From positions 29,005 to 93,004 of IMG/VR virus record IMGVR_UViG_3300010392_000664: DNA of 64,000 nt, one strand, 5' to 3'. The position numbers and the translations under genes are program-made. The notes under the pieces were generated by a model. The model was not told where the DNA came from. It worked only from the letters and a program-made list of their open reading frames with translations, and searched no databases. Of this stretch, positions 1-64,000 are shown piece by piece. Positions within the stretch are counted from its first letter, which is position 1; every line of letters begins with the position of its first letter. Origin of the DNA: a virus.

Positions 1-6
1 CGATCT

Positions 7-1032
7 CTACGAGGCGGTGAATGCCGACTTGTAAGCGGCCTTCAATGCCCTTTGTGTACGCTTCTCATTCAAACCGAACAGGTTACTGTACGCCCGTTTT
101 TCAACCCGGTTCGTGTCATCTTTACCCCGCGATTTGCGATCATGCTGGATGAGTCCTGACCAAGCGTTGAAGGCATTCCAGAAACTTGTTCCGGCGATTT
201 CCTTTTCGTCGTCAAACCGTCGCATGAAAGAAGAGTTCGCTTCCATTGCCCGATTTTTCCGATTTTCTTCCACTTTCGTTCCGGGATTCGTTTTGAATTC
301 CCCGAATTCCTCAACGTACATCTCAACGAAAAACTTCTGCAGTTGCTCGTTGTTGATCTGTCGCTGAGCCATTCGGTTCATGACTCCTCGCGTAGCTTCA
401 ATCGCTTTTGAGTACTGCTTCAGCATTTTTTTCGCATCCTCAAGTCGATCCTTCACGTTAACCGTGTGCTTGAAAGTGAATGCCGAACCCAACAACTCAC
501 CGGTGTCATCCCTTGGGATGATGGCATGCAACGTGTTACTGCATACCGCCCGTACCGTCGTCGGTGTCCCTCGAAAGGTAGAAAATCCATCATGACCGTT
601 ACTGATGAGAGTGTACGGAAAAATCTGATCTCCGTTAGCTACGTCGAATGACTTGCCCTTGAGGAGGAACCACACCTTTTTACCTCCCTGAATGGATCCC
701 GCCGTTTCGACCTTTACCAATTCATCGTTAAGTTGCAGTGCCTCACAAAAATCAGCTAATTCGTAATTTTGAATCGGCACATACCGATCACTCGTGACTC
801 CCATAAATGTGTTCGTGTCCAATCGCCAATTTGAAAGGTGATCTGGAACCTCGATGTCGTTACCGTCCGGCCCTTTAACGATCAAAGGACGTTGCTCAAT
901 GCCCCATTCCAAACCGGCCAGGGTCAACGCCTCTCGCGGTGTAGGGGCATCCTCAACCACCATTCCCAATCCGTGCCAAGCACCTGATTTGTGAAGCACT
1001 ACGTTGTCTGTGTCGGTAATTTCGTGTGCCAT
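7..1032 (-). CDS. DUF932/DUF945 (TIGR03299-like) phage/plasmid protein
   Basis: MAHE start, AWHGLG, ALxLAGLEW, ETAGSIQGGKKVW, NGHDG, TTVRAVCSNTL and F(K)HT motifs typical of DUF932. Start moved from TTG 1107 to ATG 1032 because a promoter overlaps 1080-1107. Confidence 0.88.
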   Translation of the reverse strand: MAHEITDTDNVVLHKSGAWHGLGMVVEDAPTPREALTLAGLEWGIEQRPLIVKGPDGNDIEVPDHLSNWRLDTNTFMGVTSDRYVPIQNYELADFCEALQLNDELVKVETAGSIQGGKKVWFLLKGKSFDVANGDQIFPYTLISNGHDGFSTFRGTPTTVRAVCSNTLHAIIPRDDTGELLGSAFTFKHTVNVKDRLEDAKKMLKQYSKAIEATRGVMNRMAQRQINNEQLQKFFVEMYVEEFGEFKTNPGTKVEENRKNRAMEANSSFMRRFDDEKEIAGTSFWNAFNAWSGLIQHDRKSRGKDDTNRVEKRAYSNLFGLNEKRTQRALKAAYKSAFTAS

Positions 1033-1079
1033 GATTTCCCTTTCGAAGAGTGTGAAAAAGTTTGACTTCCGATATAGAC

Positions 1080-1107
1080 ATTGTAGACTTGTCTTGTGAA
1101 ATATCAA
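1080..1107 (-). promoter_or_regulatory. sigma70-like promoter for the DUF932 gene
   Basis: Minus strand TTGATA-16 nt-TACAAT, ~50 nt upstream of ATG 1032. Confidence 0.55.
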
Positions 1108-1147
1108 CTCACGTTTTGTAGTTTTTTGATGATTTTTTGAAAAAACC

Positions 1148-1541
1148 TCAGATAGAGGAATGTTGCTGGAGTTGGTACTCTACCCCACCATTTTTGGGAA
1201 TCATGGCCATTGATCCGATGTTTTTCTTGTTTTCGTCAACAAGAATAAGTCTCAGACCTTCTTTTCCCAGATGAATGGTAATTTCCTGCATGACTAAAGG
1301 TTTACTGTTTAGATCTTTCGGATAGTACTCTCCCAAAACATCTTTCAGCATTTCTTCTTCAGTCCAATCCACATAACCTTTTTTGACCCTATTCGATGAC
1401 TGCTGTTTAGATTTGAATACAGCGGCCCAGTTTCTTGCTACTTGGTAAGAGACACCTGGATGGTACTTTTTTTTTCAGGTATTCCTGTATTCTGTGAATT
1501 TTTTGTGTGTTTTTTGTAGGCTTCTTTTTTTCTTCACTCAT
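1148..1541 (-). pseudogene. ~130-aa hypothetical gene split by a frameshift in an A9 run (or a sequencing error)
   Basis: ATG 1541 with GAGG RBS reads MSEEKKK...IQEYLKKK. Removing one A from the run at 1467-1475 gives an open frame (KYHPGVSYQVARNW...) continuous with ORF 1148..1372. Confidence 0.6.
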
Positions 1542-1566
1542 GTTGTTTTAAACCTCATCTAGAATT

Positions 1567-1598
1567 GAAAACATCCCCCTGGATTAACAGGAGGATGT
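1567..1598 (-). terminator. intrinsic terminator after the HARE-HTH gene
   Basis: RNA ACAUCCUCCUG-UUAAUC-CAGGGGGAUGU (11-bp stem with one G-U pair) followed by UUU. Confidence 0.55.
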
Positions 1599-1636
1599 GG
1601 TAAAAAATTCAGCTTCGCTGCACACATCTTAGAGTT

Positions 1637-2131
1637 TTAGGATTTCAGGCCGAACTTACCACGATCGACCTTCTCAAACCGTGACTCGTCGCCTTTGACC
1701 TTGATCTCGCGAGCAATAGCCGCCGACAACGTAGCGTGAGGAGTTTTGCCTCCCGGTGAAGTCCAGTACCCCTTTTCAGACATCTGCTCAATCAACTCTT
1801 TCGCATTCAAAGGATTGTCAGATTCACCGAGAACCTTTGCTGCTGCATCAAGAGCACTGGTCTTCTTTTCTTTCGGTTTACTGTCCTTCTTGGGCTTTTC
1901 ATCTTTGGTTTCAGCTTTTGCGGCTTCCTTGGTTTCCGCGTCTTTGTTTTCAGCTTCCTTTGTTGCTTTGTTACCACGTGCCATTTCGTTCTCCCAATCT
2001 TTTGCGTCTTCTGGATCTCTCGGTCTGCCGCATCTGGAGCAGTTCCGAAATTCGTAATGATGAACCGCACCGCACGACTCATCTTCGCATACACAGCGAA
2101 TTCTTTTTGTGCTTGACCGAATCATGTGCAT
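1637..2131 (-). CDS. HARE-HTH winged-helix DNA-binding protein with N-terminal Cys cluster and Lys/Glu-rich linker
   Basis: [10 protein letters not shown]...AKELIEQM..[28 protein letters not shown]..SRFxKVDRGKF; N-terminal CxC..C..CxxC. Confidence 0.82.
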
Positions 2132-2153
2132 CCTATCGTGTGATGTTTACCTG

Positions 2154-2384
2154 TCAAGTTCTGATTACGCTATTTCTTCCAAATTTCTCATTTCGAAGAG
2201 CATGATCGACTATCATTTCAACCAAGCCCTTCAGATTCTCTCCACCACCGATTCCAATCAAAACCCGTCCGGATGCCCAATTACAAAATTCATTGTACGT
2301 CATCTCAGTGGCATGCTTTGGTCTGTATTTTGATGATTCAACTTCGACAACTTCCCTTTCCTTTTTTCGACTTTTCCTTGGCAT
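2154..2384 (-). CDS. hypothetical protein
   Basis: ORF tightly packed in the minus-strand operon. Confidence 0.55.
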   Translation of the reverse strand: MPRKSRKKEREVVEVESSKYRPKHATEMTYNEFCNWASGRVLIGIGGGENLKGLVEMIVDHALRNEKFGRNSVIRT

Positions 2385-2386
2385 GT

Positions 2387-2806
2387 TTATTCCTTTAATG
2401 GATCAAATTCAGCAAAAAGTTGATGTTCAGCAGCAAATCGAATGCAAAATTCATAAAGCTGTTTTATAGCCTCTGGATACCCTTCAAAATAAACTTCTTT
2501 TCGATAAGCAATAACGACATAACGAATACATCCATTATCCCGCATGTTATCCGCCATTTCAGACATGACGTAATCTTCTTCTGATCCATAAACATGCCAA
2601 TAGTGGTGGCCTTCTTCCTCATCTAATCTTTCACATTCCAGACGTGTTTCATCCAATCCTTGGACTAAAGATTCATAATTTGGAATGTACTTTTGTAGAG
2701 TTGGATTTTCCTTGACGACAGCCAAATGGTTAAAGTACCCACATTCAAAAACCTGTTTAGTAGGGGTAATCCATCCTGCCTTCACGATTTTCCCTTTCGG
2801 TAACAA
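2387..2806 (-). CDS. hypothetical protein
   Basis: 139 aa, GWITP motif, downstream of a promoter. Confidence 0.65.
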   Translation of the reverse strand: MLPKGKIVKAGWITPTKQVFECGYFNHLAVVKENPTLQKYIPNYESLVQGLDETRLECERLDEEEGHHYWHVYGSEEDYVMSEMADNMRDNGCIRYVVIAYRKEVYFEGYPEAIKQLYEFCIRFAAEHQLFAEFDPLKE

Positions 2807-2830
2807 TTGATGTTTTCTTTCGTCGGCATC

Positions 2831-2858
2831 ATTATACCACCAACTGCAGTAAAGTCAT
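2831..2858 (-). promoter_or_regulatory. sigma70-like extended -10 promoter
   Basis: Minus strand ATGACT-16 nt-TATAAT with TGn extension (TGGTATAAT). Confidence 0.5.
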
Positions 2859-2876
2859 TGAATAAAATGACAATTT

Positions 2877-3761
2877 CTAAAAGATTTCAAGAAATTCGCT
2901 GCGAATCGACTGAATTTCTTCAGGATCTGCCGTCGCCGCATCATCCCCGGTTTCTAGTTCAACATTTATGGTGACCCCGTCAAACATCGACAATTCCTCA
3001 CATAACTGTCCAGCTCGATGTTGGGCATCTTCTTCAGAATCGAAACATATTGCTCGAACCGGGTATTCCGCAATCGCCGCCAATTGCTGAGGGCTATAAC
3101 CGACGCCACACGTTGCCACACAACCGGGTCCAATAGCCCAAGCGTCAATCGGTCCCTCGACAACTACAATGGCGTGACGGGCCAAGTGTGACCCATACAA
3201 CAAGGTCTTATGAGGAATCAATTCTTCTTCCGATTTCGCAGCCAAATATCTGAAATCAGTTTTTTCTTTTATCGACCGAGATGTCCATGATACTACGTTA
3301 CCAAGTGAATCATGGATAGGAATGAAGATCCGCCATTGTAGAGGATGGGGAGGTCCGATTCCTTTGATTTCCCATAACCGTGAGATTTCATGAGGATCGA
3401 ATCCTCTCGAACGAAGGTATTGATTATGGGCAGGAAGAAGATCATTTATCCCTATCGGGAGTTTTAATGTACCAGTGTGCTCTTTTGGACTGTAGAACTG
3501 AAAACCTAGCCCATCACTAAGTTCTTTTGCTTCATGGTAACTGATACCACAAAGCATTGCCAACATAGTAATGCGACTTTGACGCCCACAGAACCAGCAA
3601 TTTGTTCTCCCGGAGGAGATATCAAATCCAAGTCGGAATTTTCTATAGTTGGGAGAACACTTCGGGCAATCCACACCAACCCATCCAGATCTCACATTTC
3701 TATGATCACCTTCAAGGCGGAACTCAACATTATATTGAACAAGAATATCTATTATGTTCAT
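2877..3761 (-). CDS. DnaG-type DNA primase (Zn finger + TOPRIM)
   Basis: CPKC...CWFC zinc finger, YLRSRG, RIFIPI, VVVEGPIDA, ICFDSE, DDAA. Confidence 0.88.
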   Translation of the reverse strand: MNIIDILVQYNVEFRLEGDHRNVRSGWVGVDCPKCSPNYRKFRLGFDISSGRTNCWFCGRQSRITMLAMLCGISYHEAKELSDGLGFQFYSPKEHTGTLKLPIGINDLLPAHNQYLRSRGFDPHEISRLWEIKGIGPPHPLQWRIFIPIHDSLGNVVSWTSRSIKEKTDFRYLAAKSEEELIPHKTLLYGSHLARHAIVVVEGPIDAWAIGPGCVATCGVGYSPQQLAAIAEYPVRAICFDSEEDAQHRAGQLCEELSMFDGVTINVELETGDDAATADPEEIQSIRSEFLEIF

Positions 3762-4124
3762 TCAACAGCTAATCTTCTGAACTGGCACTTTGGCGTTAAG
3801 TGCTTGTTCTACCATGTTATTAGTCCCAAAGCCTCCTGGAAATGCTACAACGAGATCTGGTTTCCCGTCTTCAAGCATTTCTTTATTTCGAATTGGTCCT
3901 GCTGCTCTCCCATAACTGTCCCAATCTGCAAGATAAATTCTCACCGGCATATTACGTGAATAAGCCCACTCCCCAGCAAGGGTATCAGCTCCAGTGGCCC
4001 CACCATGAATTATCTCAACTTCTTTATGCTGCAGTAATAATTCATCAAGAGCAAGATACAGAATGCTTCGTTTTTTGAATTTCCGCCCACCGGTGACGAG
4101 AATTGTGTAATGATCCATCAGCAT
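3762..4124 (-). CDS. SLOG/YspA-like (DUF2493) protein
   Basis: ILVTGGR, IIHGGATGAD, ADWxxYGRAAGPIRNxEM, VAFPGGxGT. Confidence 0.88.
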   Translation of the reverse strand: MLMDHYTILVTGGRKFKKRSILYLALDELLLQHKEVEIIHGGATGADTLAGEWAYSRNMPVRIYLADWDSYGRAAGPIRNKEMLEDGKPDLVVAFPGGFGTNNMVEQALNAKVPVQKISC

Positions 4125-4127
4125 CTC

Positions 4128-4373
4128 CTATGGAACAAAACCACATACAATCAAGATAGCACCATCCCGAATTGCCTGGGTCGCTTGCTCTATTGTTACT
4201 GGGTCAATAGACAGTTCTTCTCCTTGATCATTGTATATTAAATCCTGAAGTTCATCCTCTTTTTCATCTCCAAATGAATTAAAATAAACTTCATGCAAAT
4301 GGGATAAGTCACCATCAAAGATGTAAAACTTTAATTCTGCTTGACAGTCATCAAAAATCATAACTGTTTTCAT
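4128..4373 (-). CDS. hypothetical acidic protein
   Basis: Packed ORF in operon. Confidence 0.6.
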   Translation of the reverse strand: MKTVMIFDDCQAELKFYIFDGDLSHLHEVYFNSFGDEKEDELQDLIYNDQGEELSIDPVTIEQATQAIRDGAILIVCGFVP

Positions 4374-4374
4374 T

Positions 4375-4590
4375 TCAGCATCTCCATCCTGCTATGTCAT
4401 GATCAAGTTCAATGTTTTCTTCTATAGCTTTTTTCATCAAAGCTACCAAAGCTCCATTCATGGTGAAATCATTTTTAGCACACCACGTTCGAAATTCCGA
4501 TCTGAATCTCTTAGTGACATTCCGGATTTGAACCGTTGCTGAAGTGTCACCTTCCTCAGCATACACTTTTATGCCTTCGTTTTTTTCCAT
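4375..4590 (-). CDS. probable ribbon-helix-helix DNA-binding protein
   Basis: TVQIRNV strand followed by helices FRSEFRTWCAKND and TMNGALVALM. Confidence 0.5.
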   Translation of the reverse strand: MEKNEGIKVYAEEGDTSATVQIRNVTKRFRSEFRTWCAKNDFTMNGALVALMKKAIEENIELDHDIAGWRC

Positions 4591-4592
4591 AA

Positions 4593-5963
4593 TTAAGCCG
4601 CCTTGATTAGTTCTTTTCTCAATTCTTCGAGAATGTTAAACTTCCCAACGGAATTATCACCGTCGATTGCTTCATTGATGATTTTCCTTTTTTGATTGAG
4701 AATTCTGCACATCTTTTCTTCGATCGTGTCACCTGCAATTAGATACCAGATCCATGCAGTTTCCGTTTGACCGATTCTATGAATTCGGTCAGAGCACTGA
4801 TCCAATTCAGGTGGAGTCCAGGGCAATTCGACAAAAGCCAACGTGGAGGCCGCAGTCAACGTGATACCGACACCTGCCGCCCGTATATTGCCAATGAATA
4901 CCTTTGTTGTTGGATCCTTCTGAAATTGATTTACCGCTATCTGCCGATCCTTGCTATTCACAGATCCATCCACAACAACTGACTTATGTGGAATGCGTCT
5001 TTTCAAAACTGAAATTGCTTTTTTGTGATGTGCAAAAAGAACTAATTTTTCATTCGTTTCTTCAAGAAAAGTATTAGACCAATCAACAACAGACTTCATT
5101 TTTAACCGAGATGCCATTCTCAGCAACGTACCAGTTCTGAATAACCATTCAGCATTATCGGCAGATGATATTTTATGCCCGGCATTCTTTTTGATCCACT
5201 TTATGAAATTTGAAGATGCTTCTTGATACTCCGAATAGTCACTGAGAGCACATGGATAAATGCGATGAACCTTATCCGGGAGATCTTTAAGGACGTCCTT
5301 TTTCTTTCTACGGATCATGCCGATCGTTTTCAATTGATCGTGCAACAAATTCATGTTGCGAGATTCGTTATAGGTGAACTTTCCTCTTACAGCTCTTGGT
5401 TTACAGAATACCTGAGCATAACTCCAAAATGAATTATACACTCGAGGCCACACAATATTCAAAATTGACCACATGTCTTTAGCTCTGTTGGTCAACGGAG
5501 TACCTGTCAACGCTATCACGTGTTTACACTTTTGTGCTAACCGACGGACAGCTTTTGTTCTCTGTGACTTTGGATTTGAGCAATAGTGAGCTTCATCTAT
5601 GATTAAAGTTTTATAATCTTGTTCAATAATCCAGTCAATCCAGTATGGTAAAATTTTGTAATTGATAATGATAATCGGGGTTGAACTTTTTATGTCAAAT
5701 GATCCATTGACCGGAGGTGTTGTCCCTGAGCAAACGGATGATCTTAAATTGACATGAATCAAAGCCTCATGCTGCCAATTGTATTTGACCGCTGCCGGGC
5801 AGACAACTATTGCTGGAGCCCAAGTCGGATTTCGTTTTACCGTCCACAAAGCCTGCATTGTTTTGCCAAGTCCCATTTCATCTGCTAACAATGCCCTCCC
5901 GTTAAGTTTTTCAATTAATCGAACACCTTCTTTTTGGTACTCATGTGGTTTTATTTTTTCCAT
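4593..5963 (-). CDS. SNF2-family (SF2) helicase/translocase
   Basis: LLADEMGLGKT, VVCPA, IIDEAH, LTGTP, MIRRKKKDVLKDLP, GVGITLT, QCSDRIHRIGQ. Confidence 0.95.
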   Translation of the reverse strand: MEKIKPHEYQKEGVRLIEKLNGRALLADEMGLGKTMQALWTVKRNPTWAPAIVVCPAAVKYNWQHEALIHVNLRSSVCSGTTPPVNGSFDIKSSTPIIIINYKILPYWIDWIIEQDYKTLIIDEAHYCSNPKSQRTKAVRRLAQKCKHVIALTGTPLTNRAKDMWSILNIVWPRVYNSFWSYAQVFCKPRAVRGKFTYNESRNMNLLHDQLKTIGMIRRKKKDVLKDLPDKVHRIYPCALSDYSEYQEASSNFIKWIKKNAGHKISSADNAEWLFRTGTLLRMASRLKMKSVVDWSNTFLEETNEKLVLFAHHKKAISVLKRRIPHKSVVVDGSVNSKDRQIAVNQFQKDPTTKVFIGNIRAAGVGITLTAASTLAFVELPWTPPELDQCSDRIHRIGQTETAWIWYLIAGDTIEEKMCRILNQKRKIINEAIDGDNSVGKFNILEELRKELIKAA

Positions 5964-5970
5964 TTATCCT

Positions 5971-6486
5971 TCAACCAAAAATAGCTGATTTTGTTGCACG
6001 AAAAGCCTTAGTCACCCTGGCAACGGACCATCCAGATTCGTGCAAATATTCACGAAGGGAGGATCTCCAATTGTAAGGGCGACCACCCTTATCTGATGCT
6101 GAAACAGTAAGTGCCACCGGTGGGTTTAAAAGCAATCGAATGACGGTTTTTGAATCTTCAGTAAACCCATCACAAAATTCATCAAAGTTGAATTCCTGTC
6201 TTTTTAGACAAGAGAGCATTTCGATTGAAATGTTAGTAAGAACACCTTCCACCAATTTGTTGTGCCCTCTAATCACATTGCTCAACTTGTTGTTGATGCA
6301 GGTGCCAAGATAAGTGGTGAATTTGATTCCTCGATTCGGGTCATACGAACGACGGGCAGCAAGGTATGCCTCATACGCAGGAGTCAACAAATCCTCCGGT
6401 TCCCTGTAGTTGAACTTTTTGGCATTTCGATGAATCAGCATCCATACGAATTTTTCCACATCTTCATAACTTTGTTTTTCGGGCAT
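5971..6486 (-). CDS. sigma70 region-2-like factor (possible phage late sigma)
   Basis: EDLL..AYEAYLAARRSYDPNRGIKFTTYLGTCINN matches sigma region 2. Likely start MPEKQSY at 6486, shorter than the ORF track call (6651). Confidence 0.7.
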   Translation of the reverse strand: MPEKQSYEDVEKFVWMLIHRNAKKFNYREPEDLLTPAYEAYLAARRSYDPNRGIKFTTYLGTCINNKLSNVIRGHNKLVEGVLTNISIEMLSCLKRQEFNFDEFCDGFTEDSKTVIRLLLNPPVALTVSASDKGGRPYNWRSSLREYLHESGWSVARVTKAFRATKSAIFG

Positions 6487-6610
6487 TGTGCCATCCCTGT
6501 AAAAATGGAAGTTTTGGTATGGAGACATTGTACACATGTCTTCAAACAATGTCAACTCAAAAACCGGAAATAGTCCATCGAGGAGATGCCGCCACAGGAA
6601 AACGGCTGGA

Positions 6611-6907
6611 CTATTTCCGGCTTGGGTCAACCACATTGCCATTTTCGGCAATCAGTTTAGAATCCCCCATAAAATGTTTCCAAATTTTCCAATAATGTTC
6701 AGGATCTCGTACTTCGCTATCCCGAATGAGTCTTTGGCTTCCCCGAACATCCCAGCAATTCAAAAATACCCCACATACCGAAAATGCCTCAACCCGCACT
6801 ATTTGCCCATCTTTAATCTCGGTCAACTCTAAATAAAGTGACGGAGTCTCCTCGACATCATCCTCTTTAAGCCAATCCTGAATTTTTCTTTTAATCCACT
6901 TCAGCAT
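6611..6907 (-). CDS. hypothetical protein
   Basis: Overlapping-operon ORF. Confidence 0.55.
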   Translation of the reverse strand: MLKWIKRKIQDWLKEDDVEETPSLYLELTEIKDGQIVRVEAFSVCGVFLNCWDVRGSQRLIRDSEVRDPEHYWKIWKHFMGDSKLIAENGNVVDPSRK

Positions 6908-7496
6908 TTTTCACCACAAAAATTTTCCGTTTTAATTTTTTTGTTTTTGGTGACAAAACCGCTTCTATGGCACCATGCCGTTTAAATAACTCGTCATACT
7001 CCTCATAGGTGGCCGCATAACAATCTGCTTTATTCCACCTGCGGCCCAAACGATTGTGGTACTTATGCCACTCAACGTAAAGTCTGCCGTCTGGTTTTTT
7101 CAATTCTTTCAACCACGCCTGAACAGCAGCATCCGGATCTCTGGCATGATCCAATGAGTTAGTGTACACCAAATCAAATCGACCAACCCAACTCGACGGC
7201 ACCTCAGTAAAATCAATGCAAACTATCCTTTCTCCATCACACAGATCTTCGAAAATTTCAGTGCCTGTCCATAAAGATTCAGAAGGACTTTTACTTTCGA
7301 ACAAATCTAATTCTTCTCCACGACGAACCCCATGACACAAACCGTGCATCACTGGAGAGCCATGATATTCTAAGATAGAATCTATCACAGACTCCTCAGA
7401 TGAAAATGATGAATTAGGTCTTTTAACCTTTATTTGTGTAGTGTTCCTCTGAGCTTTAATATAGTCGTCGTAGGAATCAAATTTAATTTGTTTCAT
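6891..7496 (-). CDS. class I SAM-dependent methyltransferase-like protein
   Basis: GLCHGVRRGEE (motif I-like), GTEI, FDLVYTNSLDH, LKxPDGRLYV. Confidence 0.7.
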   Translation of the reverse strand: MKQIKFDSYDDYIKAQRNTTQIKVKRPNSSFSSEESVIDSILEYHGSPVMHGLCHGVRRGEELDLFESKSPSESLWTGTEIFEDLCDGERIVCIDFTEVPSSWVGRFDLVYTNSLDHARDPDAAVQAWLKELKKPDGRLYVEWHKYHNRLGRRWNKADCYAATYEEYDELFKRHGAIEAVLSPKTKKLKRKIFVVKNAEVD

Positions 7497-8248
7497 TTTG
7501 TCTTTGCTCCATGATCAACAGTCCCGCCGTCTCGTCCTGCACGAGAATGCCGAATACGGTAAACGTCGAGTATCGCTGCGGCTTTTGATGGGCCTACTTG
7601 TTTCCTGAACGGCACATCTCCTTTGCACGACCGAAAGCCTTGCGAGGGATCAACCCCCTTTGTCCATTTGGTGCCTTTTAGGTAGCCGTTCTTTCGGCAC
7701 CAATCACCTTTGACGATCTGGATGCCCCCTATTGCTCGTTTTTCTCTTCGAAGAACGAATTTTGTCAGGTCAATAGGTTTACTGGGATCATTTATAAGTT
7801 CATCCCCATACTCATGTTTTTCATGAATATTCACATATTGAGGAAACACCATGTTTTCTTCTGCTCCCAGGCATTCATAATATGCATCTTTTAATGAATC
7901 TCTGAAGAAGCAATAATCAACATCTGTGAACCATACAACATCAGCACTTGTTAAACAAGCTGCCCGATTTCTTCCTATTGCTCGCCTGAATAGAGCTTCC
8001 TTTTCAAGATGACAAGGATTAATTCTCAAGGGTCCAGAAGTAACGTCTCGATTTTCACGTGGCAAAACAAAATCTTTTAATACATCAACCGTTGCCATGT
8101 CTTGACGATTAAAGTACACAGATAACGTGACTTCTATGCCATCTTTATGCACTTCAGCTAAACTGGCAAGTTGATGTCGAAGGAGATGATGGTAAATCGG
8201 AACCTCATCCCCGGAATAACAATGTGTGACGATTTCTATTGTTTTCAT
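7493..8248 (-). CDS. GT-A fold glycosyltransferase (GT2/GT7-like)
   Basis: RAIGRNRAA...ADVVWFTDVDY (DxD), IGGIQIV; start probably MKTIEIV. Confidence 0.8.
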   Translation of the reverse strand: MKTIEIVTHCYSGDEVPIYHHLLRHQLASLAEVHKDGIEVTLSVYFNRQDMATVDVLKDFVLPRENRDVTSGPLRINPCHLEKEALFRRAIGRNRAACLTSADVVWFTDVDYCFFRDSLKDAYYECLGAEENMVFPQYVNIHEKHEYGDELINDPSKPIDLTKFVLRREKRAIGGIQIVKGDWCRKNGYLKGTKWTKGVDPSQGFRSCKGDVPFRKQVGPSKAAAILDVYRIRHSRAGRDGGTVDHGAKTK

Positions 8249-8808
8249 TTTACCACGTATCCCCATAACCTATTATCACGAACGTTAATATTCTCTTCAC
8301 CTAAAGAAGAAACCACAGCCCTTTTCACACCTCTATAACCACCCCCGTAGTCATGGCCACACAACAAACCTCCTTGGCGAACTTTAGGCAACCATAATTC
8401 AATATCCTTTTTAACCTCTTTGAATGTATGACATGCATCAATGAAAACGAAATCAAATGTTCCATCAAGATATCGTTTACAGACAAATTCACTTGTTTCT
8501 TTCCAAATAGCAGGAGACACTCCAGGATTAGCTGAATTAATATTTTTTATGGCAGTGTCATAAATGGAATCCCATTGTTTTTGTGACAACTTACCGGTTC
8601 TTTTCATGAAGAAATATTCATCACCTTCTTCCCATTCTCTCCAAGGGTCAACAAAAACCATTGCTATATCTGGAAATGTTGTCAGGATTTTTTTAGATGC
8701 CAACCCCTTGAATACTCCGATCTCGGCTCCTCTATCTGGACTTGGTCCGAGAAATTCTTCGATCATAAGGACTAAGTCCTCTGACATCGGTCTATCCCAC
8801 TTCACCAT
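8245..8808 (-). CDS. Methyltransf_24-type O-methyltransferase
   Basis: GAEIGVFKG, VDPW, FDFVFIDACH, GGLLCGHDY. Confidence 0.88.
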   Translation of the reverse strand: MVKWDRPMSEDLVLMIEEFLGPSPDRGAEIGVFKGLASKKILTTFPDIAMVFVDPWREWEEGDEYFFMKRTGKLSQKQWDSIYDTAIKNINSANPGVSPAIWKETSEFVCKRYLDGTFDFVFIDACHTFKEVKKDIELWLPKVRQGGLLCGHDYGGGYRGVKRAVVSSLGEENINVRDNRLWGYVVK

Positions 8809-9544
8809 TTTCTACCATCCTTTTGAATTCATCAAAATCTTCTTGAGTGTTGATTGATAAAGGAGCTTTTTTATATGTTCTGGTTGCCCCTATTTTATAA
8901 CCATATTCAAGCCATGCTATCTGTTCCAAAGATTTAGATACTGACAGCAAAGTATGACTCAACACATTACAAAGACGCAAAAGAGCATCCTTTTGAAATA
9001 TATAAACACCAATATGCTCTGAACCAGATGATTCATCACGTGAAAACCAAATGCACCTTGACTCAGGGAAACAGCCCCCATGATCGGTTAGTGTTGCTTT
9101 TACAGCATTTCTGTTATTGACTCTGCCTGTGTCAATAATTCCCACTAATGTGCTTATAACAAACTTCCTATTGTTCCTTGAATACAATAATTCAATATCT
9201 TTTGAATCGACAAGAGGTTCATCACATTGAAGATTTATTACATTATTAATGCTGTTAAAAAAGAACTCATCTTCAATCCTAAGAAGTTCTAAAGCTCGTG
9301 CACATCTATGTGTTCCAGTAGGAATATCCAATTCCGTTTTTATGCAATGCAATTCATTTTTTTCACAATACTCATGGATTTCTTTATCCCCACTCACAAC
9401 AAAAACTTGACGAGGTTTTGCACATCTAGCCTTATCATAAGTCCATTTCAACAAAGGACTTCCACCCACTTCTAAAAGAGGCTTACCTGGCAAACGAGAT
9501 GAAGCCATGCTCGCCGGTATCATGATAATTGTGTCATTTTGCAT
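8792..9544 (-). CDS. kdsB: KdsB-like CMP-ulosonate synthetase (cytidylyltransferase)
   Basis: IPASMASSRLPGKPL, TGTHR, INLQCDEP, FSR, HIGVY, LEQI, SINTQED; several canonical residues are substituted. Confidence 0.82.
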   Translation of the reverse strand: MQNDTIIMIPASMASSRLPGKPLLEVGGSPLLKWTYDKARCAKPRQVFVVSGDKEIHEYCEKNELHCIKTELDIPTGTHRCARALELLRIEDEFFFNSINNVINLQCDEPLVDSKDIELLYSRNNRKFVISTLVGIIDTGRVNNRNAVKATLTDHGGCFPESRCIWFSRDESSGSEHIGVYIFQKDALLRLCNVLSHTLLSVSKSLEQIAWLEYGYKIGATRTYKKAPLSINTQEDFDEFKRMVENGEVG

Positions 9545-9553
9545 GTTGTTTTC

Positions 9554-10168
9554 CTAAAAGTAATCGTAGGTTTCACAGAATTCCAATTCTGCAGAAATGA
9601 CGGCTTCTTTTTGTCGCCTATTTGTGATATGTGGAGAACCTTTTCTGGCATTCTGTGGAGTAATTTTTCGAACTTGGCCATCACATGATACACGAGAATT
9701 CCTGAATGTATCGAAGATTTCAATAGCAGATTCAGGATAATCTTCAAGTCGAATAACAGTATTTGCTTTGTACGAATCAAACATCTCAGTGACTCTACCA
9801 GGGAACATCCTGAGATAATTGTTAATAAAAGCCTCAACCGAAGGTGACTTTCGGGCAATCCAACAAAACAGATCGACCCCTACAACGCCCACGGTGCCGC
9901 CACGGAGCGATAGGTAGTAGGAAACTAGCCAATCATACGGATGGCGGATTGTAGTCACCACGAACCCTTTGTGGCCATCAGGTGGTGGGTCATGCAAGTT
10001 CGTCTTCTTCTTATGCCCCAAACCTGCCTCGTAAGCTGCCTTGATAAACCACGTAGTTCCGGTTTTAGGGGCAGCAGCATACTGAAAATCAGTATAGGAT
10101 ATCATTTCCAACTTTCTCATAACAGTCACAGAACCGATGTTGCCATTGTAACTCAACCGCCGGTTCAT
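9554..10168 (-). CDS. PAPS-dependent sulfotransferase
   Basis: 5'-PSB loop PKTGTTW, 3'-PB motif IRHPYDWLVSYY, IRLEDY; true start probably near MISYTDF. Confidence 0.78.
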   Translation of the reverse strand: MNRRLSYNGNIGSVTVMRKLEMISYTDFQYAAAPKTGTTWFIKAAYEAGLGHKKKTNLHDPPPDGHKGFVVTTIRHPYDWLVSYYLSLRGGTVGVVGVDLFCWIARKSPSVEAFINNYLRMFPGRVTEMFDSYKANTVIRLEDYPESAIEIFDTFRNSRVSCDGQVRKITPQNARKGSPHITNRRQKEAVISAELEFCETYDYF

Positions 10169-10790
10169 GTTTTTCTAAAAACATCTCCAAACCATCAACA
10201 ACGTGATGTTTCTTTCTCCCTCGATTCCGGACGTCATCAAAGACCATCCATCCGCCGACTTTGAGAAGTTCAAATGACAACAGGGCATCTTCAAGCACTG
10301 CTGTATCTTCATGATCCCCGTCAATGACAATCAGATCAATTGAATTTTTTGTGAACGGCACATCTTTTACAGCAGCACCTTTTCTGACAAGTTGAGTAAG
10401 GGTATCACTGCTATAACCCCTGACAATTTCAAGCTGATCTCTCCAAGGGGCTAAATTATGAATAGCTCGTGAATGCACTCCATCCATATGATCCTGATCT
10501 AGTTTTCTCGTTGCCGCCCAGGGATCTACCGCAAAAACTCGACTGTCGGGATGTTCCAAGAAGTTTTGCAGGCACCAAATCAAATCCATGCCTTCAAAGA
10601 CACCAATTTGGATCATCTTGATTGGTTCATCCGATGAAAACTTCTTCGGCAGGAAAGTACTCCACGTCACTTGATTTCGTTGCCGAAACCATCGTTTCGT
10701 AAATTTGAAATCGTGAACATCCATATCAATAGGAATGCTTTGTTCATCATCTCGTTTTGCGAAGGCTTGCTTTTTAGAAATTCTAGGCAT
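10089..10790 (-). CDS. Methyltransf_24-type O-methyltransferase
   Basis: IQIGVFEG, VDPW, IDLIVIDGDH, GGWMVFDD. Confidence 0.85.
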   Translation of the reverse strand: MPRISKKQAFAKRDDEQSIPIDMDVHDFKFTKRWFRQRNQVTWSTFLPKKFSSDEPIKMIQIGVFEGMDLIWCLQNFLEHPDSRVFAVDPWAATRKLDQDHMDGVHSRAIHNLAPWRDQLEIVRGYSSDTLTQLVRKGAAVKDVPFTKNSIDLIVIDGDHEDTAVLEDALLSFELLKVGGWMVFDDVRNRGRKKHHVVDGLEMFLEKHEPAVELQWQHRFCDCYEKVGNDILY

Positions 10791-11742
10791 TGACTTCCTC
10801 CTGATACAAGGGGCACTTTTTGGTATGTGTAGTAATCAAACCATCACAATAAAAACACGTATCATCAGACAGATTTTTTACCCTATCCATGTACCTGTTG
10901 AGATACTTATAATCAATTTGAGGCAACCAATCATTAATTTTGCCGACGTTGTTCTCCAGCACTTCCTTAAAAATCGGCTCCCATAGCCATACACCTTTCG
11001 GTGTTTTATTCCATCGAAGATTTGAATCACCATGAAAATGCCATACTTTTACATCATCATCATTCAAATAAGGCGGTTGGAATTTTGGTGAACAATTAAA
11101 CGCCCCGCCCAAGTGCACGTGCATATCATTAGGTGAAAAAATAGATGGTAGAAGATGAAGAACAGTTTCATCCGCAATGAAAATATCCTGAACTTTATAA
11201 GTCAAGGAAAACCATTTTTCCAACACCGGAGAGTTGGGACAAGCAGAAAAAATCCCGCCGTTAAGTGATGGGAACTTATTGGCGGGATTCAAAACCCGGC
11301 GAACATGAGACTGATCAATCCCATCTCTTCCTTCGAGGCGAGAGATTCGTTTATTGACAATTCTGCCAACAGCTACCCAGTCATTGAATTGAGTAGCAGA
11401 AAAACTAATGCCGTTGTTCAGTACATCGAATAGCTGTTCGATGTCGCCCTGCACCACGGTGTCGGCGTCCAGGTATAAAACACGATCGGCCTCAACTTCC
11501 TGCATTAACCGAATCTTATCCATGAATTGACGATTACGCCTATTGTAATTCGGCTTTTCTCTTTCATGAGCAGTGATTCTTAATTGCCTGTGCGAAGCTA
11601 TTTCCTGAACAAGAGGGTAACTTTCCGGCCACGCATAAACTTCAACAGGACCATCCCATACTTTTCTAAGGGAATGGATGCTGGCGACAAGGTAAGGGAG
11701 GTGGCCTTCACCGCTCATCAGATACACTACTTTATGATTCAT
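10783..11742 (-). CDS. GT8-like glycosyltransferase
   Basis: KIRLM...RVLYLDADTVVQGDIEQLF, LNGGIF, DETVLH, VWHFHG. Confidence 0.82.
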   Translation of the reverse strand: MNHKVVYLMSGEGHLPYLVASIHSLRKVWDGPVEVYAWPESYPLVQEIASHRQLRITAHEREKPNYNRRNRQFMDKIRLMQEVEADRVLYLDADTVVQGDIEQLFDVLNNGISFSATQFNDWVAVGRIVNKRISRLEGRDGIDQSHVRRVLNPANKFPSLNGGIFSACPNSPVLEKWFSLTYKVQDIFIADETVLHLLPSIFSPNDMHVHLGGAFNCSPKFQPPYLNDDDVKVWHFHGDSNLRWNKTPKGVWLWEPIFKEVLENNVGKINDWLPQIDYKYLNRYMDRVKNLSDDTCFYCDGLITTHTKKCPLYQEEVNA

Positions 11743-12062
11743 TACTCTCCTTCGAAATCTTTGCAGTCACCCAAAATCATTACATTGGCACCTTTTAAAC
11801 CAGCATACTTGATTGCCATTCCTAAAAGCATATATTCATCATCGTCATATGCCGCAGCGAAGGCATCTTGATGCAGGGCCACAAATTTAGCTTCTCCCTC
11901 GGCTACAAGACGGACAGATTCCACAAATTCAGGGAGGTACTTATGCACTGTATCCCATAGAATTGCCTTTCTTGTATTAAATTCTTTTTTAGACACCTTT
12001 GGTCCCGACACCCCAGGTGTCAATTTTTTAGCTTTTGAAAAATCTTGTTGTTTTTGAATCAT
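11742..12062 (-). CDS. hypothetical protein
   Basis: Translationally coupled ORF within the glycosylation cluster. Confidence 0.6.
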   Translation of the reverse strand: MIQKQQDFSKAKKLTPGVSGPKVSKKEFNTRKAILWDTVHKYLPEFVESVRLVAEGEAKFVALHQDAFAAAYDDDEYMLLGMAIKYAGLKGANVMILGDCKDFEGE

Positions 12063-12862
12063 TAACCGACCTTTTTATTATGAGCCCATCTTGCATACGA
12101 ATCTGGACAAGAACAGTAACGGGGATCGAAATGATCCTCGTCTACATAAATGGCATCGAATTGACCGATAACAGAACGATGAGTATGAGTCCAAACCTGA
12201 TAAAATCCCAGTTTAACTAATTCAAGATGAACTTCATATGGTGATGCCCAACCACCCTTGTTGCGAGGTTTCCCGGTCATCTCTACATTGATGACTTTGA
12301 CGTGATTCTTGATAAACTTTTTGCCACCACGAATAACCAATGCTTCACTGCCTTCACAGTCAAGCCATAAAAGACATTCCTCATTTTCAAATGACATCAT
12401 ATGGTGACTAAAAAAATCATCTAAAGTCGTAGTAAGTACCGACACCGGACGAGTTTTATTTTGATCCCCGTCATTTTTCTTTTTGTAGAATGAAGACCCA
12501 TCTTTCCAACTACGGCTCACATAAAGAATCTCTGAACCAATCTGATCGGATAAAGCCTTATCAGTTAAGTAACCGGGGAACTTATCCTTAATGGATTTAC
12601 AAATCTCCGGCGAAGGTTCGAATCCGTACAACTCAAAACCTTCGAAGTTTTCTCGCATGACTTCCGTTTCATGATGCCGCATACCGACACCGCCCATTAC
12701 AATCAAATCAGGATTAAATTCAAGCAGTTTGCAGTACTCCACTACTGCGTTTCCTGATCGACGATGAACCTTACTTCGATGTGGTTTTTTAATTAAATCC
12801 TTCAAGAGACTTCTCCACTTCCTTACGAACTGAACTTGTTGAAGAACAATGTTTCCAGCCAA
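12062..12862 (-). CDS. FkbM-family methyltransferase
   Basis: YGFEPSP, KALSD, GSSF, TTTLDDF, LWLDCEGSE..VIRGG. Confidence 0.85.
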   Translation of the reverse strand: MAGNIVLQQVQFVRKWRSLLKDLIKKPHRSKVHRRSGNAVVEYCKLLEFNPDLIVMGGVGMRHHETEVMRENFEGFELYGFEPSPEICKSIKDKFPGYLTDKALSDQIGSEILYVSRSWKDGSSFYKKKNDGDQNKTRPVSVLTTTLDDFFSHHMMSFENEECLLWLDCEGSEALVIRGGKKFIKNHVKVINVEMTGKPRNKGGWASPYEVHLELVKLGFYQVWTHTHRSVIGQFDAIYVDEDHFDPRYCSCPDSYARWAHNKKVG

Positions 12863-13601
12863 GATTTTTCATGTTGGTGCAAATCACCGAATGCCCCATC
12901 CGCTTTGCCATATACCAATGATACCCATCTTGCGACCGAACCGGCAGCATTCCTTTGTCGCATGTAGCTATGGCATGAGCTGCACATACCTTAGTGAATT
13001 CAGTATTAAAAAACGCACACCATGAAATGATTCTTTTATGCCGCAACCGACTCCACCCATCCTTCGGTTTTAAATTCAAAGGAGGACTCACTTCATCATC
13101 AAAAACGGAATGTTCTTCAGCCCATCTATCCAATTGAATCATTTGATCCGCTGGTTTAGTAAATCCCCAGGGATGTGAAATGATAGCTGGGTTACCTTCA
13201 AACCATTCCTGATCCACCCAACCCCCATCATGTCTTGTGGCTACTGTATCAAGATCTAATTTAAGCCAATATCGGGTATTCACATACCATGCTGGGACAT
13301 AAACAAAGCCCGCAAGCATTTTATACCTTTGCGGACAAGTCCACTTATTCGAAGGATCACCTGGGTACACAACACCCACTTCTGACCAAGGGACAAGTGA
13401 TATTTTTGTAGTATAAAAGCTCAAATGAGAATCAAGCACATCCCAAACTTCATGATGGGTCACCTGTTCTCTGTCATAAAAAATTACAAATTTATGCTTA
13501 AAAAGATCTGGTTTATGTTTCTTCCAAGTAGGCAGAACGAGATTAAGCTGAGCTAAGTGTTTTCTGTCAACACCCAAAACCACGGTATAGTCATCATACA
13601 T
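12789..13601 (-). CDS. putative GT-A glycosyltransferase
   Basis: TRYWLKLDLD (DxD) motif, SQDGYHW, position among glycosylation genes. Confidence 0.6.
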   Translation of the reverse strand: MYDDYTVVLGVDRKHLAQLNLVLPTWKKHKPDLFKHKFVIFYDREQVTHHEVWDVLDSHLSFYTTKISLVPWSEVGVVYPGDPSNKWTCPQRYKMLAGFVYVPAWYVNTRYWLKLDLDTVATRHDGGWVDQEWFEGNPAIISHPWGFTKPADQMIQLDRWAEEHSVFDDEVSPPLNLKPKDGWSRLRHKRIISWCAFFNTEFTKVCAAHAIATCDKGMLPVRSQDGYHWYMAKRMGHSVICTNMKNLGWKHCSSTSSVRKEVEKSLEGFN

Positions 13602-14776
13602 TAAAAGAAACCCCCCTTTGCGGCTTGGGTTGTTTTATCAGGTCTTTTTGATCGTACCACCCCACGTTGCAGACGAGTCTTTATAATCTCGCAATACTCT
13701 TCCTGCAATTCGACACCAACTGCCCTACGCCCAAGTAATCTAGCAGCAACCAAAGTAGTTCCAGATCCGCTAAATGGATCCAAAACAACACCATCTTTTG
13801 GGGTTACAAGTTTAATGAGATACCTCATTAATTCCAATGGCTTGACAGTAGGGTGATTGTTTGCAGCACCCTTTTCCAGGGCATCGGCTTTTGGGCAATA
13901 AAAGAACCGAGCAACCGATCCATTTGCATCCGTCGGAAAGATATCAATAACTTCATCACTTCCGTCGTGCATAAGATTCGCTGGGAATCTCCCAGGAGTC
14001 AAATCAGCAAGCACAACATCACAAGCATTAAATACTTTTTTAGATGTGCGAGGGCCGACCCATTGCTTTCTGGCGTCAGTCAACTTGTCCTGATCCTCTG
14101 CAGGAATTCTGCATTCCCGAAGATTCAACCCGCCAGTTCCATGCTTCAAAACATTTTGAGCTACGGTTCCTTCAAATGACTTGCGTGCCATTGTAATCGG
14201 TTCCATGCAAGGTTTGATGGCAGTTCCCCAGCCATCCCATATTTTTGCCTCTTCAGTAGCGGGTGCCGATACCGGGACAAGGCCAGTTTCGGGGTCAGGT
14301 GCGTTTTCTGGCCTTGCGGTAAAACTACCTACCGTCACCCGTCCGTTCGCGTCCTTGCGACCAGCGTGCAACCCTGCCGCCTTATGGCCGATCACTTCGC
14401 GAGTAGCCCCAGCTTCAATATCAATTCTTTTGCCGATGTCGGTAGATTTCGGGAAACCTTCCCCATAAATCCATGCCAGCATGTCCCTGATCTGAAACCC
14501 GGCATCTTCGATGTTGATGGCCATTCTGTGCTGGGTGCGAGTTCCGGCAAATGCTAATACATGGCCTCCAGGTTTCAGTACACGGAGACATTCCTCCCAT
14601 ACTGCTTTTACTGGAACATCGTAGTCCCATTTTTTTGCCATAAAATTGATTCCGTAAGGAGGATCTGTGACGACAGAATGGATACTGTCGTCAGGAATCT
14701 CTTTCATCATTTCTAAGCAATCCCCATTCAAAAGGGTGATGCCAAGATTCTCATCCTCATAATACGGTTCTTTCAT
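13601..14776 (-). CDS. beta-class N6A/N4C DNA methyltransferase
   Basis: GDCLE, VVTDPPYG, HPTVKPLELM, VLDPFSGSGTT; start probably MKEPYY. Confidence 0.93.
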   Translation of the reverse strand: MKEPYYEDENLGITLLNGDCLEMMKEIPDDSIHSVVTDPPYGINFMAKKWDYDVPVKAVWEECLRVLKPGGHVLAFAGTRTQHRMAINIEDAGFQIRDMLAWIYGEGFPKSTDIGKRIDIEAGATREVIGHKAAGLHAGRKDANGRVTVGSFTARPENAPDPETGLVPVSAPATEEAKIWDGWGTAIKPCMEPITMARKSFEGTVAQNVLKHGTGGLNLRECRIPAEDQDKLTDARKQWVGPRTSKKVFNACDVVLADLTPGRFPANLMHDGSDEVIDIFPTDANGSVARFFYCPKADALEKGAANNHPTVKPLELMRYLIKLVTPKDGVVLDPFSGSGTTLVAARLLGRRAVGVELQEEYCEIIKTRLQRGVVRSKRPDKTTQAAKGGFF

Positions 14777-15843
14777 TTTTTCCTTCTTCTGTTCTTTTTC
14801 TTTTTCTCTTTGAAATACCACCCATCACAATCAAACGGCTCTTTCGGAAAGAACTGCAGGGCATCCTCAACTGCTAAATCAAATGGAGCATAATCAAATG
14901 CAGCTAAATGTGAATTCTGATTACAGTTAAATATTTCTAATCCGAACTTAGAAAATATTCCTTTTTGCTGCATTTCGCATAACCATTGATTGACGATCTT
15001 ATATTGATTATTGTTTGACCGAACTGCTCCTTCATCCCGGACTTCTCGGAAGGCATAATTGTCATGAAGATCCCGTCGTGGATCCATATACATATCCACT
15101 CCGACAAGATAAATTCTTCTTGCTCCCAGATAGTATAGTACTCTGATGGCAAGTAATAACGTACAAACCGTCTTCATTCCTCCAGTTTTTTTCACACCGG
15201 CATCCAGGTTTCCCCAAGCAGCATGATCATCTAAGAAAAATGATTCATCAGGAATCAACCACGATCGTCTACCGAATCCCCAGACATTTGGGCAATGGCA
15301 AGCAGACACCTTGTTTCCATTGATGAATAATTGCTGAAAACTACCATCTTCTTTTTTCCGCAGCCCACCCCTGTTCACCCGCATTTTCGGTGTAGGAACA
15401 AACTTCATAACTCTAGGATCTTGCCAAATCCCATTATGAAATTTACTGGGAGGATCCGCACAGATGAAAGCGGAAGCCCGATAATACGCCGCCATATTAT
15501 TTACGGCTAAAGAAAAGATGCCCCGTTGCTCGATTTTAGAAAGATCAAGCTGACGTGCGGAAGGACCACCTGCTACGAGAAAAGCAGTTCCATTAGCAAG
15601 CAAATTCCGCAAAGCATGAGTTTTTACTCCACACCAATCCTGAATAACAAGATCATCCTGAAATCGTTTATCAAAACATTTTGCATCTAATGTGAGTCTT
15701 TCACAACAGTCTTCGCATGAAGCATAAGGAAAATTCAATCCTGTTTTTGTGCAGACCTCATGTATAGCACATTTATAGGTTTGTCTTCCATCATCGGTTT
15801 TCTTATCGGGCAAAGCCTCTTTTAGATACACGCACTTGGGCAT
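14773..15843 (-). CDS. Maf/DUF115 (sialyltransferase-like) protein with N-terminal Cys-rich domain
   Basis: AFLVAGGPSA, LAVNN, ICADPP, AIRVLYYLGARRIYLVGVDM, IFNCN; Cys cluster in the first ~55 aa. Confidence 0.72.
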   Translation of the reverse strand: MPKCVYLKEALPDKKTDDGRQTYKCAIHEVCTKTGLNFPYASCEDCCERLTLDAKCFDKRFQDDLVIQDWCGVKTHALRNLLANGTAFLVAGGPSARQLDLSKIEQRGIFSLAVNNMAAYYRASAFICADPPSKFHNGIWQDPRVMKFVPTPKMRVNRGGLRKKEDGSFQQLFINGNKVSACHCPNVWGFGRRSWLIPDESFFLDDHAAWGNLDAGVKKTGGMKTVCTLLLAIRVLYYLGARRIYLVGVDMYMDPRRDLHDNYAFREVRDEGAVRSNNNQYKIVNQWLCEMQQKGIFSKFGLEIFNCNQNSHLAAFDYAPFDLAVEDALQFFPKEPFDCDGWYFKEKKKKNRRRKK

Positions 15844-16147
15844 TTGAACGGCTCACTGTGTTGATTTGCCATGCCCTTCCGTTTGCTATCCTGACACCAT
15901 GACCACAACTTTTACATTTTGTCCCACTTTTATGCACCAGAACTTCTAATTCTGATCCGCAATAGGGACAAGCACCATACCGAGATAAGGTGACGTAAAT
16001 TGGTCCAGCAAATAGGATACAACTTGCAATCCACACCGGAGGGCAGATGAAGCCCAGGATAACAGAGAATATCCCTAATGGCCAGCCGAAAATAAAACAA
16101 GCCATAATAAAAAGACAACCCGGTGATTTGATTTCTGCACCATTCAT
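15803..16147 (-). CDS. membrane protein with C-terminal Zn ribbon
   Basis: Two hydrophobic segments, then CPYC...CKSC. Confidence 0.65.
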   Translation of the reverse strand: MNGAEIKSPGCLFIMACFIFGWPLGIFSVILGFICPPVWIASCILFAGPIYVTLSRYGACPYCGSELEVLVHKSGTKCKSCGHGVRIANGRAWQINTVSRSNAQVRVSKRGFAR

Positions 16148-16201
16148 AATTTTACCTCCAGCACAGTATACACAATCTTTCTGAGTTTTTGATGAAAATT
16201 T

Positions 16202-18331
16202 TCAAGAACTTGAAGAACTCGAGCTTTGCCCAGAACTTGAATCACTGCTGTCTTCTTCCTCACATCGACTATCAACTAACGTATGCCCCAAAAACACAGA
16301 CCCCTCTCCGTCCTCAGCTATCGCATAAGGGTTAGCTATTCCGACTTGCTTGTTTTCCCAAACTAAATCCCCATTTGAATCCAATTGCACTAAAGATCCA
16401 TACTCTGGATTTTCAGTATTTGATGTGAAATAATACCTTTCCAAATCTTCAGAAATATGAACAGCGGGATAGTTTGTGTTACCGGTGGTTCTTTCTAATA
16501 ACTTATCAGGAGATTTTGCCCACACCATTTCTCCTTTTGTTATTGTCAATCTACTCACTTCATAAAGTTCATCACCTGAATATTCAAATATTCTTTTTCC
16601 CCATCTATAAAAAGATCCATTTCCTGAAAAGGTCATTGCCACCGTTGAGGCAGAACCACCTAATGGACTAACTCTAAAAATCCCAAACAAGTACTCAACG
16701 CCATCTATTTCTACAATTTCTGATCTTCCATAAGCCCAATCAATAACATTATCATTTATAACCGAAGTGCTCCCAAACAGTACTATTCCTCCACCTCCCC
16801 CATAAATGGTTCTTTGCAAATTACCATCTGTATCATAAACCACTATTGCAGGAAATTCGGAAGAATCCCGTTCAGTTGATAGCCATATATTCCCATCATG
16901 AATAGTCATTGTTCTTCCAGATGGAACAGCTAGAGGCCAATTTCCAGCGGTCACCTCCTGCAACCCTAAAGTGAATTTCAAAATATATCTTTGTAATGCA
17001 ACCTGCCCCATAGTATAAATGAATGATCCGTCAGTAACCATACTTGTAGGACTAATGCCCATACTCCACGGACCAGCCTGAAGTGTTGGTGTAGCGGCAT
17101 GATTCGTTCTGTCAACTTTGTAAAATCTAAAGGGAAATGGTGTATTAAAGGCATAGTAATAGTTTCCTATAAAAACACCTGCACCTAATCTTAAATTGAA
17201 GTATGAAGTTAAAGAACCCCCCGAATCAAAAAACGTCATCCCAGCTCTGTTGAATAAACCACCAACAACACCATCTTCATCGCAAGCATAAGGAGCTTCT
17301 ACACCAAATCCAGTTGTAGCCGAAGCATCCGTAGTCCAATCAGGCGTAGCAGAATCAGTGAAATGATTCATACCATTACTATTAGCAGCATAAAATCCAC
17401 CATTAGGATCCCCTAATCCATTCATAAATCCAAATCCACCAGATTCAACATCTCTAAAATCTTCCGAAATTGAAATTTGTCTTAATGTGATTTCATTATC
17501 TGGTAATTGAACATTATATGGACTTGATTCAGATATTCGCTCTTCGCCAATTAAAATATAATCACCATTCACATCGTAAGATTGAGCATTTTGATTAACA
17601 AAACCTAAAATGATTCCTGTTTCTGGATCTGCTATTGCCGGTCCTAGTCCTCCAGCATTCAAAAATAAGTTATTGTCAGTATTAAATGATAGTTGAGGCT
17701 GAGCTGTGCCAACAAATGAGCGAAAGGTGCGTGACAGGTAAACTAGATTTCCATCAAAATCCAACTTTGCTATTCTAGAGTAATCTAAAGATACATAAAT
17801 GAATTGATTATCTTTATCAACAGCAAATCCTATTGTTGCCGCCCGTCCAAAAAAAGTTCCATCAGCATGCAGTATCTCAACAGGCCAATTAGCTTGAACT
17901 AATTCAATTCCATTTTTATCTAAAAGATGAATATCAGCATGCTCATCAAAAACTCCAAATGTATGAGATGAGACTGACTGAGTATTTCCAAGAGGGGCAT
18001 GCTCATCATACCCGTTCACCTGATACCATTTTACATCTCCAAGCACACGACCGACCTTGATAGCCGCTCCAATAGGAGTATCAAAATCAGATGCTGATGA
18101 CGCTGATGATTCGCTATCTTCATCAGCTAATTCTCGAATTGTTGATTGAGAATAAATGAACCCGTCTATTTTCAAAGTCCGAGGAAGACCTACACGAGTT
18201 TGGCCGAAGAACTTACCATTTGCTATATTGATATTTGATAAATCAACCAAATCCTCACATGGAAATGGTTGATGAAAAAAAGCCCACGGCGGTCGGCAGC
18301 ATGGGCATAATCCAGAATAAATAGATGTCAT
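16202..18331 (-). CDS. tail tip/receptor-binding protein, beta-propeller-like, Ser-rich C-terminus
   Basis: Third gene after the tape measure; repeated xDxDGNL/VW propeller-type turns; N-terminal CPCC; ends SSDSSSGQSSSSSSS. Confidence 0.55.
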   Translation of the reverse strand: MTSIYSGLCPCCRPPWAFFHQPFPCEDLVDLSNINIANGKFFGQTRVGLPRTLKIDGFIYSQSTIRELADEDSESSASSASDFDTPIGAAIKVGRVLGDVKWYQVNGYDEHAPLGNTQSVSSHTFGVFDEHADIHLLDKNGIELVQANWPVEILHADGTFFGRAATIGFAVDKDNQFIYVSLDYSRIAKLDFDGNLVYLSRTFRSFVGTAQPQLSFNTDNNLFLNAGGLGPAIADPETGIILGFVNQNAQSYDVNGDYILIGEERISESSPYNVQLPDNEITLRQISISEDFRDVESGGFGFMNGLGDPNGGFYAANSNGMNHFTDSATPDWTTDASATTGFGVEAPYACDEDGVVGGLFNRAGMTFFDSGGSLTSYFNLRLGAGVFIGNYYYAFNTPFPFRFYKVDRTNHAATPTLQAGPWSMGISPTSMVTDGSFIYTMGQVALQRYILKFTLGLQEVTAGNWPLAVPSGRTMTIHDGNIWLSTERDSSEFPAIVVYDTDGNLQRTIYGGGGGIVLFGSTSVINDNVIDWAYGRSEIVEIDGVEYLFGIFRVSPLGGSASTVAMTFSGNGSFYRWGKRIFEYSGDELYEVSRLTITKGEMVWAKSPDKLLERTTGNTNYPAVHISEDLERYYFTSNTENPEYGSLVQLDSNGDLVWENKQVGIANPYAIAEDGEGSVFLGHTLVDSRCEEEDSSDSSSGQSSSSSSS

Positions 18332-19230
18332 CCCTCTACTACTCCAAGTTGAGATAAGGCAGCAATAACACCCATTCCACTACCCCCTTCCAGATCACTC
18401 CAATCTGCCCCAGGTATCGGTTGTGGGCGATTACCACAATCGTTTATGAATTCAACTCTGATCGTTGCATTTGGTAACGGACCCATAGTGACTTTGATAT
18501 TAGAATCATTTGACGTGCCGTCAAAAGGATTATCACTTGCTGAACTTTCAGAACTAACTTCATCGTCATCATCTACAGGATTATTAATTACTGCAAGATG
18601 GGTGAGAAGAATATTTTTGAATTCAGTAGCTGTTGCATCATATGGAAATGTCAGAGTTTGTGTGTGATCATAAAATTGAGTGTTAATTCTCCATATTAAA
18701 TCAAACTCACCATCAGTAGGTTTCCCTAACAGGGTAATATCAATGATGGCGTTTTGCGGATCACAAAGACCACCAGCTCCTGTCAGGATCGGTATGAACG
18801 CCCCACGTTGAGAATCCCAATAAGCTGTGAGTACATCACCAACTTGAAGTGTTGTGGCGTTGACTGATCCGGCGTCTAAATCATGTGGCTCAGCTTCATC
18901 ATCGGTATACCATTCTCGTGCAGCATGATCATAGTACCGAAACCGACATTCGAACAACACCTCGTCATCTAAAATACTAGATTCAGACGACCGGGATGAG
19001 CTTAGTGACTCAGAAGAATTAGATGAACTACTTTCTAATTCAGATCCTTCAGCAGTTATAACAACTACACGTTGAATATGGGGAGGAAGGGGACTGGAAG
19101 ACCCATCTCGAGTGATTGCATATGGAGAACCACCTCTGCTGGCTATAGGCCGCACAACAGAATTTATGTCATTGACATGCTCATGACTTAAAAAGTCACC
19201 TGCTCTTTTATCGGGAAAGATTTCTCTCAT
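18328..19230 (-). CDS. minor tail protein with internal Ser-rich tracts
   Basis: Position; ESSSSNSSESLSSSRSSESS. Confidence 0.55.
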   Translation of the reverse strand: MREIFPDKRAGDFLSHEHVNDINSVVRPIASRGGSPYAITRDGSSSPLPPHIQRVVVITAEGSELESSSSNSSESLSSSRSSESSILDDEVLFECRFRYYDHAAREWYTDDEAEPHDLDAGSVNATTLQVGDVLTAYWDSQRGAFIPILTGAGGLCDPQNAIIDITLLGKPTDGEFDLIWRINTQFYDHTQTLTFPYDATATEFKNILLTHLAVINNPVDDDDEVSSESSASDNPFDGTSNDSNIKVTMGPLPNATIRVEFINDCGNRPQPIPGADWSDLEGGSGMGVIAALSQLGVVEG

Positions 19231-19233
19231 TGT

Positions 19234-20205
19234 TTATATTCTAAACAGAACATTAAAATCTACTGTTTCATGTATTTCATTCTTCCCGTCAATTTTTACT
19301 CTAACCCACCCGGTTTTGGGATCCCAAATACTATTATGACCGTGTACCCTGCCCTTCCAAAACACCCGCTTTTCCAAAAACTTCATGTCAACAGTAACGG
19401 GCGGTGTTTTAGTAATTCCAGCTTGCCATGTTTTCTGTTCCGAGTATGACCACCCTACAAATAAAATCGTTTCCGGACCAGCACCAAAAAGCCAATCTAG
19501 GGGACTTCTGTTAATTTTCCCCATAGCAGCTCGCAACCGACCTATGATTTTATCGGTAAATAAATCGTAAGGTACACTTCTCCACTTCACTGACCATTGC
19601 ACCATTGGCACCATGACAACTACCGGGAGAAGGGGATCTCTTAAAGGAGAGTCATTTTCATTAGTATCATCTTTTGATTGATCTTCTACAAGATGTTCTT
19701 CTTGGGGTTCATCAGCAGGAGGAGGTGGTATTTCCTCTTCCGTTTTTACTCCATTGGGCATAGGGGCATGAAGAAAGTCACCAGTAGCGGAGGCGTTAAC
19801 CTCTAAAAACGCATCGGGATCTTCATCTTCCTGGATTTCAGTGTCGTAATGAATTGTGCATTCAACGATACCAAAATAAGTGTTAGCTGGTGCTCCAGAA
19901 TCAAACCCCCAAGGATCAATAGGGTAATCTGAATCTAATGATCGGAAACTTATCTTTCGTGCTCCCAAAGCCGGGAGTCCGATGAGCTGTTTCGTAGTGG
20001 GGTAAGATGTTTGCCCGAATTCAATAGGGGCAGGGAGCATAAACGATAAAAAATCAGGAAGACGATTAGCGGGAATCAACACCCTTTGAGATAGGTTTCC
20101 TCTTTCCCTTTCAAATTCACCTTCAACGCCCGCCGCTAACTTGTACGGAATGCCGTTGTCGGTCCTTAATCTCCATTGTGTGGGATCTTCCGCATTACCA
20201 GCCAT
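19234..20205 (-). CDS. minor tail protein (distal-tail/hub position)
   Basis: Immediately follows the tape measure gene. Confidence 0.5.
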   Translation of the reverse strand: MAGNAEDPTQWRLRTDNGIPYKLAAGVEGEFERERGNLSQRVLIPANRLPDFLSFMLPAPIEFGQTSYPTTKQLIGLPALGARKISFRSLDSDYPIDPWGFDSGAPANTYFGIVECTIHYDTEIQEDEDPDAFLEVNASATGDFLHAPMPNGVKTEEEIPPPPADEPQEEHLVEDQSKDDTNENDSPLRDPLLPVVVMVPMVQWSVKWRSVPYDLFTDKIIGRLRAAMGKINRSPLDWLFGAGPETILFVGWSYSEQKTWQAGITKTPPVTVDMKFLEKRVFWKGRVHGHNSIWDPKTGWVRVKIDGKNEIHETVDFNVLFRI

Positions 20206-22310
20206 TACGTTAATCCTCCACCTTGGCGTCTTCGTTTAGTTTCTTCGAGTTGTTTGTTTTGAATATCAACCATCGTTTCCAGCAGTGAGTTGCGTTTGCC
20301 GTCTAGATCGCCGCCTGTTAAAAAGGCATCTTGGATAGCACTACCAAAATCAGGAATAGCAAACCGACCGGCGTCCAGAGTAACCCCAGGTGCCGAAGGT
20401 TTGGACCTGGGTTTTCTTCCACGAGGTTTTGGCTCATCTTCTGGTTCTCCACCAATGTCTTTTGCTTTTCTATTAAAGACATTTTTCATTCGGGCTACTT
20501 CCATTTGCCTTTGCAGATCTATCAAGTTTTTCTTTGCAGCATCAATCGGCATGGCTAATGGGTTTTTTGGTCCTTGGAATATTTTCAGATCCGTTTTGAA
20601 TTTATCAGACACTCCATCAAGAAATGAAGTGTCGAGTTTGTTCATTTCTTTTGCAAATTCTTCGACAAATGCCGTCCCCATTCCTCTTCCGTTAAAATCT
20701 CCTTTAATGCCTTCCCACATAGCAATAAACATGGCTTTAACTGTTGTGACCACAGCATCAAAAACAGACATCAAAGCAGTTCCTAGATTTGAGAAAACAT
20801 AAATTCCAGTTGAAACCGTCGCTTTGAATAGACCAGTGATCCTATTCATTGTGGCCATGACACTATTAGCTATTTCAAGGAAAATCAGAATCACTGACGT
20901 TTTTAAGAACTTCCATGTTAAACCCCAATCCGTTGTGAAAAGACTTATAGCATTCATAATACTATTAATCTTCTTCATAAAGAAGTTAACAAATTCACTA
21001 ACGGTGAACATAGTGACTCCAAACACCGATTTTATGATACTAGCCACAAAGTTCCAAGCGAATTTAGCTGCTGTTTTAATCACACCCCAAACATTAACAA
21101 CTACATCCAATAGATTGAAAAATATATTCTTAGCGAAGAAGAAGAACTTATCAAATTCTTTTTTGTTCCGCTCTATTACTCCTTTTATGCCATTAACTAT
21201 CCCCATCAAACCTTTCATGATGGCCCCAGAGACAGCATTGAATACACCTTTAATAGCAGCAAACGCTTTTCCAAGAAGACCAGATGATGTTTCAGCTTCT
21301 TTAAATTTAGCAATCAACCAACCGAGAGCTGCCCCAGCTAATACGAAGAAAATACCGACACCAGATCCTATCAATGCGGATCTAACGGATATGCCTAAAA
21401 GTCGAGCAGCAATCCTTGCCGCAATTAATGAACTCACAAGTCCACTCACAGCAGTAGTAGTTGTGATGATAGCCGCTGTCAATTTAGGAAATTGTTTTAT
21501 GATTACTTTAATTCCATCCACAACAGTAATCAAAGCGTTCACTATCTTTGTCACCGTAGGGATGATAGCAGCACCCATTTCACGAAGAGCTTGTGTCCAT
21601 GAGTCTTTAAGATTAGAAAAACGACCCATCATTGATTGGTTTTGTTTTTCCATTAAATTCTCAAACATCCCACCGGCACCGGTCATTCTGTTGAATGCTT
21701 GTTCAACCATGTCGGCAGAAATCTCGCTTCTGGAAGTCATGTTAGCGATTTCAGATTCTGCTACTCCTAGCATATCTGCTAATTCGCTAACCATAGGAAC
21801 ACCCAGAATACCGAAGTCCCTTAATTCACGACCGGTCAATTTAGATGCCCGCCGAACCTGAGCCATATTCGCAATGATTCTCTCTAGACCAAATTCTCCT
21901 TTTCCAATACCAGCAGAAACATCACCGATACTTCTTAATGTAGGGATTAATTCATCAGCAGCATAACCTGCAGCAATCAATTGACGAGCATTGTTCTCAA
22001 TGCCAGTTAATTCAAAAGGTGTGCGGGCAGCAAAATCAGCAAGTTCCTGAAGTTTTTCTTTAGCAAGTTCCTCACTTCCCAAGATAGTAGAAAAGGCGAT
22101 ATTAGTTTGTTCAAATTCACCAGCAAGGGTAGTGGCCTGTTGAATAAGTCCTGAACCGGCAGCAGCTACAGCGGATAAAATACCACCAGCAGCAAGTTCG
22201 ATTCCTTGGAGAGTCTTTTGGGTTTCGCCTTTAACGGAACGAAGACCAGACCGCATGCCAGCAGCATCCAGTCGGACTCTCACAAAAACTCGTGCTAATT
22301 CATAACCCAT
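20205..22310 (-). CDS. tail tape measure protein
   Basis: FEQTNIAFSTILGS...FAARTPFEL...LRSIGDVSAG tape-measure domain, GRFSNLKD, amphipathic repeats. Confidence 0.92.
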   Translation of the reverse strand: MGYELARVFVRVRLDAAGMRSGLRSVKGETQKTLQGIELAAGGILSAVAAAGSGLIQQATTLAGEFEQTNIAFSTILGSEELAKEKLQELADFAARTPFELTGIENNARQLIAAGYAADELIPTLRSIGDVSAGIGKGEFGLERIIANMAQVRRASKLTGRELRDFGILGVPMVSELADMLGVAESEIANMTSRSEISADMVEQAFNRMTGAGGMFENLMEKQNQSMMGRFSNLKDSWTQALREMGAAIIPTVTKIVNALITVVDGIKVIIKQFPKLTAAIITTTTAVSGLVSSLIAARIAARLLGISVRSALIGSGVGIFFVLAGAALGWLIAKFKEAETSSGLLGKAFAAIKGVFNAVSGAIMKGLMGIVNGIKGVIERNKKEFDKFFFFAKNIFFNLLDVVVNVWGVIKTAAKFAWNFVASIIKSVFGVTMFTVSEFVNFFMKKINSIMNAISLFTTDWGLTWKFLKTSVILIFLEIANSVMATMNRITGLFKATVSTGIYVFSNLGTALMSVFDAVVTTVKAMFIAMWEGIKGDFNGRGMGTAFVEEFAKEMNKLDTSFLDGVSDKFKTDLKIFQGPKNPLAMPIDAAKKNLIDLQRQMEVARMKNVFNRKAKDIGGEPEDEPKPRGRKPRSKPSAPGVTLDAGRFAIPDFGSAIQDAFLTGGDLDGKRNSLLETMVDIQNKQLEETKRRRQGGGLT

Positions 22311-22313
22311 TGC

Positions 22314-22721
22314 CTACTCCTTGCGTTTTCTTCGCTCCTCCCGCCGTTTACGCCGCCGTTCGCGGGCCTCTGCCCGTTGCTCGCGGCCAGTTGGTTCCTT
22401 CTGGTGTTGTTTTGCCGCCTCTGCTTCCATCAACCTACGTGCTAGGGATTTGCCGCCCACGTTGAGCTTGGCCTTTATGGGTTTGCCATACTTATCTCGG
22501 CCACGGACCATTCCATGTTTATCCGCCATTGCGAGGCCAACTTCGCTATCAACTTTTATTGATCGTTTCTTTCCAGACTTTCTGAGATTTTTAGAATCTA
22601 CCAATAACATATAAATTTGATCCAAAGTCATATGGCCTACTTTAGTAGGGCATATCCCAAGACCCCCATCCCAAGGATTATCACATAATCTTCTTATGTG
22701 CCAAGGACCGAGCCCAGCCAT
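22314..22721 (-). CDS. tail assembly chaperone, T-like segment (expressed via -1 frameshift)
   Basis: Frame is open back to the slippery site at 22790-22796; VGHMTLDQIY motif; precedes the tape measure. Confidence 0.75.
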   Translation of the reverse strand: MAGLGPWHIRRLCDNPWDGGLGICPTKVGHMTLDQIYMLLVDSKNLRKSGKKRSIKVDSEVGLAMADKHGMVRGRDKYGKPIKAKLNVGGKSLARRLMEAEAAKQHQKEPTGREQRAEARERRRKRREERRKRKE

Positions 22722-22783
22722 AAGATCATGATAAATTATCTCATCCGTTTCTTGGGCATCCCCGTCACTTCTTGCGACGGACC

Positions 22784-23437
22784 CTAAGTATTTCCCATTT
22801 CAGGAGCACTTAGGGATTCGATCGTTCTGCTAAGCTCAATCATCAATTGAGGGTTTTTGCTGACTGCTAAAATGATGTCACTTCGCGTAACTGGATTTCC
22901 TTCAAAGCATTTGCAGATCATTTCAAGTTGACCGGCGTGAGATCCCGTTATCCACCAACTGGAGTAACCAACTTTATGCTTTCGAGGAACGTCATCAGTT
23001 AATTTTGTGTACAATTCAACTGACAGATCTTCGCTTTCCAGGCAAGTTGCGATGATTTCCTGCTTTTGTCTTTTGACTTTCTCCTTTGATGCGTTTTTTA
23101 CAGGCGTATAGTCAAATGAATCAGTAAGCCATTTACTTATCGAACCATTGATTTTGATTTTACTGACATCATAAACTTCCTTTGTCGGAAGGTCTTCTAG
23201 TGTCCAAAGAGAAACCTCATCCATCTTCTCTCGCAGCAACCGCTCACCGGCACCATCCGGCAAAAGATCAGCATTGTCAGAATAAGTGGAAAGGTACTCT
23301 CTCTTGTACATCTTGAGACATGTTCTCTCCAATTCGGTAAGCTCAATGATTGTCAAAGGGCGAACTTTACATTCCACATCACCAATCATAAGTGTCCCGG
23401 CACTGGCACCAAGAACACGAGCTACATCTTCAGCCAT
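22784..23437 (-). CDS. tail assembly chaperone (G-like)
   Basis: Between tail tube and tape measure; VRPLTIxEL; ends at the slippery site. Confidence 0.8.
   Translation of the reverse strand: MAEDVARVLGASAGTLMIGDVECKVRPLTIIELTELERTCLKMYKREYLSTYSDNADLLPDGAGERLLREKMDEVSLWTLEDLPTKEVYDVSKIKINGSISKWLTDSFDYTPVKNASKEKVKRQKQEIIATCLESEDLSVELYTKLTDDVPRKHKVGYSSWWITGSHAGQLEMICKCFEGNPVTRSDIILAVSKNPQLMIELSRTIESLSAPEMGNT
22790..22796 (-). other. programmed -1 ribosomal frameshift site G GGA AAT
   Basis: X XXY YYZ heptamer in frame (ATG GGA AAT ACT TAG); the -1 frame reads GKYLGSVARSDGDAQETDEIIYHDL into MAGLGPW. Confidence 0.85.
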
Positions 23438-23661
23438 TGTTGTTTTCCTCTGTTACTTTGACAGTTCCCTTGCGAAGGAACCAAACGGATTGATCTTGGG
23501 AATGAACCCAAGTATATACGCTGACTTAGGGGGAATTTTAATAAGACGAGATGATGAGATGAGTCTTCGTTCCAAACGGCACCCATCACAAGAACAGGAC
23601 GGAAGATAATGCCGTTTGGTTTTTTCGAAGATTTCAGGAGGGTTTGTCATGATAACATGAC

Positions 23662-24087
23662 TTATAAGGATCTGGAGGGTGCTCCAGCTTGACCCGGTCG
23701 ATAGAAAATGCCGTCGGCACCGAAAGAGGTAGTCCAACCGATAACCTCTTCTGTGTCAATATCAACTGAAATATTGAAATCGGTGCATAAAGCTCTTGGG
23801 AAATCCCAATAAAGCGAAACGTTATTCATCCAAAGAGTTTCAATGGCAATATCACCCGGCATGAAGGTATCGTATACCTCGGTTCCGGTATCGTACACGC
23901 CTTCGGCTTCGGAGGTGGCATCTCGACGACCCGCTGCCCGGTTAGTGTACCCGGCGGAGTCAGAGTCACCCCATTCGGAACTACTCGCTTGCGTAGGATT
24001 GACAGACCAGTTCTTCGTTCTGGCGACCGTAGTGGACGCCACCTGGAACTTGCCGGTCCTCCCGGTTAATGCTGTTTCACTGGTCAT
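23662..24087 (-). CDS. major tail tube protein
   Basis: ALTGRTGK...WSV...DSAGY....GRRDATSEAEGVYD; size and position typical of tube proteins. Confidence 0.78.
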   Translation of the reverse strand: MTSETALTGRTGKFQVASTTVARTKNWSVNPTQASSSEWGDSDSAGYTNRAAGRRDATSEAEGVYDTGTEVYDTFMPGDIAIETLWMNNVSLYWDFPRALCTDFNISVDIDTEEVIGWTTSFGADGIFYRPGQAGAPSRSL

Positions 24088-24117
24088 GCTGAATTCCTTA
24101 TCAGATCAAATTTAAGT

Positions 24118-24843
24118 TTACGGTGAGGAGGAAGAGCTACTCGAAGCTGACGAAGTTGACGATGCCGACGAACTCGACAGACTACTACTTGATGACGATA
24201 CCGATGACACTGAGCTGCTGCTTGACGAGCTACTCGACACCGAGCTACTGGAAGAGCTGCTTGACGAACTGGAACTTGCGTCAGCATCATCTCTACCTAT
24301 CAACAACACAGTGTAGGTAACTGCTGCTGAATTTGCCGTTACCTTAACACGATGACTTGATGCGTCCGTTACTGCAAATGCTGCTTCAGCAGGCTGTGCT
24401 TTTGCTAACCACCCTTGGCCTCGTAGCCCACCTCCTAATGCCGCAGTATGGGAACCGATCGGACTCCAACCATTTGTGGCGTCAGGTTCGACTTCCAGGA
24501 TACCAGCAGCATCCACCGCATTTTCATTCACAAACCCAACAAACACGATTTCTTCATTTAAGTTTGCCTGCCCATTTATATCGTTTCCAGCACCCGCCCC
24601 AGTGTCAATAGATCCCGTATCGTAGACATCAATTACCCGCGAAGATCCACTTGATAGGGTTTCTCTGAATTCCCATGCTCTGTTTGCTTCATTTGCATTA
24701 ACACCAGACGACAAAGTTAATGAAAGCACAAGCTGCTGCACACCAGACGAATTTCTGCTGGTGTTGGATGTCATTGTATTGACAACAGTAGCAGTGGCCG
24801 AAATTGATACTTTCGCTGCTGCAAGGGATCGTGTTCCCATCAC
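24118..24843 (-). CDS. virion protein with ~51-residue C-terminal poly-Ser tail
   Basis: Beta-rich domain, then a Ser tract at 24124-24276; lies between terminator and tube genes. Confidence 0.7.
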   Translation of the reverse strand: MMGTRSLAAAKVSISATATVVNTMTSNTSRNSSGVQQLVLSLTLSSGVNANEANRAWEFRETLSSGSSRVIDVYDTGSIDTGAGAGNDINGQANLNEEIVFVGFVNENAVDAAGILEVEPDATNGWSPIGSHTAALGGGLRGQGWLAKAQPAEAAFAVTDASSHRVKVTANSAAVTYTVLLIGRDDADASSSSSSSSSSSSVSSSSSSSSSVSSVSSSSSSLSSSSASSTSSASSSSSSSP

Positions 24844-24850
24844 TTAACCT

Positions 24851-25357
24851 TTATAATAATTTAACCGGAACGTCGAGTAAGAAGAGATAAAAGATGTCCC
24901 ATCTATACTCTTTATCACCCGTTTTTATTCCAACATCATTCTGGTACTGCACATTCAAAACATTGCCATAAGTCAGTTCGATCGGCAGGGGATCCGCTTC
25001 TGGATGCCCGCCGAATTTTTGCATAACAAAACCGGCGAGGCGAGCAGCAGTCTCTTTCGCTGTTTCATTATTTGTACTGATTTCTTTTGCATGTATTCTG
25101 AAAATCCAAGGGACTAGTCTATGCTCATGTTTTTCGTCTGCAGAATGACCAGAATCCCTTGAATCTGTATTTCCAGCTTCTTGCTCGTATACGCAATAAG
25201 GAAATGGCTGTTTTGCCATCCCGTCTTGATCGTTTAGGGAAGTGAATTGAGTGCGTAATGACTCCTCCCAATTCTTCTTAAATTCCCATGATATTCCTGA
25301 ATCTTCCCATACAGTGGCAATGGCTTTATGTAAGTCCGCTGATCCTACAAAAGTCAT
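24851..25357 (-). CDS. tail terminator/completion protein
   Basis: PFPYCVY motif, size and position. Confidence 0.65.
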   Translation of the reverse strand: MTFVGSADLHKAIATVWEDSGISWEFKKNWEESLRTQFTSLNDQDGMAKQPFPYCVYEQEAGNTDSRDSGHSADEKHEHRLVPWIFRIHAKEISTNNETAKETAARLAGFVMQKFGGHPEADPLPIELTYGNVLNVQYQNDVGIKTGDKEYRWDIFYLFLLDVPVKLL

Positions 25358-25815
25358 CGTATTGGCCCTGACAATAACTTAACCAGTCGTTGTCTATTTT
25401 CATTCAAAGTTCTACGCAAAAACGACCGATTCATCTGAAGTTCTAGGGTCACACCATAATCAACAGGTGTGCCAATCACCCCATCGTATACTCCAGGACT
25501 AGGGGAAAAGGTCGTTTGAAAAATTGACTTCATCAGGTTAGTTGTGTCTGCTTTCGGAAATTCTCCAGGTTTCGATCGGTTCGAAACCCTGACCACTCCA
25601 TTGACCAGAGATTTCGTAACCGGACGAGAGATATTTTTGACCACCTCATTTCTAACGAATTCTGAAGCTAAAGAAACTCGTTGTCTTACGGTCAACTCTA
25701 TCTTACTAGAAACTTCCTCAATGAACCACTTTGTTTCGCTTGCTCTGTCTCCAGCAGTCGCAGCCCGGCGAAACCGAGCTTTTTCAATGCGATTAATTCC
25801 TGCTTGAGTTGCCAT
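25354..25815 (-). CDS. HK97 gp10-like neck/tail completion protein
   Basis: SKPGEFPKADTTNLMKSI, GTPVDYGVTLE, RSFLRRTL. Confidence 0.75.
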   Translation of the reverse strand: MATQAGINRIEKARFRRAATAGDRASETKWFIEEVSSKIELTVRQRVSLASEFVRNEVVKNISRPVTKSLVNGVVRVSNRSKPGEFPKADTTNLMKSIFQTTFSPSPGVYDGVIGTPVDYGVTLELQMNRSFLRRTLNENRQRLVKLLSGPIR

Positions 25816-26417
25816 TAACCACCTGATCGTGAAAGATTTTCAACCCATTCGTCCCATTGATCTTCATAAACGGGTTGGGTGTTACCAATTCGACTGCCAG
25901 GATTCAGCAAAAACTTACCCGGCAATTCTTCAATTTCTTCGATTGTTGGTTGCTTGCCCCGAACCAACTTGGCATCTCCTGATTCCAAGAGCCACAACAT
26001 TTCCCGGCAAAGGGTCTTCATTCGATGTGGGTCAAGTATTTCAGTTCTCGGAGGCACACCTTCGATCTTATCCCCGACCGAAAATGCACTTGTTTCCTTC
26101 ATGTACCGATAAATCCGTTTGCACATCTGTTCATCATTATTCAACGGATCCTTGATCATGATCGTTCTGTTTTCCGGGTCCACGTGCAATTCCATTCCCG
26201 GAATCCTTTGCAGAGTCGCTAACCCCCGCGATCTATCAACGGGAACCATCATTTCCCCGGATTTCACATCCTTGACTGGTCGATGCCCATCAATGGCAGA
26301 ACGTAATCTCAATCCGGGAACTGATTGAATCAACTGATTACCGTTATTCTGGTTATCAATCTCAATCCCGAACTTTACATAAGTTCTGCTCTCTTGCTTC
26401 TCCGCTGTTGCCGCCAT
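25815..26417 (-). CDS. hypothetical protein downstream of the capsid gene
   Basis: 200-aa ORF with RBS. Confidence 0.7.
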   Translation of the reverse strand: MAATAEKQESRTYVKFGIEIDNQNNGNQLIQSVPGLRLRSAIDGHRPVKDVKSGEMMVPVDRSRGLATLQRIPGMELHVDPENRTIMIKDPLNNDEQMCKRIYRYMKETSAFSVGDKIEGVPPRTEILDPHRMKTLCREMLWLLESGDAKLVRGKQPTIEEIEELPGKFLLNPGSRIGNTQPVYEDQWDEWVENLSRSGG

Positions 26418-26448
26418 TAACTCTACCTTTCTTAAATGCTATAGTGAA

Positions 26449-26487
26449 CCCTGTCTGCTGGCAAAACAACAAATCCAGCAGACAGGG
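26449..26487 (-). terminator. 13-bp hairpin after the major capsid gene (attenuator or mRNA stabiliser)
   Basis: CCCTGTCTGCTGG-13 nt-CCAGCAGACAGGG; weak U tract. Confidence 0.6.
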
Positions 26488-26526
26488 ACTCAAGATAGCA
26501 GATTCCTTCCGCTATACAAGTTCAAC

Positions 26527-28191
26527 TTACGCAGGTGCAGTAGTGGTCAAAGCCGCCGTTGCACCTCGTTCGAGCTGACCGCCATATCGTGCCATAGCAA
26601 CGACAAGCATCTCGTTTCTGCGGAGGAGGGTGTCACCCTCGGTACTCGTTCGAATGGCTAGGCCACGACGACGGTACATCCGGTAACGGGCCAAGATTGC
26701 ATAGAAAATTTGGGTATTCGCCAAACTTTCGTTAATCTTGTATGGCCGTTGCATCCATTGGTAATCATCGTAATTCATACCACCGAGGCGACGGGCATCA
26801 GAAGCTCCAACCGGGATGGCCTTTGCTCTCTGATAAGAGGTTTCCGTTCCGCAAAAGACAGCAGTCGATTTGACATTTGCCTTATGCTCAGGTTTCGCAA
26901 CACCGAACCGCAAGGATTCGTAGTTACCCAGGCTAGTTGTACCGCCCCAGGCAACCGTCGTGATACCCGACTTGTTGACAACACCTTCGGGTTGGGTCGT
27001 ACCGTTACCGACCGCCACAACGTCGTCCAGGTCTTCGAGAAGCCGTTCACCGTATTGTGAGGTGATGAGTCCACCGAAGTCCAGGGGTGTGTCTGACATG
27101 AAATCCAAACCGATTCGGACAGCACCTTCCCAACGATAGATGGTAGTGTCAAATGCCGAAACATAGTTTGTGGTGTCAAACAATGAAATCGACGTGTCAT
27201 CAACACCGCCCCAAGAAGCAGTGATGTTGCTGACTTCAACACCTTCAATCCGACGACCACGATCCAACGGAATTGTGTTGACAAGCGGGAACAACTCACC
27301 ATAAAGCAGGGGAGTTTGAATCACCATGTCATCAAAAACAATAGGAGCAGCTTCAAGACCACCAGATGCAGCATCGTCGATAAGAGCTTTAATGCCCGTT
27401 CCGCTGCGGCCACGATAACCCTTTGAAGTCATCGATTTGTAGTCTTCCGACGAATCCCATTGTTCTTCAAGGGCAAGGTAAGTCAGCAGATTCTTTTCAT
27501 GATCTGACAACATTTCCCAAGCCCGGACTGCGGTTCCCGCAATATTCGGTGCCGCTGCAGCAATCTGCAACTTAGCAAATGCACCGGCGAGTGCCTTATC
27601 CCGGTCAGAAGGACTGTACAAGGTACGCCCAAGATCGGTGACAGGCATTCCTGCCAATTGATTACGATGACCACTCTTTGTGGCTTCCGGGTACTTCAAC
27701 ACAGATTTCTCTGTTGAGTACCGCTCAGCCGCCGATTTCACTCGGATAGTGGAATCATCGGAATCCTTCTCAGTGGAATTTCCTGCATTTGCCATGACAG
27801 CTTTTTCCAACTCACTCGGTTTCTTTTCTTTTTCGCCATCCGGAGTTTCCGACTTCTCGGAGGTTTCCTTGGCACTCTTTTCTTCATCACCCGCAGGTTC
27901 TTCAACGGCATGCTTTTCAACAACCGTTTCGGCGGTTTTTTGACCGTCGATGATGGTTTGTTTCAAGTCACCGACAACGGACACAAGATCCGTCATTGCC
28001 TTGGTGAACTCATTCGGAGCTTCATCAGAAGCGTCCTTTGTGAGATCATTCAAAATATCCAAAGTAAGATCACTTTCTTCGGATACCAGGGCTTCGGCTA
28101 CCGCCTTGCGGAATTCTTCGTCAGTCGAGTTTGCCTTAACTTGGCAGTTATCGACCAGCCACTTCTTCAGCTTCGCAGTCAATTTAAACAT
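26527..28191 (-). CDS. HK97-fold major capsid protein with long N-terminal scaffold/delta region
   Basis: SGGLEAAP, DFGGLI...LDDVVAVGNGTTQPEGVVN, VVAMARYGGQ; follows the prohead protease. Confidence 0.9.
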   Translation of the reverse strand: MFKLTAKLKKWLVDNCQVKANSTDEEFRKAVAEALVSEESDLTLDILNDLTKDASDEAPNEFTKAMTDLVSVVGDLKQTIIDGQKTAETVVEKHAVEEPAGDEEKSAKETSEKSETPDGEKEKKPSELEKAVMANAGNSTEKDSDDSTIRVKSAAERYSTEKSVLKYPEATKSGHRNQLAGMPVTDLGRTLYSPSDRDKALAGAFAKLQIAAAAPNIAGTAVRAWEMLSDHEKNLLTYLALEEQWDSSEDYKSMTSKGYRGRSGTGIKALIDDAASGGLEAAPIVFDDMVIQTPLLYGELFPLVNTIPLDRGRRIEGVEVSNITASWGGVDDTSISLFDTTNYVSAFDTTIYRWEGAVRIGLDFMSDTPLDFGGLITSQYGERLLEDLDDVVAVGNGTTQPEGVVNKSGITTVAWGGTTSLGNYESLRFGVAKPEHKANVKSTAVFCGTETSYQRAKAIPVGASDARRLGGMNYDDYQWMQRPYKINESLANTQIFYAILARYRMYRRRGLAIRTSTEGDTLLRRNEMLVVAMARYGGQLERGATAALTTTAPA

Positions 28192-28269
28192 TTTTACTCC
28201 TAATCATCTGCGACCGCATCAAATACTGCCATGCATACGAGACCGACCCGTTGCCATGACTTCGAACTA

Positions 28270-29754
28270 TCAGTTCATCAACTCTTTGAACTTTTTAGTT
28301 CGTTCAGTCCTTTCATCAATTTCTTGGAATGCCTTCAGGGAATCCAGTAATTTGCTCCGCTGCCCCCTGTCAGCATAAGCCAGAATTGTTTTCATTGCTG
28401 CTTCAACGCCATTACTTTCGGCTTGCTTGCGAGCTTCAGCAAGTTTCTTAAGATGCTGGAACAGGCTTTTATCTTCTATCTTAGTTGTCGTGGAAACATT
28501 AACCTCAGTTGGTGTCCCGGTTAGTTTGGGACTGCCGTCTTTATACTTCCAACCAACTCGAATGAAGTTTTCTTTATAACCATCATCATATTCTTCATAC
28601 ATGATGATTACGTTTTTCTGAAATGTACCAACAACATGGCAATAACAATAATCATCCATATCGATGTCATTTTCATCCAGATAACCCTTAACCTGAGAAT
28701 TCAAATCATCTCGAATGGCCTCGTAACTACCATCAATTGCCGACGAATAAAAACCTTTCTCGGAAATGACCAGATCTTTTTCTTCGGTCACTTCTTGGTT
28801 TTTGGTGTCATTGATTTTGGTTTCGACCGCATTGGTTTCTTTTGGTGAGCTACCTCCGCAGGAACATCCTTTACTTCCGGTTTCAGTTTTTGATTCGGAT
28901 TTTGCTTTTTCGTCATCTTTGTTTTCCTTGGCAAGCACTAAAGTTTCCGGCACGACGAAGGTCTTGTCACGACGGTCCCGGATGCCTTGGCCCACACTTT
29001 TCATGATTCCAGATGTAAGTTTACCGCCTTCAACCAACGAAAGCAGAACCTCTTCAACCACCGCATCAGCATTCGCCGGTACGGAAACAACGGATTCCTC
29101 AATGATGGCATACTTTTTGATGTCAAATCCACCAGCCATCCCATACTCGTCTTCATCTTTTAGCTGGCTGAATTCTAAAGCACTGAATCCGTGAGAAAAC
29201 CTACCCATGTCATTGTCAACCATGACGGCAGCGTCTTTTGCCACGTCATTGATATCCACAATGGCCGAGTAAAGCGACAAACTTTTAGAAGTATGGCTTG
29301 CAACCCCCAACATTTTGCCAATCGGCAAAGTATGGATATGTTGCCACAACAGCAACATTTTAGGATCAAGAACAGCACCATCTGTTCTTAGAATATCACC
29401 ATCTCGATCCTTTGTTGACGTTGTCAAAACATGTTTGATCACCATCAATGTATTTTTAGGAAGTTCAATGGAAAGACCATCTTGTGAAATGATATCCTTT
29501 CCCTTATCTTCCACAACCATTTCATCATTGCTGTAGGTCAATGTTTCCGATGCCTTTTTGAGAACATCAGAAAAACTGACATTTGATTTAGATGCAAATT
29601 TATAACATGCATCTAAACCAACGCACGACTCAACAGTCTTGACGTAACGATCTGCCGTAAGGATGCCGCGATTGAACTCAGTGTTCTTAGCACCGCGTTC
29701 TTTCAGCAACTTAAGCAGTAGCTCATTTGGATCCATATCAGATAGTCCGTCCAA
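28270..29754 (-). CDS. HK97-type prohead protease with C-terminal extension
   Basis: TTSTKDRDGDI, LLWQH, PIGK, FSHGF, EESVVSVPANADA. Confidence 0.88.
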   Translation of the reverse strand: MDGLSDMDPNELLLKLLKERGAKNTEFNRGILTADRYVKTVESCVGLDACYKFASKSNVSFSDVLKKASETLTYSNDEMVVEDKGKDIISQDGLSIELPKNTLMVIKHVLTTSTKDRDGDILRTDGAVLDPKMLLLWQHIHTLPIGKMLGVASHTSKSLSLYSAIVDINDVAKDAAVMVDNDMGRFSHGFSALEFSQLKDEDEYGMAGGFDIKKYAIIEESVVSVPANADAVVEEVLLSLVEGGKLTSGIMKSVGQGIRDRRDKTFVVPETLVLAKENKDDEKAKSESKTETGSKGCSCGGSSPKETNAVETKINDTKNQEVTEEKDLVISEKGFYSSAIDGSYEAIRDDLNSQVKGYLDENDIDMDDYCYCHVVGTFQKNVIIMYEEYDDGYKENFIRVGWKYKDGSPKLTGTPTEVNVSTTTKIEDKSLFQHLKKLAEARKQAESNGVEAAMKTILAYADRGQRSKLLDSLKAFQEIDERTERTKKFKELMN

Positions 29755-30049
29755 AGTACTGAATATTTAGTTTAGTGTCACCGGCACTCTGACAGAATTT
29801 AAATCCCTGCAACCATGCCCTGGTAACTTCAACATAACTACCACCAGCTTGAAGGATCATTCCACGAGAACCTCCTGGTGTCGATCCATCCAAAACGTAG
29901 TTAATGTCACCCTCATCCTGAGCTTGGATTTGAGCAACAGTCGTTCCGTCAGGGATAGTAAGATCACTGACTGACTTCACCGCTGGGGTGTTAAGATCAA
30001 TTTGTTCATAGCCGAGGCAATTCACTATCGACTTCCTCTCGCTACACAT
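29738..30049 (-). CDS. small beta-rich protein (possible head decoration)
   Basis: Position before the protease; YVLDGSTP...GMIL motif. Confidence 0.5.
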   Translation of the reverse strand: MCSERKSIVNCLGYEQIDLNTPAVKSVSDLTIPDGTTVAQIQAQDEGDINYVLDGSTPGGSRGMILQAGGSYVEVTRAWLQGFKFCQSAGDTKLNIQYFGRTI

Positions 30050-30381
30050 GTGGCATCAATGGCAACCAGTTGGCGGATAGCTTTTCGATGACCACTTTCG
30101 ATTCTTTTCATCCATGCCAAAATGGTTCCGACGGAAACTTGATCTGAGCCATCCGGCACATCAGATTGAGCTTTGTTCATGTTACGGCTAACACCTAACC
30201 GTTTCAAAGCCCGAAAGGATCCCTCTCGGATCGAACGAGCACGGTCAACTGGGCCGGTGTTGATCCATCGGATGACATTCGCAAACTTTTGCTTATCAAG
30301 AGCAACCACCTGTTGTGCTTCTTTTTCAGTACTGGAATTATCCAGAACAGGAGTTACTTGTGGGTTTTTTCGAACTGCCAT
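30025..30381 (-). CDS. hypothetical protein
   Basis: ORF with GAGG RBS. Confidence 0.55.
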   Translation of the reverse strand: MAVRKNPQVTPVLDNSSTEKEAQQVVALDKQKFANVIRWINTGPVDRARSIREGSFRALKRLGVSRNMNKAQSDVPDGSDQVSVGTILAWMKRIESGHRKAIRQLVAIDATCVARGSR

Positions 30382-30430
30382 GTTTTCCTCATTGTTATAA
30401 GTAATTCTAACCTGCAGTCATGCCGCTAGA

Positions 30431-31003
30431 TTACGATTGACTGCTAGAGTTACTAGATGCCGAACTGCTCGATTGACTGCTGCTCGATAACGAGGAGGAT
30501 GTCGAGCTAAAGGAACTCGGTGAGCTACTCGATGGTGAGCTACTTGACGATTGAGAACTGCTCGATGTCGATTGAGAACTGCTAGAGCTTGAAGAACTGA
30601 CCGAGAAGGAACTTGTGGAGCTAACCGAACTCTGGGAACTGCTCGATTGACTACTGCTCGATTGAGAAGAGCTGGAAGAAAGATCTTCCATCGAAAGAAC
30701 AGAAAGCCGATCCCCTGACGAAGGTCCAGGAAATTGCAATTCACCGGTGTGGAAATTCAAAACATCCGTAGTTGATGTTTCCCCGGAATTTAGCACATCA
30801 ACCAATTTTGCTTGCCAGATAGTGTTACTCGGAAGAGCAACAGTGACATTTTCAACTACCCCTGCATCAGCACTATGCTGTGCTGCTGGAGCAGAATCAT
30901 CACCTGCTCGATGCATTCTTGTGATAGTCAAGGTGCGGGTAGCCAAATTGGAAGGTGCCGGTCCCAGACCAAAAGTAACATTTTTCATTTCTGACTTCTC
31001 CAA
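30431..31003 (-). CDS. small beta-sandwich protein with ~82-residue C-terminal poly-Ser tail
   Basis: Ser tract 30434-30679; located in the head module. Confidence 0.7.
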   Translation of the reverse strand: MEKSEMKNVTFGLGPAPSNLATRTLTITRMHRAGDDSAPAAQHSADAGVVENVTVALPSNTIWQAKLVDVLNSGETSTTDVLNFHTGELQFPGPSSGDRLSVLSMEDLSSSSSQSSSSQSSSSQSSVSSTSSFSVSSSSSSSSQSTSSSSQSSSSSPSSSSPSSFSSTSSSLSSSSQSSSSASSNSSSQS

Positions 31004-31091
31004 GTGAAAACAGCGGCAATGCCATTAGTCGTAACAAATACAACTGAAAGGCATTGCCGCTGTTTGTCTTACTTTGGCGTTGCGTTGACGC

Positions 31092-31120
31092 ACTATACAA
31101 GATTAAAAAAATCAACGCAA
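31092..31120 (-). promoter_or_regulatory. sigma70-like promoter upstream of head genes
   Basis: Minus strand TTGCGT-17 nt-TATAGT in an intergenic gap. Confidence 0.45.
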
Positions 31121-31163
31121 CGTCTTATTTCTGGTTTTTGTATATTTTTACCAGATCTTTATT

Positions 31164-32114
31164 TTAAGAAGATCCAGGAACTTCACGCTCATCCGTAAGA
31201 ACTCTGACGTGCTTTAATTCGTTAGAGTTTCCTTTAACTTCTAATCGAAGGGTGAAATCAGATCCTTTATTCATTGCTGCACAAAAGAATTCGTCAAACT
31301 CTCTCATTTTCATGATAAAAAGTTTCAGGGCAGCTTGGTCAAGAATATCTTGAAATGTTGCTTTGTTATTCAACTGTCACCCCATTTTGCTAATATCTCA
31401 ACATCTTTGCCCGCCCACATTTTGATATAGTCCAGCGTAGATTTTTGCACGGCTAAACTAGTATTTCTGAACGACCGAATAAATAATTTGTCTCCGGGAA
31501 CAAAGATGACTTTTCTCAAACTAATATTCGCAACACCACTCACAGTAGAGGGCATCTGAGCATGCTCCTTACCGCACAACAATTCTTCATCATCTACACC
31601 AATTCTCCGCATTCGATAATCAAGACAATTTACTATCAAAATCCGAAGTTCCGCACCGGAGAACTTTTCAATGGACCGACGGATTTTAAATGCATTGCTG
31701 GGAGGCATGTCATCTACTGCACGAACTAAAACTCGATCACCAGGGTCGAACTTGACTCGTTCAGTATGGACATTTTCTATATGGGGAATTGCTGGCATTG
31801 TTCACCTAAAAGATTTTTTGAATTGGTTGATTTCTCAAACTTGAGTTAATGTCAAGGGTCCATTGAGCTATCCGTTTCAACGCCTTAGCTTCATCTTCTG
31901 TATGCCGCCTGTCTCCTAGTTTATGTCTAGTAATTACAGCATTCCATAATTCGAAGTCAGCCTTGATAGTTAGTTCTGGGATCAATTGGGTTCCATGTAT
32001 TCTTTTATGCAATTGAAAAACAGACTGCAGTCTAGGATAAATTGCATTAATGAATTCCAATGTCGCTTCATCGGAATCTCGTAGAATATTAGCGTGCCTG
32101 TTGTCTTTTGTCAT
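31164..32114 (-). CDS. three small hypothetical genes (31164-31373, 31370-31798, 31806-32114)
   Basis: Packed, coupled ORFs. Confidence 0.6.
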
Positions 32115-33214
32115 GCTTCTAATTCTTCCGTCGTTCTTAAAGAGTGTTCCTCAATTAATTGATTTGCAGTATCACTTGTCATTCCGAACATGGTCATAAC
32201 AGTGCATAAACAATTCACGCGATCTTCTGCAGGCAGGTTAACATCTGCGGGCCATCGAACCATTACTCCGTTAAGATTCCACAAACCCTCCCCATCTTCC
32301 GGCACACCATCTAAATCAGCATGAGCGTCCCTTGTAGTATCGGCCAACACCGACAACCAACCACGACGAATATTGCGTTGCTGGGCCGTATCTACGATCA
32401 CCTGATTGATTGCCCTAGTACGGGCCGCATTTAGGGCGTGTCCGCTCTCTGTGCGGGCTATCCGGCGACCTCTCCGTTTACCGTAGATTCCTTCTTCCAC
32501 AAGATTCGGGACCATGTTTTTAGCCATCGTTTCGATCGACTGGCCCTTAGCTATCCCATCTCGCAAATACTGCTCAATATCACCCGTTGTAGTTTTATTA
32601 ACATCTTCCCAATACGGTTGACTGAATGTTTCAGTCAGGCGGGATTGAATTTCTTCCTGCATCCAATTGGGGTACTCGGTTGAAAGCAATATATTCACTG
32701 TTCCTAAAACAGATGCTAAGGTAATGAGTTTGGTATCTTCATCTTCAACCTCACCCTCAGTCAATTGCTGCAGTAACAATTCAGATGCAGTTGACAATTT
32801 CGTTCTGTCAAATCCTTTAGAGGAATCCATAGAAGTAAGCAAAGTTTGCACCCGCATGACTTCTATAGAAGTGTTGATCCAAAATGGAACAATCAATTCC
32901 AATAATTCTTGATTCCAATCCACCGAAGTGTGTATTTGATCCGCGAGACGGGTAGCTTGGTCATCCGTAGTGAATCCCTTAGATCCCGACATTTCGCTTA
33001 ATCGAATGGAGGCGGATTCAATTTGCTTATTAAAAAACGGTTCTAGTAAATTTGACAGTGAACCGAACTTTTCGATTTGATTAGTGTTGATTTCTTTATA
33101 AACAGTTTTGCGAACATCTTCCGCCTGAAATTGACTTTTTAAGTCAATGACACATTTAGCCACATTTAACATTTTTGTGGCTACTTCTATCTTGTTGTCA
33201 ATATGCAGAACCAT
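32111..33214 (-). CDS. phage minor head protein (Mu gpF/SPP1 gp7-like)
   Basis: RIARTESGHALN, WLSV.D..TRDAHADLDG, WPAD..LPAEDRVNCLC. Confidence 0.88.
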   Translation of the reverse strand: MVLHIDNKIEVATKMLNVAKCVIDLKSQFQAEDVRKTVYKEINTNQIEKFGSLSNLLEPFFNKQIESASIRLSEMSGSKGFTTDDQATRLADQIHTSVDWNQELLELIVPFWINTSIEVMRVQTLLTSMDSSKGFDRTKLSTASELLLQQLTEGEVEDEDTKLITLASVLGTVNILLSTEYPNWMQEEIQSRLTETFSQPYWEDVNKTTTGDIEQYLRDGIAKGQSIETMAKNMVPNLVEEGIYGKRRGRRIARTESGHALNAARTRAINQVIVDTAQQRNIRRGWLSVLADTTRDAHADLDGVPEDGEGLWNLNGVMVRWPADVNLPAEDRVNCLCTVMTMFGMTSDTANQLIEEHSLRTTEELEA

Positions 33215-34875
33215 TATTTAGATTCTAATAACAGGGCAGGTGGTTTTTCTTCCTGCAGCCCACCTTTTGACAAGACGGATTCTATCAAACTCTGTGGAGT
33301 TTCAATAAGAGCATCTACCGACAGCTTCAGAGCTTTGGCCGCATCATCCAATGCTTGATCTTCTGGTGAGGGTGGGTCACCCTCACTTGGCGGAAATCCT
33401 CCTTGGTCTTGCGGAGGATCTTGTTCAATTTTGTCACCGGCGATTTGATTTGCGAGATCATCGGGCAACCCCAATCCGATTAGAATACCACGACCTTGTT
33501 CTACGGAAATCGTGCCTTCAGCCACAGCTTCAGCAGCATTCACTACTCCATGAATGTTTTGCTTTGAGATATAAGCCTCATTACCATCAACATCAGGAGG
33601 CAGGCCCATAAAAGCTCTGAATTCATTTTGTGTGATGTCACCACGATCCCTTGCTTTCTCGTACATGGTTTTTTCCATGCTGGGATCTGTTGCAACGCAC
33701 GGCTCTGACCATACCCGGTACTTTTCCTGCACTTTATTTGTTTGCGATTTATTAGCAAACCCGGTGAGGATAATCCCCAGCATGTCAAGAAAAGCATTCA
33801 CTCTTTGGCAAAAGCGATCCTGAACCACAAACGCCTGAGCATAACTACCGGCCATTTCTTCACCCAAGATAAATGGATGAACTCCAAAAGCCGACAAAAT
33901 TCTGGATCGGATTGCCTTTTCTGACTTTTCCCACCCCATTTCATTCTGGGTAGCCGACAGACGTTCGATTTTGTCAATATACCCATCAATGATAGCCGGA
34001 TTGCCATAATCAGCTACTCCCTTACTGACTCGGCCAATAGCTCCATGAACCTGCCTACGTTGGGCAGCAGTCAACCGAGGCCGGATACCTGCCGGGACGT
34101 CGGGGTGAGGATTTGTTCCCATTGTGATAATGACAGACGGGAACACACCATTTTCAAAAAACACCTTTTGTGAATTTTGAATATGATCATCAATACTGAT
34201 AGCGTTGTTTTGTGAATGGGCAGGTGCCATTGCTTTAGTGACATCCGACGGATCCGGTATGTAGGCAAATCCTACCTGATCCCTACTGAATGGTTCAGCG
34301 TTATATGATTTTGAAGGGTCATTTGGATTCACAATCTTAAATTCAGAGAATGCACCTTTCTCATGAATAGGCTGTACCCAGGTAGTGGGCAACGAAAACA
34401 TTTCAAACTTACCTTCACCATTCTCACCACCAAAGATGTAACTCCATCCGGTAAGATTTAAATTGGCAATGAAATTATAAACGAATTGCCATTTGCCCTG
34501 AATGGCATTCGGTTGACTTAATGCATCCAAAAAAGGATGATCAACAATAACCTCTTCCTCGTTCAAAGCTGATTTATGGGAAACCGACTTTGATGAAGTC
34601 CATTGCTTCTTATCAGTTTTTGAATTCATTTTAGACATTACAATGGACTTAGAAGCACCCTCCATTGCAATAGCATTCACTGCCGCATGCACCCAACCCC
34701 TGAAAAGAGCATACCGTTGCCTGTTACCGGATTGGCTTTGCATACCAGCAGTTAAAGAACCGGTCCCTAGATCGAAATCAAAGGAACCGGCTTGTTTCAT
34801 TCTCAAAGCCTGCTCATACGTTGATCGTGAACGGGCTTTAGACCGAGCTAAAGATTTTGTCAAAGCACTAGCCAT
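33214..34875 (-). CDS. portal protein
   Basis: WVHAAVNAIA, DHPFLDALSQPN, NLNLTGWSY, FFENGVFPS, ILSAFGVHP, ITQNEFRAFMGLPP. Confidence 0.92.
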   Translation of the reverse strand: MASALTKSLARSKARSRSTYEQALRMKQAGSFDFDLGTGSLTAGMQSQSGNRQRYALFRGWVHAAVNAIAMEGASKSIVMSKMNSKTDKKQWTSSKSVSHKSALNEEEVIVDHPFLDALSQPNAIQGKWQFVYNFIANLNLTGWSYIFGGENGEGKFEMFSLPTTWVQPIHEKGAFSEFKIVNPNDPSKSYNAEPFSRDQVGFAYIPDPSDVTKAMAPAHSQNNAISIDDHIQNSQKVFFENGVFPSVIITMGTNPHPDVPAGIRPRLTAAQRRQVHGAIGRVSKGVADYGNPAIIDGYIDKIERLSATQNEMGWEKSEKAIRSRILSAFGVHPFILGEEMAGSYAQAFVVQDRFCQRVNAFLDMLGIILTGFANKSQTNKVQEKYRVWSEPCVATDPSMEKTMYEKARDRGDITQNEFRAFMGLPPDVDGNEAYISKQNIHGVVNAAEAVAEGTISVEQGRGILIGLGLPDDLANQIAGDKIEQDPPQDQGGFPPSEGDPPSPEDQALDDAAKALKLSVDALIETPQSLIESVLSKGGLQEEKPPALLLESK

Positions 34876-34879
34876 TTAA

Positions 34880-36022
34880 TCATTCCGGCCTAGAGTGTGA
34901 TGATCCCACGGCAACTGCACGTGCTATTTCGATAGCACTTTCAGCATCAAACCTATCAAGTAAAACTTGATTAGCTGATATTAATCCGGGGATTGTGACT
35001 TCTTCAGCTATCTTGAGTTTTTCATTCAGGGCATCCATGCCCGATTCCATTTGTTTGACTTTGTCATTTGCTTCAAGAACAGATTCCTTAGCCCTATCTA
35101 ACACCACGCCTATTTCATGTTCCAGATGTGAAATGCTGTCTTTTAGGTCATTAAGTTCTTTTCTTGTTTTTTTGGATTCCGAAATCAGAACCCTGGCTTT
35201 TTTAGATAAGCTGCTCTCAGATGACTTAGCAAACAATCCTTTTATCTTAGAAAAGAACGGCATTAATCTGATCCATTAAAATTGTCGAAGTAATTCGATT
35301 TGCTCTCATTTTGTGGAGCAGAAACGTCAGGAAGCTCATTCTTTTCTAGTACCGCACCAGCACCGGGGAAGGGTTGAGCTTCAAATGCATCCGATGATCT
35401 TGTTTGAAACTGAGGTGCAATTTTCAAAGGAGTGGGCGAATCCTCAGCAATGCCCATTTCCTTTTCAAGCATCTCTTTCAACAAACGAAGACAATTCCAA
35501 AACTCCCCCGTCGGAAAGTTGGATGTTGTCTTTCGGAGAGTAACATCACCATTAGGCTCAATGGTAAACATTGCTCCCATCCATTTTCCCGTCGCCCCAC
35601 CTTCCTCAACCTGCTGAGCAAATGCCTTCTGGCCGTTCTCGTGATTCAACACTTCTTCTACGTTCATGACGTTGTTTTCCTTATTCATGAATAATTCCTG
35701 GTAACAATTTAAGTCGATTGACTTTTGCAAATTGCTGAAGATTTTTTACTAATTCTTCAGCCTTTTCACTCCCATTCCTTTCCGGTGGATTTTCATTGTA
35801 ATCGTAACCACAATGTTCTGCAGACTGCAAAAGATATTCACCGGGGTCAGCAACCACCACAGTAGTTACTTGAAGAATCACCTCCTCTTTTATTTGAATT
35901 GTAGGATCCTTGCCAACGGGTCTCCTTACCACACTATACCGAATTGCGTTTTGAAAGAACTTCTCTTCCGATCTTACACAGTCAAAAAACTCTTGAAGTG
36001 TAGGACACTCGATACGCATCAA
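34880..36022 (-). CDS. three hypothetical genes (34880-35263 coiled coil, 35263-35730, 35681-36022)
   Basis: Coupled ORFs occupying the position where terminase genes usually lie. Confidence 0.6.
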
Positions 36023-36387
36023 CCACCTCCGGTCAGTTTATTGCACATTACCTTGAAAGCAACCCCAAGTCCTGCAGTGCAATCAGGTTCCGCCACGGTC
36101 ACCACATCTATCAAATCCGGGGAACTGACCGCAACTCCATTTCTTTTTGTCACTAAAATTTCATTTCGTTCAGTAACATTAGGATCTGTTGTGAAGTAAA
36201 TTTTCGTATTGACAGCATATCCACGTTTTTCAAAATCCTGAACTTCTTTAGCGGAAGCCGGTTGTTCCCAACACTCGACTTCAGTTTGAACAACTGTTCG
36301 AGAATCTTTACTTCCTCCAAGTGTACCCGCAGACCGAGTTCGTAATCTTATTGTGCACTCATGAGGAAAGTTATCGAGAAGACTCAT
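36019..36387 (-). CDS. head closure/head-tail adaptor (SPP1 gp16-like)
   Basis: HECTIR....GTLGG, CWEQP, KIYF; follows the connector gene. Confidence 0.65.
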   Translation of the reverse strand: MSLLDNFPHECTIRLRTRSAGTLGGSKDSRTVVQTEVECWEQPASAKEVQDFEKRGYAVNTKIYFTTDPNVTERNEILVTKRNGVAVSSPDLIDVVTVAEPDCTAGLGVAFKVMCNKLTGGG

Positions 36388-36531
36388 GCACCACATCCCG
36401 TCTTGTAATTAACCCTTGTGGTTTTTCAGATTCAGGACACCCATTTATCAAAATATCTTCTTCCTTAGCATTGCCCTTCTCCACGACTTGCTTCATAAAT
36501 TCTAATAGCTCCGGTGAAATTTCGTTAGAAT

Positions 36532-36816
36532 TCATGACAAACCCGCCCATTTGGATTCCATAGAAACAGAGTGTACAAATGCTTCCGCTTTGCACCCAGC
36601 TTTCATTTTTTGGCAGTGATGTGTTACAGGGAAGTGGATCCCATTCAAATCAAAGGAATCCTGATTTCTATTCAATTCACTTGTGATGATAACCCCTTCG
36701 ATCACAAGACAATCTGGAATATGAGCTTTATAGATAATCTCTTCTTTTTTCTCCTTTTTCAGGAAGCCCAAACCCATCAAACCAGCAACACATTCCAAAA
36801 AAGATCTTCGTTTCAT
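36532..36816 (-). CDS. hypothetical protein with Tat-like N-terminus
   Basis: MKRRSFLECVAGLMGLGFL. Confidence 0.5.
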   Translation of the reverse strand: MKRRSFLECVAGLMGLGFLKKEKKEEIIYKAHIPDCLVIEGVIITSELNRNQDSFDLNGIHFPVTHHCQKMKAGCKAEAFVHSVSMESKWAGLS

Positions 36817-36825
36817 GTTGTTTTC

Positions 36826-37617
36826 CTAACTTGCCAAAGCCCAACCGTAGTTAACAAAATCATTCAGTTTTTCAACTGTCTCCGGAAGTAAATCCCACGC
36901 CCCACCTACTAATTTTTTAAGAGCTGAAGCATCTACCTGATAGTTATATTCCCCCATCCTTTCGCTGATTAGAGGCCCGGCAGTGAAACCAAGGCGAGCA
37001 CTTTTCTTTAATGCCTGGACTTTCAGAAATCTTCGAACAGCCTCATCAACAACAGCTTCATGAATCGGAGATGCATCAAGAATTAAATCTTGGCCACGCA
37101 ATTCCGCCTGAGTATACCCGGCAACATAAACGATTTTGACAGAACCTGCTATGTTAGGCCATCGCCCTCTGGATCGAATAATTCCGTCTTCGCATACTTT
37201 ATTGCCAGAAGAATCTACAAGATTATAATTTGGTTGAAAATCAGTCCCCTCTGTGCTCAAAGATGAAAAGGAACCCGGTCTTGCACCATTTCTGCCGTCA
37301 TAATCAATTGACAATGAAGTGATAGAGCGAACCGGTAAGTGCCGCACCTGCAATTCTTCGGACGACAAACCCCCTAACTCCCTCAGATACGCCTCCGTAC
37401 TGTTTACCTCCCACACGGCTTGCCGGGCATCCCTTGCGTAATCCATCTGAGGATAAAATTCAGTATGAGATCTTTGCACCGGATCGTACTTTAATTGCCG
37501 CTTAACAGCAGCTTCGGCTTTAGTGATACTTTGTATCACTAAAGCACGTTCTGTCTCGGTTTCAGAATCTTGCAAACCCAAAGCCAACAGCACTTCTGAT
37601 GTGTCTACTATTTGCAT
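36826..37617 (-). CDS. head-tail connector (gp6/gp15-like)
   Basis: IVDTSEVLLALG, I.KAEAAVKR, HLPVRSITS, VKIVYVAGY, SERMGEYNY. Confidence 0.82.
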   Translation of the reverse strand: MQIVDTSEVLLALGLQDSETETERALVIQSITKAEAAVKRQLKYDPVQRSHTEFYPQMDYARDARQAVWEVNSTEAYLRELGGLSSEELQVRHLPVRSITSLSIDYDGRNGARPGSFSSLSTEGTDFQPNYNLVDSSGNKVCEDGIIRSRGRWPNIAGSVKIVYVAGYTQAELRGQDLILDASPIHEAVVDEAVRRFLKVQALKKSARLGFTAGPLISERMGEYNYQVDASALKKLVGGAWDLLPETVEKLNDFVNYGWALAS

Positions 37618-37626
37618 GAGAGCACC

Positions 37627-37992
37627 TTATGTGTCTTCTAAAATAAAGATCTGTCGATCCACATTTTTCCATTCACCTACGTCCGCATTATCAAAATAAT
37701 CCAAAAATAAGGTGTAGACTCCAGGATCAAAGGTTAGATCACTGGCGTCAATTCTCAACCTATTTTTTCCGGAGGTAGGGGAATTTTTTGAAAAACTACT
37801 GCCGTTATCGGTATCTGCATCACTATCTACGCTAAATTGGGCATCTGCTAAAGCCGTTCCCAATCTACCGACACGACCAACAACCGCTCGGATTTTATCG
37901 TTTGACTGGGGTATTATCACACTAGAGTCAGCCTTAAGGATTTGAAAATCTTTAGTAAAGCCCCGATTTTTGTATGCGTAGATAATTGCCAT
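37627..37992 (-). CDS. small Ig-like virion protein (possible collar/fibre anchor)
   Basis: RIDASDLTFDPGVYTLFL beta-rich pattern; between the fibre genes and the connector. Confidence 0.5.
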   Translation of the reverse strand: MAIIYAYKNRGFTKDFQILKADSSVIIPQSNDKIRAVVGRVGRLGTALADAQFSVDSDADTDNGSSFSKNSPTSGKNRLRIDASDLTFDPGVYTLFLDYFDNADVGEWKNVDRQIFILEDT

Positions 37993-38013
37993 GACGACTT
38001 TATACCTTATTTT

Positions 38014-40608
38014 TTAGGACAAGGGCACCTCACAAGTTGCACTTTTTGGACTTACAATAATTCCAGCAGAGCTACTTGATGACTCGGAACTTGATGTTGA
38101 AAGACTTTGGCTGCTTGATTCGGAAGAACTGCTCGATGAGCTTACTGAACTACTCGATACCGATGAACTACTTGATGATGAGCTACTGCTGCTACTTGAT
38201 ACGGACGAGGATGAGCTACTCGATTGTGAAGATCTACTGGATGCCGAACTACTTGAATGAGATGATTCAGAAGAACTGCTGGATTCCGAAGAAGCCGACG
38301 ATACCGATGAGCTACTTGATGACTCACTCGATTGTGAACTGCTTGTAGATGATTGACTCGATGAACTACTTGATGATGATTCACTAGATCCCGACGATCG
38401 ACTAGAAGCTGAGCTACTTGATTTACTTGATGAGGTAGAACTTGATGAGCTACTTGATAATGACGAAGATGAGCTACTCGACTCGGAACTACTTGACGAG
38501 CTAGAGGCCGAAGACGGTGACGAGGACGACTCACTAGAAGCCGACGACGAACTAGCCGAGGAACTACTCGACGACGCAGACGACGACGATTCTGACGACG
38601 ACGACGACTCTGATGACGAAGTTGACGATGAGCTAGAGAGTGATGATGAACTTATCGATGAACTACTGGTTGAGCTTATCGAAGATGATGAGCTACTTGA
38701 TGATGCAGACGACTTGCTTGACGCAGAACTACTGGATCGACTGCTTGACAAGCTGCTTGATGATTCAGATGAACTGCTCGACGAGCTTACTGACGAGGAA
38801 GAACTGCTCGATAACGAGCTACTCGAACTGCTCGACAACGAACTACTTGACGAAACACTCGAAACACTACTGCTTGATATGGATGATCTACTAGAAGCAG
38901 AGCTACTTGATTGGCTACTCGCGGAACTGCTACTTGATTGGCTACTGGCAGAACTACTCGATTGACTGCTGCTTGATACCGATGAACTACTTGATGATGA
39001 TAAGGAAGAAGATGAAGACTCTGACGACTGGCTAGATGTAGAAACCGACGACCGGCTAGATGCAGAACTGCTTGATTTACTAGATGACTGTGAGCTACTT
39101 GAAACCGATGAGCTACTTGAAGATGAAACCGACGAGCTGCTTTGACTTGACACCGACGAACTAGAGGTGCTGCTACTGGATGTGCTGCTACTAGAGCTGC
39201 TGTTACTGCTAGATGTCGATGAAAAACTCGACGGTGAACTTGATGAAACAGATGATGACGTTGAATTTGACGGAGAACTACTGCTACTTGATTGACTACT
39301 GCTTGAACTGCTAGACTGACTGCTAGACGATTGCGAACTTACTGATGAAGATGATTGACTGCTAGATGATTGACTAGATGACGAATGACTAGATGACGAA
39401 GATTGGCTACTCGTAGAAGATACTGACGATTGACTACTACTGGATAATTCGGAAGACGAACTACTTGATTGCCCGCTGCTTGATTCTGAAGATGACGAAC
39501 TGTTGACAGAAGATAGCGAACTACTACTGCTCGACAAAGATGAAGATGAACTGCTTGATACAGATGAACTGCTTGATACGGATGAAACAGATGACGAACT
39601 GCTTGACAGGCTACTGCTAGAACTACTCGATACGCTTGAAGATGAAGATGTAGAAATCGAACTGCTTGACACCGACGAGTAACTCGAAGGTGAGCTTGAC
39701 GATAACGAAGAGGATACGGAACTACTAGAACTGTTTACAGATGAAACAGAACTACTTGACACCGAAGAAACAGATGACTGACTAGATGACGAAAACGACG
39801 AAGGTGAACTGCTGCTCGATCTACTTGATTCTGATGTACTTGAAGCCGAACTACTCGACAAAGATGACACACTCGATACCGACGAAGATGACGATTCCGA
39901 TTGTGAAGAAGATGACGAAAGACTTGATAAAGAACTTTCTGATGAACTACTCGAATTAATAGATGATAAGCTACTGCTTGATGAAGAATTTATTGAAGAT
40001 AAGGAACTACTGCTTGACGAATTCAATGACGACGGAGAACTGCTTGACGCAGAACTACTGGAACTTGAATTTACAGATGACGAAGAATCAGAGCTACTCG
40101 ATGACTCATCTGCCGCAGTGTAGTATACCGTTATTGTCAAGTGATCAACATATGCAACAGCACCTTCACCAGAATTAGAACCTCCCGTTACTGATACAGC
40201 AAAACCAAATGTTGATGCATTTATATCAGAATCAGTCCAGGTCTCTCCCCACAAGTAGGATGAACCTCCCAATGCACGAGAAGTTTCTGCACCTGACCAA
40301 GATAAGGTTTGATCCGTAGAACCAATGGATCCACCTTTGACTATTCGGGCAGCGTTATGACTCAGCACGCCGGTGAGGTCGTTGTCCCCACTTTCAGGAG
40401 TAACAACAATTCCATCTATCGTTGCTCCAGATGGGATTGAAAACCCGAAGCTCTGGAATAGAAGGTAGTGGGAAGTCGCAGATTCTACGTCAGCCGTCGC
40501 CCGCGAATCATCGCTTGACGCAGCATTTGAAGGATTCGACCATGACACAGTACCCACTGAAGCATCGTCAGAGATCGAACCGGATGAATTTGGGCCTTCC
40601 GATGCCAT
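38014..40608 (-). CDS. fibre-like protein: ~165-aa beta-sandwich + ~680-residue Ser-rich tract + short C-terminal peptide
   Basis: N-domain WSNPSN...FGFSIPSGATIDGIVV; Ser tract 38068-40104. Confidence 0.85.
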   Translation of the reverse strand: MASEGPNSSGSISDDASVGTVSWSNPSNAASSDDSRATADVESATSHYLLFQSFGFSIPSGATIDGIVVTPESGDNDLTGVLSHNAARIVKGGSIGSTDQTLSWSGAETSRALGGSSYLWGETWTDSDINASTFGFAVSVTGGSNSGEGAVAYVDHLTITVYYTAADESSSSSDSSSSVNSSSSSSASSSSPSSLNSSSSSSLSSINSSSSSSLSSINSSSSSESSLSSLSSSSSQSESSSSSVSSVSSLSSSSASSTSESSRSSSSSPSSFSSSSQSSVSSVSSSSVSSVNSSSSSVSSSLSSSSPSSYSSVSSSSISTSSSSSVSSSSSSSLSSSSSSVSSVSSSSSVSSSSSSSLSSSSSSLSSVNSSSSSESSSGQSSSSSSELSSSSQSSVSSTSSQSSSSSHSSSSQSSSSQSSSSVSSQSSSSQSSSSSSSQSSSSSSPSNSTSSSVSSSSPSSFSSTSSSNSSSSSSTSSSSTSSSSVSSQSSSSVSSSSSSSVSSSSQSSSKSSSSASSRSSVSTSSQSSESSSSSLSSSSSSSVSSSSQSSSSASSQSSSSSASSQSSSSASSRSSISSSSVSSVSSSSSLSSSSSSSLSSSSSSSVSSSSSSSESSSSLSSSRSSSSASSKSSASSSSSSSSISSTSSSSISSSSLSSSSSTSSSESSSSSESSSSASSSSSSASSSSASSESSSSPSSASSSSSSSESSSSSSSLSSSSSSSTSSSKSSSSASSRSSGSSESSSSSSSSQSSTSSSQSSESSSSSSVSSASSESSSSSESSHSSSSASSRSSQSSSSSSSVSSSSSSSSSSSSSVSSSSVSSSSSSSESSSQSLSTSSSESSSSSAGIIVSPKSATCEVPLS

Positions 40609-40617
40609 TTGCTTACT

Positions 40618-41061
40618 TTAATCAATAGTAGCAATTAATGCCGTCAAAGCATCCCGCAACCCTGCGGTCTGTCCCGGTGTAAATGTTCTTACACTCACTC
40701 CAGTTGGAGTCAAAATATCTTTCAAGATATAAGTCCCGTCATCAGGGAAGTTCGTGGATATCCAAGAAACGACGGAATCTATAGCGGCTATCATAGTATT
40801 GAATTCTGCCACAATATCCAGACCGATATCTTCAAATTGTTCTTGAGCATAGGCAGCAATACCTGGTGTTGCTTTGATTTCGTTAAATTCTTCATTTGCG
40901 TTAATGCATTGTCGATATATTTCAAGAACAACATTTGCCGACACATCATCGGCTTGCATAGCACTCACATAATTAGTGGATCGTTCTTTTATCAGACCCG
41001 CCAATTCTTGTGCTTTCTCAAGAGCCACAGCTTGAGAACTATTGGTTGCCGGAAATGCCAT
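40618..41061 (-). CDS. hypothetical helical protein
   Basis: GGAG RBS, 147 aa. Confidence 0.7.
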   Translation of the reverse strand: MAFPATNSSQAVALEKAQELAGLIKERSTNYVSAMQADDVSANVVLEIYRQCINANEEFNEIKATPGIAAYAQEQFEDIGLDIVAEFNTMIAAIDSVVSWISTNFPDDGTYILKDILTPTGVSVRTFTPGQTAGLRDALTALIATID

Positions 41062-41073
41062 AATATTTATCTC

Positions 41074-43242
41074 CTAAATCAAATCAGAAGCCGACGACGA
41101 AGCCGGTTCATTATTTGTTAAAACCGACGATTCTGACGGTCCTGTACCTTCTACCGTTTTACCGACTGGAAAATCAAGGATCCCTTCGGAACTACTTGTG
41201 CTGGAGCTGCTTGATTGTGAAGAAACACTGGATTGACTTGAGCTTGACACACTTGAACTAGAAACCGAGGACTCGCTTGAACTTTGTGAACTTACTTCCG
41301 ATTGACTGGAACTGCTTGAACTTTGTGAACTTGCGGAACTGCTCGATACTGAAGAAATGCTTGATGAAGAAATTGACGAAGAACTGAAACTTGATAAGCT
41401 CGATGCACTAGATGATGAAAAACTACTTAATGACGAGACACTTGACACACTCGATGAAGAAGCAGATGAGATGCTTGATGCACTGGATACCGAAGAATTG
41501 CTTGATGACGATACCGATGAGCTACTTAATGATGATACTGATGAAACACTTGATGAGGAAACAGATGAGACGCTAGAACTACTAAATGAACTACTGGAGC
41601 TAGAATTTATTGAACTTAATGAACTGCTTGAACTACTCGAATTTTCTGCCGATTGAGAACTTGAGCTGCTTGAATTCAGTGATGATGGGCTGCTAGAGCT
41701 ACTTGAATTTATTGATGATAGGGAACTGCTGCTTGATACACTAGATGCACTAGAACTGCTTGAATTTAAACTGCTTTGTGAACTACTGGAACTGCTTGAA
41801 TTTACAGATGACAGAGAACTAGAACTACTCGATGAATTTACAGATGACAGAGAACTACTGGAACTGCTTGAATTCACCGATGACAGAGAACTTGAGCTGC
41901 TGGAGTTTATAGATGAGGATGAGCTATGTGAGCTTGAACTACTGGAATTTAAACTACTAGACGAACTGCTTGACGTTCCAAGAGAAGATAACGAACTACT
42001 GGAGCTGCTCGATGAATTTAATGAACTACTGGATGAAGTCAGGGAACTCGAGCTTGATGTTCCAAGAGAAGAGGAAGGTGAAGAAGACGAGCTGCTCGAA
42101 TTTACCGATGATGGAGAACTGGAACTACTGGATGAATTTAAGCTACTTTGTGAACTACTAGAACTGCTCGAATTTATTGAAGATGATGAATGACTAGAAC
42201 TTGAGCTGTTGATGCTGCTTTGTGAACTGCTCGATGATGAATTATCACCACCTCTCAATTCATTTCCATCAAATGCACCTATACTCCAAGTAGTTGCCCC
42301 AGCATTACGATCATACCCTGTAATGTCTAATTCTACATCTGTTGGAGTTGTTCCATAATCATTGCCCGCCTCGAATATATCAGCATCCACATCTTGAATA
42401 TGGTAGTCTTCACTGCCTACCGTTGTAGAAACGAACTGATTCGCTCTTGTTATCGAATCAATGGCACCCGTTCCACTTGCTGATGTATCCTCTGCTGCAT
42501 TGTATTCAGTTTGAGCATTAGTTGGTGAAGCCAAACTGTAATCTTGAATAGTACCAGAAGTAGATCCGCTAACTCCCGTAACAACGCAATTTTTATATTC
42601 ATTATTTGCATTGTCACCCATCGCCAAACCGTAACAACTGCCGGTTCCAAGATTATTGACAATGTTATCAACAGTTACGTTGAACACTTCTTGAATACGG
42701 ACATTATTTGCAGTTGAACAATAAACTCCTGTCACAACATTCGCAGTAGAGGCCGAGTTTGATATTCCATAAACCACACTATTATGAAATTCACAACCAC
42801 CATTGAGAACTTTGAAACCATTTTGACTATTATTATTGGATGTGCAATCATGCAAGATCAACCACTTATAGAAATTTTGACTATTTCTATCTGTACCTGA
42901 CCGAGCATCATAAACAATCCCCTCATTAGAACCGACACTAAAACCAGCGACATCTATATCCAACCATTCTACAGTAGTATTTGGAACCGCAACAGATACG
43001 ACACTGTCATTATCTGTTCTTACAATCTCTACTCCGGTGCCTTCAGTCCCGTCATGCCTATGTCCAGATGCTACCGATAGCGTAATATCATCAGGATCTG
43101 TGTCATTAATAATGACAGCTTCATCAAATGGAGAATCGTCGTAGCATTCACCAAGTTGGGATCCCGTTCCTAGAGCTGCCTCCCACGAAGCTATTGTTGT
43201 GTAGTCTCCGGTTCCGTTTGATCTAATAGCTAAAGTTGGCAT
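41074..43242 (-). CDS. pectin-lyase-like beta-helix + ~350-residue Ser-rich tract + short C-terminal peptide
   Basis: GDYTTIASWEAA, Asn-ladder repeats, DYHI...DITGYDR...WSIGAFD; Ser tract 41188-42240. Confidence 0.85.
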   Translation of the reverse strand: MPTLAIRSNGTGDYTTIASWEAALGTGSQLGECYDDSPFDEAVIINDTDPDDITLSVASGHRHDGTEGTGVEIVRTDNDSVVSVAVPNTTVEWLDIDVAGFSVGSNEGIVYDARSGTDRNSQNFYKWLILHDCTSNNNSQNGFKVLNGGCEFHNSVVYGISNSASTANVVTGVYCSTANNVRIQEVFNVTVDNIVNNLGTGSCYGLAMGDNANNEYKNCVVTGVSGSTSGTIQDYSLASPTNAQTEYNAAEDTSASGTGAIDSITRANQFVSTTVGSEDYHIQDVDADIFEAGNDYGTTPTDVELDITGYDRNAGATTWSIGAFDGNELRGGDNSSSSSSQSSINSSSSSHSSSSINSSSSSSSQSSLNSSSSSSSPSSVNSSSSSSSPSSSLGTSSSSSLTSSSSSLNSSSSSSSSLSSLGTSSSSSSSLNSSSSSSHSSSSSINSSSSSSLSSVNSSSSSSSLSSVNSSSSSSSLSSVNSSSSSSSQSSLNSSSSSASSVSSSSSLSSINSSSSSSPSSLNSSSSSSQSAENSSSSSSSLSSINSSSSSSFSSSSVSSVSSSSVSSVSSLSSSSVSSSSNSSVSSASSISSASSSSVSSVSSLSSFSSSSASSLSSFSSSSISSSSISSVSSSSASSQSSSSSSQSEVSSQSSSESSVSSSSVSSSSQSSVSSQSSSSSTSSSEGILDFPVGKTVEGTGPSESSVLTNNEPASSSASDLI

Positions 43243-43243
43243 C

Positions 43244-44337
43244 TTAGCCTGCTCTCCTTGCCACTACTCTTAAAGAACAGGCATAACCAAGACAATACAA
43301 ACAAATCAGTTCATTTGTGTTTTCAATGCGTTTGACTAATTCTAAAGGAACCAATCTTCTCCACGGAAGGACTTGCCCCTGCAATTCTTTAGCTGCCGCA
43401 TCACTTAATGGCCGAGATAGGGGTAATACCAAATGCTCTTTATTTTCTTTCCACCCGAACGGACCCCAGGTAGGACGCCTGCCGGTCCTCAAGGTGATCT
43501 TATCCCAGAGTAACTGCATTGAAGCTAATGATAAATCACGCCTACCACCAAACCATATCTCTTGTCCAGGAATACCGAAAATTCGATGATTGCCGTGATC
43601 TAATCGATTATCAATGTATTCCTGTACATGATTATGCTGAGCACGGCCATCTACTATTTTGGGAATTTTTCCAAATGAGTGCTGCTCCCCTGTAGGCAAC
43701 TCTGTTCTCAAAACCTCATCACCATGCCGAGCAAACTCATACTGATATGTGGATGATTGCATTAAGTATGCTAATGAATAGGTGGGTAATAACCCATTTG
43801 GTGTTTTTTTCACATTTCTGACATGGCACACATGAGATGCATCCACATGCAAACAACGTCGATGGGAAATAGCTGAAATTACTTTCCCATCGACTTTACG
43901 AGGATTTCCTAATTTATCCCCCACCTTGATTATCAAAGCACCGTTCATTAGACATCCTGATCAACTGCAACAACAACTCCATTTTTATAAAGCCTCATCT
44001 CATTTGCTCCGCCTTCTAAACCGGCTTGCTCAGATAAGTCAGCAATCAGTTGAGCAAATGCATTGATGCCAGTTTTGCCGCTGTAAGCAAATGAGGCACT
44101 CAATACGGAAACAAGATTACTTCCCCAGTCAGACTGAATTTGAGCAAGCCCATATTCATCTTGGCTCGCTGCTGCCGCATCAGTGACAACAGTATCCAAA
44201 AGAGCTTTCAAATCAGCATGCACAGATAAGTTATTTCCGAAATTTGTAAATGCCGTTAAAATGGCATTTCTCTGTGTCGCTGGTTTACCACTCGCAATAT
44301 CTCTTGTGAGTGTTTCAATTTCTGTTCCAGTTGCCAT
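43244..44337 (-). CDS. two hypothetical genes (43244-43948, 43948-44337)
   Basis: Coupled ORFs. Confidence 0.6.
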
Positions 44338-44338
44338 G

Positions 44339-46645
44339 CTAATTTCCTTTCAATTTGTTCTGTAACAATTCTGGGAGAGTGATACCTAACGTGCTTGCCT
44401 CAGCTTCAAACGACTGCCATAGCTCCACGTTTAGTTCTATGGGCATTACTCGTACTTCTGTCTCTGGCTCCGGATCTGGGTCAGGGTCAGGGTCAGGGTT
44501 TGGATTAGGGTTACTGGTAGACTCTTGAAAACTGCCACCAAGGATTAAACCATACGTGTCAAATATCTGTTGGTTGGTTAGACCGGATAGGTCTGTGTCT
44601 ACCCCATTGATGCGTTGTGGTCTAGTACCCGCTGGAACTAAGTAGTCTGGATCTTGCTGGTCAAAGTAATAGTCGGTTCCGTTAATGCGTAAGGGTGTTG
44701 CAGAGAATAGTGATGACTGTGTTTTCTCTGTGCTCTTCCAAGTCCATATTTGGTAAGGTGCTTCACCTTTATCGAATGTCGCTGTTACGATAGAAGGTCC
44801 AAGGTTATTCTGTGCTGCGTTGTTAAACTCGATTCCATGTGTGCAGTTAAACCTACCACTCTGTATTTCAAATGTGCTGTTAGGAAAGTCTCTGTGTGAC
44901 TTTGTTGGTGGGGCAACACCAAAAGTTAATCCACTCAGGTTTATATTTCTGCCTTTGAAATGGTTCAGGTCGTAGGTAGTGCCACAATCCATACCTAACG
45001 GATCAACTCGACTGGCATTAGCATTAACAGATGGGTCGTTTATAATCCATAACCCGTCTATCTCTAACCTTGCGTCATGGTACGCTCTTATGATTCCTCG
45101 GTAACCATAACAGTGCCAAGCGTACATATCACGCAGAACAACCGTGTCATAAAATTTTTGATCCGGCCCTTGACTCCAAGCATAATACATTAATCCTTTA
45201 CAGTTTACAGCCTCTATGTTTTCTACCTTGTGTCCATACTTGGTAATGCTCTGGTTATTAACTCTGGTCTTGGTGTTGCTGCCTCTGGTTAAAGCAACCT
45301 CCATACTTTCCCAACCGTGACCATACCCGCTAATGTATATCGCGTATCCGTCGCAAGCGTAACTTGTACAGTTTGTGGCGGTGGATGCTTGTCTTGTTAA
45401 CCATACTCCAGAACCATTAGTTCCCGTTGTTTGAATCTTTAGTATAGAACCATCCGGTAACGTAACGACTTTTTTGAGTAGGGGTTTTAGTATTCCTTGG
45501 CAACCCACAACCACTATGTCATTGTATGTGTTGTTTATTTCCGAACCATCTTCTTCCATTACACCACTGCCAACACAATTAGCAGCAATGCACTTATCAA
45601 TCAGTGTGTAATGCGAACCGTGAACAACGTAAGCCCATGACGGAGTACCATCTACGACACACCCGATTAACCGTGACTGATAAGGACTGTCTGTTCTACC
45701 ACCAGCAAGACCAAAACTATGATGAGCGTGTAATGGGTAACGGGCTTTAGGGTTTTCTGCTTGGTAAAGTATGGACCCGTCAACAGCAATAATAGTTTCG
45801 TCTGTTAGTTCGTCATTACGTGTCCTGCCCATATCTAAGACAGCAACGTAACTCAGATCGACATAGCCGTTCATATGCCATGCAATATGCCCGCGTGTGC
45901 CTTGCGGGTTTTCACTACGGATAACTATATCGCGTGTGTCATTGCATACGTGTGGGTACTTGCTGACGTTAAACGGGTTACTAACAATCCCTTTGTGATT
46001 GTACAGTGTAGGATTTTTAAGTGTAATAACATTGCTGTTGATGGACTCTACAACAACATACTCATTAAGCCTACCAGCATCATCTCCGTTACGGGTAGCA
46101 ATCTGTTGTGAAGTATCTGGTAGCAGTAGCCTGTCACCTACAGACCAGTTACTAGGAACTGATTCTAGTGTTAGTAGTTTAGTTCCTGCCGTTATGTTGT
46201 TAGCTGCTCGTATGGCATGACTCTTAGGCGTACCTTCCGCAGTCAAAGCTCCTAGAACTATAACACCAGTCTTCCACTCTTTTGGATCGTGCTGCCCGCC
46301 TGTTGGCATATCCCGTATAACAATTTCACATCCGGGTTTTAGATGTGTTGTACCACCGCTGTAGACCAACAAGTTAGCAACATTAAGTTGAGCACTATGC
46401 TCTGTCCACCCGTTAACCGCTAGGGTGGTTACCGTGTGTGGTGTATCGAACACCACCCTATGAATTACCTTTACCGTGTCTGTGCCTTGCGGTACTCGGT
46501 TCTGGTCCCACGTTGTAGGGTCATTTGCGTTACCGTCTTGAACACTGGTTATCGTAGGTGCGTTTCCTACGTCTGGTATGTAGTCGTGGCCCAGGAAGTC
46601 ACCTAGATGCCCTGTAAGTGCAGCAGCTAAAAGTAGTGAGTGCAT
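44339..46645 (-). CDS. G8-domain + beta-helix protein (candidate polysaccharide depolymerase)
   Basis: SVQDGNANDPTTWD..VP...D.V.V.H, LGALTAEG, NWSVGDRLLL, TRDIVIRSEN..GTRGH, RYPLHAH, VVHGSH; hydrophobic N-terminus; PD/PN linker. Confidence 0.78.
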   Translation of the reverse strand: MHSLLLAAALTGHLGDFLGHDYIPDVGNAPTITSVQDGNANDPTTWDQNRVPQGTDTVKVIHRVVFDTPHTVTTLAVNGWTEHSAQLNVANLLVYSGGTTHLKPGCEIVIRDMPTGGQHDPKEWKTGVIVLGALTAEGTPKSHAIRAANNITAGTKLLTLESVPSNWSVGDRLLLPDTSQQIATRNGDDAGRLNEYVVVESINSNVITLKNPTLYNHKGIVSNPFNVSKYPHVCNDTRDIVIRSENPQGTRGHIAWHMNGYVDLSYVAVLDMGRTRNDELTDETIIAVDGSILYQAENPKARYPLHAHHSFGLAGGRTDSPYQSRLIGCVVDGTPSWAYVVHGSHYTLIDKCIAANCVGSGVMEEDGSEINNTYNDIVVVGCQGILKPLLKKVVTLPDGSILKIQTTGTNGSGVWLTRQASTATNCTSYACDGYAIYISGYGHGWESMEVALTRGSNTKTRVNNQSITKYGHKVENIEAVNCKGLMYYAWSQGPDQKFYDTVVLRDMYAWHCYGYRGIIRAYHDARLEIDGLWIINDPSVNANASRVDPLGMDCGTTYDLNHFKGRNINLSGLTFGVAPPTKSHRDFPNSTFEIQSGRFNCTHGIEFNNAAQNNLGPSIVTATFDKGEAPYQIWTWKSTEKTQSSLFSATPLRINGTDYYFDQQDPDYLVPAGTRPQRINGVDTDLSGLTNQQIFDTYGLILGGSFQESTSNPNPNPDPDPDPDPEPETEVRVMPIELNVELWQSFEAEASTLGITLPELLQNKLKGN

Positions 46646-46682
46646 AAGGTATCCCTTTGATTTCTTAAGTAAGCAGTGTAAA

Positions 46683-47840
46683 TTAACTTCTTGAATACTG
46701 CGGACAAGTAGGGCAATAGGATCTTGATTTTTGAACCCTTACTTCTGCCGCAGCCTGCTTGACTGAACTAGGATTGTAATGCCCCTCATGAATATCATCA
46801 TGAGCTGACCACAATTCGGCCTTAGTCCATTTATTCAAATCTGTGTTGTTAAATCGACCCCGATAATTATGGACCCGTTTCAAATGATTCACCATAAATG
46901 ACTTCGAAGGATTCCATCTTCCTTCAAAATTCCATCGCATTCCATGAACCGGATAATTACCAGAAGTTGCCACCCTTAATTTCTCAGTGGCAGGTGCCTT
47001 CTTTTGCACCCCGGTATACAACCAATCCAAGGCGTAACTATCAATCACCGTGCCGCACCCTAAGTCTATTCGACGAACAACTTGACCGTCCTTTACCATC
47101 ACAAACGCAGGAGTGTAGTGAACCCCTAACCTATCATCAATATTCGACTTATCCACATCTACGATTTGAATATGAACTGACCCTTCTGTACCGATCAACC
47201 ACCCGGATTCCTTGAGTTTATCAAAAGGACCATCCTTCTTTTGAAGTCTGTCAAGTGCTTCCTTACATGGAGGGCACCCTTCCGCCGTCATGATGTACAT
47301 GCGATCTAGAATTTTTTCTGGCTCATCCTGTGGAACAGTATAGGTAACCGGCCAAATGGATGCCTGTGCCACTTCAACACTTTTATCTTCAACAACTGGC
47401 CACAACCCGGCTTGTGCAAATGAAGGCATCAGTAACAAGGGTAACAACACCCACAACGGCCACAACCCGCCCGGCTTCGGAGGTGGTTGAGGAACATCTG
47501 CTGCATCGTCGAGAATCATCTGAATTTCTTCTTCAGACAAATCCCTTCCTTTTTCAGCAATTTCACGGGCAACCTTTTTCACATTCCCTTCGTACCCTTG
47601 TTTTTTCAATGCCTTCTTGACAGATCTATAGGCAAGTGATTTCCCACGTTTGATTTGGCGTGACGCAGATGCCGGACTGCTGCAACCTCGAATCATCTCA
47701 AAAATACTTGAAACAATTCCGATTATCATAGTCACATCAATCGCTTGATTTGGATTGACTTTTTCATGAGATTCCACAATACCTTTATGCAGAATCGATT
47801 CGCCTGTAATAGGTTCCATTGTTTTTACTCCGTAGGCCAA
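46683..47840 (-). CDS. thioredoxin-fold protein with internal TM/signal segment
   Basis: TAEGCPPCK, VDVDK, GVHYTPAFV (cis-Pro loop), LWVLLPLLLMPSFAQA, C-terminal CPTCP. Confidence 0.72.
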   Translation of the reverse strand: MAYGVKTMEPITGESILHKGIVESHEKVNPNQAIDVTMIIGIVSSIFEMIRGCSSPASASRQIKRGKSLAYRSVKKALKKQGYEGNVKKVAREIAEKGRDLSEEEIQMILDDAADVPQPPPKPGGLWPLWVLLPLLLMPSFAQAGLWPVVEDKSVEVAQASIWPVTYTVPQDEPEKILDRMYIMTAEGCPPCKEALDRLQKKDGPFDKLKESGWLIGTEGSVHIQIVDVDKSNIDDRLGVHYTPAFVMVKDGQVVRRIDLGCGTVIDSYALDWLYTGVQKKAPATEKLRVATSGNYPVHGMRWNFEGRWNPSKSFMVNHLKRVHNYRGRFNNTDLNKWTKAELWSAHDDIHEGHYNPSSVKQAAAEVRVQKSRSYCPTCPQYSRS

Positions 47841-48766
47841 ATGCCTTCACTGTTTGAGGGTAATTCGTAAATCACATCGAATTGCCCATTAGGATAAACT
47901 CGACACACGGCCATCCTTGAGTCAGGTGTGTCACGAGGAATCGGTTCACCACCGAACCGTTGTTTCAGTAAGGGATAAGATACGTCATCTTTCCAAGAAA
48001 TCGGCAAACCACCCAAAAGATAGGAATTCATAACCCCACCTCTTGAATGACTCAAACCACAGTTATGACCAAATTCGTGCTTCATCAAACTGATCCAGCG
48101 GTTAATCAAAACTGCGGTATCTCCACCACCGGGACGGTAATTCTTATCAAATTTCGCCCAAATCTTACCACTGCACGTTTCTCGATTGCTGACAATTGCC
48201 AAACCAATCCATCCACCGTCAGGGCGAACAAAATACACATCTACATTTGGACGAGAAGCATTATCATCTCGAGTCCAAAGCAAACCGACCTCGGCATAAG
48301 AGGAGACGACACCTTCCCATATTGTGTCAAAATGCGGAGCAAGAAATGACGGGACGGGATAATTGCTATGAAATTTAGCAATAGCTGAATGAAAATTTCC
48401 AATTCCATGACACCCTCTCCAATTGCCGGATCCCTGGGCTTCCTCTACCTCGTAGGATTCCTCTTTAGGTAAATCGTAATCCTTGCACTGACAACGGGGT
48501 TGTTCCATCAACTCCAACATAGCCGGTCCCAATTGACCATCTACTCGCATAGCAGCAGACAATCTTCTGGGATAGTGCTTCGCCACAAATGACTCAGCAC
48601 TGAAAGAGTGCATATCCTGATAACTTTCAATAGCCAACCGAACAGCACGATCTCCTATCTTCAGATTATCAACATGGTCTTGCACCGACCGGGTATCTCC
48701 AAACGGAGCATGCAAATGCCCGGTGTCGGCCAATAGTTGAATGATCTGTTTCTCCGTCATCGGCAT
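47825..48766 (-). CDS. matrixin/MMP-like zinc metallopeptidase with PG-binding-like prodomain
   Basis: HEFGHNCGLSH, Met-turn GGVMNS, cysteine-switch-like QPRCQCKD, AIESYQ...VDGQLGP. Confidence 0.85.
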   Translation of the reverse strand: MPMTEKQIIQLLADTGHLHAPFGDTRSVQDHVDNLKIGDRAVRLAIESYQDMHSFSAESFVAKHYPRRLSAAMRVDGQLGPAMLELMEQPRCQCKDYDLPKEESYEVEEAQGSGNWRGCHGIGNFHSAIAKFHSNYPVPSFLAPHFDTIWEGVVSSYAEVGLLWTRDDNASRPNVDVYFVRPDGGWIGLAIVSNRETCSGKIWAKFDKNYRPGGGDTAVLINRWISLMKHEFGHNCGLSHSRGGVMNSYLLGGLPISWKDDVSYPLLKQRFGGEPIPRDTPDSRMAVCRVYPNGQFDVIYELPSNSEGIWPTE

Positions 48767-49614
48767 TATAAGGCTCCCGCTACTTCGACCAGGGCTTCTC
48801 CGTAATCAGCCACAGTTTTAATTTTTCCAGATTTTTGCAAGGCATCTAATTCAGTCATAAGACTTGAACCGAATTTGTTCCAAGCCTGTTTATTTTTAAT
48901 AGTAACTTGCAAACCTAGAATAGTAACAGATTCCACCTCCTTGATCTCCTTAAGTGTTCCAGCAATTGCCGCTCTTCCGGAAGATTCAAGAACTTTGGCG
49001 ATAGACTCCGCATTTGATTTATGTTGATCCGGAACTGTTTTTATCCATCCCGGTACTTTTGCTGCCAATCCAAATCCTGCAGGAGGATCTGGGTCAGGTT
49101 CCGGATCTGGTTTAGGATCCGGTTCATCAGGTGGTTCAGGTTTTGGAGAATCAGCAGATACCTTAATTGTCCAAGGCAGCATCTTGATTCCAGCACCGTC
49201 AACGGCAACGGCCAAAACGATACGGTACGTCCCAGGATAGCTCGACAGGAACAATTCCTTACCTTCATTCCGAATCGCGTACAACGGCGAAGTGTCGCCG
49301 CCTCCTGGGGCTTCTACCTTAAATCCCAACCGTTTCAGATTTTCGGTCAATTTAGTGATCTCTTCGGGATCACCACCAACCGGGACTTCAACATCAGAGA
49401 CATCAACCAACCAAGTAAGATGATCCGCTGTTGATTTTGATGCATCTAAAAAAAGAAGATCCCCTGTACGTGCTTTTGGTGGACCTTCAATGACTGGAAT
49501 GGGTTGGCGTTGTTTTGGGGTGTCAGTTTCTTCTGCTGACAACACAGCAGAAATAAAACTGAAGTAAAGGCATGCACCCAGCATAACCCCCACCGCACCG
49601 CGAACGTGTTTCAT
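48766..49614 (-). CDS. exported protein with Ig/PKD-like domain and Pro-Asp/Glu linker
   Basis: Signal-like N-terminus, LFLDASKS, PKPEPPDEPDPKPDPEPDPDP. Confidence 0.65.
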   Translation of the reverse strand: MKHVRGAVGVMLGACLYFSFISAVLSAEETDTPKQRQPIPVIEGPPKARTGDLLFLDASKSTADHLTWLVDVSDVEVPVGGDPEEITKLTENLKRLGFKVEAPGGGDTSPLYAIRNEGKELFLSSYPGTYRIVLAVAVDGAGIKMLPWTIKVSADSPKPEPPDEPDPKPDPEPDPDPPAGFGLAAKVPGWIKTVPDQHKSNAESIAKVLESSGRAAIAGTLKEIKEVESVTILGLQVTIKNKQAWNKFGSSLMTELDALQKSGKIKTVADYGEALVEVAGAL

Positions 49615-49883
49615 CGTGCGTTTCTTTCGTAAGTGTTAGGTTTCTTATCAAAGGCTGCAGCCGTGCCAGGGTTCCCGGTCTTCCTTGATCCGAAAGAAGT
49701 GAGCACGGAGTACAGTGCAGCCGTACCAACTATGGCAGCAAAGTGCTTCCAATCCAAATTCAAAATATTTGTTCCGTCAACAGTCAACAAAGCTGCCCCA
49801 GATTGAGCTGCTGTTTTAATAGCACGTTCAATGACATCTCGGATAAATTGGGGATCGGTCATCTTAGCCATTGTCATCTCCAT
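49611..49883 (-). CDS. r1t-type holin
   Basis: FIRDVIERAIKTAAQ...LDWK.....AALYSVLTSFGS. Confidence 0.82.
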   Translation of the reverse strand: MEMTMAKMTDPQFIRDVIERAIKTAAQSGAALLTVDGTNILNLDWKHFAAIVGTAALYSVLTSFGSRKTGNPGTAAAFDKKPNTYERNAR

Positions 49884-50531
49884 TATTTTCAGGAGGGTTG
49901 GGAGAAGTGGAATCCTTATGAGACTTCCATCTCAATTGAATCCACCGAGCTATCTCTACCGGAAGCAATACGGTGAGAATATTACCCCAAGCATTGATCT
50001 CCGTGTGATCAAATTGGGAAGCTGTAATGTACAAAACAACAATTATGGTAAAAGCCGTGATACCGTAATGCACCAAGCCCCATATAGGATGATCCGGATC
50101 ACTGTACTTCATGGCAAACTCTGAAGGTTTTACTTTTGAATTTGTCTCCGTAAATCCTTAATCGACTCTTCAATCGTATCCTGCCCGTCGTCAAGAGTTT
50201 GCAGCTTGCTCAAAATGACGGCAATACTGGTTGAATTGTCATTCGAAATTTGTTGTTTTGCCACTACCTCAGCTTGTATCTTAATCAATTGTTGTTGACG
50301 CACATTCATTACGTCAACTTCTCTACGGTACTGCATAAAAAACCCGAAAAGGGCTAACATGACCGTTATGGCAGGGCCTAAAGCTGCCGCTACAAGCCAC
50401 TTCCATTCCCTCTTGTCCAAACGCACTCTGTTCACAACACTTCCGCCGTTTTCATCTGAAGTCATATTCATTCGAAAACCCAATCCATGACGGCCATTAA
50501 AAAAGACGTCCGAGAATACGGACGTCTTCAA
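49864..50531 (-). CDS. two small membrane proteins (49864-50112 two TM; 50130-50531 TM + coiled coil), lysis-associated by position
   Basis: Hydrophobic segments; adjacent to the holin. Confidence 0.55.
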
Positions 50532-50600
50532 GTTTAGTTCGTGATTTCAGAAAAGTACAACCCCAGACCGGGCTTATTTTCCTATCTTAGTGAAACTCCT

Positions 50601-51879
50601 TTAGGTTTCTAAATCAACTCTCCTCATTTTTTCTATGAGACTTGCATTCAACTCTTCCACAAATTCATTCCAAGCCAAAATGACTTGTTCCAAGGTAGCT
50701 GGCCGATCACCACCCATGCTAATGACCTTCAACATTTCTAATGCTGGAAGTGGCAAATCTTCGGATGTGCTTTCAGCTACTTTTTGGGCAGGAAGACCAA
50801 AAGTATGAATTCGATCTTCCTGATCCTGCCAAACCAATAGTGGACCGGCGTCACGCAAATCAGTGACGGGGCGAACTCCAGAAATTGGATCTTTTTTAAT
50901 ATCTGGTAACAACTCACTTCTCCTTTTTAATCAGAACTGTCGTATGAGTATGTGTGACCACATTTATCACACCTTACTGTGTGTAAACACCTACGCCTAT
51001 CTTCCGCTGGGCCAACTTCTTCATAATCATGATCACAACCAATTTTGACATAAATAATTGGTTCAGTGTAAATAACGGAATGATCGACCCTATTCAATTT
51101 CCACTTGCTCGGCCAGACCACTGCAATGGCATGTCCATTATACCACATGATCTCAGTATTTCTGTAACCCTCCACCAAATTTTCTTCACTTTTCCAAGTT
51201 TCCCCAATGAATCTCACCTGACGAAATGATCGAAAGTGAGGAACTTCAACTTTTGAAGAATGAATGTACTCATTCACATCGACGACCCGATAGGGCTGCG
51301 GTAAATCATTGTACCTTTTCAAATCGGTTATCCATTCCGGTTTTTTGAAATCCTTATCTGCAACACGCGTGAACCTATACATTAATTCAACTCCTCTCGT
51401 TTGATCGTTTGTTCCTTATGTGTCTTGATGATTATATGAGAAATGTCAAACACTAATCTGTCAGAAAACACACCGACGGATTTACTGATAAATCCCATGA
51501 CTCTCTTCAAATCAAATTTACTGTTTTGCAATGAAACTCTTTCAACACAATGAGCAAATTCCAAAACATTACTCAAGTACTCTTTGATGTCCTCTTCTGA
51601 AAATATTTTTTCGTATTTCGGAACCTTATCATAACAATACCGAAGAACGAGATTCGCTATACTGATTATTTCCTTCACAGGCAGTTCACATTCACCAGAA
51701 TACTCTTCTGGATCAAAAAGCATGCAAATGACCTTCCTCAACCAATCCTGACAAAACTCATCACCATCTTCCGCTTTTTTGAGAGCATCCTCCATGATCC
51801 TCCCACGACGACGATCCCCTGCCGGATCTTCAATGATTTGCATTTCGATTTTTCCTTTTATACTTTTTTCGGATTTCAT
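50601..51879 (-). CDS. three hypothetical genes (50601-50912, 50927-51382 with C-terminal Cys/His cluster, 51382-51879)
   Basis: Packed ORFs. Confidence 0.6.
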
Positions 51880-52795
51880 CAGCCAAAGCTATTTCTGAAT
51901 AGGAAAATAACTTCACAGGCATGTGGTTCCACGTCCTGTACGAACAAACCTCAGTTGATATAATGCCCTTCGCTTCTAGCAGATATACCATAATCGTAGT
52001 CAATGAAGTGTCAGCAATCACCTCGTTCACTGTACCCCACCCCTGAACGTCAGGATCTACCCCAGGAAGCCGATCGACCAATTCCTGGTGCCACAGTTCA
52101 AATATATCGGGTTTAGCCATAGCAACTCCACTAGGAGGTCTACAATCCGAGTTGCAGTAGATCTTTCTGTTATTTCTGAGATTTTCTATGGCAAACACTT
52201 TTCCACAAGTCACGCACTTTTTGGTTCTTAATTCTTCTCTTCGTCGTTTGATGACTGGGATAAGATTTTTGTTAACAAAAATCTTACCGTTTTTCTGAAT
52301 TGTTTCCCCCTCTTCTACCAATTCATGGAACATAGAAGACCCCATCTTTAAATTTTTACACACAACAGTCATCGGTAAACAATCAGCGGGTCTCCGTATC
52401 GTTTTCTTGCCATGAGCAGAAAGCACTTGACGCACCCTTTCACGGGTAATCCCAAACCAATCCCCCATCTCTTTCAGAGTGAATCCGGAGTCACACAATT
52501 CAAAAAGAACATCAAGCAGCTCACCTTTCCATACCTTATCACCTTCATGCACACCCCGTTTTTTTCCTACGAAATCTTTCTGAAGTGCCTGTTCAGCAGG
52601 GATTTTCCTTCTTAGCCTGCCAACCAGAGTTTTTCTTTTCACTCCCAAAATATCAGACCATTCCGTAAGTGTATGAGATTCCCCATTACAAGTGTACAAC
52701 TTCTCCGGTCGCCCCCTACCGACTTGAAATGGGAGGTCATCCTTCATGAATTTTTCTAAAGAATCACTCATAACAATAGGGTCATTCCTCCCCAA
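51830..52795 (-). CDS. multi-HTH DNA-binding protein with Zn ribbon
   Basis: GESHTLTEWSDILGV, sigma r4-like TLKEMGDWFGITRERVRQ, CVTCG...YCNSDCR. Confidence 0.72.
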   Translation of the reverse strand: MGRNDPIVMSDSLEKFMKDDLPFQVGRGRPEKLYTCNGESHTLTEWSDILGVKRKTLVGRLRRKIPAEQALQKDFVGKKRGVHEGDKVWKGELLDVLFELCDSGFTLKEMGDWFGITRERVRQVLSAHGKKTIRRPADCLPMTVVCKNLKMGSSMFHELVEEGETIQKNGKIFVNKNLIPVIKRRREELRTKKCVTCGKVFAIENLRNNRKIYCNSDCRPPSGVAMAKPDIFELWHQELVDRLPGVDPDVQGWGTVNEVIADTSLTTIMVYLLEAKGIISTEVCSYRTWNHMPVKLFSYSEIALADEIRKKYKRKNRNANH

Positions 52796-55700
52796 GGCTG
52801 TCTACAAGACCATTGTACACAACATTCATGAATTTCACAAGAAAATCCTGATCAATAAGATCATATGATAAAGATTTTTGAAAAATAGCAGTAAACCTGG
52901 CTATCGATTCTACATCACCTTTTTCAATCCCTTCAGTAATACCATCATGGATTTTCAAGGTTTCCGGCAAGTCATTACAAAATTTAGATTTAATGACTCC
53001 CGGAATGCGATCATCATCAATCACCGCTTTATTCGTTTTGATGACATGACCTCGGAATTCCTTTGCAAGATCCACTAAAACATCTTTTGGCGGTCCTTCT
53101 CCGCATGAGGCATCTGCCGCATTATATAGAAAAGATTTCATCCATAAAATTTCTGTGTCACTTGCTGGTCCGCGACTATATTGAATTTTATCAATCGCGG
53201 TTCGAATTTCTTTTAATCTGACCATTCTCTCTTTGTCATTCATAATTTCTCCCATAACCACTTAATCAGTACAGTCCACGCCAATACAACAGGAACGAGG
53301 ATTCTGATTTCCTAAATGAAATGAATTTCATGAACCCCATAATCATTTGCAACTTCCTCACAATCAAATCGCAAAGGACAGGATTCACTGTGAACGGACA
53401 CAGAATCACCGGATTCAAGTCTGTCGACTACGACAACCGACCACGGACTTTCCGCCGTTGTTTGATCATTATGAATGTAGGCCACTCGCTTCTTTACTTC
53501 ATTAGCCATTAGATTTTTCCTTAATCATACCAGATTACAGATCGCTGGGCTTTACTACCAAGGCTTCTATAATTAAGAGTAGTTGACTTTACATCAGCAT
53601 CTACTGTAAAACCAACTTTTCCATCTCCGTAGACGTAAACCCCTAATCTTGGTTTTTCAGGAATCTCAAAACCATCCTCGATTTTATCACTCCAGAAACA
53701 ATCCTTGGGATTGTAAGCAAAATCGTATCCGGAGTATGTAGTGTAAATTAATTTGCCATCCACATCTTTCTTTACTTCAACAATGATTTTAGATGTACCT
53801 GGAGTATCAACTCGGCACCAATAGTAACCGGGCTCCCCTGGTATGTTACTTTTCCGCATCACCATTTTGTTCATCTTTTCCTCGATTTTGCAAATTTCGA
53901 TTTAGGAAAACTGTGTAAATACATGCCAAACGAATGGGGGCATCTGAACGGTCCCTAGAAACCGGGTCATTTTGTAATACTCAAACGGATTTCCAGTACC
54001 GACTACCGCAAATTTCACAGGCTCAAGATCGGCATCCGGATTAACTGCAAACCACGCACACAAGATTCCATCTTGAACACCAACATGCAAGAACACTGAA
54101 TTCCTTGGAATCATAATCTCTTGCTCATCGGTAATTATAAGTTGGTACTTATAAATCTTTCTTGTCATCAATATTCTCCTCTTCGTCGTACCAGTGGATT
54201 TCGATGCCATCATGTTTAAGGCCATTCCCGGTGAAGCCGTCGAAGATTCCGGCTTCGCTTTTCATTTTGAATAAACCTCTAAATTCCGGTGCATTGACTG
54301 AGAATCCAGACCACTTCACCCCGTTCCGCACAAACCAGCACAGCCTCGGCTTCGGAGGCGGATCCGGGGTTTCCTCGACTGTTGCCCGAATTTTTTTATA
54401 CTTGCCGGGTTCAGGGACGAAGCCGAACATTTCTATACATTTATCTTCAGAAAAACTATAAATAGGATTACCGTATGCTATGGCACCTGAATTCTTAGAA
54501 AGAACTGGTAACTCAAAGTGAAGATTGCATGGTGCGGAGCAGTTATATCCATCCCGACTCACCCACAGTTCAAATACATGTTTACTCATAATGGATTTTC
54601 CCCAGGAATTAATTGCCAGCCCTCTTTATTAAATACCTGAACGCGACCACACCCAGCTACTGTACTGAATCCCTTTATTGTTACCTTGTCACTCATCACT
54701 ACCCCAAAACCAGATTTATCCACCATTTGAACATCCAGGATGTTTCCACCGGTAACGGGATATCCCTCCTCATCCACCACTTTCAGTTGAATTGTTTCCC
54801 CGTCCCGATCTAAAGCCAAATAAATTGGCTTTTCATGATCTTTTGATTCATCAAATGTGTAAATCTTTATTGTCATTCTTCTACAATACCTTTCATGATG
54901 ATTTTTTCCAGATGTTCTAAACGATCGTTCATTGATTTCATATCTGTATCAACGATTTTCAACCGTTCAGCACTCTTCACAATGAGATCAACATTATCAT
55001 GAATCAACGTGTTATGTTGGTAGATCTTTTTCTCAGTACCCTTAAGCTCGTCAGATAGTTTTTTCATTCGAACGCATACACCGGAGAGTGTCATCCACAA
55101 AATTGACATCCCTACCAGAACAGCCCCGCATGTAAATCCAAAAAACCACTGCATTTGTATTCCTTTCAGTATTCCTCGCCGTCGTTATCATCGTGCGGTC
55201 AGACCGATACGCCCTGAATTGCACATCCCGATTTAACCGTCGCCAAAACGACTCCGTCTCTATAGGCAGCACCGTCGCACAACTCAGATCGCTTTCCCGC
55301 TTCTTCGTCGATAACGCTTAAAAAGGCATCGCCACCGGTCACTAGCCCAAGTCTCTCTGGACACTCCAGCAAAACGTTTTCAAGTCTCTTGATCCATCCC
55401 CGCTCTTTTCTGGTAAGACGGGGAACTTTGATCTCGTCTTTGTACATGTAGTACGGCATTTTTTAACCCCTCGAATGCAGGTTGTTTAATTGTCATCCGG
55501 CTTTCAGTCCAACTGTTTTTTCGTTTTGCTGTCGGACCAGCATTCACCCACTAACTCCGTTGCGTCGTGGATATTCCGATTCGCTTTATGGTCATACCCA
55601 GCAGCAAAACCATCATAGTATGCCAAAAACAACTTCTCAGACTCCGTAAGTTTTCGTTCTTGCTTTCTCTCGAAGTAAAGCGGAGATTTGCACTCATTGC

Positions 55701-57186
55701 AGGTGGCTGAGCCCCAGCCAGATTGGCAGTGCCAAAACAAGTTATTGCTTCCGCATTCACTGCATTTTTTCATGCTCTCGACCTTCGAATGTTTAATTGT
55801 CATTACGTCTTAAGAGATTCTCTGGCCTTGTCGCAGTCGGAAATTGCCTTCGGGCAGACCTCTTTGACTTGTTCAAAAAGTCGCCGCAGTCCCGACTCGT
55901 GTGGCTTGAGATAATAAGACCCCAGGTTCTTGTAAAACGCCTCAATGAAATCATCGATCCCGTAGCCTGCCAAAGCGTCCAACGCCCGGATCTGCTCCTC
56001 GTCAAGCTCCAAAGTTGCATTGACTGTAACTTTGTGACGAATTTTGATTCCCATGATTCCCTCAATCGCAGGTTGTTTAGTTGTCATCGTGTTTTCAGTC
56101 GTACCAGATGACGCCTTTGTCGTTATCAAGGGGTGGTCCGTATGCCACTAACAATTTTCCGCACTCGGTTTCGACAACATATCTCCTGTCACTTTCCGCA
56201 AAAGGCAGCACCCCCACACGTGGTTTCGGCGGAAGTTCGATTGGTTCTGGGAGGCGGTCGGAGAATAGGGAATCGTCGCAAAAGTGCTCCAAGAACCTGA
56301 TAGGACTCCAGTCCACTCCTAGACGGCCCGCAAAATCACGCACCTCAATGACTTCCTGATACTCGTCCAGTTTGTGCCAGTACCACCCCGGTTCGGTCGG
56401 TACGTTATTCGGCTTCAGAATTAGTTGTTGCATTATTTCTCCTTGATTGCTGGATGAACCTTTGTCATCCGATGGTCATGTATTCATCTCGCAGCTTCGC
56501 GAGCTTCTCGTTTGCGAGGTCGATGATTGCTTGTCGCTCTGGAGTTGCGTCCTCTGAGTAGCAACTCACAAACCAAAGATCCGGCTCATTGCGGAACTTT
56601 CCACCAAAGCCTAGAACGCCTTGGAATCGGTATTCGCGACAGCCTTCCCAATCGTGCGTAAAGATAAAGTTCCGGCGATTGCCATCCAGAGCACCGCAAC
56701 ACTCGCAAAGGATGTCATATATTCTTCCGCCATATTCTTCGTGTATGAATTCAAATTTCATCAAACCGCTCAACCTACAAATGAACCTTTGATAACCTGA
56801 TTTCACGCTGGTTGGTACGGTTCTATGCAATAACGCCACGCAATTACGTTGCTTACTACTTTTGCCTCGAAGTCATCTCGACGAAATTTACCACCGATAT
56901 ATACGGCACGGCACGTCAGTCGGACGTTGTTTTCACACTGAAAGGTAATATCGATTGGTCTCGACGACTGAAATCTTCCTGTGTCATCCGGCAGATGCTT
57001 CTCGACCGGTATCCAACAGTCGTTCTCAGATTGATTAGTTGACTCCCTTTCCACCTTTGTTTTGGTAATTGAATACTCCCATGTGTCGTCTGAAGACTCG
57101 TGCCAAGTAGAATCATCAGAATCAAGAAATCCTTCCTCGTATGCCTTTTTCAAATCCGCCGCCGTAAATCGCTTCTCGTCACTCAT
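52782..57186 (-). CDS. run of ~14 small accessory hypothetical genes
   Basis: Contiguous 65-160 aa minus-strand ORFs, e.g. RKIYKYQL (53902), EPGWYW/EPGYYW (53521, 56095), WIPVEKHLP (56803). Confidence 0.65.
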
Positions 57187-57271
57187 AGTTCACTTTCCGT
57201 CCGACTTTGTGTCAAAAATCACCGGTCTCTTACCGGTAGCGGGATGCGTTGTTCAAAACAGAGTACTCCCT

Positions 57272-57277
57272 ATTATA
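57272..57277 (-). promoter_or_regulatory. -10 element for the leftward gene block
   Basis: TATAAT on the minus strand ~85 nt upstream of ATG 57186; no good -35. Confidence 0.35.
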
Positions 57278-57390
57278 CACCTACCACCTTGACTTTGTCG
57301 CAATATATTTCCAGAAAATAAAATTTCAATCAAAACAAAGATTTAGCAGGCGTAAGCCCGATTTCCTACTACCCTAAAATTTCCCCCCCA

Positions 57391-57660
57391 CAAAATTTTA
57401 GACCTACCAGTTATCAGAAAATTACTTATCCCCATTTCTATCCCCGTACTAGGCCGGTTTGCCCCTAGTCCCCTCAGTAATCAGGTAATAAGAAAGATGA
57501 TCGGATAGTGTAAAGAGTATTATTCTACGCCTAAAAAAATTCCCACCAAAAATTTTCAGATGTATCAGTTATCAGAAAATCAGTTATCATAATCCGTAAA
57601 ACATCATTTATCGTAAATGGAAAAAATTTGTGCCGTAAAATTTTCAGACGTATAAGTTGG
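57391..57660. repeat. three imperfect AT-rich direct repeats AAAATTTT(C)AGA..TA..AGTT(ATCAGAAAAT)
   Basis: Copies at ~57391, 57547 and 57636. Confidence 0.7.
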
Positions 57661-57736
57661 GGGTCGTGCCAAACTGTTGAATCAGTCAACAAACTTCAAA
57701 AGACCCCCACACCCCCCTATCCCCCCTACCTTAACA

Positions 57737-58359
57737 GTTGACTAGGTAACCGTTGCCCCAGTCACCTGTTGACCGGGTATCAGTTGACTGAGTCGCCGTT
57801 GACTAGGCCTACGTTGACCCGGTAACCCGTTGACTAGGTATATAGGTGATTGAGTCAACTGTTGACTGGGTAGCCTGTAGACCGGGTATACGTTGACCTA
57901 GTAGCCTGTTGCCTAGGTATACCCGTTGACTGAGTACGCTGTTGACTAAGATGACTGTTTACTAGGACAACTGTTGAGGCGGTCAACTTGTTGACTCAGT
58001 CATCTGTTGACTGGGTCGCGGTAGTTGACTGGGTATACTGGTGACTGAGTCACCTGCGGGGGCGGGTAGTTGACTAGGTAACCTGTTGACCGGGTATACT
58101 GTAGACTAAGACAACTGTTGACCTAGCTGACACGTTGAATCAGTCATCTTGTTGACTAAGACAACAGGTGACTAGGTAGCGTTTGTTGACCGGGTACACT
58201 GTTGACTCAGTCAACTACAAAGATAGATAGTTGACTAGGTCTACTGTTGACCGGGTACACGAGTTGAATCAGTCAACTTGTTGACTAGGTAGCCTGTAGA
58301 CCGGGTAAACCGTTGACTAGGTTTACTTGTTAACTCAGTCAACTGTTGACTAAGAAACA
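57737..58359. repeat. tandem array of 37 degenerate 15-bp palindromes GTTGAC-YNR-GTCAAC
   Basis: Counted by hand; units mostly 15-18 bp apart, e.g. perfect GTTGACTCAGTCAAC at 58201. Confidence 0.95.
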
Positions 58360-58668
58360 TATTGATTGGCACGGCAATTGCAGCATATTGCCAGCCTAGT
58401 CAACAAAGATCTTTTTTTTTAGTCAACTTTTCTAGATCTCGCGTATACGGGCCATATTGCCCCCTTACGGGCCAATTGATTAATCAGGTACTATGCTATT
58501 GCCCGCGAGTTGGGGGTTTAGGTAATATAGGGCGTTGACTAATATGACTTGGTACGAAAATTGCGGTTGTTGACTAGGTAACCGGTATCGGGCGGTATTG
58601 TTGACTAAGAAACTTTCTTTTTTTTTCGGGTTTTGTTGACTGGGACACCTTATTATTGTAGCTAGGGG

Positions 58669-58697
58669 TTGACAATTGCCGATACTAAACCTATAAT
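58669..58697 (+). promoter_or_regulatory. consensus sigma70 early promoter
   Basis: TTGACA-17 nt-TATAAT upstream of ATG 58760. Confidence 0.85.
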
Positions 58698-58759
58698 CAA
58701 TAGACCGATCGGTTGACGTCAACCGACAACCCGACAACCCAGTTGACTAGGAGAACCCG

Positions 58760-59930
58760 ATGATTTCCGCCTTTTTTACGTTGATCGGATTAGGATCAAC
58801 TCTTTTTTGCGTTGTTGTTGCCGGTCAACAATTGTACCGCAAAGGACTCAGTCAACTTGTTGACCTAGTATGGGCCGACATTGACGATACCCTAGTCAAC
58901 AAAAAGCCGACCGTTGACCAAGTATCAACTAGCCTACGTAGGGCAATCGACAATGCCCTAGTCAACGCTAAACCGCCGCAACTAGGCCAACTGGCCTGGA
59001 CGTTGGAAGAAGTTGACCAAGCAAACTAGCCGGTTGTTGACCAAGTACCCGATACCCAATACCCGAAAGATGACCGAGATGACAACCCAAAAACCCGACA
59101 ACCGACAACCCGTTGACGTACACGATCAACTAGTCAACGCAATCGGAAAAGTTGCCGAAGTCAACGATATTTCGCTACGTCAACTCCGTCAACAGTTGAT
59201 TACAATCGTCAACGGGTTGACGAACCTTGTTGACTGAGACCACAAACCCGAAAGATGACCGAGATGACAATAACCGACCTACTCGTAGCGTTGACTATAT
59301 TGACAACCCTTCCCGCGACCGTAGCGTTGTTGGTACGGGAAGATAACCGAGTCAACAATGACCCAGTCAACAACTTCCAATACCCGGGCCTGTTGACTGA
59401 GTCGCAACGCCTAGCCGAAACCGACTGTTGAACGAGTCAACGCTTGTAAAAGTTGACTCAATACCCAAACCCGAAAGGTGACCAAGATGACAACCGACAA
59501 CCCGACGACCCCATTGACCAAGTCAACCCTAGCCGAGGTGATCCGGTCAACAACGGCAAAGTTGACCCAGACACTATACGGAGATCAATTGATCGACGTA
59601 GCTACGTTGACCGAGGCACTTTTTGATATTGCCGATCGACTTGACCCAGTCAACTTCCCCGACCAGATGATTGAGTCAACAAAACCGGTTGTTGGCCTAG
59701 TCAACTCGGCTTACCAACATTACCCCGCTGCCTACGTCGACAACGGAGTTGACTGGTTATACGATATTGCCCTATCGGAAGATGACCTAGTCATCTTAGA
59801 GTTGTTGACCGGGTCAGGGGTTTTGCGGGCGGTCAATCGCCGTTGGGAAGGTGGCCTAGTCAACTTTGTTGACTGGGTACAAAAAGACCTCGACGCCCGC
59901 AATCGTCATCACAGTCAACAGCAAGCCTAG
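58760..59930 (+). CDS. four small early genes (58760-59029; ~59070-59237; 59255-59431, not in the ORF track; 59478-59930)
   Basis: First has a GGAG RBS; the others share an ACCCGAAAG(A/G)TGACC(G/A)AGATGAC start motif. Confidence 0.55.
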
Positions 59931-60100
59931 TCAACAGTTGACCGAGTACGCGGTTGCCCCGGTCAACAAATGACTGGGTCAACTGTGTACGGAGTCAACA
60001 GATGATTGAGTCAACAATGACCCAGTCAACAGATGACGCAGTCAACGTCAGCTCGGTCAACGGGCAAAAAGTTGACCAGGATGACTGTTGACTGAGGAGC
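59905..60100. repeat. second palindrome array (~12 units), opposite polarity
   Basis: Conserved half is now the right GTCAAC, e.g. GATGATTGAGTCAAC, GATGACGCAGTCAAC. Confidence 0.85.
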
Positions 60101-60215
60101 CACGAAAAATTTTCAACGGTCGGAAATTGACGGAGTCTACTGGCGGAAAAAAGATGAATCAGTCAACAACAACCCGATACCGTGAAACCCCTGACCTAGT
60201 CAACAATTGGCGGTT

Positions 60216-60300
60216 GTTGACTAAGAAACTTTTGAAAAAACCCGAAAATAATCGTTTTTCTTGTAACATTTCGCGTTGCAATTACGCTTAGCAATATAGG
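60216..60300 (+). promoter_or_regulatory. repeated promoter cassette, copy 1 (ECF-like)
   Basis: GTTGACTAAGAAACTTT..A-tract..GTAAC-17-CGCTTAGCAATATAGG. Confidence 0.65.
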
Positions 60301-60363
60301 CGACGGGTTGACAACAACCCGCAACGATACCCGATACCCAAAACCCGAAAAAGAAAGATACCG

Positions 60364-60564
60364 ATGGCCGATCAACGAGTATGGGACGAAATTGACGAAC
60401 AAGCACAAGCGGAAGGTTCCGGGCTCCGTCGGGCCTACCATAGCGTAGGCAGGCGACTGGGACGCAAAAACCTAGCCTATCACGACCGATCAACCGACCG
60501 ACAACAACAACCCCAGAAAAAGTACCCTAGCCTACTTGATCGACTAGAAACGGAAATCGGGTAG
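60364..60564 (+). CDS. small early protein
   Basis: AAAGAAAGATACCGATG start motif; followed by a 13-bp hairpin at 60571-60603. Confidence 0.6.
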   Translation: MADQRVWDEIDEQAQAEGSGLRRAYHSVGRRLGRKNLAYHDRSTDRQQQPQKKYPSLLDRLETEIG

Positions 60565-60917
60565 TCGGTGACCCGGTCAACGGTGTCGGGCCGTTGACCG
60601 GGTATATGGGTTTGCTAACCCCCTACCGATTTCCCCAGTCAACTATCAGACTTCTGATCCCAATACCCGACGATACCGACACCAATACCAACAACAACGA
60701 TACCCAGGCAACTATAGGCTAGGTCAACAATCCAAAACAAAGATAACCTAGTCAACAAGTACAATCAGTCACCAATTTACCTAGTATACAATACCCCTAG
60801 TCAACAATTTACTCAGTCAACTTCCCACAACCGCCGACTAGTGTTTTCCTGGTCAACCGGTTGTCATAGTCAACAGTCTCCTGATGTTTTCCCAGTCAAC
60901 TAAAAGAAAGATACCCG

Positions 60918-61055
60918 ATGAACTATTATTTCACAGGATTCGGTGACCTGCTCGATACCGAAAACACTGATAATTGGCAAGATGATGATAACGAGGAAAG
61001 CGAACTGCTTGATTCTGAAATAGAAGTACACCTCGATGATCTAGTCGACAGTTGA
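60918..61055 (+). CDS. 45-aa highly acidic peptide (not in the ORF track)
   Basis: Start motif AAAGAAAGATACCCGATG identical to that at 63688; MNYYFTGFGDLLDTENTDNWQDDDNEESELLDSEIEVHLDDLVDS. Confidence 0.6.
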   Translation: MNYYFTGFGDLLDTENTDNWQDDDNEESELLDSEIEVHLDDLVDS

Positions 61056-61099
61056 CTGAGTACGCGATTGTAAGTTGACCGAGTCTCCCTAAAAGAAAG

Positions 61100-61303
61100 A
61101 TGACTAAGATGACATACGCACTAGCACGATTATTAAAAGACGCACATCCCGAACAGAACCCCCGATATTACCCAAACTACTCTGGTCGAGGAATGTACGG
61201 TGAGTCAACTCTCGGACTCGTCGTCAACGACAAGCCTGCCGTTATCGCGAAACGGCATCGACTACGATACGACAACCTAGGGCTCCGATGGATATTGTAC
61301 TAA
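61100..61303 (+). CDS. small early protein
   Basis: YSGRGMYG...RYDNLGL motif; start motif present. Confidence 0.7.
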   Translation: MTKMTYALARLLKDAHPEQNPRYYPNYSGRGMYGESTLGLVVNDKPAVIAKRHRLRYDNLGLRWILY

Positions 61304-61337
61304 GTCAACAATCGGCGGTTGTTGACTAGGCTGACGA

Positions 61338-61422
61338 GTTGACTAAGAAACTTTGGAAAAAACGCCAAAAAAACACGTTTTTCTTGTAACATATCGCGAG
61401 TTTTTACGCTTAGCTATATAGG
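61338..61422 (+). promoter_or_regulatory. repeated promoter cassette, copy 2
   Basis: GTAAC-16-CGCTTAGCTATATAGG. Confidence 0.65.
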
Positions 61423-61465
61423 AAAACAACCGACAACCCGATACCCGAAAAAAGGAACCTGACCG

Positions 61466-62417
61466 ATGGATCCGAACGCCACAGTCAACGAAATCGAAAT
61501 TGCAATGGAAGACCAAGACTGGGAGCAGGCAAGGTATCTTGCCGAAGACCTGCTGACATGGCTCGACAACGGCGGGTTTCCCCCGTCAACAATGTCAGGA
61601 ACCGAAGCATACGCTTACGCTTCCTGGGTACTAGAACAATCGGATCAACGACTGTTGATGTTGACCCGGTAACGCGGTCGCAGTCAACAAAAGTCTCCTT
61701 ACCCAACAACCAAAAAAGGAACCCGACTATGTCACGCCGGTCAATGTTAGCCGAAAACATGTATGATGCCATCACCGAAATCATGGAAAAGGAAATTGAA
61801 GAACACGTAGAGGAATCGATCGACAACGTCGTGGAGGACGCAGTCAACTGCATCATTGAAGATAAACTGAGCGAATTGCGGGACGATTTGGAAAAAGAAA
61901 TTGAAGAGCAAGACCTACGGTCAGAATTGGACGATGCCATCAGTCACATCGAAAGGTTGACTGACCGAATCGAAAAATTGGAAAAAACCAAGGTGCCCTG
62001 GTATACACCAATCATCGACCGGATCCGTTGCCTCAGTCAACGGTGGCAAAACCGAAGAGTCTCCTGCTAATCGTCAACCAACAACCCGACAACCCCAAAC
62101 CGACAAAGGAAAACAAGATGACCAACAACACAAACATCACCGTCCCACACTTTGGATGCTCTTGGACCGACAGCATGACGAAACATCTCAAAAAGGAATG
62201 GTTTCGGCTACACTACGATGACTTTCAAACTTCGTTGACCGAGGCAATGCCGAGGATCTGCGAATCCTGGGGGGACTGGTACAAAGCCTATAAAATCGGC
62301 TGGGTACTCAGTCACCTTTTGAAAAGAGAGATGATCCGATTGGAGACCTACAATAACTGCATCGAAATCGTCGAACTATGGAAAACAACGAAAGAGTTGA
62401 CTGAGTCGCGGTTGTAA
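61466..62417 (+). CDS. three early genes (61466-61672 MDPNA..WL..GGFPP; 61729-62070 acidic coiled coil; 62118-62417)
   Basis: Each has an AAAGGAA RBS; starts corrected from the ORF track. Confidence 0.7.
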
Positions 62418-62447
62418 CGGTTGCCTCAGTCAACAGTCTCCTGAAAA

Positions 62448-62532
62448 GTTGACTAAGAAACTTTCGGAAAAATTGAAAAAAACATCAGATTTCCAGTAAC
62501 ATTTGCTGACTTTTTACGCTTAGCTATATAGG
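62448..62532 (+). promoter_or_regulatory. repeated promoter cassette, copy 3
   Basis: GTAAC-16-CGCTTAGCTATATAGG. Confidence 0.65.
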
Positions 62533-62573
62533 AAGCAGTAACAACAACCCGAAACCGACAAAGGAACCCGACA

Positions 62574-62993
62574 ATGGCAATCAACCGCAAAAAAACCCAC
62601 AACGTACATGCCACTTTCCTGTATTCCGGAATGCCCGATTATTGGAAAGGAGACGGCAGCCGATGGGATGACGACAACGGATGCCTCTTTGCATACTACG
62701 ATCACACGACAACCCTTCGACAATTGATCGACAATTGGGTAAGCGATTTTGCAAACGGCGGAGACTGCGATACTATCGACGAAAACATCACCGAATTGGA
62801 CATCAAAGTAGCATTGTTGGAAATGTTGTCACCAGCAGGAGTACAAGACTATCACGGAGACGAATTGGCAGGATGTGCGAAAGACTACCGAGATGCGAAT
62901 ACCGAAGAGGATCTGGCAAACGAGGACTGGGAATCACCCTTCGCTGTCGTATTGATCGAAACAGAACCCGTTGACCAGGACGACGGGGAATAA
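62574..62993 (+). CDS. acidic early protein
   Basis: AAAGGAACCCGACAATG start; D/E-rich. Confidence 0.75.
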   Translation: MAINRKKTHNVHATFLYSGMPDYWKGDGSRWDDDNGCLFAYYDHTTTLRQLIDNWVSDFANGGDCDTIDENITELDIKVALLEMLSPAGVQDYHGDELAGCAKDYRDANTEEDLANEDWESPFAVVLIETEPVDQDDGE

Positions 62994-63045
62994 GTTGACC
63001 GGGTAGCCGGTTGTACGGTTGCCCTGGTCAACAGTCTCCTGAATT

Positions 63046-63129
63046 GTTGACGGAGAAACTTCTGGAATTCTGGCAGAATTTGTCAGAATTCCAGTAACAT
63101 TTGCTGACTTTTTACGCTTAGCTCACTGG
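63046..63129 (+). promoter_or_regulatory. repeated promoter cassette, copy 4 (copy 5 starts at 63967, truncated by the window end)
   Basis: GTAAC-16-CGCTTAGCTCACTGG; core and spacer identical to copy 3. Confidence 0.6.
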
Positions 63130-63164
63130 AAGCATTGACAACCCCAAACCAAAAGGAAAAACCG

Positions 63165-63975
63165 ATGACTAACAAACCAGAACCACGATTGATCAGCGAC
63201 ACAGATTTCACAGATTTCTATGCAAAGGAATTCAACGACAGCGAAGAGGCATTGAAGCAGGCAATGGGCTCCGATTATTGGAACACGGTGATTGAAGTAC
63301 AAGATCGGATTTTCATCGTACCAGAGAAGGTGGCCCAAACTTTCGAAGACATGAAGTGCCCTTTCTATCGGCACCGATTTGTTGCCATACTGGAAAATAT
63401 CAACGGTTGTGAACCAAAGGAGTCTCCTGTTGACAAAGAGCATGTGTACGGGTTGAATCCCACACCAACGTATCGCTGCATCGAGGATGCCATTGTTGAC
63501 GAGATGAATACCGTCCACCATAGATGGAATCATTTCGATAGAAAAGTCATCGAGTTGGATGACTTGGTCAGCATCATGCTGCGTATTGCAGCAAGGGTTG
63601 ATCCGAAATCAGTATCCGACTGGCGTTGACCGGGTAGCCGGTTGTACGGTTGCCTCAGTCAACAGTCTCCTGAAAGAAAGATACCCGATGAAAACTTATC
63701 GTCTCATAAACGTAGTCGGTGGGGGATTCCTCATGGAATGCCTCACCTTTGGTTTCGCAGTCAACAATGCAGTCAACATCGTGCGAAAGTCAAGCAAGGA
63801 TGCTGGTGGGATTCACGTATGGTACGATGACAAACTTGTGGCGAAAATTGACCGAAATCAAAAGTGGGTTTCCGAAGAGCATATTGCCACCTTGGTAGAA
63901 ATCGAGGAATTGGATTTCCGTCGATGGTTCGACCAAGTCAAACTTCCGTTGACTGAGTCGCCGGTTGTTGACTAA
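63165..63975 (+). CDS. two early genes (63165-63629; 63688-63975)
   Basis: RBS/start motifs; starts corrected from the ORF track. Confidence 0.7.
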
Positions 63976-64000
63976 GAAACTTTGGAAAAAACGTCAAAAA

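Follow-up and report, generated by a model that had tools for sequence, protein, structure and literature searches.

Poly-serine particle-module proteins are co-conserved with a Maf-type glycosyltransferase cluster in an uncultured phage clade and are probable targets of glycosylation

Analysis of a 64,000-nt window of a viral record (IMGVR_UViG_3300010392_000664, positions 29,005 to 93,004) revealed that poly-Ser proteins of the particle module are coupled to a cluster of Maf-type and other glycosyltransferase genes, and that this coupling is real and conserved over a large uncultured clade. The presence of poly-Ser particle-module proteins together with a flagellin-type transferase and its helper enzymes suggests that the phage probably sugar-coats its own particle, and O-glycosylation of the Ser tracts by the encoded cluster is, judging from gene content and context, the best and a reasonably probable reading. 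The source is a 93-kb tailed phage with more than 100 relatives; the clade is wholly uncultured, no cultured relative was found, and searches matched the cluster enzymes to none of the phages in GenBank. Moreover, no paper describing such a pairing of poly-Ser proteins and sugar enzymes was found.

The first-pass annotation had reported Ser-rich tracts in six proteins of the head/tail region, and recomputation of the lengths confirmed four long poly-Ser tracts (about 690, 360, 86 and 53 aa) and short Ser-rich stretches on two tail-end proteins. These genes and the landmarks of the structural module are as follows.

41074..43242, minus strand: 722-aa giant poly-Ser protein (N-domain of ~333 aa, Ser tract, C-terminal peptide)
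38014..40608, minus strand: 864-aa giant poly-Ser protein (165-aa N-domain, ~690-aa Ser tract, C-terminal peptide)
37627..37992, minus strand: conserved 121-aa protein
33214..34875, minus strand: portal protein, landmark (phrog_2662, E 5e-27)
30431..31003, minus strand: 190-aa head-module protein (conserved 104-aa N-domain, poly-Ser C-terminal tail)
26527..28191, minus strand: major head protein, landmark (phrog_10, E 1e-9), 49-65% identical to the relatives' versions
24118..24843, minus strand: 241-aa protein at the major-tail-protein position (jelly-roll N-domain, poly-Ser C-terminal tail)
20205..22310, minus strand: tail tape-measure protein, landmark (phrog_9959, E 5e-57)
18328..19230, minus strand: 300-aa distal-tail protein (short Ser-rich insert, aa 62-89)
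16202..18331, minus strand: 709-aa tail-end (fibre-position) protein (Ser-rich C-terminus)

About 926 Ser residues lie inside the tracts and about 1,100 in the six whole proteins, hence the earlier figure of more than 1,000 acceptor residues holds for the whole-protein count and not for the tracts. The tracts draw on a mixture of all six Ser codons and DNA repeats are short and local only, which indicates that the tracts are selected at the protein level and are not satellite sequence. Free C-terminal tails are found in two proteins: the 24118 protein, encoded between the neck genes and the tape-measure gene, with a tract at aa 188-241 (53 aa), and the 30431 protein, with a tract at aa 105-190 (86 aa). 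Poly-Ser tails were present in 91/92 distinct homologues of the former (24-705 aa) and 52/53 of the latter (30-633 aa), the tails of both families being about 70% Ser over a length range of 24-705 aa. The structure model of the 24118 protein displayed the jelly-roll N-domain and gave no confirmation of a tail tube.

In both giant proteins the Ser tract, instead of ending freely, links the head domain, which is variable, to a C-terminal peptide that is conserved. The tract of the 41074 protein (about aa 336-697, ~360 aa, 260 Ser) precedes the conserved peptide GILDFPVGKTVEGTG..., and its N-domain, for which Pfam and PHROG searches gave no match, looks beta-helix-like. The 38014 protein is 65% Ser overall, with a tract at about aa 166-854 containing 530 Ser and the C-terminal peptide GIIVSPKSATCE... 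In relatives, a large poly-Ser protein with another N-domain is encoded at the same position, always directly upstream of the homologue of the 37627 gene, whose product may be the docking partner of the giant protein.

Directly downstream of the tail genes, and on the minus strand throughout, lies the enzyme cluster, listed here with its conservation among 29 distinct related loci.

14773..15843, minus strand: Maf-type (MptE-like/DUF115 superfamily) glycosyltransferase, cluster anchor gene (phrog_4603, E 3e-9; fold); core, 29/29 loci
13601..14821, minus strand: N6/N4 DNA methyltransferase (PF01555, E 1e-35); insertion
12789..13601, minus strand: GT-A-fold glycosyltransferase with a DxD-type 'DLD' motif, from a mostly viral family; core, 29/29 loci
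12062..12862, minus strand: FkbM-family SAM methyltransferase (PF05050, E 2e-12); 22/29 loci
10783..11742, minus strand: GT8 (glycogenin-like, retaining GT-A) glycosyltransferase (PF01501 above cut-off); core, 29/29 loci
10089..10790, minus strand: Methyltransf_24 / O-methyltransferase (Pfam E 3.5e-17); 18/29 loci
9554..10168, minus strand: sulfotransferase-like protein (motifs only); 22/29 loci
8792..9544, minus strand: KdsB-like CMP-3-deoxy-manno-octulosonate synthetase (PF02348, E 2e-27); 17/29 loci
8245..8808, minus strand: Methyltransf_24 SAM methyltransferase (Pfam E 3e-15); 25/29 loci
7493..8266, minus strand: GT2-like GT-A glycosyltransferase (TarP 6h1j, E 6.5e-4); core, 29/29 loci
6891..7496, minus strand: probable class I SAM methyltransferase, weakly supported (6f5z, E 0.054); 10/29 loci

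The same-strand, coupled arrangement noted earlier was found again: genes overlap or lie at most 10 nt apart, with a single 55-nt gap (16147-16202), an operon-like layout. The frequency of promoter-like and terminator-like sites did not exceed that in shuffled sequence. None of the cluster enzymes has a transmembrane segment and a Wzx/Wzy-like gene is absent, which fits glycosylation of protein in the cytoplasm. All three GT-A glycosyltransferases proposed in the first-pass annotation were recovered, the 12789 structure matching GT15, GT8 and GT2 clusters (TM 0.63-0.73) and the 10783 enzyme matching glycogenin (E 1e-4); the 7493 gene has up to four paralogues in one relative (G003). The proposed CMP-ulosonate synthetase proved to be KdsB-like, its matches to KdsB models (E 1e-45 to 1e-28) lying below the curated cut-offs and that to PseF at E 0.056. 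The sulfotransferase call is backed by two PAPS-binding-type motifs ('PKTGTTW' and 'RHPYDWLVSYY') but not by HMM matches, which stayed below threshold; the true start of this protein is probably Met22. As to the four SAM methyltransferases, Pfam supports those at 8245, 10089 and 12062 and the 6891 assignment is weakly backed, whereas the 13601 gene encodes a DNA methylase. The latter was ruled out as a conserved gene of the glycan cluster: none of the 29 related loci has one in the cluster, homologues lie elsewhere in two relatives (G001 and G003), and it is a genome-specific insertion.

The central enzyme, expected earlier to be a Maf/DUF115-like transferase, has a Maf-type catalytic fold according to its AF2 model (pLDDT 95.2). 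Its best PDB match was the flagellin O-glycosyltransferase Maf of Magnetospirillum magneticum (5mu5, Z 13.1 over 198 aa), followed by MptE HPPK (Z 9.9) and sialyltransferases (Z 8.4-8.7); PF01973 matched 4/8 family members, all below threshold. Like the Maf flagellin enzymes, the phage protein is soluble and cytoplasmic, should take its sugar from a CMP-ulosonic acid and presumably modifies Ser/Thr of a polymerising surface structure. Unlike them, it has no flagellar context and, within 356 aa, carries a phage-specific N-terminal Cys-rich, zinc-ribbon-like domain with conserved Cys where flagellar Mafs have flanking domains; its acceptor would be disordered poly-Ser on phage proteins instead of folded flagellin loops.

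Independent distribution of poly-Ser genes and glycosyltransferase clusters in related phages, which the first-pass annotation had named as evidence against its proposal, was not observed: all related contigs extending beyond the tail genes have the enzyme cluster, and both are kept together, with the Maf-like, 12789, GT8 and GT2-like genes each present in 29/29 distinct loci and the KdsB-like (17/29) and sulfotransferase-like (22/29) genes less constant, although this co-occurrence counts as roughly one evolutionary event since all phage examples, the most distant included, belong to one clade. Gene context in bacteria appears to support Ser-tract glycosylation independently of the phage clade. 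Among 192 bacterial Maf-like homologues, the best 80 were analysed (31-36% identity; mostly Planctomycetota and Verrucomicrobiota). Around these 80, the density of Ser-rich tracts was 23.5 per 100 kb in the nearest 1.5 kb and 0.4-2.7 per 100 kb from 1.5 to 10 kb away, an enrichment of about tenfold over background that overstates the count of independent associations, because many of the loci are orthologous (Phycisphaerales). The Ser-rich partners in this set vary by lineage and include Hint-domain, RHS-type and giant proteins.

Following this, we propose that the Ser tracts are most likely O-glycosylated by a soluble enzyme cluster expressed late. The KdsB-like enzyme would activate Kdo made by the host, or a closely similar ulosonic acid, with CMP; the Maf-type transferase would add the activated ulosonic acid to Ser hydroxyls or cap a glycan; the GT8-like, GT2-like and viral-family GT-A enzymes would add or extend hexoses; and the FkbM and Methyltransf_24 methyltransferases and the sulfotransferase-like protein would decorate the sugars. 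We infer all of these chemical steps, the enzyme order and where in the virion each protein sits. If this holds, the free tails of the 24118 and 30431 proteins would form a mucin-like brush, and the ~360-690-aa linkers of the giant proteins, which would connect the variable N-terminal head domain with a conserved docking peptide, would be stiffened. The virion glycocalyx proposed in the first-pass annotation is thus supported in part, by the tract/cluster coupling, the Maf-type fold and the bacterial Ser-rich neighbours; its acidic, methylated and sulfated glycans, and the presence and place of each Ser-tract protein in the particle, are predictions. A Maf from Clostridium botulinum (CbMaf) uses CMP donors to place Kdo and Neu5Ac on Ser/Thr (PMC11339370), and its use of CMP-Kdo fits a KdsB-like gene beside the Maf-like gene. 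Virion glycosylation encoded by phages is described for the mycobacteriophages Che8, Corndog and Myrna, whose glycosyltransferases are likewise proposed to coat their own structural proteins with a glycan shield (Freeman et al., 2023, Cell Host Microbe, as summarized in PMC12363180 and PMC11256854). Compared with those summaries, the phage here, known from its genes alone, differs in its presumed acceptors, poly-Ser tracts of 24-705 aa, and additionally has a Maf-type enzyme, a CMP-Kdo synthetase, methyltransferases and a sulfotransferase-like protein.

Alternatively, the cluster could remodel glycans or Ser-rich proteins of the host surface in the course of infection, for example to block superinfection or change a receptor, the phage tracts being unmodified, flexible spacers or entropic bristles. 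LPS and capsule pathways, too, typically contain KdsB-like, GT8, GT2-like, methyltransferase and sulfotransferase-like genes, the MptE-like fold also occurs in WaaZ-type Kdo transferases, the bacterial Maf-like homologues function in cells, and the tract of the two giant proteins is clearly an interdomain linker. We nevertheless consider this explanation rather unlikely, as the cluster is placed within the late structural gene string and has no membrane-embedded or lipid-carrier components, the top structural match is a protein O-glycosyltransferase and not a lipid-glycan transferase, the bacterial homologues (best 80 of 192) adjoin Ser-rich proteins and not LPS genes, and a linker role is hard to fit to free C-terminal tails with no domain after them, as in 91/92 and 52/53 homologues.

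Modification of the tracts by other means (one sugar only, phosphorylation, or the action of host enzymes), with the cluster making a separate product, would agree with the dispensability of several cluster genes across the clade and with gene neighbourhood being the sole tie between individual enzymes and tracts. However, retention of four transferases alongside poly-Ser tails in 29/29 loci and the independent tie of the Maf-like family to Ser-rich proteins in bacteria make it improbable. Hypermodification of phage DNA by base glycosylation or methylation is suggested by the N6/N4 methylase within the cluster of the source genome, but this gene is missing from the cluster in 29/29 related loci, domain searches of the cluster gave no base-hydroxymethylase or similar gene, and we know of no DNA modification that draws on a CMP-Kdo-type donor or involves a Maf fold; this explanation is therefore very hard to credit.

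Glycosylation of the phage tracts would have a parallel in the GspB/Fap1/PsrP serine-rich repeat adhesins of Gram-positive cocci. These stalk-like glycoproteins receive sugars on their very long Ser-rich tracts in the cytoplasm, from soluble glycosyltransferases, GT8 enzymes among them, that are encoded alongside the adhesin. The phage resembles them in its very long Ser tracts and co-encoded soluble enzymes including GT8, and differs in that a GtfA/GtfB-type GT-B initiating pair was not detected in the cluster and that its tracts are near-homopolymeric Ser instead of dipeptide repeats; general annotation of the window also brought up neither accessory Sec genes nor an LPXTG anchor. Long homopolymeric Ser linkers also join the modules of carbohydrate-active enzymes that some Gammaproteobacteria and Bacteroidota secrete. 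The two giant phage proteins resemble these in that a Ser stretch joins a functional domain to another module, whereas most phage tracts are free C-terminal tails co-conserved with the glycosylation cluster.

The virus is represented by a single record of 93,004 bp, of which the window comprises bases 29005-93004, with a G+C content of 43%. Essentially all genes from position 1 to approximately 57,200 of the window are located on the minus strand; genes and proteins are named here by the lower window coordinate of the gene. PHROG and Pfam scans recognized the following structural landmarks:

33214-34875, portal
32111-33214, head-morphogenesis protein
28270-29754, protease/scaffold-like protein
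26527-28191, major head protein
25354-25815, neck-type protein
20205-22310, tape measure

No terminase was identified within the window. Upstream of both giant poly-Ser genes lies a gene (44339-46645) for a CEMIP-type right-handed beta-helix protein of 768 aa, which is likely a depolymerase or spike. tblastn searches of GenBank phages with the major head protein, the N-domain of 24118, the Maf-like protein and the GT-A protein 12789 returned no match (for the latter two, among 50,697 GenBank phage records at E 1e-3), so that metagenomes are the only source of this lineage, which has neither a cultured relative nor an annotated record.

The Ser-rich tracts described in the first-pass annotation were found again at the same six genes:

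38014-40608, protein of 864 aa with 65% Ser; tract of about 690 aa with 530 Ser
41074-43242, protein of 722 aa; tract of about 360 aa with 260 Ser
30431-31003, C-terminal Ser tract of 86 aa
24118-24843, C-terminal Ser tract of 53 aa
18328-19230, short Ser-rich stretch
16202-18331, short Ser-rich stretch

Approximately 926 Ser residues are located inside the tracts and about 1,100 in all six proteins. All six Ser codons are used in the tracts and the repeats detected there by TRF are short and local, with 2-4 copies only, which argues that the Ser composition is selected at the protein level. The gene for 24118 occupies the position where the major tail protein is expected; its sole PHROG match is phrog_22694, of unknown function. 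The best matches of its structural model (pLDDT 78.6) in Foldseek searches of PDB and BFVD and in VIA-align were jelly-roll proteins such as Ena pili and small virus coats, at Z values of at most 7.2, and no tail-tube protein was listed among these structural matches.

Searches with the head protein, the 24118 domain and the Maf-like protein gathered well over 100 IMG/VR contigs that form one clade, in which head-protein identity ranges from 49 to 65%. A poly-Ser C-terminal tail was present in 91 of 92 distinct complete 24118 homologues (24-705 aa, median 76, about 72% Ser) and in 52 of 53 homologues of 30431 (30-633 aa). A single member of the clade, L150, an IMG/VR contig of 12,917 bp, was found to have a 24118 homologue devoid of poly-Ser; there the protein (9272-9844) ends in LLGRGV and carries a small internal Ser/Asp-rich loop in place of the tail. 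On the forward strand of this contig, which carries the structural genes, none of the ORFs ends in a poly-Ser tail; the sequence breaks off within the tape-measure gene, before the position of the enzyme cluster, and a metagenome scan for a longer version recovered the same 12.9-kb contig only.

Downstream of the tail genes, the ORFs from 16147 down to 6891 abut or overlap, and promoter- or terminator-like sites in 4000-23000 were no commoner than in shuffled sequence. The enzyme genes of this cluster are:

14773-15843, Maf-like protein
13601-14821, N6/N4 DNA methylase, between the Maf-like and GT-A genes
12789-13601, GT-A fold, mostly viral family
12062-12862, FkbM methyltransferase
10783-11742, GT8, glycogenin-like
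10089-10790, Methyltransf_24
9554-10168, sulfotransferase-like by motifs only (PKTGTTW, RHPYDWLVSYY)
8792-9544, KdsB-like cytidylyltransferase
8245-8808, Methyltransf_24
7493-8266, GT2-like GT-A
6891-7496, weakly methyltransferase-like

Membrane helices were predicted in none of these enzymes. Between the gene in fibre position and the Maf-like gene, 15803-16147 encodes a small protein of 114 aa that has a single strongly hydrophobic helix, matches a zinc ribbon weakly and is not kept in most relatives.

Profile searches of PDB with the families of the Maf-like protein and 12789 yielded nothing useful, so that tools operating at the level of the fold were needed. The AF2 model of the Maf-like protein (pLDDT 95.2, 46-sequence alignment) had as its top VIA-align match 5mu5, the flagellin glycosyltransferase Maf of Magnetospirillum (Z 13.1, rmsd 3.9, 198 aa), well ahead of MptE HPPK (9.9), SteA (9.3) and sialyltransferases (8.4-8.7). 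Sialyltransferases, MptE and Maf were also listed by Foldseek, and the structural matches in ESM Atlas belonged to MptE-like and WaaZ_KDO_III clusters. The catalytic domain is thus predicted to adopt a Maf/sialyltransferase-like nucleotide-sugar fold. The sequence evidence for a Maf identity is weak, yet consistent: the protein scores 13.6 bits against PF01973 (DUF115), under the gathering cut-off of 34.6, sub-threshold matches to the same family were obtained for 4 of 8 clade members (best E 9e-4), and phrog_4603, annotated as alpha-2,3-sialyltransferase, matches at E 3e-9. The flagellar Maf of 632 aa was aligned over residues 254-517 only, whereas the phage protein of 356 aa is devoid of the flanking N- and C-domains; its Cys-rich N-terminus is conserved in the clade and absent from bacterial homologues. 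The Maf enzyme CbMaf uses CMP donors to transfer Kdo or Neu5Ac to Ser/Thr (PMC11339370), and a KdsB-like gene lies in the same phage cluster as the Maf-like gene.

The KdsB-like protein matched PF02348 above its cut-off (E 2e-27) and the NCBIfam KdsB models at E 1e-45 to 1e-28, every one below the curated cut-off, as compared to E 0.056 for PseF and no match for NeuA. The product of 10783-11742 scored 27.8 bits against PF01501 (cut-off 24.3) over a short stretch; a profile built from six homologues reached glycogenins at E 1e-4 and D92-A-D94 was invariant, hence the protein fits the profile of GT8, a glycogenin-like family of retaining GT-A enzymes, and has its DxD motif. Both the 5'-PSB (PKxGTTW) and the 3'-PB (RxPxDxxVSxY) motifs are found in 9554 and are kept with substitutions in three of four homologues, the first motif being degenerate in the fourth (L027); the family profile scores are weak (PF00685 at E 0.14 in one of five members, SULT1C3 at E 0.25).

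The cluster was present in every relative whose contig reaches beyond the tail genes. Gene content was counted in 29 distinct loci that offer 8 kb or more of downstream sequence, for which the Maf-like gene was the anchor and is hence present in 29/29 by construction; 12789, the GT8 gene and the GT2-like gene were likewise found in all 29. The remaining genes were less constant (8245 in 25 loci, FkbM and the sulfotransferase-like gene in 22 each, 10089 in 18, the KdsB-like gene in 17 and 6891 in 10), and the DNA methylase 13601 was in the cluster of none of the 29, its homologues in the relatives G001 and G003 being located elsewhere in the genome. These counts indicate that the accessory enzymes are variable and that 13601 is a local insertion. 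Since even the most divergent Maf-like loci (32-35% identity) share the same head-protein family, the co-occurrence of poly-Ser genes and cluster, though perfect in the clade, comes from one lineage and amounts to a single phylogenetic observation. In G007 (L046), GT8-like and Maf-like genes lie at 11756-12577 and 16520-17359, amid head and connector genes and not after the tail genes, which shows that the cluster can be relocated within the structural module. In G003, four GT2-like paralogues of the 7493 family are found in the cluster (L027 1223-4792; G003 39756-40544), which suggests glycan diversification.

A context unrelated to phage structure is provided by bacteria. The catalytic domain of the Maf-like protein has 192 homologues (31-36% identity) in species-representative genomes, and the best 80 of these 192, which were analyzed, belong mostly to Planctomycetota (Phycisphaerales, Planctomycetaceae, Pirellulaceae), Verrucomicrobiota and Victivallaceae. 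A Ser-rich or Ser/Thr-rich ORF was found in 55 of these 80 best loci, usually adjoining the Maf-like gene, and in the same 80 loci Ser tracts reached 23.5 per 100 kb up to a distance of 1.5 kb from it, as compared to 0.4-2.7 at 1.5-10 kb. The partner proteins differ from lineage to lineage (e.g., L253:9641-12279 and other bacterial loci among L225-L303): in Phycisphaerae, it is a Ser/Gly/Thr-rich Hint (intein-like) protein of about 500-540 aa whose start overlaps the stop of the Maf-like gene, whereas in Verrucomicrobiota and Planctomycetaceae the partners are RHS-type or giant proteins of 2,000-2,400 aa, among them a Verrucomicrobiota neighbour of 2,000 aa with RHS/YD repeats and a Ser-rich N-terminus. 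Because many of the loci are orthologous, the independent bacterial associations number perhaps four or five. The Ser-rich Hint and RHS neighbours suggest a hitherto unexplored protein-glycosylation system in PVC bacteria, and the distribution weakly hints at a PVC host of the phage clade.

In the most economical reading of these data, the downstream enzymes use the poly-Ser tracts as acceptors, as the first-pass annotation had supposed. We tentatively propose, at somewhat less than even confidence, an undescribed Ser-tract O-glycosylation common to bacteria of the Planctomycetota/Verrucomicrobiota type and to a large clade of phages presumed to infect them. A compact Maf-type enzyme would recognize homopolymeric Ser and, in the phages, would start a mucin-like coat of Kdo type, both methylated and sulfated, over proteins of the head module, the tail module and the fibres. 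In which order the enzymes act, which sugars they use, whether the glycan is methylated and sulfated and where each protein sits in the particle are all inferred. Flagellar genes, the usual setting of the closest structural match, were not among the families found in the scans of the window. Alternatively, the cluster could remodel the host surface, with the Ser tracts serving as unmodified bristles or linkers; we consider this explanation unlikely. That the tracts are modified by other means appears more doubtful still, the cluster accompanying them throughout the clade. Modification of DNA by the cluster is highly improbable: a DNA methylase gene does lie between the Maf-like and GT-A genes of the window, and it is the local insertion noted among the relatives.

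Known systems resemble the proposed Ser-tract glycosylation in part. Mycobacteriophage virion glycosylation alters antibody recognition, and to our knowledge experimental proof of glycosylated phage virions is confined to a few mycobacteriophages. Two articles state, in passages citing Freeman et al. 2023, that the virions of Che8, Corndog and Myrna are glycosylated by transferases which these phages encode (PMC12363180, PMC11256854); the Maf-like protein and 12789, the two enzymes tested, had no tblastn match at E 1e-3 to the enzymes of that system among the GenBank phage records. The SRRP system (GspB/Fap1/PsrP) has a GtfA/GtfB initiating pair of GT-B type, accessory SecA2/SecY2 export and an LPXTG anchor. 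In the phage cluster, all ORFs of 6891-16147 were scanned with Pfam and no GT4, GtfA or GtfB family was detected; the family scans, which covered part of the window's ORFs, revealed no Sec component. A limited literature search found no paper that describes Maf-type clusters together with poly-Ser acceptors in a phage. O-glycosylation of Maf type and glycosylation of phage virions are each already known. If the proposal is true, the virion would bear a glycocalyx in which each polypeptide offers hundreds of sites, a density far above that of the mycobacteriophage cases, and a new factor would enter phage adsorption, colloidal behaviour and adhesion to particles and mucus in water and sediments. 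Should the clade indeed coat itself, self-glycosylation would rank among the common traits of environmental phages, as over 100 contigs of IMG/VR and 381 homologues of the Maf-like protein suggest. Moreover, poly-Ser would constitute a simple genetically encoded acceptor tag, and the compact Maf-type enzyme could serve glyco-engineering.

The giant proteins encoded by 38014-40608 and 41074-43242 have counterparts in the relatives, where a large poly-Ser protein with an unrelated N-domain is encoded directly upstream of the 37627 homologue. Despite their unrelated N-domains, the giant proteins have in common a peptide after the Ser tract, [FW]-P-x-[GS]-K-[TS]-[VI]-x-x-[VI]-G, which is located at:

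38029-38064, in the window
41149-41184, in the window
relatives G001, G003, G006, G007 and G008, likewise present

Conservation of the peptide and the fixed place upstream of the 37627 homologue suggest a common docking site, and the Ser tract would accordingly form a stalk joining an exchangeable head domain to this probable docking peptide. In the relative G005, a second 24118-type jelly-roll paralogue (L032:14122-16788, i.e., 54122-56788) is fused to a poly-Ser stretch of about 500 aa and to a C-terminal domain rich in Gly, 888 aa in all, and its gene is placed between the tape-measure gene (at about 51.8 kb) and the distal-tail genes.

What the first reader, a model, noticed from the sequence alone, without database searches (positions are those of the whole stretch)
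57737..58359. Lattice of 37 phased palindromes GTTGAC-YNR-GTCAAC
Seen: 37 consecutive 15-bp units at ~16-bp period. The left half GTTGAC and the centre Y-N-R-G are strongly conserved (YNR in 36 of 37), the right half is degenerate, and neighbours are never identical, which argues against a simple slippage satellite. A 16-bp period is ~1.5 helical turns, placing successive dimers on alternating faces. Inference: a polymerisation platform for a dimeric DNA-binding protein, such as a centromere-like/packaging site, a protective coat for first-injected DNA, or a DNA sponge titrating a host repressor or defence protein. I know of no described element with this consensus.
Basis: partly seen in the sequence, partly recalled or inferred. 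Interest (0 to 1): 0.85.

Follow-up and report, generated by a model that had tools for sequence, protein, structure and literature searches.

The report
Phage early-region lattice of binding sites
An uncultured 93-kb phage places 37 back-to-back copies of a 15-base half-palindrome between its two main diverging promoters and scatters about 80 more, regularly spaced, over the neighbouring early genes; this is most likely the docking field of one unidentified DNA-binding protein that controls that gene block.

Summary
Window 57737-58359 carries 37 units of GTTGAC-YNR-GTmnmC, mostly 16 bp apart. G1 and G10 are invariant, YNR is present in 36 of 37 units, and no two neighbours are identical.

The array is only the densest part of a larger field. 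Of 180 strong motif matches in the 93-kb genome, 163 lie in its last 6.4 kb.

Core positions are under selection, both across units and between 161-bp duplicated blocks (p = 7e-8). Copies inside genes exceed synonymous-codon shuffles three-fold. Neighbour spacing in the early arm clusters at 16, ~25 and ~35 bp. These results argue for stereospecific protein binding to DNA, not a drifting satellite or an RNA element.

The array lies between diverging sigma70-type promoters. The perfect-consensus early promoter has its -35 inside a motif copy, a related palindrome just downstream, and a copy over the first ribosome-binding site.

Best reading (about 0.4): an operator lattice for an unidentified regulator of the early module. 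Origin, centromere, packaging-site, T5-like injection-stop and decoy readings are weaker but not excluded.

No binder, relative or host was found. This scan has noted repeated palindromic operators in other phages' early regions before, but not this motif or a 37-unit lattice.

The parts
57737..58359 (+). Main array A1: 37 units of GTTGAC-YNR-GTmnmC at about 16 bp. The conserved half is on the left. Non-coding in all six frames.
57658..57709 (.). Left edge of the motif field: the 8-bp inverted repeat TGGGGGTC/GACCCCCA encloses the first motif copy, GTTGAATCAGTCAAC (57676-57690). A C-rich run follows, up to the array.
57272..57329 (-). Two overlapping sigma70-like leftward promoter candidates (TTGAAA-16-TATATT and GCGACA-18-TATAAT) in front of the leftward operon that starts at 57186. 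No motif copies lie here or further left.
58534..58649 (+). Four single motif copies (58534, 58569, 58600, 58635), 31-35 bp apart, leading from the array to the early promoter.
58669..58697 (+). Rightward early promoter TTGACA-17-TATAAT (12 of 12 matches). Its -35 hexamer lies inside a GTTGAC copy (58668).
58709..58726 (.). Perfect palindrome TCGGTTGAC|GTCAACCGA with zero-spacer half-sites, 12 bp after the -10, where an operator would be expected.
58742..58756 (+). Motif copy GTTGACTAGGAGAAC overlapping the Shine-Dalgarno sequence of the first early gene (ATG at 58760).
58760..59930 (+). First early operon: four small ORFs of 89, 55, 58 and 147 aa with motif copies embedded in the coding sequence. 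The operon lies between arrays of opposite polarity.
59914..60070 (-). Array A2: 10 units at 15-16 bp with the conserved half on the right (nnTGAC-YNR-GTCAAC), mirroring A1.
60700..60900 (-). Looser array A3 with the same inverted polarity, in non-coding DNA.
58365..64000 (.). Dispersed field of about 81 sites in both orientations. Density is 24.7 hexamers per kb outside ORFs and 11.4 per kb inside. Neighbour spacing clusters at 16, ~25 and ~35 bp. The field runs to the contig end.
60216..60300 (+). First of five repeated promoter cassettes (the others start at 61338, 62448 and 63046, with a truncated one at 63967). Each opens with the invariant copy GTTGACTAAGAAACTTT, followed by an A-rich tract and TGTAAC-N16-CGCTTA.

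Best explanation
The array is the core of an operator lattice. One sequence-specific DNA-binding protein, probably a dimer and still unidentified (phage or host), would occupy about 37 contiguous sites between the diverging promoters. It would also occupy about 80 regularly spaced sites on the early promoter, on the first ribosome-binding site, between and inside the early genes, and at the head of each downstream promoter cassette. Together these would form a nucleoprotein domain that switches the early module, most likely shutting it off.

Shown: the motif, its confinement to this module, selection on its core, its spacing rule, and its overlap with promoter elements.

Inferred: that a protein binds it, that the binder is a dimer, and that the outcome is transcriptional control.
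For: (1) Confinement. 163 of 180 weight-matrix hits lie in the last 6.4 kb of the genome, with none in the leftward operon.

(2) Selection. Divergence per unit position is strongly non-uniform (chi-square p = 1.6e-15). Between the 161-bp and 61-bp duplicated blocks, core positions differ at 10 of 136 sites against 62 of 198 non-core sites (Fisher p = 7e-8). Background GTTGAC copies elsewhere in the genome lack the extended consensus.

(3) DNA-level constraint over coding. There are 36 hexamers in the early ORFs against 11.1 +/- 2.7 in synonymous-codon shuffles (maximum 20). Most of these ORFs still score best in their own reading frame.

(4) Geometry. Centre-to-centre distances of neighbouring sites outside the array cluster at 16, ~25 and ~35 bp, with gaps at 20-22 and 29-30. 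Rayleigh R is about 0.57 at a period of 9.75-10.5 bp, and no shuffle out of 5000 reached this. The result holds at weight-matrix thresholds from 7 to 12, and most pairs have unrelated spacers.

(5) Symmetry. Sites occur in both orientations with 6-3-6 dyad character. This fits double-stranded DNA read by a dimer rather than RNA.

(6) Position. The array sits between diverging sigma70-like promoters. The 12-of-12 early promoter has its -35 in a motif copy, a half-site palindrome 12 bp after its -10, and a copy on the first Shine-Dalgarno sequence. An invariant copy heads all six cassettes.

(7) Precedent. Repeated elements in phage early regions have proved to be repressor sites: SPBRE bound by MrpR (PMC10516654) and the Cluster A stoperators (PMC9283540).
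Against: No binder was found. There was no Pfam or PHROG hit for 23 flanking small proteins. Six-frame searches of the genome found no HTH_3, RHH_1 or ParB_N domain.

The one candidate picked by eye, the 55-aa product of 59070-59237, models as a helical hairpin. It has no significant fold match and no relatives among 1.84 billion representative proteins.

No related phage carries the motif, so conservation could not be tested.

Thirty-seven contiguous operators placed 310 bp upstream of the promoter are far more than known repressors use. The phage shows no integrase and so no sign of lysogeny. Sites are not oriented with transcription. Transcription starts are predicted only, not measured.
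Confidence: 0.4

Rival explanations
1. DNA-entry or leading-end device, analogous to the phage T5 injection stop signal. The early module would be the first DNA to enter the cell, and the array at its inner border would pause transfer, or would be coated to protect or hold the leading DNA.
For: T5 has a 1.66-kb non-coding region full of repeats and palindromes at the inner border of its pre-early genes, which make up about 8% of its genome (bioRxiv 10.1101/866236). Here a non-coding region of about 1.5 kb borders an early module of at least 6.3 kb (about 7% of the genome) that is driven by a consensus host promoter. The contig ends adjoin next to TerL, so a physical end near the early module is possible.
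Against: Termini are unknown. DnaA boxes, the conserved feature of the T5 region, are not enriched. No protein similarity to T5-like phages was found. The idea does not explain copies inside genes, on the promoter and at every cassette.
Confidence: 0.12
2. Decoy or sponge. The sites titrate a host DNA-binding protein (a regulator or a defence sensor), or read the host's state.
For: No phage binder could be found. Large numbers of high-density sites are what titration needs. Earlier notes of this scan report host-repressor operators in other phages' early regions (unchecked here).
Against: The consensus matches no host operator known to me (from memory). The host is unknown. Genome-collection hits for the motif were coding repeats or short unrelated minisatellites.
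Confidence: 0.1
3. RNA-level element. GUUGAC/GUCAAC pairs form hairpins that terminate, process or stabilise early transcripts, and the array is a by-product or a structured RNA.
For: Many inverted pairs with 1-36 nt loops lie at gene ends. The array folds better than shuffles (z = -6.75). The phage encodes a ProQ/FinO protein.
Against: The array lies upstream of the early promoter, between diverging promoters. Most of its units are not self-complementary: the right half matches at 4.1 of 6 positions. Spacing in steps of about one helical turn has no RNA rationale. There was no Rfam match.
Confidence: 0.07
4. Replication element: a second origin, or an iteron bank that titrates or handcuffs the initiator.
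For: Genes diverge from this point. An AT-rich stretch (GC 0.33-0.37) lies at 57400-57700. Iteron banks such as P1 incA exist (from memory).
Against: A lambda-type origin candidate lies elsewhere: three 21-nt repeats plus three 14-nt repeats inside the HTH_36 initiator gene, with a different sequence. DnaA boxes are not enriched. The 16-bp contiguous spacing differs from the roughly 22-bp phasing of iterons (from memory).
Confidence: 0.06
5. Packaging recognition site (pac/cos region) for a small terminase subunit.
For: No small terminase gene was recognised. An HNH protein with a faint small-terminase match lies 5 kb to the left. Small terminases bind repeated boxes (from memory).
Against: TerL lies about 6.5 kb away across the contig junction, and its 3' end faces the module. 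No known pac site has 37 units or spreads over 6 kb of genes (from memory).
Confidence: 0.05
6. Centromere-like partition site of a plasmid prophage.
For: Tandem repeat arrays are typical of parC, sopC and tubC (from memory).
Against: No ParA (CbiA), ParB_N, deviant Walker A or tubulin signature was found. No integrase or other sign of a temperate lifestyle was found. There was no match to plasmids.
Confidence: 0.04
7. Functionless minisatellite spread by duplication.
For: Higher-order periods of 61 and 161 bp show segmental duplication.
Against: Core positions are protected after duplication. About 80 copies lie in unrelated contexts, including coding DNA, and they follow a spacing rule.
Confidence: 0.03

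Closest known systems
Cluster O mycobacteriophage 17-bp repeats (TGTTCGG-NNN-CCGAACA; PMC4351075)
   Same: Both have a 7-3-7 dyad architecture; here the extended form is TGTTGAC-YNR-GTCAACA. Both have tens of copies, denser toward one genome arm, with about a third inside coding regions. Both occur in apparently non-temperate siphoviruses, were predicted to bind a dimeric protein, and have no known function.
   Different: The Cluster O arms are invariant; here one half is degenerate. No tandem lattice is reported for Cluster O. Here the sites are confined to one 6.4-kb module. There is no detectable protein kinship to any cultured phage.
Cluster A mycobacteriophage operators and stoperators (L5 gp71 type; PMC9283540)
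   Same: More than twenty copies of one short site lie at promoters and between genes, bound by one repressor that blocks both initiation and elongation.
   Different: Stoperators are asymmetric 13-mers bound by a monomer and oriented with transcription. Here the sites are dyad-like, occur in both orientations and form contiguous arrays. No repressor gene or integrase was found.
SPbeta repeated element (SPBRE) bound by MrpR (PMC10516654)
   Same: A 15-bp element repeated at about ten promoter regions. It was predicted in silico long before ChAP-seq showed that the master repressor binds it.
   Different: SPBRE occurs as single copies, not arrays, in a temperate phage. Its binder has a tyrosine-recombinase fold, and no Phage_integrase-type domain was found here.
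Phage T5 injection stop region (bioRxiv 10.1101/866236)
   Same: A large non-coding block of repeats and palindromes at the inner border of a small, host-promoter-driven early module in a large siphovirus.
   Different: The T5 region is a mosaic of different repeats with paired DnaA boxes inside a terminal repeat. Here there is one motif, no DnaA-box enrichment, and the termini are unknown.
Arrays of contiguous short operators bound cooperatively by small dimers (omega heptads of pSM19035, ParR-parC, MetJ boxes) and the phi29 p4/p6 nucleoprotein switch between diverging early and late promoters (from memory, not checked here)
   Same: Many adjacent sites are bound side by side to form a higher-order complex. 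In phi29 this complex sits between diverging promoters and switches them.
   Different: Those arrays have 2-10 units of 7-11 bp, or non-specific 24-bp binding in phi29. Here there are 37 units of 16 bp plus about 80 satellite sites. No RHH protein was detected.

Membership tests
Iteron-type replication origin | Repeats match the sites of the element's own initiator and lie in or beside its gene | tested here: not met
   The HTH_36 initiator gene lies about 60 kb away in contig coordinates and carries its own 3 x 21-nt repeats of unrelated sequence.
Iteron-type replication origin | Adjacent AT-rich unwinding region and host DnaA boxes | tested here: inconclusive
   An AT-rich stretch is present at 57400-57700, but DnaA boxes are not enriched (146 found against 165 expected in the window).
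Partition centromere (parC/parS/sopC/tubC) | A linked NTPase plus centromere-binding adaptor genes | tested here: not met
   No CbiA/ParA, ParB_N, deviant Walker A or tubulin motif was found in six-frame or ORF searches. ParM-type actins were not searched specifically.
Partition centromere (parC/parS/sopC/tubC) | Tandem array of binding repeats | tested here: met
   37 units at about 16 bp.
Stoperator system (Cluster A) | Asymmetric sites oriented with transcription | tested here: not met
   In the rightward-transcribed arm there are 45 GTTGAC against 55 GTCAAC, and the sites have dyad character.
Stoperator system (Cluster A) | Cognate immunity repressor and a temperate lifestyle | tested here: not met
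   No HTH_3 and no integrase was found. A divergent repressor cannot be excluded.
Cluster O-type dyad repeats | 7-bp inverted arms separated by 3 bp, with many dispersed copies | tested here: met
   The consensus is cTGTTGAC-YNR-GTCAACt, with about 118 distinct sites. One arm is degenerate in most copies.
Cluster O-type dyad repeats | Membership of the Cluster O phage lineage | tested here: not met
   The portal and TerL proteins have no match in 50,697 phage records.
T5 injection stop signal | Lies in a long terminal repeat at the border of first-step-transfer DNA | not testable with these tools
IMG/VR classes the record as linear, with no end repeats found.
T5 injection stop signal | Conserved paired DnaA boxes | tested here: not met
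   Only one single-mismatch box (57426) lies in the non-coding region, and there is no enrichment.
Promoter element (-35) of a repeated promoter class | A second conserved block at a fixed distance downstream | tested here: not met
   There is no information content beyond the motif up to 42 nt downstream of its start, in 31 + 29 dispersed copies. Only one array unit has a sigma70-like -10 partner.
Known RNA family | Match to an Rfam covariance model | tested here: not met
   No match at E <= 0.1 in 57000-64000.

The most novel reading that the evidence does not exclude
The phage packs its whole early module into a sequence-addressed, chromatin-like domain. A single small protein polymerises on a 37-site nucleation lattice and on about 80 satellite sites spaced in steps of about one helical turn. 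The mirror-image arrays at 57.7-58.4 kb and 59.9-60.9 kb pair up to loop out the strongest promoter. This would give an all-or-none timer, or possibly a T5-like pause in DNA entry. No such addressed silencing lattice has been described for a virulent phage.
Probability: 0.15. Interest if true: 0.8.

Novelty: new variant of a known kind. Interest (0 to 1): 0.55.

Why it matters
Repeated short elements in phage early regions (SPBRE, stoperators, Cluster O repeats) have been clues to master regulators, some of them still unknown. This case has three features that make it useful.

- About 118 distinct sites are confined to 6.4 kb.
- One block of 37 sites is contiguous.
- Neighbour spacing follows a measurable rule.

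This gives a clean, synthesisable DNA bait for finding a new DNA-binding protein in a phage lineage with no cultured relatives. It also gives a natural test of how arrays of binding sites shape gene timing. If the array instead marks a pause in DNA entry, two-step injection would extend beyond T5-like phages.

Tried and rejected
Similarity searches
- DNA similarity of the region and of 22 kb of structural genes to phage and plasmid records gave no match.
- The pattern scan of IMG/VR for two adjacent units returned only collagen-like coding repeats with 9/18-bp periods.
- Three-unit pattern scans of metagenome and genome contigs gave mostly 15-bp pentapeptide-type coding repeats, including all the Planctomycetota hits.
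- A few true 16/17-bp GTTGAC arrays turned up (L186, L238, L157, L162, L171, L362, L341). They lie in low-coding DNA, or are short near-identical minisatellites in unrelated bacterial genome bins. I do not count them as relatives.
- The invariant 17-mer cassette header gave two chance hits.

Relatives
- Relatives found through the portal protein (42-55% identity) lack the motif and any equivalent array. One of them replaces the whole 26-kb module with 9.3 kb.
- The flanking proteins have no relatives.

Binder search
- Pfam and PHROG searches of the flanking ORFs gave nothing useful.
- The AlphaFold model of the 55-aa gene product had no significant fold match.
- The 67-aa basic protein folded poorly, with pLDDT 55.

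Other rejected ideas
- DnaA boxes are not enriched.
- The motif is not a -35 element of a repeated promoter class.
- A GTYRAC restriction or methylation site does not fit. The variants in the array do not match GTYRAC, and sites are not depleted elsewhere.

Tools that could not be used
- The genome search does not draw 'relatives' for a virus record.

Full report
**Source and setting.** The window is the last 64 kb of a 93,004-bp IMG/VR virus record. CheckV estimates it at 98% complete, and IMG/VR classes it as linear with no end repeats found. The virus is a siphovirus-type phage with a tape-measure protein, an HK97-type capsid protein and protease, and a portal. The first 29 kb of the contig carry TerL, HNH, a family A DNA polymerase, a clamp loader, RecA, a flap nuclease, an SbcCD-like pair, DnaB, an HTH_36 initiator and ProQ/FinO. 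Almost all genes run leftward. Only the last 5.3 kb run rightward. Neither the DNA nor the portal and TerL proteins match any of 50,697 phage records.

**The observation.** It is correct. I placed 37 units between 57737 and 58359.
- Spacings are 16 (20 times), 17 (7), 15 (5), 18 (2) and 29 (2).
- G1 and G10 are invariant, and Y-N-R is present in 36 of 37 units.
- The left half matches GTTGAC at 5.6 of 6 positions and the right half matches GTCAAC at 4.1 of 6.
- There are 35 distinct 15-mers and no identical neighbours.
- The consensus is cTGTTGAC-YNR-GTCAACt.
- The array scores as non-coding in all six frames.

**The array is part of a larger field.** GTTGAC and GTCAAC are each expected about 19 times per strand in the genome, but 131 of 190 copies lie in the last 6.3 kb. 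A weight matrix built from the units finds 180 hits at 9 bits or more. Of these, 163 lie between window 57676 and the contig end. The other 17 compare with about 13 expected genome-wide in shuffles. Background copies elsewhere lack the Y-N-R-G-T extension. Two more arrays lie downstream with the conserved half on the other side: 59914-60056 (ten units at 15-16 bp) and a looser one at about 60700-60900. The leftward operon has no copies.

**Is it a drifting satellite?** No, although duplication did build it. Autocorrelation peaks at 16 bp and at 161 bp, and TRF sees periods of 61 and 161 bp. Three tests point to selection on the DNA motif.
- Divergence among units is far from uniform across positions (chi-square p = 1.6e-15).
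- When the duplicated blocks are aligned to each other, core positions (1-6 and 10) differ at 10 of 136 sites against 62 of 198 elsewhere (Fisher p = 7e-8). The core was defined on the same data, so this test is partly circular. The dispersed copies give independent support.
- Inside the eleven early ORFs tested there are 36 hexamers against 11.1 +/- 2.7 after synonymous-codon shuffling, with a maximum of 20 in 500 shuffles. Most of these ORFs still score best in their annotated frame.

**A spacing rule.** For the 81 sites to the right of the array, nearest-neighbour centre distances cluster at 14-19, 22-29 and 31-40 bp, with peaks at 16, 25 and 35. There is almost nothing at 20-22 or 29-30.
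- The Rayleigh statistic is about 0.57 for periods of 9.75-10.5 bp. None of 5000 sets of uniform distances reached it.
- Without the 16-bp class it is still about 0.49 (n = 35).
- The result holds at matrix thresholds from 7 to 12.
- Most pairs have unrelated spacers. Only about five pairs come from paralogous cassettes.
- A decayed 16-bp lattice would give 32 and 48 bp, which are rare.

Steps of roughly one helical turn indicate that the rotational setting of neighbouring sites matters. That is a property of proteins on double-stranded DNA.

**Context.** The array lies in a non-coding gap of about 1.5 kb between diverging promoter candidates.
- Leftward: TTGAAA-16-TATATT (57329-57302) and GCGACA-18-TATAAT (57301-57272), in front of the operon that starts at 57186.
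- Rightward: a 12-of-12 TTGACA-17-TATAAT at 58669-58697.
- Four single copies at 31-35 bp intervals lead from the array to the rightward promoter, whose -35 lies in a GTTGAC copy.
- Twelve bases after the -10 lies the perfect palindrome TCGGTTGAC|GTCAACCGA.
- A further copy, GTTGACTAGGAG, covers the first Shine-Dalgarno sequence.
- Downstream, five repeated cassettes each open with the invariant GTTGACTAAGAAACTTT, followed by an A-tract and TGTAAC-N16-CGCTTA.
- There is no conserved block at a fixed distance after dispersed copies, so the motif is not itself a promoter element.

**Rival roles.**
- Origin: a lambda-like origin candidate lies inside the HTH_36 initiator gene (three 21-nt repeats plus three 14-nt repeats, of unrelated sequence) at contig 26.19-26.34 kb. 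DnaA boxes are not enriched.
- Centromere: no ParA/CbiA, ParB_N, deviant Walker A or tubulin signature, no integrase, and no plasmid match.
- Packaging site: TerL lies at contig 508-2130. Synteny with a relative shows that the contig ends adjoin, so the 3' end of TerL faces the 3' end of the early module. No small terminase gene was recognised. Nothing ties the array to packaging.
- T5-like entry stop: the layout resembles the 1.66-kb repeat region that borders the T5 pre-early genes.
- RNA: many inverted pairs sit at gene ends and the array is self-complementary (z = -6.75). However, the array lies upstream of the early promoter, most of its units are not palindromes, and there is no Rfam match.

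**Search for a binder and for relatives.** Both failed.
- Twenty-three flanking small proteins have no informative family.
- Six-frame searches of the genome found no HTH_3, RHH_1 or ParB_N domain.
- The only recognised small DNA-binding proteins are two HTH_36 proteins in the replication operon and a HARE-HTH protein.
- The 55-aa product of 59070-59237 models as a disordered N-terminus plus a helical hairpin (pLDDT 76). By eye this could be ribbon-helix-helix. It has no significant fold match, no family and no relatives.
- Portal-based relatives lack the module.
- Pattern scans returned coding repeats and unrelated minisatellites.

**Comparison with known systems.** The nearest described thing is the Cluster O mycobacteriophage repeat TGTTCGG-NNN-CCGAACA. 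It has the same 7-3-7 design, 34 copies that are denser in one arm, a third of copies inside genes, and an unknown function in non-temperate phages. Functionally, SPBRE/MrpR and the Cluster A stoperators show that such elements can be repressor sites. None of these has a contiguous 37-unit lattice, confinement to one module, or a documented spacing rule. Earlier notes of this scan describe repeated palindromic operators in other phages' early regions, so the kind is recurrent. This motif and its scale are not.

**Verdict.** The feature is real and under selection. It is most likely a protein-binding lattice that controls the early module (confidence about 0.4). The binder and the biological outcome remain unknown.

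Noticed in passing
window 5971-6651 (- strand): This 226-aa ORF matches Sigma70 region 2 above Pfam's cut-off (E = 8e-8), so the phage encodes its own sigma-family factor. It may read the TGTAAC-N16-CGCTTA cassettes of the early arm.
   Followed up: partly
L008:11192-11339 (contig 26.19-26.34 kb, outside the window): Three 21-nt repeats (GGTCTGTATCTCGTTCACCCC, 43-45 bp apart, with an inverted copy) and three tandem 14-nt repeats lie inside the HTH_36 initiator gene. This is a lambda-O-like origin candidate.
   Followed up: partly
window 60263, 61386, 62496, 63094: The cassette core GTAACAT...TTACGCTTAGC occurs only in the rightward arm, four times plus a truncated fifth at the contig end. It resembles the Bacillus-type ECF -35 AAC and -10 CGT pattern (from memory).
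   Followed up: partly
window 59070, 59255, 61100 (variant at 59478): Three or four early genes share a start module, ATGACYRAGATGAC, giving the N-termini MTEMT or MTKMT. It is a direct repeat of the degenerate half-site GATGAC laid over the start codon.
   Followed up: no
window 57538-57565 and 57636-57660: A direct repeat of about 22 nt, AAAATTTTCAGAYGTATMAGTT, occurs twice, 98 bp apart, in the AT-rich stretch left of the array. The second copy could be a weak rightward promoter (TTGTGC-17-TATAAG) reading into the array.
   Followed up: no
window 58447-58476: A short direct repeat, ACGGGCCAWATTG, occurs twice. An ATTGCC motif recurs five times between the array and the early promoter. This may be a second, unrelated site type.
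   Followed up: no
contig ends (window 64000 | contig position 1) and relative G001 (L130-L132): In a relative with 55% portal identity, the TerL homologue is followed by 9.3 kb of same-strand genes and then the portal block. The two ends of this contig therefore adjoin. The 26-kb block carrying tethers, lysis genes, small genes, the array and the early arm is lineage-specific. The contig breaks inside a repeated promoter cassette.
   Followed up: partly
window 51830-52795 (- strand): A 321-aa protein has an HNH endonuclease match (E = 1.6e-8) and a faint small-terminase match (E = 4.5e-4). No clear small terminase gene exists elsewhere.
   Followed up: no
window 56803-57186 (- strand): The first gene of the leftward operon (127 aa, hits phrog_15198) is unique to this phage in a collection of 5.8 billion proteins. 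It was seen on two contigs, the longest on record being 88,070 bp, so an independent assembly may exist for comparing array length.
   Followed up: no
L186, L238, L157, L162, L171 (metagenome contigs): Long 16/17-bp arrays with GTTGAC-YNR-G(T/G) units occur in low-coding DNA. Several come from related samples (Ga01263xx). They are probably eukaryotic satellites. The resemblance to the phage unit is unexplained but probably reflects how the search selected them.
   Followed up: partly
L139:60-500 (relative G004): A 15-bp repeat, GCTCTAGAAAGATCT, at the contig start reads as a pentapeptide-repeat protein (ADLSR-type) on the reverse strand. It is not a binding-site array.
   Followed up: yes
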